Below, in pieces: positions 1 to 29,125 of a DNA stretch of 29,125 bases (within the stretch, counting starts at the first letter, position 1; each line of letters starts with the position of its first letter). Source of the DNA: an uncultured virus (IMG/VR IMGVR_UViG_3300022663_000092) (taxonomy: Duplodnaviria; Heunggongvirae; Uroviricota; Caudoviricetes); the IMG/VR virus record IMGVR_UViG_3300022663_000092, positions 62,001 through 91,125 of that record; one strand, 5' to 3'. Position numbers and translations under genes: made by a program. The notes below the pieces were generated by a model that saw only the letters and a program-made list of their open reading frames with translations, made no database searches and was not told where the DNA came from.

Positions 1-1
1 C

Positions 2-385
2 CCCGGTCGGCTCGAAGTCGCCGTCGCGGTCCTCGACCGGCACGAGGTCGCGCGGAATGTCGCCCGCGGCTTCGGCAATCCGTAGCGACCAGTCCGCATC
101 GCTGTCGCTGAGCCGGTGGGCATGTTCGACCGCCCGCGCGACCGTGAGCCGCCACGCCCGCACCAGCAACTCGGTTCGCCCGAGCATGAGCACGGCCCCG
201 ATGAGCACGAGCACCCGCTTGTCGAGCTTGACGCGCAGCCCGTCCCATTGCGTGCCCGCCCGGTCGCGCGTCGGGTCGTAGTCGAGCAGTTCATCGCGTA
301 GGTCGAGCAATTCCTTCATCGCCCGGTTGCCGACCGTTCCGGGGAGCATCCCTTGCCCCGTTGTCCTCACGTCACCGTTTGCCAC
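2..385 (-). CDS. hypothetical protein, partial (runs off the left edge)
   Basis: Translated by hand: GTG at 385 preceded by AAAGGGGG, overlapping the helicase stop; open to position 2 (MANGDVRTTGQGMLPG...DFEPTG). Absent from the ORF track because it has no stop in the window. Confidence 0.6.
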   Translation of the reverse strand, partial: MANGDVRTTGQGMLPGTVGNRAMKELLDLRDELLDYDPTRDRAGTQWDGLRVKLDKRVLVLIGAVLMLGRTELLVRAWRLTVARAVEHAHRLSDSDADWSLRIAEAAGDIPRDLVPVEDRDGDFEPTG

Positions 386-1853
386 GTCGGCCCCCTTTCT
401 TCGGTGCCATCTCGCCGATGAAGTTGTCGACCTCGGCGGTCTGCCCCGGCTGCTGGTAGTCGACCGACCGCCCGTGCCGAATCGACCCCTCCTCGGGCTT
501 CCAGTCGAACTCGACGGCAAGCGGCCACGGGCCGTGCCGTTGCTTGAGCACGAGCACCGCCAGCGACGTGTCGGGCACGTTCTTCCACAACGCCGGGCGG
601 TGCACCCCGAGGATCGTGTCGGGCACCTCGACCCACGCACCCGACCCCTTGAGGCCTTCGCGCGTCGGCTGCTTGTCCTCGCGCTGTTCAACGTCCTTGA
701 GGCGTTGCTGGTGCAACAGGATGCAATGGCACCGCGTTTCCTGCGCGATTGCCTGCTGCCGGTACAACGCCGCCTCCTCCTCGTCGGGGTCGAATTGACG
801 CACCGCCCGTCGCCACAGGTCGGCCACGAACACGTCGGCACCGGTGTCGGCAATGTAGGCGTGGATGAGGTCGAGGTTCTCGTCGTTGATGCCACGCTTA
901 CCCCGCTCCCGGCCGAACGGCAGCTCGAAGAACCGCACCCACTCGGCGAGCCGTTCGGCCTCGCCGACGACCGCATCGCGCTCCTCCTGCGTGATGGCCC
1001 CTTCGACGAACGCCGCCCGCGACAACCCGAGGGACTGGATCGACATGAGTTCGAGCGTCATGCGCGACCCCTGCTCCCATGCCCCGAACAGCACCCGGCG
1101 GCCCATGTTCGCCTGCGCGACCGCGATGGCCGTCGTGAACGTCGTCTTGCCACCGCCCGACAACCCCGTGATGACCGTGACTTGCCCCGGTGCCGCACCG
1201 GGCGTGAGCCGATGCCGCCCCGCGTTCGGGTGCCCGTCCTCGTACACGTCGAGGCCGTCGATGCCGTAGGGGAAGCACGCCACGCCGGTTCGCCGCCGGT
1301 CGATGTCGGCCGCCATCTCCTTGACCAGCTCGCGCGGGTCACGCAAGTACTTCAGCCCGGTCAGCCCGAACGATGCCGCGACCTGCCGCCCGAGCGCACG
1401 CACCCGGTCGGGGTCGGCCGTCGGGTCGCGCAACGCTTCGAGCAACGACCCGACCGGGCCGCGGGCCGCTTCAAGCCGCGTGCGGTCCCATTCCAGCATC
1501 TCGACGTGGTGCTTGAGGTTCGGCGGGCTCGCCGGGCGGGCCTCGACGAGCCGCACGAGGTAGTCGGCATCGACCGCACCGCCCGCGAGCTGTTGCACCG
1601 TCGCCGGGTCGAACTGCAACTGCCGCCGTTCGAGGTCGGCGATGACGCGCCATGCGTCGGCGTGCCCCTTGCCGACGAACGCATCGGGCGGAAGCCGCGT
1701 CACGAGCCACTTGCGCGCCTTCGGGTCGACGAGCGCCGCGGCAATCACCACCTGTTCGTTCACCGTGTCGTGGGGGATCTGCAACGCCGGGTCGGCCGCC
1801 GTTCGCCTCACGGATGATCGATCATCCGTGCTTGCCTCGCTTCGCCGCCTCAT
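372..1853 (-). CDS. dnaB: DnaB-like SF4 replicative helicase (493 aa)
   Basis: N-terminal EQVVIAAALVDP resembles the DnaB N domain; Walker A GLSGGGKT; H2 VFVADLW; H3 LLHQQR; H4 LKGSGAWVEVPD; KQRHGP arginine finger. ATG at 1853 has GGAGG upstream and an ATGA overlap with the previous stop. Confidence 0.88.
   Translation of the reverse strand: MRRRSEASTDDRSSVRRTAADPALQIPHDTVNEQVVIAAALVDPKARKWLVTRLPPDAFVGKGHADAWRVIADLERRQLQFDPATVQQLAGGAVDADYLVRLVEARPASPPNLKHHVEMLEWDRTRLEAARGPVGSLLEALRDPTADPDRVRALGRQVAASFGLTGLKYLRDPRELVKEMAADIDRRRTGVACFPYGIDGLDVYEDGHPNAGRHRLTPGAAPGQVTVITGLSGGGKTTFTTAIAVAQANMGRRVLFGAWEQGSRMTLELMSIQSLGLSRAAFVEGAITQEERDAVVGEAERLAEWVRFFELPFGRERGKRGINDENLDLIHAYIADTGADVFVADLWRRAVRQFDPDEEEAALYRQQAIAQETRCHCILLHQQRLKDVEQREDKQPTREGLKGSGAWVEVPDTILGVHRPALWKNVPDTSLAVLVLKQRHGPWPLAVEFDWKPEEGSIRHGRSVDYQQPGQTAEVDNFIGEMAPKKGGRRGKR
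1810..1829. repeat. 20-bp perfect palindrome ACGGATGATCGATCATCCGT, copy 1 (inside the 5' end of the DnaB-like gene)
   Basis: Exact match; extends to 22 bp (1809-1830). Confidence 0.95.
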
Positions 1854-2098
1854 TCGTTCACCTCCGTCGCCGATGCCGACGGCACCCGCGGCAATGTCCG
1901 GTCGTAGGGCAACACCCGCAGCGTCGTCTTGATGAGGTCGCTGCCGACAAGCTGTGCAAGTTCGATCGTGCCGCGGGTCGGCGACCGCCACCACTGCCAC
2001 CACCGCCAGACCTGCCACCACCGCGGTTCATGCACGACGAATAGCTCGCCGCGCGTGCCGCCGAGCACGAACCCGTCGAGTTGGTGCCGCCGGTTCAT
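1850..2098 (-). CDS. small Trp-rich hypothetical protein (82 aa)
   Basis: ATGA overlaps at both ends (2095-2098, 1850-1853), consistent with translational coupling. Confidence 0.65.
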   Translation of the reverse strand: MNRRHQLDGFVLGGTRGELFVVHEPRWWQVWRWWQWWRSPTRGTIELAQLVGSDLIKTTLRVLPYDRTLPRVPSASATEVNE

Positions 2099-2565
2099 CG
2101 GGCGTGCCCTCGCACGACATCAACGCGGTAGTCGGTGAGCATCGCCTTGCTGCCGAACTGCGCCCGCCACGTGAGCCGCCAATCGGTGTCACGCCCGGCC
2201 GTCGTCGACCGCTTCACCCGCGCCCACGACCACGCCATGAACTCGACGCACCGCTTCGCGTCGCCGCCGAACTCCCCCTTGACGAGCCGGTCAGCCGCAC
2301 CGATTGCAGCGAGCATCGTCTCCTCGGTGAACAGTTCGGCCGGTTCAACGTGGTAGATCTCGGTGTGCAGCCACACGTAAAGGGCGACGAGGTGCTTGCC
2401 CTTCGCCTCGGTCCAGTTCCCGGTACGCCGCATCTCCTCCATCGCCGGGGTCGCGTGCGCGATGATCTCGCGCGGGGTCGGGTGTCGCCGCTTTGACTTC
2501 GGCTTGACCGATGCGACCGCCGCATCGAGTACGTCGGCCGCGTCGGGGTACTTCAATCGCCGCAT
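2095..2565 (-). CDS. hypothetical protein (156 aa) in the replication operon
   Basis: Fills the gap between coupled neighbours; AAAGGGGG upstream; ordinary globular composition. Confidence 0.75.
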   Translation of the reverse strand: MRRLKYPDAADVLDAAVASVKPKSKRRHPTPREIIAHATPAMEEMRRTGNWTEAKGKHLVALYVWLHTEIYHVEPAELFTEETMLAAIGAADRLVKGEFGGDAKRCVEFMAWSWARVKRSTTAGRDTDWRLTWRAQFGSKAMLTDYRVDVVRGHAR

Positions 2566-2566
2566 G

Positions 2567-3100
2567 TCATCGCCCCCCTTTCATCGCCCGTGCGCCGTCG
2601 GCCGCCCGGCGCACCCGTTCGAGGTACGCTGGCAGCTTCTCGGCGAAGTCGGCGTCGGCGATGCGTTGCAGCTTCGCACGCACCCGCAACACCGCCTGCT
2701 CGACCGTCTCGCCGGGGCGCAACCGCGTCGTCGCCGTGTACGGGCCGACCTCGAACACGTGGAACTGCACTGGCGAGAACCCCTCCTTGCCCCACGTCAC
2801 CGTCACCGACTCGATGTCGGGGTCGTGGTCAACCGAATCGGCTCGCGCACGCCGCGCGGCGTCGGCCCGATGCAACGCATCGGCGACCTCGGCACACCGG
2901 GCGGGCGGTGCCGCGTCAAGGTACTCGGGCGGGGTCGGTGCCGCGTTCGCCGCCGGGCCGTTCGGCTCACCGTACCCGTGCCCGTTGCAACACGTCCACC
3001 CCGACCCCGGAGCGTGGAACTGAGGCGCACCGCAGTCAGGGCACCGATTCACCCCGCCCGCATCGGTTGTCGTTGCCGCCGCATCGCTTCGCCGCCTCAT
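2567..3100 (-). CDS. Zn-ribbon-containing hypothetical protein (177 aa)
   Basis: CPDC...WTCCNGH motif; ATG at 3100 with AAGGAGG upstream and an ATGA overlap with the SF2 helicase stop. Confidence 0.7.
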   Translation of the reverse strand: MRRRSDAAATTTDAGGVNRCPDCGAPQFHAPGSGWTCCNGHGYGEPNGPAANAAPTPPEYLDAAPPARCAEVADALHRADAARRARADSVDHDPDIESVTVTWGKEGFSPVQFHVFEVGPYTATTRLRPGETVEQAVLRVRAKLQRIADADFAEKLPAYLERVRRAADGARAMKGGR

Positions 3101-4641
3101 CGTTCGACCTCCTTCAGCCACTCCCGCGCATCAACCCATTCGTCGCCGTCACGTATGACGACCCGCCGATTCCACCGGCATAGATTCCGCAACGGCTCAA
3201 GACCGTACACCGCCCGGTCGAGCAGGTAGTAGATTCGTGCGCCTTGCTTGCCGGTTGCGTCATCGCGTCGGCACAACCGACCCCGCACTTGCTTGAAGAA
3301 CGAACGGCCGTCGCGCGAGTTCGCGATCGGCGAGCAGCACACCCCGACACCGACCGACGGTAGGTCGATGCCCTGCCCGATCGCCTGATAGGTGCCCGCC
3401 GCGGCACGCAACGACCCGTCGAGCAGCGCGTGCAACGTGCGGTTGTACTCGTCGTCGTCGCCACCGAGCATGAGCCCGCATCGAACATGGCGTGCCGACA
3501 GGTCGGCATCGAGCCGTCGGCAATGCTCGCGCCGGTGCGACATCATCACGATCTGCTCACCGGCCGCGACCTCCGATGCTGCAAGCTCGACCGATAGCGC
3601 GGCACGCCTCGGGTCGGTCATCATGTCCTCCACGAGCTTGTCGAACGCGAGCAACCGTTCCTTCACGAGCGACTGAGGCATCGGCACGTCGTCGTCGCGT
3701 GCCCGCTTCTCGGCATCGCGCACCCGCGCCTGTAGATCGTCGTACCAGTCCGACGTGAAGTCGGTCGGCACGACCCGCACCTCGACATCGTGCACGACCC
3801 CCTGCGCCACGAGGTCGTCCTGGTCAATGTCCACCGCGATGTCGCCGAACGCATCGTAGATGAGGAATTGCTTGCGATCCTTGCGCCGTTCGTCGGCCGA
3901 CACGCCGATGCGATACCGGGCGGGCAACCGGTCGATGCACTCGAAGAACGTCGACGCCGCGAACCGCTGAAGCTCGTCGGCGATGACAACCCCGAACGTC
4001 GACGCAATGCGCCCGGTGTGCTTCACGAGCGATTGCTGCATTCCGATCGTGAGCGGCCGAATCCGGTGCGTGCCACCGCCGATGATGCCGACCTCATCCT
4101 CGGTGAGCCCCAGTTCGGCGACCGCCCGGCGCACCCACTGGTCGAGCAACCCGCCGGTCCACACGATGACCAACGTCGGCAAGTCGAGCCGCGATGCGAG
4201 TGCAAGCATCGCCGTCGTCTTGCCCGAACCCGTCGGCGCACGCACGACGCAGTTCTGCACCCGCATCGCCTCCTCGACGATCGTCTCCTGGTAGTCGCGC
4301 AACACGACCCGATGTCGCGGGATGCCCCGCGGCCCGTCGCCGTCGATGCGGTTGTCGACGACACGCCGGGCGATGCCGAACTCCTCGAACACCGCACGCA
4401 ACCGACCGATGCCGCCGCGCGGGAACGTCATCCACTCGCCGTCGTACCGGCACGACGCGATAGTCTTCGGCTCCCGGTACAACGCCGGGCCTTTCAACCC
4501 GAGCCGCTTCAGCTTCTCGTGCATCGGGTTGTCGTGGGTGAACTCGACCCGCAACCGTTCGACGACCTCGGCCGGGAGGTCGGCCGTGCGAACACGCAAC
4601 CGGCTGTCCACTTCGATGATGGTCTGCATGCCACCCATCAT
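3097..4641 (-). CDS. superfamily 2 (ResIII/XPB/UvsW-like) helicase (514 aa)
   Basis: Q motif LRDYQ, Walker A APTGSGKT, motif II IADELQ, motif III SAD, motif V GQGIDLP, motif VI QVRGRLCR; GGGAG 7 nt before the ATG. Confidence 0.9.
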   Translation of the reverse strand: MMGGMQTIIEVDSRLRVRTADLPAEVVERLRVEFTHDNPMHEKLKRLGLKGPALYREPKTIASCRYDGEWMTFPRGGIGRLRAVFEEFGIARRVVDNRIDGDGPRGIPRHRVVLRDYQETIVEEAMRVQNCVVRAPTGSGKTTAMLALASRLDLPTLVIVWTGGLLDQWVRRAVAELGLTEDEVGIIGGGTHRIRPLTIGMQQSLVKHTGRIASTFGVVIADELQRFAASTFFECIDRLPARYRIGVSADERRKDRKQFLIYDAFGDIAVDIDQDDLVAQGVVHDVEVRVVPTDFTSDWYDDLQARVRDAEKRARDDDVPMPQSLVKERLLAFDKLVEDMMTDPRRAALSVELAASEVAAGEQIVMMSHRREHCRRLDADLSARHVRCGLMLGGDDDEYNRTLHALLDGSLRAAAGTYQAIGQGIDLPSVGVGVCCSPIANSRDGRSFFKQVRGRLCRRDDATGKQGARIYYLLDRAVYGLEPLRNLCRWNRRVVIRDGDEWVDAREWLKEVER

Positions 4642-4653
4642 GCCGCGGCTCCC

Positions 4654-4673
4654 ACGGATGATCGATCATCCGT
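4654..4673. repeat. 20-bp palindrome, copy 2 (abuts the RBS of the SF2 helicase)
   Basis: Exact match ACGGATGATCGATCATCCGT. Confidence 0.95.
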
Positions 4674-4823
4674 CACGGCATGACGGCACGCCTTCGCCCC
4701 TCATCAACCCGTCACCGGTCGACGCCGCGCACCGCGCGGCGGGCACAATCGCGAGGCCGCAGGCCGAGCGATTGTGCGAGAGATCAAGGGATCTCAGTAA
4801 CTCCCACCCGCGAACCGCCCCCT

Positions 4824-4853
4824 ACCCTACACGTAGCGGTTACGTTGGCGCAA
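4824..4853 (-). promoter_or_regulatory. putative sigma70-type promoter for the leftward replication operon
   Basis: Minus strand TTGCGC-18 nt-TAGGGT in the divergent intergenic region. Confidence 0.5.
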
Positions 4854-4891
4854 GACTGCCACAACGATTCGATGCGCGGGTCGCGCGGCGG

Positions 4892-4897
4892 TACACT
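4892..4897 (+). promoter_or_regulatory. -10 element of a putative leaderless promoter
   Basis: TACACT exactly 6 nt before ATG 4904; no SD sequence. Confidence 0.6.
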
Positions 4898-4903
4898 CGA
4901 CGC

Positions 4904-5653
4904 ATGACCGACCTACTTCGTGTGCACCTCAAGGACCATCCGTGTGCCGACATCCTCGACCCCGACATCGTGCGCGAGGCGATCGTCGCCATCGCCCGGT
5001 TCGCGTGCGACGATGACCGCGGCCGCGTCAAGGGCGACTACGTGTTCGAGCGCGTCACCGAAGGGCGGCAGTCGTGCTGGGTCGTGAACGGCAAGCAACG
5101 GTGCTACTCCGGTTGTGGCGACCTCGCGCAGTTCGTGCTGTGGCTCGCCGCCGGTGCCGAACGGTACACCGACCCCGCCGTGCGCCGGGCGATGCGGTAC
5201 ACGAACCGCGCGGAGGCATGGGGGTGGAAGCAGGGGTGGAACATCTCGATGCTCGACGGGTTCGTGCCGTCGGGGTCGAAGTTGCGGCACCGGCCGGGCG
5301 ACAAGCTCGCCGCGCGGCCGGGCGATCTGCTGCTCATCGGGGAGGGCGGGCAGGAACACATCATGGTCGTGCGCGACATCGCCGCCGGGCGGCTCACGTC
5401 GCTCGACTACGGGCAGTTCTTCGACGGCAAGCACGGCGGTCGGCAATGCGTGCGGACGCTGCGCAAGGGGCCGGATGGTCGGCTGTGGGCGTTCTCGACG
5501 ACACCGCCGGGTCGCCCCGTCGTGTGGTCGATCGACACCGGGTCGTTGCTTCGCACCGTGAGCGGCACCGGGGAGTTGTTGCCAGCCGTCGTGCCCGCCC
5601 CGTTCGACAAGGGCATCGTCGACGACAACCCGTACTTCGACCCCTACCTGTGA
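4904..5653 (+). CDS. NlpC/P60- or CHAP-like cysteine peptidase/amidase, candidate endolysin (249 aa)
   Basis: Motif order YSGCGDLAQFV (catalytic Cys), ARPGDLLLIG, EHIMVV (catalytic His) matches papain-like NlpC/P60 enzymes; close to the holin-like genes. Start placed at ATG 4904 within ORF 4322..5653. Confidence 0.6.
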   Translation: MTDLLRVHLKDHPCADILDPDIVREAIVAIARFACDDDRGRVKGDYVFERVTEGRQSCWVVNGKQRCYSGCGDLAQFVLWLAAGAERYTDPAVRRAMRYTNRAEAWGWKQGWNISMLDGFVPSGSKLRHRPGDKLAARPGDLLLIGEGGQEHIMVVRDIAAGRLTSLDYGQFFDGKHGGRQCVRTLRKGPDGRLWAFSTTPPGRPVVWSIDTGSLLRTVSGTGELLPAVVPAPFDKGIVDDNPYFDPYL

Positions 5654-5654
5654 G

Positions 5655-6155
5655 CTACTCGAACCGCGGCATGGGCTGCCCTTGCGTCGCGAACGCGAGC
5701 ACGTAGGCACGCGGGTCGTCGGGGCGGAACCCGCCCGGCATGTCCCACCACACGTTGAGCTGCTGTGCCGCGGTCACGATGTCGAGCGGCACCCGAATGT
5801 CGAACGTCCACTCGCACAGCAACGCCCCCTCGCCCTTCGTCGCCGAATGCACCGACGCCCGGTCAACTATGTCGGTCATCCAGGGGGCGGGCACTTCCCA
5901 ATCGGCCCGTCGCGCGGTCACGACCGACGTGAACGGCGGGCCGAGCAGCCGCACCGTCGTCAGGATGCGCAACCGCCGGATGCGCGGCAACACCTCGCCG
6001 TCGAACGTGGGGGACTCGAACCGGATGCGGCTCGCATCATAGCCGAGCACCCGCATCGGCACGCCGACCCCGAACCGCTCGACGTTCCACACCCCGTCGC
6101 GCGTGAACCGCGCGGCGGGGAACGTCTTGCTTGACACGATGAGCGGTGCGGGCAT
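5655..6155 (-). CDS. hypothetical protein (166 aa)
   Basis: Tightly packed after 6160..6507 and convergent with the + strand peptidase. Confidence 0.65.
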   Translation of the reverse strand: MPAPLIVSSKTFPAARFTRDGVWNVERFGVGVPMRVLGYDASRIRFESPTFDGEVLPRIRRLRILTTVRLLGPPFTSVVTARRADWEVPAPWMTDIVDRASVHSATKGEGALLCEWTFDIRVPLDIVTAAQQLNVWWDMPGGFRPDDPRAYVLAFATQGQPMPRFE

Positions 6156-6159
6156 CGGG

Positions 6160-6507
6160 TCAAGCCTCGGGGCCGATCGTGCCCGCGAACAGCCGCGTGG
6201 GAGTGCCGACGACCGCCGACACGACGAGCGCGAACTGCAACCCGTCGGGCACCGGCACCGTCGACATCGTGAGTTCGCCCGCTTTGACCGTCTGGTCGGT
6301 CAGCTTGTACCACTTGCCGCCGATGCGAACCCAGGGGGCGACCGTCACTTGGTCGAGGGCTGCGCCGTCGAGCCCGAGCCACAACCCGCGTTCAATCGCG
6401 GTCGACATCGGGCCGAACACGTTCTTCTCGTTCGGCGGTGTTACGTTCGGGTCCGGTTCTGGCACGGCACCCGCGTCAACAGTGCGTTCCCACTTCCCAG
6501 CACTCAT
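6160..6507 (-). CDS. hypothetical protein (115 aa), beta-rich
   Basis: GAGGAGG upstream of the ATG; packed in the operon. Confidence 0.7.
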   Translation of the reverse strand: MSAGKWERTVDAGAVPEPDPNVTPPNEKNVFGPMSTAIERGLWLGLDGAALDQVTVAPWVRIGGKWYKLTDQTVKAGELTMSTVPVPDGLQFALVVSAVVGTPTRLFAGTIGPEA

Positions 6508-6517
6508 CGCGTCCTCC

Positions 6518-6751
6518 TCACGGGTCGTTGGCGGTCGGCTTCGGTTGGTTCATCAACAGCGCAGCCGACTTGACTCGCCCGTCCTCATAGGCTTGCGCGG
6601 CAAGCCATGCCGTCACGACCCACTTGATGAAGTCGAGGGCCTGCTCGCCCGCGACCCGTCCGAGGCCCGCGAGCACGACGATGCCGACGATCGCCAACAT
6701 CGTGATGAGGGCCTTGCGCGAACCGAACAACTGAGCAATCGAGTCGATCAT
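6518..6751 (-). CDS. holin-like membrane protein, 2 predicted TM segments (77 aa)
   Basis: SRKALITMLAIVGIVVLAGLG and FIKWVVTAWLAAQAYED; the SRK-hydrophobic start is typical of small holins; ATGA overlap. Confidence 0.6.
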   Translation of the reverse strand: MIDSIAQLFGSRKALITMLAIVGIVVLAGLGRVAGEQALDFIKWVVTAWLAAQAYEDGRVKSAALLMNQPKPTANDP

Positions 6752-6957
6752 CTGCGGGCCTTTCGTCGCCGGTGTGCGAGCCCCGCGTCGATGCGGGATT
6801 CGACCGCCGCAACACGTTCATCGTGGAGCCGGTCCATCTCGACGAGAGCTGCCCGGTAGTCGGCCATCGTGCACGGCTTGTCGCCGCATGCACACGGCAC
6901 CCGCAACGTCGGGCAATCGGTCGCCGGGGTCGGAATCGTGTGGACTGCGTTACTCAT
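6748..6957 (-). CDS. small hypothetical protein with a Cys cluster (69 aa)
   Basis: Overlaps both neighbours; CPTLRVPCACGDKPC followed by a helical, basic C-terminus. Confidence 0.55.
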   Translation of the reverse strand: MSNAVHTIPTPATDCPTLRVPCACGDKPCTMADYRAALVEMDRLHDERVAAVESRIDAGLAHRRRKARR

Positions 6958-7198
6958 CGTGGGTTGACCTCCGCATGAGTAGCTCGGTCAGTGACTCCAG
7001 CTTGTCAACCGACCGATGCACTCCCTCCTGCAACTTGAGCGACCGCTCAGTGAAGGCCTTGGCATCGTCGATGCGGGCCTGATGGGCCTTCTCCAACCGG
7101 TCGTGCAATCGGAACACCCAAAGCAAGAGCGCCGCGATGATGACGCCCGGCACCCCGAGCCCGGTAAGTGCGTTGATGACGGCTTGCATCGGTTCCAT
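6950..7198 (-). CDS. holin-like protein, single TM plus coiled coil (82 aa)
   Basis: LGVPGVIIAALLLWVF followed by a heptad-like charged helix (BhlA/UviB-like architecture); located after the tail genes. Confidence 0.55.
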   Translation of the reverse strand: MEPMQAVINALTGLGVPGVIIAALLLWVFRLHDRLEKAHQARIDDAKAFTERSLKLQEGVHRSVDKLESLTELLMRRSTHDE

Positions 7199-7208
7199 CG
7201 TGTCATGC

Positions 7209-8735
7209 TCACGTCCAGCCTACAACCATGTCGAACGCCGAAACCATCGCATCGTTCAACACGACCACGGTATCGGTCACGGCCGCCGACGCAACGTCAA
7301 TTCGCAACATGCAAGCTCGAAGTTCCTCAAGCTCGGGGTCGGCGATGATGGCGAACGCCCACACGGCTCCCCCGGCACGGTCGACGACCAGCGGCCCGAC
7401 TCGATCCAACCCCGGCACTTCGGCCGCCGTGATGCGGGCGAGCACCGTGCCGTCGGGTGCGACCTTTGCGATGTAGATCGCTGGCACTTCAAAAGCATAG
7501 CGATGCCCGGTGAACCACAGGTTGCCGTCCGCATCGGCATCGGCACCGCCCGACCACACCCCGATGTCGTCGCTCGCGACGATGCGGGTCACCACCATCG
7601 TCGACTGGTCGCACCGCAGGATTGCCGATTCCGTGCTCATAGCCCACGGGTCGCCGGGCTCCTGAATCCACAACGCCGCGTCGGTTCGCGATGTCGTCGC
7701 CGCCACCTGGGCTGGCATCCACATCCACTCCCACGCCGACGTGAAGTCGTGCCCGGTCGACTCCGCATCCTGCACCAACGCACCAGGGTCGACCCGCACG
7801 AACCGGGCCTGCGACGAACCGTTCGCTGGTATGTAGGCGATCGTGAATACCTTGCCGCCGACGACCGTGCACGTTATCGGCTGCGCCGGGAATCGGCCGA
7901 TCGTGATGGGCACCGATGCGTTCGGTGTGCCCGCTATCGGGTCAATCCGTTGCAGCTCGTAGGTGTCACCCCACGCAAAGTTCGTCTTCCACAAGCCACT
8001 CGACGTGTCACCGTACTCGACACCGGCCGCCCCGTGGGATTCGGGCGCAAACGGCCCGTCGTCGTAGATGGTGATCGTCCCCATCGCTTCGTCGGCCGGG
8101 GTTGCCGCGATGACGCCCGACTCGCGCCATCCCGCATCGGTCACCCATACCCGGTCGCCATCGAACGCGAGCGCCCACGGTCGGACGAAGTACTCGCCGA
8201 GCAGCGATAGGTCACGCAACGACGCAAGCGACCGCGCTTCGGTGTCGATGGCTCCGAGATACAACCCGAGACCAATCGGGCCGTCCCTCCCAAGCCATTC
8301 CGGCATACCGTCGGCGACCCCGAACGCAGCCAGCACCTTGTCGCCCTTCGGGGTCGCCTTGATGCGGTCGATGAGGCCGAACATCCTCGACATGGTGAAC
8401 CACACGAGCCGCGGCACGACCCTTTCTCGGCGGTGCAACGGCACCGGCGGAATGGGGTGCAGCAGCACGTGTGGTATCGGCTCGTTGAGGTCGGGCCGCA
8501 CCGGTGTCGCCACGCCCGACCGCGGCCACGACCGAGCTGCGATGATGCGGGATGCGTTCGACCGCACTTCGGCGTCGGTCGCCCCGATGATGGCGGCGAT
8601 GCGCGGCACGAGCACGTCGGGCAACCCCTGACGCCCCGAGTCGATGCGGTCGAACACGAACGGCGAGATACCAAGCACCTCGGCGACACGTTCGGGCCGC
8701 ATGCCGTAGGCCGCGAACAGCGACGCAAGGCTCAT
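7209..8735 (-). CDS. XRE-like HTH domain fused to a beta-propeller-like domain (508 aa)
   Basis: N-term YGMRPERVAEVLGISPFVFDRIDSGRQGLP...RIAAIIG; C-term repeated blades (LAFDGDRVWVTD, DADGNLWFTG, VVDRAGGAVW, xRIDP). ATG 8735 overlaps the upstream stop (ATGA). Confidence 0.7.
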   Translation of the reverse strand: MSLASLFAAYGMRPERVAEVLGISPFVFDRIDSGRQGLPDVLVPRIAAIIGATDAEVRSNASRIIAARSWPRSGVATPVRPDLNEPIPHVLLHPIPPVPLHRRERVVPRLVWFTMSRMFGLIDRIKATPKGDKVLAAFGVADGMPEWLGRDGPIGLGLYLGAIDTEARSLASLRDLSLLGEYFVRPWALAFDGDRVWVTDAGWRESGVIAATPADEAMGTITIYDDGPFAPESHGAAGVEYGDTSSGLWKTNFAWGDTYELQRIDPIAGTPNASVPITIGRFPAQPITCTVVGGKVFTIAYIPANGSSQARFVRVDPGALVQDAESTGHDFTSAWEWMWMPAQVAATTSRTDAALWIQEPGDPWAMSTESAILRCDQSTMVVTRIVASDDIGVWSGGADADADGNLWFTGHRYAFEVPAIYIAKVAPDGTVLARITAAEVPGLDRVGPLVVDRAGGAVWAFAIIADPELEELRACMLRIDVASAAVTDTVVVLNDAMVSAFDMVVGWT

Positions 8736-10354
8736 GGGCCGAGGTCCCACCCGATGACATCGAGGCCGCCGTTCACCCGCGTCGCGACACCGGCTGACGG
8801 GAAGTAGTTCACCGTCAGGTTGCGGTTGACCGGGGCGAGGCCGGGCCACGTCGGAATGAGCGGCACATCGACCTCGAACACGTCGGAGTAGATGCCGAAG
8901 ACATCGAACATGCCCGTCTCCGCGCCCGCGTCGATGGCGCACACGTTGTCGGTCGTCACGCCAAACCGCTTCATGTAGACCTTGCGCGAGAACGAGAACG
9001 CCGCACCGGGCGCACCGGTGAAGTTGCAGTAGACCTTCAGCCGCACCCGCCGCGCGTTCGCGGGGTGCGCGAAGTTGCCGAACAGGACGTAGGAGTCGGT
9101 GTTGATGTTCGTGCCGAACGGGGCGACGAAGATGCCGTTGCTGAGGCCGCCGACGAGAATCATGCGCCCGTCGCTCACGGCACCGCGCGGCACGCCACCG
9201 CCGTCGCACCACCCCGCCATGACGACACCCGCGAACTGCGTCGACAGCCCGAGGCCGGTCGAGGTCGGCATCGTGATTGCGAGCAACGGCGTGCCCGCGT
9301 AGTTCGGTGCCACCATCGTCGCGACCGGGATGCCCCGCATCGGGCCGGGCACCCGCCCGAGCCCGAAGATGCTGTTCTCGGTGTACCGCACCCACCGGGG
9401 CAACCCGGCGGGGAAGCAGGCGTAGAGATACCACGGCATCGACGGCACCGGGGCGAACCCCGGCCCCTGGTTCTCCGGGTTGAGAATGTCGACCCACGGC
9501 AGGTCGCCCGACCCCATCGCCGCGGTCGGTGTGCCCTTCGCGATCGTGCCCGCGGCCCGGTAGTAGCCGACGTTGAAGTCCACCGCACCCGACACGTTCA
9601 ACTCGACGCTCGGGTTGGTCCACTCGTCGGCATACACGAGGCACCGTTCGCGCTTCTGAAGCAGCGACCCGGCATGGAACGGTTGCACCGCACGGTCGAC
9701 GATGAGGGGGCGCACGTCCCAGAACGTCACCGTGTCGACGCTCGCGCTGCCCGCCGGAACCGATGCGACCGCGAGCGGCAGCCATCCCGTCGCGTTGCCG
9801 GGGTAGCCACCGCCCGCAACACCCGACCGAACGCGATACTGCAACCGGCCCGCCACCACCTTGTCGACGAGGTTCGGCGTGAACAGGCCCGTGGCGGGGT
9901 CGAAGATATCGCGGTTGTCCTGCTCCTCGACCAGTTCGATCGGCTGGCACTCGATGACATCGATCCGAACCCCGCCACCGCCGTTCGCCGGGATGACGAG
10001 GGAACCGATGGCACTGATGCCCGCGTCGAAGATGACCTTGCTCGGGTCGTCGTCGGCGTTCGGGGTTGCGTCGGGGAAGTAGGCGACCATCTCGCCGGGC
10101 GTGATGGTCACCGAATCGGTGCCAATCTGCGGCACGACCATCAACCCGCCGATGACATCGGCGAGCAGCGGGGCCGTGATGGCTGCCGGTTCGATCGCGT
10201 ACCCCGCCGACGTGTCGACGATGTACTGGTCGGAGAAGAACCGCCGATGAAACGCCGACCGGTCTGCCGCGATGAACGCCTGCTCGCGGTTGAAGTCGGT
10301 GGAGATCAGCCGTTCCCTCGTGTTGTACTGCATGCGCTTGTGACCGCTCGACAT
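8732..10354 (-). CDS. putative tail fibre / baseplate-attached protein (540 aa)
   Basis: Follows the wedge genes; N-terminal RERLISTDFNREQ resembles fibre-anchor motifs; beta/Gly-rich. Confidence 0.6.
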   Translation of the reverse strand: MSSGHKRMQYNTRERLISTDFNREQAFIAADRSAFHRRFFSDQYIVDTSAGYAIEPAAITAPLLADVIGGLMVVPQIGTDSVTITPGEMVAYFPDATPNADDDPSKVIFDAGISAIGSLVIPANGGGGVRIDVIECQPIELVEEQDNRDIFDPATGLFTPNLVDKVVAGRLQYRVRSGVAGGGYPGNATGWLPLAVASVPAGSASVDTVTFWDVRPLIVDRAVQPFHAGSLLQKRERCLVYADEWTNPSVELNVSGAVDFNVGYYRAAGTIAKGTPTAAMGSGDLPWVDILNPENQGPGFAPVPSMPWYLYACFPAGLPRWVRYTENSIFGLGRVPGPMRGIPVATMVAPNYAGTPLLAITMPTSTGLGLSTQFAGVVMAGWCDGGGVPRGAVSDGRMILVGGLSNGIFVAPFGTNINTDSYVLFGNFAHPANARRVRLKVYCNFTGAPGAAFSFSRKVYMKRFGVTTDNVCAIDAGAETGMFDVFGIYSDVFEVDVPLIPTWPGLAPVNRNLTVNYFPSAGVATRVNGGLDVIGWDLGP

Positions 10355-10360
10355 GCGGCA

Positions 10361-10390
10361 AGCCTACCACCCGTCGGGGCGGGGTGTCAG
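10361..10390 (-). promoter_or_regulatory. putative leaderless promoter
   Basis: CTGACA-18 nt-TAGGCT-6 nt-ATG(10354). Confidence 0.65.
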
Positions 10391-10394
10391 CCTG

Positions 10395-10414
10395 ACGGAT
10401 GATCGATCATCCGT
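10395..10414. repeat. 20-bp palindrome, copy 3 (intergenic)
   Basis: Exact match; 4 nt upstream of the -35 element. Confidence 0.95.
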
Positions 10415-10436
10415 GGCGGGCGTTTCACGTGGAACC

Positions 10437-12056
10437 TCAGATGCAGCCGACGTTCTCGACGTAGAGATCGAACCCGACACCGGCCGCCCGCGCATCGTCG
10501 ACCGCGGCCCATACCGTGCGATAGTAGATGGCCGACATGATTGGGAACCCGTCGAAGAACGCGAGGAACGGGTCACAGTCGAAGGCGTTGGACACCCCTT
10601 CGTCGAAGGCACACCCGAAGTCACCGAACGGAATGGGCGGCACGCCGATGAGGAAGAACGCCCTGAACTCAAGGTAGTCGAGCAGCAGCTTGAACCGGTC
10701 GGCCGGGCGGGTGCCGAAGTCGAGGTCGAACGCGAACGCAACCGCGGGGTCGACCGACGACGGGTCGCCGTCGAAGAACAGCCCGCGGAACTTCGCCTGC
10801 CCGACCTCGCGCAAGCACGCCGACCCGCCGAGCGGCACGAACACCCGGTTGGCGATGCGCCGGATCGCGTTCGGCGACACCTTGTCGGCGACCGTCGCGA
10901 CCCGCTTGCGATAGCTGTCATCAGGTTCGGCCGGTTGCCGGTAGATGCGCCGTTCGTCGCCAAGCTCGTCGAGCATCGCCGACCGGCCGCCGACCGGGTA
11001 GTCATCGCTGGCGATCGTGAACCCGAGATCGGTCGCCCATCCGAGCACGCGCCACCCCGCACCGGTCGACCCCGGCGGGGAGTTGTACTGCTCCGCGGTC
11101 ATGTCGGGCGACTGCTTGACCGCCACGAGCGTCGCCGTCGTGCCCGTGAGCACGCCCTCGATCTGCGTCGCCGGTACGAAGTCGCCGAACGTGCGGTCGA
11201 CCACAACGTGGTCGCCGGTGTCCGTCAACCGGCGGAACACGCCGCGAGCAGTCACGACGACACCGGTGCGTTGCACGACCTCCTCGCCGACCTCGAACCC
11301 GGTGCCCACGATGGCGGCGACCTCGAACACGCCCGTGGCGGCGAGCGTCGCAACGCCGCCGTGCACCCCGACCTGTGGCTGTTCGTACCCGATGACACGC
11401 CGCACTTGCCCGGCGTTCGCCCCGACTGTCAGTTCGATGTACTGCCCGACGTGTTCGGGCACCACAACGTCGGGGTCGGGGCGCACCATGAGACGATGCC
11501 CGGCGATACCGGGCACGACCCGCGCCTTATCGTTCGCGAGCGCGGCCCCGACCTGCACGAACTGGTTGATGCTACCCGGTTCGGGCTGGTTGTAGCCGTA
11601 GCCCGGTCGGTCGCTCATGAGCCGCAGCTTGAACGGCCCGGCCTCGCCGGGGCCGAACGTCAACGTCTCGTCGGCCACGAACTGCCGCCCGGTCTGCACG
11701 TACTGCGCGCCGTTCGGCCCCCAATCGCCCGCAACCTCGGCGATGATGACCTGCCCCTTGATGATGGTGATCGGCGTGATGAACCGAGCCGACCGTTGCA
11801 CCGTCGCCGTGACCGTTGCCGGGCTCGCACCGCCCGCGGGTTCATCGGTCTGACCCGACCACGGCAGGATATACATTGCCTGCGTGGTCCGTTCGATCAT
11901 CTCCGACGCCCGCGCGAGCTGTGCCGCGGCTTGCTCGTAGGCCTCGAACTGCGTGTCGACCCCGGCCGCCTTGCCGTCGATGAACGGCTGCGCGTACCCC
12001 ACGTCGACAACGGACTGCCACAGCTCGATGAGGTCGTCGAGGGTCAACGCTGCCAT
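10437..12056 (-). CDS. baseplate wedge protein (gpI/gpJ-related, about 539 aa)
   Basis: Directly follows the gpJ-like gene (TGATG overlap); LDELGDERRIYRQPAEPDDSYRKRV is a typical wedge motif. Confidence 0.7.
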   Translation of the reverse strand: MAALTLDDLIELWQSVVDVGYAQPFIDGKAAGVDTQFEAYEQAAAQLARASEMIERTTQAMYILPWSGQTDEPAGGASPATVTATVQRSARFITPITIIKGQVIIAEVAGDWGPNGAQYVQTGRQFVADETLTFGPGEAGPFKLRLMSDRPGYGYNQPEPGSINQFVQVGAALANDKARVVPGIAGHRLMVRPDPDVVVPEHVGQYIELTVGANAGQVRRVIGYEQPQVGVHGGVATLAATGVFEVAAIVGTGFEVGEEVVQRTGVVVTARGVFRRLTDTGDHVVVDRTFGDFVPATQIEGVLTGTTATLVAVKQSPDMTAEQYNSPPGSTGAGWRVLGWATDLGFTIASDDYPVGGRSAMLDELGDERRIYRQPAEPDDSYRKRVATVADKVSPNAIRRIANRVFVPLGGSACLREVGQAKFRGLFFDGDPSSVDPAVAFAFDLDFGTRPADRFKLLLDYLEFRAFFLIGVPPIPFGDFGCAFDEGVSNAFDCDPFLAFFDGFPIMSAIYYRTVWAAVDDARAAGVGFDLYVENVGCI

Positions 12057-13165
12057 CACACCACCGTCACGTTGGCAAGGGTCGTGCGCAGGGTCATGCC
12101 CGGCGCAGGCACGAGGTCACCGGTCGGGGCAACGACCGCCGATTCGGTCACGATGAGGCCTTGGTTCTGGAACCGTTGCAGCACGACGTAGATCTGCGCT
12201 CGCGATAGGGTCTGGTTGACCGCGAGCGAGTTGATGAACGCCACGACCGCGTTGCGCACGGCCTCGGTCACGGTCGTCGTGTCGACGTTCGCCGCGAACG
12301 TGAGCTTGAGCGCCACGTCGACGATCTGCGGCATCGACAGTGCCGTGATGACCGCGATGCCGCAGGCCCGATACTCCTCCAACTCCGACCGCACGAACGC
12401 CCCGAGCGCGGCCGACGCCACGCCCGACGAGTCGGCGATGTAGAGCTGCACGATGCGAGCCGGTCGCGACAACGAATCGATCGCCTCGTAGGCCTGTGCC
12501 GACACGACACCCTCGACCGCGAGCGCCCCGAACTCGATCGCCCCCTTCGTGCCGCGGCGGGCTGTCTGCCAGAAGTTTCGGATTCGATTCCGGTAGTCAT
12601 CATCCTCCTCGACCGGTTCGCCGCCCGCGGTCTTCGCGTCGTTGTTGACCTGCAACGTCGTGTCGAACAGGGCCGACGGCTTGTCAATCTTGCGGATCTG
12701 GTTCGCCCCGACTTGGTACTCCTTGCCCGCGAGCACCGCCCGCACGTCGCACGTTGCCTCCAGCGAGGCGGGTGCGAAGGTCGCCGTCGTTGTCGTCACG
12801 TACTCGATGCCGGTGAGCGACACGAGCTTCGTGCCGATGGGCACGACCCCGCCACCGCCCGTGATGGCGGTGCGGAAGAACCGCACCGACCCGACCGCCG
12901 CGGCCGCACCCTTGCGCGGCAGTTGGTACTTGTCGAACCCGTACCGGTCGAGGTCTTCCTCCTCGGCACCGTTCAACGTGAGCGCCCGAATCCGGTCGAC
13001 GAGGTGCCGCGCGACCGCGTGCGCCATGTAGGACGACGACCCGACGAAGATGTTGATGTCGGAGCCCTCGACATCGACTTGCGCGGGGTCGATGCGCTTC
13101 GCCCGCGTCGCGACGTATCGCCGACCGATGCGGTAGAAGTCGAACCTCGTGAGAATCTCGGCCAT
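12056..13165 (-). CDS. baseplate J-like wedge protein (369 aa)
   Basis: AEEEDLDRYG, RKGAAAAVGSVRF, VPIGTKL, GGEPVEEDDDYRNRI and RGTKGAIE are hallmark P2 gpJ/Mu gp47 motifs. Confidence 0.88.
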   Translation of the reverse strand: MAEILTRFDFYRIGRRYVATRAKRIDPAQVDVEGSDINIFVGSSSYMAHAVARHLVDRIRALTLNGAEEEDLDRYGFDKYQLPRKGAAAAVGSVRFFRTAITGGGGVVPIGTKLVSLTGIEYVTTTTATFAPASLEATCDVRAVLAGKEYQVGANQIRKIDKPSALFDTTLQVNNDAKTAGGEPVEEDDDYRNRIRNFWQTARRGTKGAIEFGALAVEGVVSAQAYEAIDSLSRPARIVQLYIADSSGVASAALGAFVRSELEEYRACGIAVITALSMPQIVDVALKLTFAANVDTTTVTEAVRNAVVAFINSLAVNQTLSRAQIYVVLQRFQNQGLIVTESAVVAPTGDLVPAPGMTLRTTLANVTVV

Positions 13166-13176
13166 GCGTCACCTCA

Positions 13177-14079
13177 TCACACCGGGCTCGTCGCGTCGAA
13201 CGGCACGTCGACCGCGACCGGCTTGTTGCTGTACTTGGTCACGGCACGTACTTCGAGCCAGAACAGGTCGGGGCGGTTGTCGTCGCGTCGGAACCGACAC
13301 GACACGTCGCGCGTCTCGGGCTCCTGCCGGATCTGCGCTTCGGCATCCGACGTGAGCGCGTCGCGCACGCCGGGCCGCCCGAGCTGCTTCACTTGGTCGG
13401 GCAACCCAACCCCGTAGGTCGGCAGCCACGCGAACTTGCCCTTGCGCGTCATGCACCGGCGGAACACGCGCTTGCGGTAGCTGTCCACGCCGTCGTCGAA
13501 CGCGAGGTCGCCCTGAGCATCGACCGGGATGGTGCCGAGGATGAGCGAGTCGGTCGTGTTCGGCAACGGGTCGAGCATGCCCGCGCGGTTCTGCGGGTTA
13601 GCGATGTCCTTCGACGACACGATGAGGTCGACCCGCGGTTGCATGAACCCGCGCGACAGCCCATCGAACAGCCGCGAGGCCGATGCCGGGTCGAGCAGTT
13701 GCCCGCCGACCGCACGCAGGCCGTTGCATGCGACCCGGTACACCGACGGCCACGGAGAGAACGACCGGTCAACCGTCAGGTCGAGCATGGTGCCGCGCGA
13801 CCCGGCGACCTCGGCGATCTCGACCGCGGCGGGGAACACCGGCCGCGGTTGCGCCCCGTCGGCACCGGTCGAGGTCGGGTCGGTCGCCACCGAGTAGCGT
13901 TCGACCGACGCCGCATCGCCGCTTTCGAGCGTGCCCGTGAACAGCGGGGCCGCGTTGAACTCAAGCCGCACGACGTTCTCGCGCACGGCCATCGCTCGCA
14001 GCAGTTGCAACGCGACGATGCCGCCGCCACCCCATGGGATGAGGCCCCACGGACCACCGCCCCATCCGGCACCGCTCAC
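13177..14079 (-). CDS. gp25/gpW-like baseplate (sheath initiator) protein with an N-terminal Ig-like extension (300 aa)
   Basis: C-term RRCMTRKGKFAWLPTYGVGL...IRQEPE matches the gp25/W pattern; directly upstream of gpJ; GTG 14079 overlaps the upstream stop (GTGA). Confidence 0.7.
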   Translation of the reverse strand: MSGAGWGGGPWGLIPWGGGGIVALQLLRAMAVRENVVRLEFNAAPLFTGTLESGDAASVERYSVATDPTSTGADGAQPRPVFPAAVEIAEVAGSRGTMLDLTVDRSFSPWPSVYRVACNGLRAVGGQLLDPASASRLFDGLSRGFMQPRVDLIVSSKDIANPQNRAGMLDPLPNTTDSLILGTIPVDAQGDLAFDDGVDSYRKRVFRRCMTRKGKFAWLPTYGVGLPDQVKQLGRPGVRDALTSDAEAQIRQEPETRDVSCRFRRDDNRPDLFWLEVRAVTKYSNKPVAVDVPFDATSPV

Positions 14080-14855
14080 GGCCGCACCCTTACGTCGAAC
14101 GCGAAGTCGTCGTCGGTGAGCACCCCGAACGCATCGGCACGTTCGATTCGGAAGCCGTTGACCGTCTCGTTGTAGACCGTGCACGAGCCGCCCGTGTTGC
14201 GGGCCGTCGCCACCACGGCATAGTTCGCGTTGGGCATGGGCGCGATGAACGCGATGTCGACGATGCCCGGCGACACGTAGGTGACGAACCCGATGTTGAG
14301 CGACGATGCGAGCGAGGCCGGGCCTCCCGGCGGCAGGATGACGCGCCCCCATGCTGGCGATGCACCGACGACCCCGCGGCGGATCACCTCAAACCACCGA
14401 TACCACTCGCGCGACCACCCCTCGGCGTTGCCCGTCGGGTCGATGACATCGGGCACGTTGTGCTCGACCGTCTCTTGGAACGCAGGCACCCGCCGCGGTA
14501 GCTGTCCGGGGTCAAGCGCAAGCACCGCACCCGCGTAGAACGTGATACGCGCAACGTCGTCGGCCGACGCCCCGAGCCCCGCACCCGAATCGACGGCAAG
14601 CTCGACGTGATACGTGCCCTCGACATCGATCGGAGCGAACAACGTCGCCGCGGCTGTCGGGGTCGCGAGCAGCGACGTTGCCCGCACGCCCGCGTTGATG
14701 TCGATGGGCCGGTGGATGATGCGCCACAGGTAGGCGAAGAACGGGCCGCCGACCGATGAAAGCGTCACCGGTTGCCCGAGTTCGAGGTCTTCCCGCGCGA
14801 ACCCCGGCACGCCCGGTGGTCGCGTCAACTGGTCGATGGTGATCTGGACGGCCAT
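14076..14855 (-). CDS. putative virion protein with a PKD-like N domain and fibre-like C domain (259 aa)
   Basis: YLWRII..P and GTYHVELAVD (PKD-like); AWGRV...GIVDIAFIAPMPNANYAVVAT resembles fibre C-terminal beta domains. Confidence 0.55.
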   Translation of the reverse strand: MAVQITIDQLTRPPGVPGFAREDLELGQPVTLSSVGGPFFAYLWRIIHRPIDINAGVRATSLLATPTAAATLFAPIDVEGTYHVELAVDSGAGLGASADDVARITFYAGAVLALDPGQLPRRVPAFQETVEHNVPDVIDPTGNAEGWSREWYRWFEVIRRGVVGASPAWGRVILPPGGPASLASSLNIGFVTYVSPGIVDIAFIAPMPNANYAVVATARNTGGSCTVYNETVNGFRIERADAFGVLTDDDFAFDVRVRP

Positions 14856-14861
14856 GCAGGC

Positions 14862-14867
14862 AGTCTA
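14862..14867 (-). promoter_or_regulatory. -10 element of a putative leaderless promoter
   Basis: TAGACT-6 nt-ATG(14855); no recognisable -35. Confidence 0.55.
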
Positions 14868-14898
14868 CAGCCGACGGCACCGATGCCGCCACCCCGGC

Positions 14899-14918
14899 AC
14901 GGATGATCGATCATCCGT
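14899..14918. repeat. 20-bp palindrome, copy 4
   Basis: Exact match; overlaps the last base of the stop codon of 14918..15214. Confidence 0.95.
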
Positions 14919-15214
14919 CAGGTGTCGGCGTCGAATGGGTCGGGGTCCGACGTGCCGACACGGCCACCGCCGAACCCGAACTCGGCGTCGATGGGGTTCG
15001 ACAGGTCGCACTTGAGCCCGAGGAAGAAGCTGAACGTCGGCGGAAACGGGAACGGCGGGAACTTGAACTTGAAGCTCAGGTTGAAGTTGAACACCGGCGG
15101 GAACTGGAACCCGCAGATCGACGCCCCGCTCGGCGATGGCTCGAACGAGAACGACGCATCGACCGCGGCCTGTGCCGCCGGGTCGGGTGCATCGGGGGGA
15201 GGCGGGAACCCCAT
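14918..15214 (-). CDS. Pro/Phe-rich small hypothetical protein (98 aa)
   Basis: Starts 3 nt after the upstream stop; TTC/AAG/CCG codons fit the high-GC usage of the window. Confidence 0.6.
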   Translation of the reverse strand: MGFPPPPDAPDPAAQAAVDASFSFEPSPSGASICGFQFPPVFNFNLSFKFKFPPFPFPPTFSFFLGLKCDLSNPIDAEFGFGGGRVGTSDPDPFDADT

Positions 15215-15217
15215 CGG

Positions 15218-15910
15218 TTAGGCCGGGCTGTAGGGGTTGCAGTTGCAGTTCCCAAGGCGGGTATACAACGGCGGGCACAACGGGTTCGTCGATTGGCACC
15301 GGCTCTGCGTCCACGCGAGGCGAGCACGGGCCGCGGCAACTTGCATCTCCTCCCACGTCACGGCCCCACGTGCCCGCATCATGGCCGACCACTCGGCGAA
15401 CACCCACGCCGGGTCGCCGAGCGTCATAAACACCGGATTGATGACCTCGCACCCGGCGTCGATTGCCGCCTGCTTCGTCGCGTTGTCGGTCAGATACTCA
15501 CCGGCCCACAACAGCACGGTCGGCAGTTGTACCCCACGCATGAGCAACCGGGGTTCGCCTTCCGCACCGGGGCCGTGCCCGTACACCACGACATGCACGC
15601 ATGGCTGCACGATCGGTGGATGACCGAACCGGGTGCAAGTCACCGTTCCGACCACACCCGCAACCCGAGCCCACACGTCGTCGCCCGCGGCACCCATGAG
15701 GAACGCCTCGATGTCCTCCCACGGCACACCCCGACGCCGCATCTTCGTCGCGGTCGTCAATGCCGAACCGAGCGTCGATTCGTCGGCGAGCACGCCGCCT
15801 TCGGCCTGCATCGCGTAGGCCCGGTCAACCTCGCTCGGCGGGAACACGGTTCCCGGTGCAACCGGGCCGTCGGGCGTCTGCACTCGATTGAGGATGACGA
15901 GGTTGCTCAT
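15218..15910 (-). CDS. hypothetical protein (230 aa) with a Cys-rich C-terminus
   Basis: Fills the gap after the spike gene and has its own promoter-like element. Confidence 0.7.
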   Translation of the reverse strand: MSNLVILNRVQTPDGPVAPGTVFPPSEVDRAYAMQAEGGVLADESTLGSALTTATKMRRRGVPWEDIEAFLMGAAGDDVWARVAGVVGTVTCTRFGHPPIVQPCVHVVVYGHGPGAEGEPRLLMRGVQLPTVLLWAGEYLTDNATKQAAIDAGCEVINPVFMTLGDPAWVFAEWSAMMRARGAVTWEEMQVAAARARLAWTQSRCQSTNPLCPPLYTRLGNCNCNPYSPA

Positions 15911-15916
15911 GCCCCG

Positions 15917-15945
15917 AGGCTACCATGCCCCGGTCGGCGGGTCAG
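15917..15945 (-). promoter_or_regulatory. putative leaderless promoter
   Basis: CTGACC-17 nt-TAGCCT (preceded by TGG)-6 nt-ATG(15910). Confidence 0.6.
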
Positions 15946-17000
15946 CCGATGATGAGGCCGGGGCAACCGATGCCGGGCGAGGTCTGCGGGAACGATGACA
16001 CCTTCGGCAAGCACGCCCCGAACGCCGTCGCAATCGCCGCCATGCTCGCCGTCAACGTGCCTGTCATCGGGGTCGACTGCGCAATCGGCACCGCGAGCGC
16101 GTAGGCCGCATCGGCGAGCGGCAACGCCATCAACGGGGCGAGCGCGGCACCGGTGAGCGGGCCGGGGTTCGCCGTGCCAATCGCAATGCCAAGCTGCATG
16201 AGCATGTGGGCGACGAGGTTGACGACCGATTCAGTCGTCGCCGCGTGTTCCGTCGCCGCGTTGCCCGACGTGATGATGTTGAGAGCATCGGGCACCGACA
16301 ACGTGTTGTTGCCGACCCCGCCCGTCGCGCTCAGGTTCAACACCGCGTCGTCGAGCCGCAAGCTGATGCACTTGTCGGTGAAGTTGAGCTGGATGAGCGC
16401 CGACCCGTCCTTCGTTGATAGGCCGATGACATCGGAGCCGATCTGGAACCCCGACGAATCGCCGTTCAACAACGTCACAGCCCCCTTGCTGTCGATGCCG
16501 ATGAGCGCCCCGGTGAGCGCCGACCGAATCGTGTAGGGGCCTGCGTACTCATGCACGACCGGGGTGCGGCACCGGCGGAAGCCAAAGGTGTTCGTCGTCG
16601 GGTCCTGCCCGGCGACCGAATCCATGGGGAACTTGTCAATCGCGTTGTTGAGCCGACCGATGATGCAGCAGTCGGCCGTTTCCGCCCCCTCGGGGATTGC
16701 GACCAGCACCTCGTCGCCCTTGACGTAGGGGTGGAACTCCCCCTCACCGTTGCCCGCAACCGACCCCGCCGTGCGGCAGTACACCGGCACCATCGACGGT
16801 TGCAGCATGACCTTGACGAGCGGCCCGTACTGCTCATCGAACACGACCTCGGGTTCGGTGTCGTCCTGCGTCTGCCCCTCGACGAGCCCGTAGCTGATCC
16901 ATTGCCGCGGGTCGATGCCGGGGAACCGCAACCCTTCGGCGAACGTGCGCAGGTCGAGGCCGAGTCGGGGCAACGAACCGGGTCGGCGGGGTCGGGCCAT
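15942..17000 (-). CDS. baseplate central spike (gpV/gp5 OB-fold-like, 352 aa)
   Basis: GEFHPYVKGDEVLVAIPEG...IIGRL OB-fold signature followed by short beta-strand repeats; follows the hub gene. Confidence 0.8.
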   Translation of the reverse strand: MARPRRPGSLPRLGLDLRTFAEGLRFPGIDPRQWISYGLVEGQTQDDTEPEVVFDEQYGPLVKVMLQPSMVPVYCRTAGSVAGNGEGEFHPYVKGDEVLVAIPEGAETADCCIIGRLNNAIDKFPMDSVAGQDPTTNTFGFRRCRTPVVHEYAGPYTIRSALTGALIGIDSKGAVTLLNGDSSGFQIGSDVIGLSTKDGSALIQLNFTDKCISLRLDDAVLNLSATGGVGNNTLSVPDALNIITSGNAATEHAATTESVVNLVAHMLMQLGIAIGTANPGPLTGAALAPLMALPLADAAYALAVPIAQSTPMTGTLTASMAAIATAFGACLPKVSSFPQTSPGIGCPGLIIG

Positions 17001-17002
17001 GG

Positions 17003-18739
17003 CTACTCGCTCTCCACGTTGACCGTCGTCGGTTGCACGTTCAATGGCGGCGGCTCGATCTGCTCGCCCGGCGGCAGCACCTTGTCGGCACGAATCTCGA
17101 TATAGTTGATGAGTTCGAGGTCGAGCTTCACGCCCTCCTCGTTCGACCAGTCCATCTGCATCGACCGCAACCGGAACGTCTTGGGCAACCCGATGTTGTT
17201 GACCGCATCGCTGTACGTCTTCGCGAACTCGCGCGAGTACCCGATGCGCCGCAGGAACCGTTCGGCGTCGGTCACGGTTGCGTCCTCGGCCTCGCCGACC
17301 GTGAACACCATGTCGCGGTCGATGCCGACATCAACCGGGTCGCCCGGCTTGAGGTCGAGCAGGTCGGGGTCGGCATTGCCACCGCCGAACGAAGCGAGGT
17401 TCTTCGTCGACGCCCGCACTTGCACCTCGTTGCGCGACTGCGTTTCGTAGTAGGTCTGCGCGATGAGGCGCAACGTCTTTTCGTCCTTCACGCCCTGGAT
17501 GCGGACCACTTGCCACTTCTCGTCGGTCGCGTTGCCCGGCGGTGCCCGCAACACCCGGTCGCCCTTGAGCGGGTATCGGGCGACGAGCGTCTTCTTGCGT
17601 TCCCCGTTGTAGCACCGCACTTCGATGTTCGTCGGCACTTGCTTCGTGAACCGACGCCGCACCGACATCTCGGCGAGGTTGCGCCCGTACACGAGCAGCC
17701 GGTTCTTGAGCACCCGCCCCGACGGCAACACCCGCCCCGTGAACGGGTCGTCGGGCCGCGTGCCGTAGCGGTTCGAGTACTTCGTGTGCGGCGGTTGCAC
17801 GATGACCGTTACGCCGTCGAAGTAGGCGACATGCCCGACCGCCCCGCACACGTCGACGATGTAGTCCCACACCGTGAGCTTGCTGTCGCCGCCCCCCTTC
17901 GGGGCCGGGCCGAGATTCGGCCGGAACGCCGTCTTGGCGAGGGCATCGCCGAGCACCGGCGGTGGCGTGCCGACCGGCCGATACTCGACCGCGAGCCCGC
18001 GGAACTGCGGGAAGTTCGCGAGGTAGTTTGCAATCGCCTCGTCGAGTGGCTTCTTGCCGTCGATGGTCAACGCGGGCGGTGCGGGCTGGTCGACGAGCAG
18101 GCGCGAGTTGTCGCTGCACTCCAACCGCACGATCGGTTCGTCGTCGTCGGGGAACTCCGTTTCAATGTCGTCGACCCACCCCTGGAACCGAAGGTTGGTT
18201 CGCGGCTTCCCGGCCGAATCGGTGAACGTGTCGGGCACGACGTTCAATGGTTCGCCGCTGCCCTCCGCACCCGATGCACCCGACGACCGCGATGCACCCG
18301 CGAGCCCTCGACGGAAGTCCTCGGCCGTGACCGTGCCGAGGTAGAACTCGACCGCACACGACCGGATCGCCCGCGGGTCGAGCGGGAAGTCGGAATAGCG
18401 CAGCTCGACCGATAGCTTGTTACCGTCCCTGATGCCCTGCATGCGCAACGTCGCCGTGACCGGGATGATGCCGCCGACATCGCGAGTGAGATTGTCGCTG
18501 CTCGTCGTTTGCTGCTGCGGCGGGCCGCCGGGCAACGGGCCGCCCTTCGCCTTGAGCTTCCACGCATCGCCGTCCTTGACGACCGCGAGCGCCGGGTCCT
18601 GCCCGGCACCGCGCATCGTGAGCGGCTTCTTCGCCGGTGGCGGCGGCAGCAACCGCGACCCGTAGTCCTCGAACCGAATCGACAACCGGACCTTGGCTGA
18701 CGGGAAGTAGTTCTGGGGCGGCACTTCGCGGTCGGGCAT
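17003..18739 (-). CDS. baseplate hub protein (gpD/Mu gp44-like, 578 aa)
   Basis: Between LysM and spike genes; FQGWVDDIE, RLECSD, TVWDYI, LVYGRNL and LKPGDPV motifs; ATG 18739 with GGGGAG upstream. Confidence 0.75.
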   Translation of the reverse strand: MPDREVPPQNYFPSAKVRLSIRFEDYGSRLLPPPPAKKPLTMRGAGQDPALAVVKDGDAWKLKAKGGPLPGGPPQQQTTSSDNLTRDVGGIIPVTATLRMQGIRDGNKLSVELRYSDFPLDPRAIRSCAVEFYLGTVTAEDFRRGLAGASRSSGASGAEGSGEPLNVVPDTFTDSAGKPRTNLRFQGWVDDIETEFPDDDEPIVRLECSDNSRLLVDQPAPPALTIDGKKPLDEAIANYLANFPQFRGLAVEYRPVGTPPPVLGDALAKTAFRPNLGPAPKGGGDSKLTVWDYIVDVCGAVGHVAYFDGVTVIVQPPHTKYSNRYGTRPDDPFTGRVLPSGRVLKNRLLVYGRNLAEMSVRRRFTKQVPTNIEVRCYNGERKKTLVARYPLKGDRVLRAPPGNATDEKWQVVRIQGVKDEKTLRLIAQTYYETQSRNEVQVRASTKNLASFGGGNADPDLLDLKPGDPVDVGIDRDMVFTVGEAEDATVTDAERFLRRIGYSREFAKTYSDAVNNIGLPKTFRLRSMQMDWSNEEGVKLDLELINYIEIRADKVLPPGEQIEPPPLNVQPTTVNVESE

Positions 18740-18743
18740 CGGG

Positions 18744-20030
18744 TCACTCCCCCACGAGGTTCTTGATGGTGGCGAGGTTGGGGATGATGAGCACCGCCCC
18801 GACCGGCGGTGCGACCGCGAACGCGACCGGCTTGCGCTTGAGCCCGCCACCGACCGGCACGACCGGCGGCAGCGAGTTCTTGTTCACCTTCGCGATGGCG
18901 TACCCGTAGTCGGGCGTCTGGTAGAACATCAGCGAGATCGACGCATAGGTGTCGCCCTTGCGCGCGATCCATACCCCGATGATGTCGGCGGGTGCCGCGC
19001 TCGACTTCGTGCGGCCCGAACCCGTCGGCCGCGATGCGCCCCGGTCGCGCGACCGTTCGAGCAGCACCACCGCCGAATCGGTCGCCTCGTTCACGTTGTC
19101 CTCGGTCGACCCGAAGTAGCTCGTCGTCTGCAACAAGTTCGACACCTTGTTCTGGAGCGCGAGCGTTTCCGGGGCCGGTTGCGAGATTGCATCGCAGAAC
19201 TGCGTGCACACCGCGACCGCGTTCGTCGCCGTGTCGACGCACTCGCCCGCGAGTTCGGCGGTCAACCCGCGCATCTTGAGCGCGAGGTCGCCGATGTGCT
19301 TCAGCCGGTTCGTGATGGCGTCGCCGAACCGCGTGAACGATTGAAGCATCTTCATCGGGCCGTTGGCGAAGGCCTCGATGTCGCCGAGCGTGAACGTCGT
19401 CGCGGGCGGGTTCTGCGCCCGTTTCGATTGCTTCGCCGACGCTTGGTCGCTGAGGGCCTTCGACACCGCGTCGGCGAACTTCGCCTTTGCGTCGCGCACC
19501 GCCGCGTCAACGTCCTCGCCCCGCAGCGCAATCGCCCGTTGCATGACCCGACCGCGCGAGATCCACTCGAACTTGATCTGCCATTGAATGTCGTCCATGC
19601 GGATATGCTTGAACGTCCACTCAGCGGCCCGGCCCTCGCGCATGATCGACCGCGCATCGTCGTCGGAACCGGTGGACCACGTGACACGCAACCGCGTGCC
19701 CGCGTTGAACAGCACGTCGAGGATCTCGCGCATCGTCGACGCCCGCACGATCGCCTGCTGCGGTGCACCGGCGGCCGACGTGAACCACGACGGGTCGACG
19801 ATCATGCGGGTCGTGTTCCACTCACCTTCCCATTCCGACGGCAACTCGATCGGGCCGAGCACCTGTTGCGTCGCCTCGGCGTTGTTGCCGACGTACCACT
19901 TCGTGGACAGCCGCATCTGCGACCCCCAGGCGGCCCCCTGAAACGGCAACGCCGCACCGATGAGCCCGACCTTGCGCTTGTCGCCCGTCAGCTCCTCGAT
20001 GACGATTGTGGATGATTGCTGAACCGCCAC
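18744..20030 (-). CDS. tail tube initiator-like protein with a C-terminal LysM-like domain (428 aa)
   Basis: C-term ARKGDTYASISLMFY...IAKVN...GAVLIIP is LysM/gpX-like; GGAGG before GTG; position between tape measure and hub. Confidence 0.7.
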   Translation of the reverse strand: MAVQQSSTIVIEELTGDKRKVGLIGAALPFQGAAWGSQMRLSTKWYVGNNAEATQQVLGPIELPSEWEGEWNTTRMIVDPSWFTSAAGAPQQAIVRASTMREILDVLFNAGTRLRVTWSTGSDDDARSIMREGRAAEWTFKHIRMDDIQWQIKFEWISRGRVMQRAIALRGEDVDAAVRDAKAKFADAVSKALSDQASAKQSKRAQNPPATTFTLGDIEAFANGPMKMLQSFTRFGDAITNRLKHIGDLALKMRGLTAELAGECVDTATNAVAVCTQFCDAISQPAPETLALQNKVSNLLQTTSYFGSTEDNVNEATDSAVVLLERSRDRGASRPTGSGRTKSSAAPADIIGVWIARKGDTYASISLMFYQTPDYGYAIAKVNKNSLPPVVPVGGGLKRKPVAFAVAPPVGAVLIIPNLATIKNLVGE

Positions 20031-20080
20031 GCCGACCTCCCGTCGTCAATGCGCGGCCGGGGTCGTCGGGTAGCAGTCCG

Positions 20081-21061
20081 TCAGTGGCAGCCCTTCGCCC
20101 CGGCCATCGTCTTCGTCGCCCACGTCGCGAGGGGCGGCTCACCCTTGCCTTTGCCGCCCTTTGCGCCCTTGGCGGCCGCGGGCGGTGCGGCCGGGGCCGT
20201 CGCGGGTGCGGCGGGTGTCGTGGCACCGGCCGCGGCATCCTCCGGGGTCATCGTCGCAAGCTGCCCGACCTGCGCGATGGCGTCGGCCAGCATCGACTTG
20301 ATCTCCTCGATCTGCGCCGCGGCACCGGCCGCGGCCGTGATGTCGTCGTCCTTCTTCGCCGCCTCGGCCGCCTTCACGATGTCGTCGGCGGTGTCGACCG
20401 CCTCCTCGGCCGACGCGAGGATGGTATCGGCCATCGACGGGTCGTCGAGTTCATCGATCGCGTCCTGCAACTGCTTGAGCATGTCGGGCAGTTCATCGGC
20501 GCACGCCGTCGCCTGCTCGACGAACTCGGTTGTGCTGTGCAGTTCGGTGCCCGCCGCGGCCTCGGCCGCCTGCGTCTCGGGCGATTCGGCCGCCTCGTCG
20601 GCCGCCGTTTCATCGCCCTCCTCATGCGGCACTTCCGCACCGGGGCCGGTCGCACCCGTCGCACCGCATGCTGCCTGCACCGCCGTCGTGCATGCCTCGG
20701 CGCATGCGTCGGCGACCTCGGGCGGGCATGATGCCGCGCACGCCGCCTGCACCGCCGTCGCGCATGCCTCGGCGAGCTGTGCCCGGCACTCCTCCTCGGT
20801 CACACCGCCCTCCGCGAGCGATGCCGCGACATCGTTGCAGGCCGCAACGCATGCGTCGGCGCACGCCGACGCGCATGCCTCGGCCGATTCGGGCGGGCAG
20901 GCCTGCTCGCATGCGGCCATCACGGCTTCGGTGCATGCCGCAGCGCACTCGGCGCAGACCGCCTCGACATCGGCACCCGTCAGCATGCCGGTGCCGTCGG
21001 CATCGTCGTCGTCCACACCCGGCACCGGACCAACCAAACTCTTGAGCAACGGCATCGGCAT
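20081..21061 (-). CDS. Cys/Ala-rich acidic helical protein (326 aa), function unknown
   Basis: ATG 21061 with GAGG SD; repeated CxxxC; same strand as neighbours and fills the gap. Confidence 0.7.
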   Translation of the reverse strand: MPMPLLKSLVGPVPGVDDDDADGTGMLTGADVEAVCAECAAACTEAVMAACEQACPPESAEACASACADACVAACNDVAASLAEGGVTEEECRAQLAEACATAVQAACAASCPPEVADACAEACTTAVQAACGATGATGPGAEVPHEEGDETAADEAAESPETQAAEAAAGTELHSTTEFVEQATACADELPDMLKQLQDAIDELDDPSMADTILASAEEAVDTADDIVKAAEAAKKDDDITAAAGAAAQIEEIKSMLADAIAQVGQLATMTPEDAAAGATTPAAPATAPAAPPAAAKGAKGGKGKGEPPLATWATKTMAGAKGCH

Positions 21062-21087
21062 TGCGCACCTCGTCAGTTCCTTCGGCG

Positions 21088-21117
21088 AGGCTACCACGCC
21101 GCCCCGCGTTCATCCAA
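21088..21117 (-). promoter_or_regulatory. putative promoter for the Cys-rich gene
   Basis: TTGGAT-18 nt-TAGCCT (preceded by TGG), followed by a short leader containing GAGG. Confidence 0.5.
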
Positions 21118-21126
21118 CCCCGTCGG

Positions 21127-23100
21127 TCACGTACCAAACGGGCTCGTGGTGATGGCCTGCAACCGGTTCTCGACAACGCGGGCGATGTCCCGCTCGAACA
21201 CGATCGCAACCCGGTCGGGGTCCTGGTCCCTGAAGTTCTGCTCGATCTTGAATGTCGCCGACCCGATTGACACCTTCGGGGCGGCTGGCTTCCCCTTGTC
21301 GCCCTTCGCCTTGTCCTTCGATGCGGCACCCTCAAGCTGCTTCGCGAGTTCGTCGAGTTCGGCCGACTTGCCCTTGATCATATTCGCGAGGCTGTCCATC
21401 GCGTCACCGGTCAACGCCGTCGAATTGAGGAACGCCGCTTGTAGCTCCTTGTTCTTCACGAGCACGTTCGCGATGTAGACCGCGACCGCCTCGTTGTGCG
21501 TGTTGATGGCCCCCGTGAACCCGGTCGACAGCTTCTCGACCGCCGGTCCCATGTCGACCGTCGATAGGTCGACCCCGGCCTGCCGCAGGTTGTTGAACAC
21601 CGCGGCCATCTTGTCGAACTGCTCGACCTGTGCCCGCGCGGCCCGATGCGCGGCCCACGTCGCGTCGGCAACCTCGCCTATCTGCCGGGTGTTCATCCCG
21701 GCCTCCTCGGCCCACTTGATCATCGCCGCCCGGCGGTCGTTGAACGAATCGATCTCCTGCTTCGTCCACTCGCGCAGCATCGTGTTCTGGTCGTTCCGCA
21801 TGCCCTTGAACATCTCAGCTACAGCGGCCGCGTTCTTCGCGTCCTCGCTCGTCAGGCCGCCCTCGTCGATGAGCTTCTTGGCCTGCCATGCCGCGGCCCC
21901 GACACCCGCGACCGCGAGGGTGAACGCCCCGAGCGCGGCCGCCGCACCCGCGGCACCGGCACCACCCGCCGCGATGCCGAGGGCGGGCACACCCGACGCC
22001 GCAAGGCTCGTCACGCCCCGACCGACATCGACGGCCGCACCGGCAATCGGGACCGCCGTCTTCGCCCCGTAGATGAGGGCAATCTCGGTCTTGTGCGCGA
22101 GGATGAACGTCACGACCTCCTTCGCGAACTTCCACGCATCGACGATCGCATCCTTGATCTCGACCTGATGCTCCTTGATCCACTTGAACCCCTCGCGGAT
22201 CGATTCACCGGCCGCGGTCACGGCCTTCGACACGTCGCCCGACATCGCCTTCGCGAACTCCTCAACTTGGTCGCGCGACCGCTTCATCCACTCGACGAGC
22301 CGCTTCAGTTCGGGCATCAACGCCCGCAACAACGGCTCGCCTAGCTTTTCCTTCGCGACCTCCCACGCAGTGTCGAGGGATTGCACCATCTGCTTGAGCG
22401 ACGGTTCGGCCTTGCCCATCGACCCCGCAAGCTGGTCGAGCCCGGTCGCGAGCGCCTTCGTGCGTTGCTCCTCGGTCATCTGCGCCCACAGGGCGGCCGC
22501 TTTCTTCGTGTTATCGCCGAAGATGCCCGTCGTTTGCAGGAGCTGGAATAGTTGCCCGCGGGTGCGCAGGATGCCCTCACCCATCATGCCGAACTCGGTC
22601 GCGACCGCTGACACGTCCATGCCCATGACGCCCGCGATCGTCGCCATCTTGCCGATCTGGTCCTTCGCCGACGCAACCCCGGCATCGGTCGCCCCGGTCA
22701 ACGTGAGCAGTTGCCGGAACCCTGCCTCGATCTGGTCGCCCGCGACCCCGGCGTTGATGGCAATCTCATCGAGCGAGTCACCGAGCGCGTTCGCGTTGTC
22801 GTAGGCCCGCGCCCATGACGACCCCTGCGCGGTCATGATCAACGCCGCGACCGCGTTATCGGCAGCCTGCCCGGCCGCCGCGGCGTCGAGGAACGACTTG
22901 CCGAAGTTGTAGACCGAGTGAATCGCGGGCATGAGGTTCACGGCCGCGAACGTCGACAGCATGTTGCCGAACGCCGACGCACCGGCGTGCGCCTGCTGCT
23001 CCGCTGCCGCCGTCTCCTTGAACCCCGACTTGATCTGGTTGAGCGCCGACGATGCGCGGTCATCGAGGGTCAGCGTGGTCCTGACGTTGACATCGGACAT
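21127..23100 (-). CDS. tail tape measure protein (657 aa)
   Basis: N-term LTLDDRASSALNQI, Ala/Gly-rich helical composition, one hydrophobic segment; follows the chaperone pair. Confidence 0.85.
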   Translation of the reverse strand: MSDVNVRTTLTLDDRASSALNQIKSGFKETAAAEQQAHAGASAFGNMLSTFAAVNLMPAIHSVYNFGKSFLDAAAAGQAADNAVAALIMTAQGSSWARAYDNANALGDSLDEIAINAGVAGDQIEAGFRQLLTLTGATDAGVASAKDQIGKMATIAGVMGMDVSAVATEFGMMGEGILRTRGQLFQLLQTTGIFGDNTKKAAALWAQMTEEQRTKALATGLDQLAGSMGKAEPSLKQMVQSLDTAWEVAKEKLGEPLLRALMPELKRLVEWMKRSRDQVEEFAKAMSGDVSKAVTAAGESIREGFKWIKEHQVEIKDAIVDAWKFAKEVVTFILAHKTEIALIYGAKTAVPIAGAAVDVGRGVTSLAASGVPALGIAAGGAGAAGAAAALGAFTLAVAGVGAAAWQAKKLIDEGGLTSEDAKNAAAVAEMFKGMRNDQNTMLREWTKQEIDSFNDRRAAMIKWAEEAGMNTRQIGEVADATWAAHRAARAQVEQFDKMAAVFNNLRQAGVDLSTVDMGPAVEKLSTGFTGAINTHNEAVAVYIANVLVKNKELQAAFLNSTALTGDAMDSLANMIKGKSAELDELAKQLEGAASKDKAKGDKGKPAAPKVSIGSATFKIEQNFRDQDPDRVAIVFERDIARVVENRLQAITTSPFGT

Positions 23101-23106
23101 GAGGGA

Positions 23107-23136
23107 AGCGTAGCGCCGGGCCGCACCGCCCGGCAA
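23107..23136 (-). promoter_or_regulatory. putative leaderless promoter for the tape measure gene
   Basis: TTGCCG-18 nt-TACGCT-6 nt-ATG(23100). Confidence 0.6.
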
Positions 23137-23142
23137 CCGCCG

Positions 23143-23162
23143 ACGGATGATCGATCATCCGT
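23143..23162. repeat. 20-bp palindrome, copy 5 (extends to 26 bp, 23140-23165)
   Basis: Exact match; intergenic between the chaperone extension and tape measure. Confidence 0.95.
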
Positions 23163-23171
23163 CGGGCCGGG

Positions 23172-23513
23172 TCATAGGTCCGTTTCCCGCTTCGATGACA
23201 TCGGGTTCTCGGCCTTGAGCAGTTCCGACGTTTCGTGCACCCACGACCACAGCTCGTCCACCGGCATGTCGCCGAACGTCGCCGCTTGCTGGTGCATGTA
23301 GCGGCCGAGATACGCCGCGCGCCATGCCCGAATCCGCATCATCTCGGACGGGTCGAACGATGCCGCGATGAGCGCATCGAACCGGGCACCGTCGGCGTCG
23401 GTGCCCGTGAACTGCGCGAGGGTCCGAAGGCGTGCCCGCACCACGTCGGGGTCGAGCGTTTCGCCGTCGTCGTCGACCCTCAACCCGTCGTGCGCAGCTC
23501 GATGCAACTCTCG
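23172..23513 (-). CDS. tail assembly chaperone C-terminal extension (gpT-like), reached by -1 frameshift
   Basis: Lies in the -1 frame relative to the upstream chaperone, has no good independent start and is open through the slippery site. Confidence 0.75.
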   Translation of the reverse strand, partial: RELHRAAHDGLRVDDDGETLDPDVVRARLRTLAQFTGTDADGARFDALIAASFDPSEMMRIRAWRAAYLGRYMHQQAATFGDMPVDELWSWVHETSELLKAENPMSSKRETDL

Positions 23514-24055
23514 AAAAAAGTGCGGCGGTCATCCTCCGACAGCACGTGCAGTTGCGTGTAGATGCGGATCAGCATCTGCCTGCACTTGCCGCCGACCTCA
23601 CGCCACCACTGGTCGATGTTGCCGGGGCCGGGGTCGCCCGACCAGTCGACAACGTGCCCGTCGACCGACCGGATCATCTGCTTGGCGAGTTCGTTCGCCG
23701 CCCGGTTCGGGTCGCCGATCGCACGGCCGAGCGCCACCTTCTCGTCGATGTCGGTGAGCCCCCACACGATGCACTGACGATCGCCACGATGCGGTGCATC
23801 GGTCCACTCGGCCTTGAACCGGATGAACGCGACCTGACGCCCGCGAGGGAACTTGAGGTTGGGCGGCACGGTTGCCCACTTCGGCGCACCGCCCGACCGT
23901 GCGTCGGGTAGTGGCGCGAACTGTCGTGGTGCCGGTTCCTCCGCAGGCGGGCTCAGGTCATCGTTCGTCGCGGGGTACGTTTCGTCTTCGAGGGCGAGTG
24001 GCTGCTCCTCGTCGACGGCCGCGGGTGCGGCGGTTGCGTGTTGCTTCGTTTCCAC
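23480..24055 (-). CDS. tail assembly chaperone (gpG-like, 191 aa)
   Basis: GTG 24055 with GGAGG upstream; lies between tube and tape measure; slippery site near the 3' end. Confidence 0.75.
   Translation of the reverse strand: METKQHATAAPAAVDEEQPLALEDETYPATNDDLSPPAEEPAPRQFAPLPDARSGGAPKWATVPPNLKFPRGRQVAFIRFKAEWTDAPHRGDRQCIVWGLTDIDEKVALGRAIGDPNRAANELAKQMIRSVDGHVVDWSGDPGPGNIDQWWREVGGKCRQMLIRIYTQLHVLSEDDRRTFFESCIELRTTG
23513..23519 (-). other. programmed -1 ribosomal frameshift slippery site T TTT TTC
   Basis: In-frame XXXYYYZ heptamer (ACT TTT TTC) about 10 codons before the chaperone stop; a T6 run is rare in this GC-rich DNA. Confidence 0.8.
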
Positions 24056-24177
24056 TGTCCTATCCTCCCGTTGAACAAGTGGGCTGGCGGTCGGCAGGAG
24101 GTGCCGCGGCCCGTCGACCGCTGCGACCGAACCGCCAAGCCCATCCGTTGACCGTTGCCGGGGTCGCGACCGTCGCG

Positions 24178-24624
24178 TCACGGCAACGAGTTCTTCTGCA
24201 CCGTTCGTTCGCTGGACTTGCCCTCGACCTTGACCTTCACGAAGTCGCCGCGGGATGCAATCGAGGTCGGCTGCGCCCCGAACCGCACGTCCTTGTAGGT
24301 CAGGATGAGGGTGTCGCCGTTCGAGTAGAAGTCGGTTCGCACGACGTTGAACACCACGTCGGGCGTCTTGCGTTGTGCCCGGTCGATGATGGCGGTCTGG
24401 AAGTCGACCCACGCCGCCTGAGTGACCTGGAACTCCAGATCCATCGAGTACCCGCGCAGAATGTCGTCGAACCGGTCGACGGGCTCACCGAGGAACCCGT
24501 CCTGCTTCGTTTCGAGCATGACCGAATCGTTGAACGAACCGATGGCCGCGATCGTTGTCAGCGGTTGACCCGCCTGCACCAACCGAATCTCGACCTCTTG
24601 ACCCTTGAGTCTTGCGTCGGCCAT
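24178..24624 (-). CDS. tail tube protein (148 aa)
   Basis: Size, position directly after the sheath gene, AAGGAGG SD and beta-strand pattern. Confidence 0.8.
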   Translation of the reverse strand: MADARLKGQEVEIRLVQAGQPLTTIAAIGSFNDSVMLETKQDGFLGEPVDRFDDILRGYSMDLEFQVTQAAWVDFQTAIIDRAQRKTPDVVFNVVRTDFYSNGDTLILTYKDVRFGAQPTSIASRGDFVKVKVEGKSSERTVQKNSLP

Positions 24625-24636
24625 GACCGCGCCTCC

Positions 24637-27522
24637 TTACGCCGCCTGAGAGATGTTGACCGTTTCGCCGACCTGCGTGTCAAGCACGATGACGTCCATC
24701 GACGGCAACGTGCGAACCCGCAGGATGATGCGGAACAGCCCCGCGGCAAGCGTCTCGGGCGTGTTCCCGCTGATGGCGTCGATGAGGTAACCCTCGATGC
24801 GCTGGTTCGCGGGGTTCGCGTCGCCCCGCAACGTCGACATGAACGAATCGATCTCGCCGACGATGAGCGCCCGGCGCACCCGCGTCGCAAGCTGCTTGCT
24901 GAAGGCGTTGAGCCGCAGGCTGAGGGTGTCCGTGATGAAGTCGGCCATGCGTTGCCGGTTGATGTTCTTGAGGTTCGGGTTGACCAGCGGGTCGACCGAC
25001 GTGACACCGGACTGGATGATGGCGACCCCCTGCTCCATTCGGAGCGACGCGATACCGGCCGCCTTGAACGCCCGATAGTCGCCGATCGCGAGGTTCTGCA
25101 CGTCGGCGTTGCCCGTTTCGACCGACAGAATCTCACTCATGAAGTCGGTCGCCTGCCCCGGATTCTCCTCGGGCGGAAGCTGCGACAGCACCGACGACAC
25201 CCACAGGTCGAACCCGACATCGATCTGCCCGTCGGCCGTGAATCCCGGCCCACCGGCCGTTCCGACCGCCGCGATCTGCGGCACGTAGATGTGAGCGCCG
25301 GGGTAGCAGTACACGACCCGACCGTGCCGATATGCACCGACGCCGGGCTGCGCCGCGATCGACTTCGCCGCAGCACGGGTCGTCTTGAGCGGCGGCCGGA
25401 TGACAGCCATGCGGCCGAAGCACCCCTCCGACGAGGCCTCGATGACGTTCGTGCGAAGCGCCGTTCGGATGGCGTTCGACTGCCGTGCCGATGCGATGAC
25501 GTTCGTCTGCCGCACGATGCTCGACAGGTTCTTCGTCGTGTCGAGCGCCGCCACGTACTTCGCGTCGAGCTGCGGCTCGGTGAGCGCGGCCGCGAGCGCG
25601 AACGGGTTGATGACCGCGAACGCACCGACGGTCTGGATCGGGAACGGCAACACCGTCACCGACCCCGCACCCGCACCCGCCGTCAACGTGTCGTCGGTCG
25701 ACGGCCGCACCTTGATGCTGTACGGGCCGGGGTTGTCGGCCGTGACCGCGGTGGTCTGCGCCGTCACCCATTCGGTGCCGACGCCATCGCGCACTCGCGT
25801 GCCCGCGGGAATCGCACCGTCGACGCCGACTGCGGCATCGGCACTCTGCCCGGCCGTGAACCCGAGCGCAGTTGCCGTCGTTGCCGTCACGTCGAGCGTT
25901 CCGGTCAACGGGGTCGCTGTGTTCGCCATGAGCAACTTGTTGGTCGCCGAGTCGCGCGTCACGTTGACCGCGGGGTTGGCCGCGTTGATGACCGCATCGA
26001 CCTCGGCCGATGACACGGCGTCGATGTTGCCGACGTTGCCCGTGCCGTTGACGACCGTGGGTGCGCCCGTCGTGCCGTTGTGCACGAGCAGATCGAAGCC
26101 GGGAATCGCCGCGACACCCGTGCCGCCGGTGAACTGCACGCCGTTCGGGGCCGGGCCGGGCGTGTTCGTCTCCCACCGCACCCGCGTGCCGCCGAGGTTG
26201 ACACCCGTCGACCCCGCCGTGCCGCCGATGAACGTCGCCGTGAGCAGCCCTGCGAACTCGGCCGCCGTCACAGCATACACGTCGGCGACATTGTTCGGGC
26301 CAGGGTTGACCAGTGCAGCAGGCGCGAGCCCGAGCGACACGAGCACCGCGGGCGTGCCCGCGACGATTGCGCCACCCGCGCTGCTGCCCTTGCGATCGGT
26401 GCGAATCTCGACCTGACCACCGCTGTCGAGCGCCGCACCACCCGTGAGCTGCCCGTTGATGGTGTTGAGGAACGCGGCTTGCGTCGCTTCGAGGCCGGTG
26501 AAGATGATGGTCTGGTTGCCGGGGATTCCGTTGATCTGCACCACGAGGATGTCGCCCGGCAGCACAGCGGCATAGGTCGCCGCGGCACCCGTGATGCTCG
26601 CCGGGGTTGCATCGATCGTGAGCGTGTCGGCGATTGCTTGGTTGTCGACCTTGCCGATGAACGTATCGCCCGGTACGAGCGCGACCGGGAACGAAGCGGC
26701 GTTCGAGGTCTCCGAGCCCTTCGTGCCCGACAACGACAGCCCGAGCTTCGCGAGCACGCCCGCGGGTACTTCGCTGACAATCCGCACCTCGCCGTCGGTG
26801 CCGCGCACACGACCGGTGAGCCGGATCGCACCACCGAAGTTGCTCGCGAACGTGAACCCCGCCGTCTGGTTGATGCGGCTGATGGCATCGGCGATGGTCA
26901 CGTCAGTCGCGAGGAACGTGACCGTGAAGTCCGTCTCGGCATCGTAGCCGATCGTGATGGTGTCGCCGTCGGCGAGCGCCCCGACGAACGCACCGCCCGT
27001 GAGCACCGCGGCCGTCGCGTTGAACGTCGCGACGAGCGGACCGCCGCCAACGTCGGTCGTGATGAACTGCCCCGGTTCGAGGTCGAACGAGAAGTCGCTT
27101 GCACCGAGCAGCCACGCGAGTCGCCGGAACTCGACGGCACCCACCGACGTGTCGACCCGCACGACGTTGAGCTGGCGGAACCGCTTCTTGGTCAGGCCGA
27201 CGAACCCGTTGCCGTTCCAGTACTCGGGCGTGATGGCACCGTCGGCCTTGCGCGTTCGGGCGCACGGATTGTTCGACGGCGTGCCGTCGTACACGAACCC
27301 AAACCCGCCGAACGCCGAGAGGAAGTCGGCCGACGATGCGACCTGATAGGGCGTCTCGAACGGCCCATCCTCGAACTCGGCGATGAGCGTCACCATGCCC
27401 GTGCCGACCCCGGTCAACTGCGCCGGTGGTTCGCGATCGATGATGACGACACCCTCGATCGCAAGCAGTTCTTCCATACCGGGGTCGAACGTGAATCGTC
27501 GAATGAACCCTGCGCCTGCCAT
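24637..27522 (-). CDS. contractile tail sheath protein (961 aa)
   Basis: N-term GVVIIDRE..GPFETPYQVASSADFLSAFGG; C-term INRQRMADFI...FMSTL...IEGYLID...GLFRIILRVRTLPSMDVIVL are sheath signatures; GGAGG before ATG 27522. Confidence 0.88.
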   Translation of the reverse strand: MAGAGFIRRFTFDPGMEELLAIEGVVIIDREPPAQLTGVGTGMVTLIAEFEDGPFETPYQVASSADFLSAFGGFGFVYDGTPSNNPCARTRKADGAITPEYWNGNGFVGLTKKRFRQLNVVRVDTSVGAVEFRRLAWLLGASDFSFDLEPGQFITTDVGGGPLVATFNATAAVLTGGAFVGALADGDTITIGYDAETDFTVTFLATDVTIADAISRINQTAGFTFASNFGGAIRLTGRVRGTDGEVRIVSEVPAGVLAKLGLSLSGTKGSETSNAASFPVALVPGDTFIGKVDNQAIADTLTIDATPASITGAAATYAAVLPGDILVVQINGIPGNQTIIFTGLEATQAAFLNTINGQLTGGAALDSGGQVEIRTDRKGSSAGGAIVAGTPAVLVSLGLAPAALVNPGPNNVADVYAVTAAEFAGLLTATFIGGTAGSTGVNLGGTRVRWETNTPGPAPNGVQFTGGTGVAAIPGFDLLVHNGTTGAPTVVNGTGNVGNIDAVSSAEVDAVINAANPAVNVTRDSATNKLLMANTATPLTGTLDVTATTATALGFTAGQSADAAVGVDGAIPAGTRVRDGVGTEWVTAQTTAVTADNPGPYSIKVRPSTDDTLTAGAGAGSVTVLPFPIQTVGAFAVINPFALAAALTEPQLDAKYVAALDTTKNLSSIVRQTNVIASARQSNAIRTALRTNVIEASSEGCFGRMAVIRPPLKTTRAAAKSIAAQPGVGAYRHGRVVYCYPGAHIYVPQIAAVGTAGGPGFTADGQIDVGFDLWVSSVLSQLPPEENPGQATDFMSEILSVETGNADVQNLAIGDYRAFKAAGIASLRMEQGVAIIQSGVTSVDPLVNPNLKNINRQRMADFITDTLSLRLNAFSKQLATRVRRALIVGEIDSFMSTLRGDANPANQRIEGYLIDAISGNTPETLAAGLFRIILRVRTLPSMDVIVLDTQVGETVNISQAA

Positions 27523-27588
27523 GGTGCCTCCAATGCGGTGCCGATGTTGGGGATGCTGCCATGCCCCGCCCGGCACGTCTAGTGCCCG

Positions 27589-28338
27589 CTAGGGGCCGTT
27601 CACTTCCACCTCCGCTACCTCGACCGACACCGACACGTCCACGCCGACGTTGCACGCCGCAAGGTCGACACCGACCGACTTGAACCCGACCGCGTTGATG
27701 AGCTGCACCTCGGCAACCCGCATCCCCACGAACAGGTGCCCGCGTCGACGCCCGCGCACCACGTCGGGGTCGTCAATGTGCTGCTGCCCGCTCAGCCAGA
27801 ACTCGCACACCCGGTCGTAGTATTCGGGGAGCTTGATGCGGGTCGAGTACGAATCGTCAGCCGACCGGAGGGCCGCCGATATGCCCGCGATGAGCGCGCG
27901 ACGTTCGGCCCGTTGCGATCCCCACACCTCGACCGTGAAGTCCTCCGTGTACTCGCCTTGCTGCACGAGCACCGTGTCGGCCCCGTACACGTTCCAGGTG
28001 TCCTCCAACACCTTCGGCGGGCCGAGCCCGATCGGTTCCGACGTGCCGCGGCCGGGTAGGATGGCGATGCCGGGAAACTTCAACTCCTTCACGTTGTCGG
28101 GCTGCTCGATGTGGATGTTCTCGGCGGGCACCCGGAACTCGATCGTCTGCCCCGGTGCGTTGCCCGGCCGCCGGAACCGCAGCAACGACATGAACTGCCG
28201 GAACCGGCGCAGCACGATCGTTCGGGTGTCGGTCGCCGGTAGCGGCTTCTCGGCACGCACCGGCCACACCCGCCCATAGGGCGAGGTCACGAGGTCGAAC
28301 GCTTCGTGCGCGATGAGTCCTTCGTCGGCCATGCCCAT
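27589..28338 (-). CDS. putative tail terminator/completion protein (start 28338 or 28332)
   Basis: Immediately upstream of the sheath; FPGIAI and FTVEVWG patterns are typical of this fold. Confidence 0.55.
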   Translation of the reverse strand: MGMADEGLIAHEAFDLVTSPYGRVWPVRAEKPLPATDTRTIVLRRFRQFMSLLRFRRPGNAPGQTIEFRVPAENIHIEQPDNVKELKFPGIAILPGRGTSEPIGLGPPKVLEDTWNVYGADTVLVQQGEYTEDFTVEVWGSQRAERRALIAGISAALRSADDSYSTRIKLPEYYDRVCEFWLSGQQHIDDPDVVRGRRRGHLFVGMRVAEVQLINAVGFKSVGVDLAACNVGVDVSVSVEVAEVEVNGP

Positions 28339-28341
28339 AGG

Positions 28342-28845
28342 CTACAGCCGTTGAAGCTCCCGCGCGACCTCCTCGCGAACGAACCGCGGAACGTGCTTTT
28401 CCGTCGCTTCCTTGAGGATGCCGAACCCCTGCCCGCCGTTGAAGATACCCCGGTTGCGCATCAACCGGGCGATGGCCCACGCATGCGCAACCGCATCCTC
28501 GGCCGTCGCGAGCCCCTTGCGCACGGCCCACTCGCTGAGCATGCGGATCATGCGGGCACCAACTTTGACGTTCTTGACCCCGTACTCGATGAACGCCGCG
28601 TGAGTTTCGAGGTTCTCGATGACCGCCCCGTCCTCGGTCGGTCGCGCACGCCACCCGCCGAGATACCCCGACGCCGCGCGGTCGACGGGCTTCGGGCTGC
28701 GCGTGGGGATGATGCGCAACACGATCTCCTGTTGCGTCCGCTGGGCCGCCGACAGCAACCCGCGCATCGCCGCCTTCCGCATGTCGCCCTGCACCTTCTC
28801 GAAGTGCCCGGCAACTTGGTCGAGGCGTAGCGTGTAGGTCGTCAT
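28342..28845 (-). CDS. HK97 gp10-like neck/tail completion protein (167 aa)
   Basis: PVDRAASGYLGGW and HAAFIEYGV motifs; ATG 28845 overlaps the upstream stop (ATGA). Confidence 0.7.
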   Translation of the reverse strand: MTTYTLRLDQVAGHFEKVQGDMRKAAMRGLLSAAQRTQQEIVLRIIPTRSPKPVDRAASGYLGGWRARPTEDGAVIENLETHAAFIEYGVKNVKVGARMIRMLSEWAVRKGLATAEDAVAHAWAIARLMRNRGIFNGGQGFGILKEATEKHVPRFVREEVARELQRL

Positions 28846-29123
28846 CGGTCGTCGGGGTCGATGCCGTACTGGCTGCGGCCTTGCCGATCCATGTCTTCGC
28901 TCATGCGTTCGAGCAACACCGACCAGCACACGTCGCCCTCGCGCCGGTCGGGTTGCGCCATGAGCCGATACCGCGCACGCATCGGCGGGTTGTCGCCGCG
29001 GCCATCCTCGACGACCTCCCAGAAGAAGTCGGTCGGTTCCTCGATCTTGGCCCCTCGCGGTTGACCGGGCACCGCCCGGCCCATGAGCTGGTCGGCCGTG
29101 TAGGTTACGGCAATCTTGTCGAT
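28842..29123 (-). CDS. putative head-tail joining protein, partial (5' end outside the window)
   Basis: Frame is open to the window edge (IDKIAVTYTADQLMGR...); function inferred from position only. Confidence 0.5.
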   Translation of the reverse strand: MDKIAVTYTADQLMGRAVPGQPRGAKIEEPTDFFWEVVEDGRGDNPPMRARYRLMAQPDRREGDVCWSVLLERMSEDMDRQGRSQYGIDPDDR

Positions 29124-29125
29124 CC

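Follow-up and report, generated by a model that had tools for sequence, protein, structure and literature searches.

The 20-bp palindrome that occurs five times in the window (the whole stretch of 29,125 nucleotides analysed, which makes up the final third of a virus record of 91,125 bp) belongs to a set of sites that spans the genome and whose sequence is strongly constrained, and with moderate confidence we read it as the two-fold-symmetric duplex-DNA site of a phage-encoded dimeric protein that would set transcription-unit boundaries and promoter activity. Direct support for the set comes from the number of sites, their invariance, placement and conservation, and from the lineage-specific replacement of their motif at conserved junctions, and the phage-wide network proposed in an earlier note on this DNA thereby gains indirect support. 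The palindrome would punctuate a one-directional gene array, in which nearly all genes lie on the minus strand, and the bound protein would most likely set the boundaries as a roadblock or insulator while also modulating the promoters that adjoin the palindrome, whereby one protein could control the replication, head and tail modules.

A scan of the window returned the five exact copies that the earlier note had located, against a chance expectation of 0.01 and with none of 100 shuffles reaching five matches (mean 0.01), and no match beyond these five was found at up to three mismatches. The flanks of the copies differ and target-site duplications are absent, as had likewise been observed. Counted over the full record, as the note had advised, there are 17 exact copies and one variant with two mismatches, and the mismatch spectrum shows 17 sites at zero, none at one, one at two, none at three or four and one at five. 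The sites are spread regularly over the whole genome at about one per 5 kb, and their invariance covers all 20 positions including the core, GATCGATC, every occurrence of which in the window falls within one of the five copies.

The earlier note placed the copies in intergenic gaps except for one inside the N-terminus of the DnaB-like protein, and while the gaps stand, copy 1 by our gene model abuts the DnaB start. The third-position GC signal is lacking upstream of this copy and present downstream, DnaB and its G007 orthologue align collinearly from the first residue onward, and the most likely start is a GTG (1811-1809) that overlaps the palindrome's final two bases. With copy 1 thus probably outside the DnaB coding region, every copy in the window lies between genes or against a gene start (Table 1). 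Genome-wide, our own gene calls put 11 of the 18 sites between genes, two at gene starts and five within genes, and these 11 fall in a non-coding fraction of just 6-8% of the genome (binomial P about 1e-8). The five intragenic copies share one reading frame (TDDRSSV), and some of these in-frame copies occupy linker regions, including one in the phage's own sigma-factor gene. The usual place of the palindrome is past a stop codon and ahead of the next promoter or ribosome site. TANNNT 5-8 nt ahead of the start codon is found at 10 of 115 minus-strand gene starts (at 6 or 7 nt; background 0.7%), and five of these ten starts have a palindrome 24-43 nt upstream, ending 40-43 nt ahead of the ATG in four cases. 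At three promoters the palindrome overlaps the -35 zone, one promoter-like motif has it just downstream, and a second start-associated motif, GCGGCATGATG, is present in 10 copies on one strand. Not all of this favours a DNA site. The position relative to promoters is varied (about -52, overlapping -35, or downstream), most sites of the early/replication region have no recognisable promoter close by, and among the seven lineages discussed below, on crude gene calls of our own, the upstream stop codon is no more than 5 nt away at 29 of 65 intergenic sites, while just one of 64 abuts the next start. This stop-codon anchoring counts against the DNA-site reading, since a 3'-end RNA element would show the same.

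Table 1. Palindrome copies, neighbouring genes and promoter-like motifs in the window, with the candidate reader gene
Feature	Window position	Genome position	Strand	Remark
Palindrome copy 1	1810..1829	63810	.	20 nt past the stop of the 82-aa ORF; final two bases are part of the likely DnaB GTG start
Palindrome copy 2	4654..4673	66654	.	Upstream of superfamily-2 helicase gene; followed on the downstream side by 7 nt, GCGGCATGATG and ATG
Palindrome copy 3	10395..10414	72395	.	TGA 22 nt before, ATG 40 nt after
Palindrome copy 4	14899..14918	76899	.	Shares its first base with the A of the upstream TGA; ATG 43 nt on
Palindrome copy 5	23143..23162	85143	.	Upstream TGA 9 nt before, ATG 42 nt after
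DnaB-like replicative helicase gene	372..1811		-	Pfam DnaB and DnaB_C, PHROG 19; likely GTG start overlaps end of copy 1
82-aa ORF	1850..2098		-	TGA 20 nt upstream of copy 1 along transcription
Superfamily-2 DNA helicase gene	3097..4641		-	Downstream of copy 2; Pfam ResIII and DEAD, PHROG 16
GCGGCATGATG	4636..4646		-	Candidate -10 region of second promoter class
540-aa gene, family not recognised	8732..10354		-	Tail region, downstream of copy 3
TAGGCT, -10-like hexamer	10361..10366		-	6 nt ahead of ATG at 10354; leaderless look
CTGACA, -35-like hexamer	10385-10390		-	Accompanies TAGGCT
540-aa gene	10437..12059		-	Its stop precedes copy 3
Baseplate-J gene	12056-13165			Immediately upstream of 540-aa gene 10437..12059
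Tail-fibre-like gene	14076..14855		-	Downstream of copy 4; PHROG 3484
TAGACT, -10-like hexamer	14862..14867		-	6 nt ahead of ATG at 14855
98-aa gene	14918..15214		-	TGA stop overlaps first base of copy 4
657-aa gene, family not recognised	21127..23100		-	Tail region, downstream of copy 5
TACGCT, -10-like hexamer	23107..23112		-	6 nt ahead of ATG at 23100
TTGCCG, -35-like hexamer	23131-23136		-	Accompanies TACGCT
103-aa gene	23172..23483		-	TGA 9 nt upstream of copy 5
Candidate reader, 92-aa Fis/NtrC-type helix-turn-helix protein		60739-61017		Outside window; encoded after DnaB-primase

Neither an artefact nor a repeat of the host accounts for the palindrome. The earlier note had allowed for an assembly artefact, for a REP-like repeat of the host and for a lack of conservation in related phages, but independent assemblies carry the palindrome at the same places, two lone copies were found in 185,579 reference species genomes, 23 of 24 metagenome matches are this phage, and the sites are intact in the relatives compared. 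Set against the flanks, as the note had proposed, 17 site-by-relative comparisons gave no change in 340 palindrome bases, whereas the flanks, diverged by up to 16%, showed 165 changes in 5102 bases, from which 11.0 would be expected in the palindrome (Poisson P about 2e-5, with comparisons that are not phylogenetically independent). Both changes of the two-mismatch variant are non-compensatory, and it is kept as that variant in G001 and G003. The constraint therefore appears to act on sequence rather than structure, since the mismatch spectrum is all-or-none, the bases are unchanged and the variant is non-compensatory. What is conserved is not the stability of a hairpin; between lineages the free energy of the core varies from -5.3 to -26 kcal/mol, the weakest value coming from a variant G013 copy, and stands at -10.5 kcal/mol in this phage, whose genome is 67% GC.

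Six related lineages each have a different invariant palindrome of 16-24 bp, often at the same gene junctions, and in a table of nine genomes by seven motifs every genome carries its own motif and none of another lineage's. A site precedes the terminase gene in this phage (G000), G007, G006 and G012 and the major capsid gene in G000, G011, G007 and G008, and sites also recur before the MuF-like protein, helicase and SbcC. The sigma gene has a site at the same linker position in G000 and G011, six of the nine G011 sites are upstream of orthologues with a site in G000 too, and the palindromes of these two have the outer ACGGA/TCCGT in common while 8 of the inner 10 bp differ. In six of the seven lineages the palindrome is even and perfect, so that the loop of a would-be hairpin is self-complementary, and since a hairpin has no need of such a loop the palindromic centre favours reading as DNA. 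The notion of a dimeric binder, which the earlier note drew from the perfect dyad, is thus indirectly supported, as symmetry through the centre fits it better than a hairpin. G007, the remaining lineage, has 8-bp arms that do not vary in any of its 16 sites around a 6-bp centre that does, as would be expected for half-site reading. Complete turnover of the motif at about 17 sites by point mutation is, however, hard to explain under any operator model.

The best candidate for the palindrome reader is a 92-aa Fis/NtrC-type helix-turn-helix protein. Its score against Pfam HTH_8 is 27.5 bits (cut-off 22), and against the PDB its profile matches NtrC-family DNA-binding domains and a designed HTH_8 peptide and gives weak matches to the nucleoid protein Fis (E = 0.004) and the chromosome-anchoring RacA (E = 8e-4). 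Its AlphaFold2 model is all-helical (pLDDT 88), with the NtrC4 DNA-binding domain and Fis as best, though weak, Foldseek matches (E > 1). Homologues follow DnaB-primase in G007, G011, G012 and G013, and the recognition helix differs between G000 and G011; such synteny and lineage-level co-variation, on which the proposed link to the palindrome depends, would nevertheless be expected of any lineage-specific protein. We infer that the palindrome is read as DNA, by a dimer and by this Fis/NtrC-type protein, with an effect on transcription.

The RNA hairpin that the earlier note offered as an alternative is still alive, being unlikely but with a real chance of holding. An 8-bp stem with a 4-nt loop would end each upstream message as a terminator, 3'-end protector or processing signal, and a phage RNA-binding protein may recognise the hairpin, which would explain the invariant sequence. 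This would agree with the stop-codon anchoring seen in seven lineages and with the fact that sites in long gaps usually keep beside the stop; furthermore the hairpin is more stable than folds of shuffled sequence (z about -2.5), and the window lacks canonical terminators that might end these units instead (6 terminator-like matches against 10.5 in shuffles). In G012, 6 of 23 sites lie within longer site-specific inverted repeats (permutation P = 0.003), so that complementary flanks lengthen their stems, and two of these sites carry A/T tracts resembling a two-way intrinsic terminator; in this phage site-specific flank pairing is absent (permutation P = 0.98). A U tract is however missing after all 18 copies, the stem is 50% GC with a core as weak as given above, unlike an intrinsic terminator, and a scan for hairpins followed by T runs did not pick up the palindrome sites. 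Four of seven folded sites have weak, AT-rich stems for GC-rich genomes (-5.3 to -10.5 kcal/mol), the self-complementary loop of six lineages is needless for a hairpin, and there is no compensatory variation, the sole variant breaking two pairs and yet being conserved. Copies are moreover found inside five genes, and one separates a promoter-like motif from the gene it serves, positions in which constitutive termination would do harm, and many stop-to-start gaps, at about 35-60 nt, are too short for a new promoter. It is decidedly unlikely that the palindromes are primarily architectural or anchoring sites, at which a ParB-, RacA- or Fis-like protein would serve DNA condensation, localisation, replication or packaging and affect transcription only secondarily. 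The even genome-wide spacing and the RacA and Fis matches of the candidate reader would suit such sites, and the authors of the Cluster O study discussed below, in the part of it drawn on here, thought a transcriptional role of their repeats unlikely (PMC4351075), but tight placement at junctions and beside -10 boxes is not needed for architecture alone, and the concentration of sites in non-coding DNA likewise speaks against it. Two ParB-N-domain proteins are encoded as well, but their genes look like methylase modules, both overlapping a methyltransferase gene and matching the fused ParB-methyltransferase family PHROG 498, and no ParA partner was found for them. Systems of the parS/KorB type have a ParB-family reader with its own helix-turn-helix and usually a ParA partner. 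The parS-like loading site named in the earlier note is thus conceivable but weak, given the overlap of both ParB-domain genes with a methyltransferase gene.

That the palindrome is a selfish REP-like miniature element, copied and pasted around the phage genome and tolerated where genes end and in protein linkers, seems very unlikely, even though its identity is all-or-none without graded degenerate copies, the five clearly intragenic copies keep one frame, an additional copy borders an inserted gene cassette in one relative where this genome has an 8-nt remnant, and copy-and-paste is the easiest account of complete motif turnover between lineages. REP/BIME elements are 20-40-bp palindromes found mostly downstream of ORFs between co-directional genes and sometimes within genes (Di Nocera et al. 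2013, PMC3733652), a placement that the present palindrome shares, but they belong to the host chromosome, are present there in high copy number and carry on one side an unpaired GTAG or CGTC tag. The element described here is in contrast phage-only and fully symmetric, its motif being multi-copy in no reference genome or non-phage metagenome contig, and Pfam scans of the called ORFs gave no HUH/Y1 or other transposase that could be linked to it. GTAG-family REPs have a linked RAYT transposase. Furthermore no clean presence/absence polymorphism was observed, the palindrome being intact wherever the alignment ran through a site, lineages with unrelated motifs have sites at the same junctions, one of them inside the sigma gene, and the sigma-gene linker is no longer with the site than in lineages without it. 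A methylation-sensitive switch, in which the tandem GATC core would be read via Dam-type methylation by a phage methyltransferase, is scarcely credible. The core does have the form GATCGATC, and at least three DNA methyltransferases are encoded by Pfam, with a fourth ORF matching a PHROG methyltransferase family only, but GATC is absent from the palindromes of G011, G012, G013, G007 and G008, which make up five of the six related lineages, and the seven share no methylation motif. GATC is neither avoided nor special in the window (120 observed, 88 expected) and the invariance is not confined to the core. The methylation sensitivity that the earlier note considered is not supported, this core being particular to the present lineage.

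At the DNA level the phage matched none of the phage records of INPHARED, and its terminase match is just 26%, to Streptomyces phages. Dispersed repeats of a similar kind are on record for actinophages of Clusters O and EG, and the following comparison extends to those parts of the two reports drawn on here. The 17-bp repeat of Cluster O mycobacteriophages, 5'-TGTTCGGNNNCCGAACA, was proposed as the site of a dimeric protein, its function not being established (Cresawn et al. 2015, PMC4351075). Likenesses include many dispersed copies with invariant arms (dozens in this non-temperate actinophage group), mixed placement (about 40% intergenic in Cluster O, the others near 5' ends or intragenic), GC-rich flanks, absence of the repeat from host genomes, retention in close relatives and the presence of ParB-like and methylase genes (PMC4351075). 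The sequences are nonetheless unrelated, the Cluster O repeat having a variable 3-bp spacer in place of a 20-bp perfect palindrome, most Cluster O sites are away from promoters whereas the late-region sites here are tied to leaderless promoters, and lineage-specific motif replacement at conserved junctions is not described in those parts of the report (PMC4351075). The 18-bp inverted repeat of Microbacterium Cluster EG phages, 5'-GATCAACCNNGGTTGATC (Jacobs-Sera et al. 2020, PMC7302621), likewise occupies short intergenic gaps, in 8-10 copies typically 14-22 bp upstream of start codons, a geometry approached by 18 of 64 intergenic sites here (12-25 nt from site to start), and it is similarly conserved amid diverging DNA in phages lacking repressor and integrase. 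The EG copies are however fewer, restricted to one genome end and built around a spacer of 2 bp, they come from an unrelated group of phages, and the function of the repeat is not established there either (PMC7302621). As in the Cluster O and EG cases, the present palindrome is a dispersed invariant repeat, enriched at junctions and conserved, that is no bacterial repeat and comes without an integrase or repressor match.

Stoperators have been described for mycobacteriophage L5 and Cluster A/CA phages (PMC13313380). We think that their mechanism may be the one most similar to that of the palindrome. Stoperators are many copies of one short site, located in short intergenic regions or overlapping gene ends, through which one phage protein stops transcription along the genome, and they are asymmetric 13-14-bp sites in one orientation relative to transcription, recognised by a temperate phage's immunity repressor. 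The present site is perfectly palindromic, and among the 118 called ORFs neither Pfam nor PHROG scans revealed an integrase or immunity-repressor family, which is an absence of match only but speaks against an immunity network of the repressor/stoperator type to which the earlier note had drawn a parallel. A symmetric site occurring about 12-25 times per replicon is known from the conserved inverted repeats to which the phiC31 repressor binds, the KorB operators of plasmid RK2 and the ram sites of RacA, and in each case one dimeric protein reads the repeated site with global effect. Of these, phiC31 is a temperate phage, KorB a clamp of the ParB family and RacA a chromosome anchor.

An unlikely but far-reaching extension of the DNA-site reading is that the clade uses a private 'address code', in which each lineage would have its own 16-24-bp palindrome at conserved junctions and a fast-evolving private Fis-like reader, the sites being rewritten in concert with a change of specificity by an as yet unrecognised copy-and-paste or conversion mechanism. 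If this were true, one protein would control all modules of the phage in a manner unusable by, and immune to, co-infecting relatives, and the system would constitute a lytic-phage analogue of immunity specificity as well as a barrier to mosaic exchange.

The five exact copies of the palindrome ACGGATGATCGATCATCCGT claimed in the earlier note are indeed present in the window, with none further at up to three mismatches, and on inspection their flanks are unrelated and free of target-site duplications, as had likewise been described. Matches to ACGGATGATCGATCATCCGT average 0.01 in 100 dinucleotide-preserving shuffles of the window, and all 5 window occurrences of the octamer GATCGATC fall within palindrome copies. 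In the whole record there are 17 exact copies and a single two-mismatch copy. The mismatch spectrum of the genome is all-or-none, with 17 sites at 0 mismatches, one each at 2 and at 5, and none at 1, 3 or 4. The exact 20-mer is furthermore present in 38 stretches from 9 other viral contigs (the 32 among the matches listed all align over 283-634 bases of this genome, with identities of 86.7-100%) and in 24 stretches among 241 million metagenome records, 23 of them from this phage or close relatives and one unrelated. Genomes of 185,579 species hold 2 lone occurrences, which is about the number expected by chance since 596 Gb were searched. The copy at 14899 is spanned by one assembled contig of run X3, and neither Rfam, searched at gathering scores, nor a tRNA scan gave a match in the window. 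Five close relatives (G001-G005) are collinear with the genome, with indels, and the 20 bases are unchanged in 17 of 17 site-by-relative comparisons aligned through a site. Changes in the 150-base flanks amount to 165 in 5102 positions, reaching 16% at one site, and the palindrome shows 0 changes in 340 bases against 11.0 expected from the flanks (Poisson P about 2e-5, the comparisons being non-independent and G001, G003 and G004 nearly identical where they overlap). The two-mismatch copy, which precedes the terminase gene, is kept as a variant in G001 and G003, and its two changes are non-compensatory. The earlier note had allowed for a host REP-like repeat, an assembly artefact or a lack of conservation in relatives, none of which is borne out, and we conclude that the palindrome is a genuine cis element, specific to the phage and under strong selection.

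The record, of which the window is bases 62001-91125, is rated complete at 91,125 bp and is 67% GC. Its two ends share a 127-bp direct repeat, which may be no physical terminal repeat but an overlap from circular assembly. Our own codon-usage caller, the calls of which are crude with uncertain start sites, gave 118 ORFs, which together make up 92% of the genome and lie on the minus strand in 115 cases. Pfam and PHROG scans of the called ORFs gave no match to an integrase or repressor family, and 6.2 kb of the window found no match in a DNA search of 50,697 phage records (INPHARED). The terminase protein is at best 26% identical to those of Streptomyces phages; together with base composition and promoter type, these weak phage matches suggest an actinobacterial host. 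The pairs of ParB-N-domain and methyltransferase genes look like split ParB-methylase pairs, and a Tad2-like anti-Thoeris domain and an S-adenosylmethionine-decarboxylase-like protein are encoded as well.

Features of the phage record (window positions unless marked as genome or G001)
Feature	Position	Strand	Basis
Palindrome ACGGATGATCGATCATCCGT, five copies	1810-1829, 4654-4673, 10395-10414, 14899-14918, 23143-23162
Second motif GCGGCATGATG next to the copy at 4654	4636-4646	-
GTTTCACGTGGAAC	10422-10435	+
DnaB, superfamily-2 helicase, baseplate J, tail-fibre-like protein	in window		Pfam/PHROG
Primase, family-B polymerase, SbcCD-like nuclease, DinG-like helicase	outside window		Pfam/PHROG
Terminase, MuF-like protein, scaffold, major head protein, lysins			Pfam/PHROG
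Three DNA methyltransferases			Pfam
Fourth methyltransferase ORF			PHROG methyltransferase family only
Two methyltransferase genes, each overlapped at its start by a ParB-N-domain gene	genome 44754-45991 and 19424-20918
Sigma-70-family protein, region 2 detected	genome 57991-58665	-	Pfam/PHROG
Two helix-turn-helix proteins, HTH_8 (92-94 aa) and HTH_31 (110 aa)			Pfam/PHROG
Candidate reader (the HTH_8 protein)	genome 60739-61017
Second Fis-like helix-turn-helix paralogue	genome 33629-33856	+	local jackhmmer E = 5e-5
26-bp perfect palindrome AGCATCATGCCGCGCGGCATGATGCT	genome 26490-26515
Interval from major head gene to C39-peptidase lysin	genome 2067-2196; G001 28138-28550

Reading the sites along the minus strand, that is in the direction of transcription, our gene calls place 11 of the 18 between genes, two abutting gene starts (DnaB and SbcC) and five clearly within genes, and the intergenic share compares with a non-coding genome fraction of 6-8% (binomial P about 1e-8). 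Distances from the upstream stop are 20 (1810), 22 (10395), -1 (14899) and 9 nt (23143), no gene was called close upstream of the copy at 4654, and the internal TGA of the palindrome serves as stop for two genes elsewhere in the genome. The five intragenic copies share a frame reading TDDRSSV, with the third-position GC signal running on at both sides, and one of them lies in frame in the inter-domain linker of the sigma-family protein, after region 2.

Several sites are in addition found close to promoter-like boxes. A TANNNT box just before the start codon is the look of leaderless actinobacterial promoters, and such a box lies 5-8 nt before the start codon in 10 of 115 minus-strand gene starts (all ten at 6 or 7 nt), the background being 0.7% of all ATG/GTG. 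In five of these ten the palindrome or its variant is found 24-43 nt upstream of the start codon, among them the sites at 10395, 14899 and 23143, where 40-43 nt separate the end of the palindrome from the ATG and include a -35-like hexamer; if transcription begins at the ATG, the site centres would lie near -50 to -54. At the MuF-like and terminase genes the distance from the end of the site to the -10 box is 7 or 11 nt, and at 4654 the site ends 7 nt before a second motif, GCGGCATGATG. This motif occurs ten times between genome positions 22309 and 66646, on the transcribed strand only and with an ATG 5-6 nt later in 6 of 10. It is confined to the early/replication part of the genome (22-67 kb), the structural part being dominated by TANNNT leaderless starts, and may represent the class of promoter that the phage's own sigma-family protein uses. 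At genome position 42498 a palindrome lies 13 nt downstream of GCGGCATGATG, the remaining sites have a ribosome-binding site alone or nothing recognisable close by, and four leaderless-type starts are without a palindrome. A consensus sigma-70 promoter scan gave 0 matches in 20 kb, that consensus being unlike the TANNNT-type boxes found here. In the distant lineage G007 a box similar to GCGGCATGATG, GCGGCATCAT, precedes a gene. One of the four leaderless-type starts without a palindrome lies in the interval from the major head gene to the C39-peptidase lysin, which holds a promoter and only an 8-nt palindrome remnant; in G001 the same interval contains a full palindrome and a leaderless-type promoter together with an additional gene of about 100 aa. 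Two copies of the second motif in inverted orientation form the 26-bp palindrome, which coincides with the start of a 103-aa ORF lying just upstream of the terminase gene.

Searches with terminase and DnaB led to six more distant lineages, their terminases being 39-42% and their DnaB proteins 43-67% identical; G007 has 46 of the 118 proteins in common with this genome (G000), in the same order. Each lineage has nearly all its genes on one strand and its own dispersed palindrome, and the motifs of other lineages were found, at up to two mismatches, in none of the genomes compared. Six of the nine sites in G011 are upstream of orthologues that have an upstream site in G000 too. In the sigma gene, G011 carries its own palindrome at the linker position of G000, and this linker is no longer in G000 and G011 than in G007 and G012, which lack a site there. 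A 12-bp palindrome in locus L060 was discarded as a lineage element, being a tandem coding repeat; the true G007 element was obtained from the whole contig.

Lineage-specific palindromes and the genes that they precede
Lineage	Contig	Palindrome	Copies	Site before
G000	91 kb, complete	ACGGATGATCGATCATCCGT	17 exact + 1 variant	terminase, major head, MuF-like, helicase, SbcC
G011	72 kb	ACGGAAACACGTGTTTCCGT	9, none at 1-3 mismatches	major head, MuF-like, SbcC
G012	92 kb, complete	CCACCGCACGGCGCCGTGCGGTGG	23-26, depending on stretch counted	terminase, helicase
G013	41 kb	CGCAATACGTATTGCG	10-11
G007	82 kb, complete	GACCAAAA-N6-TTTTGGTC	16 (arms invariant, centre variable)	terminase, major head, helicase
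G006	43 kb	GATYGAAAAACGTTTTTCRATC	4-5	terminase
G008	23 kb	GACGGCGCCCGGGCGCCGTC	5 + 1 variant	major head, MuF-like

A candidate reader of the palindrome is a 92-aa HTH_8 protein encoded after DnaB and primase. It scores above the Pfam cut-off, and a profile of the protein and its relatives matches, among solved structures, Fis (E = 0.004), RacA (E = 8e-4) and NtrC-family DNA-binding domains. Its AlphaFold2 model is confident (pLDDT 88) and all-helical, and Foldseek gave no match to it at E <= 0.001, the nearest folds being the NtrC4 DNA-binding domain and Fis at E > 1. Homologues, often two in tandem, are found at the same position after DnaB-primase in G007, G011, G012 and G013, and were missed by tblastn because of their strong divergence. 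The protein likewise found no match by tblastn in phage records and matched itself only in a search of 5.8 billion proteins, the sensitivity of which is limited by word sharing. The predicted recognition helix is SRWQLYRIVRAANL in G000 and SRRQLHRMIACANL in G011, the nearest distinct lineage, and the two palindromes share the outer ACGGA/TCCGT, with differences at 8 of the 10 inner positions. These changes would fit co-evolution of helix and palindrome, although any lineage-specific protein would show likewise. A DUF3850 protein was rejected as reader, since G001 lacks most of the gene and yet keeps the sites, and the two ParB-domain proteins look like methylase partners; the sigma-family protein is a possibility. 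The second Fis-like paralogue has a weak coding signal, is the sole plausible opposite-strand ORF, within a 468-nt gap in the minus-strand calls, and falls in a segment missing from G001.

The mechanism that we consider most likely, with our confidence about evenly balanced, is that the palindromes serve, as duplex DNA, as boundary and promoter control sites read by a protein; each would be recognised by a symmetric dimer. For such a site speak the invariance of all 20 positions, which is without compensatory variation, the symmetry unbroken through the centre in 6 of 7 lineages, the invariant arms and variable centre of G007, and the use of one motif per genome. The dimeric binder and genome-wide network proposed in the earlier note are thereby supported indirectly. 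A role as RNA hairpin, which we regard as rather unlikely, could account for the position of intergenic sites over the seven lineages: by our gene calls the upstream stop is no more than 5 nt away in 29 of 65 and the next start in only 1 of 64, and in long gaps the site mostly remains adjacent to the stop; this asymmetry is however partly forced by the room required for a ribosome site or -10 box. The window furthermore holds no canonical terminators, and in G012 a site-specific complementary flank of 5-10 bp extends 6 of 23 sites (P = 0.003), two of the six having A/T tracts like two-way terminators. The same flank-pairing test was negative in G000 (permutation P = 0.98) and in five other lineages, no copy is followed by a T run, and copies occur within genes as well as between a promoter-like motif and its gene. 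Nor is hairpin strength conserved, since the core folds with -5.3 to -26 kcal/mol across lineages (-5.3 being a variant G013 copy) and with -10.5 kcal/mol in G000, a genome of 67% GC, and in the 6 of 7 lineages where the palindrome is perfect through its centre the would-be loop is itself self-complementary. On balance the evidence for a DNA site was weighed more heavily. Sites 24974 and 50874 of G012 (L098/L099) share a near-identical longer cassette flanked by A and T tracts and resembling a two-way terminator, and by eye the sequence after its site 67520 resembles a tRNA.

A purely architectural site seems quite improbable to us, and a selfish REP-like element even more so. REP elements (PMC3733652) are alike in placement, but differ in host copy number, tag and transposase. 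The GACG...CGTC ends of some copies and lineages were considered as CGTC-tagged REPs, an idea that was dropped since the tags of REPs are unpaired and sit at one side, and since the flank preference here is only partial. The proposed methylation-sensitive GATC switch is very improbable indeed and was not borne out, since the motif is without GATC in 5 of 6 other lineages. The parS-like site and the hairpin, both named in the earlier note as alternatives, stay among the rivals. GTTTCACGTGGAAC, one mismatch from the chromosomal parS core, lies between a stop codon and the palindrome and is the sole such site in the genome; it is conserved in G002 and G005 and absent from the distant lineages. 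Cutting of the palindromes by SbcCD was set aside as too speculative for 20-bp repeats.

Dispersed invariant palindromes are described from a few clusters of cultured actinophages, with no function assigned to them (PMC4351075, PMC7302621). Closest to the present case are a 17-bp repeat in mycobacteriophages of Cluster O, which has 34 copies with invariant arms and no assigned function, and for which the authors doubted a role in transcription initiation (PMC4351075), and the 18-bp repeat of Microbacterium Cluster EG, with 8-10 copies placed 14-22 bp before start codons (PMC7302621). Stoperators, which are described in PMC13313380, act in the way proposed here for the palindrome, but they are asymmetric and come from temperate phages. 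New are the clade itself, the site length and perfect symmetry, the all-or-none mismatch spectrum, the wholesale replacement of the sequence with positions kept in seven lineages, and the syntenic candidate reader.

The same kind of element is found across seven lineages of one uncultured clade, and it stands out by its genome-wide sequence replacement, by positions kept even inside a sigma-factor gene and by a syntenic, fast-diverging candidate reader. The seven natural site-protein pairs offer a testable system for swapping specificity, and pose the evolutionary puzzle of how about 10-25 sites change jointly with their reader. Should the sites prove to be protein-dependent transcription boundaries, they would provide compact, orthogonal regulatory parts for high-GC bacteria and would also help to mark transcription units in the annotation of uncultured phages.
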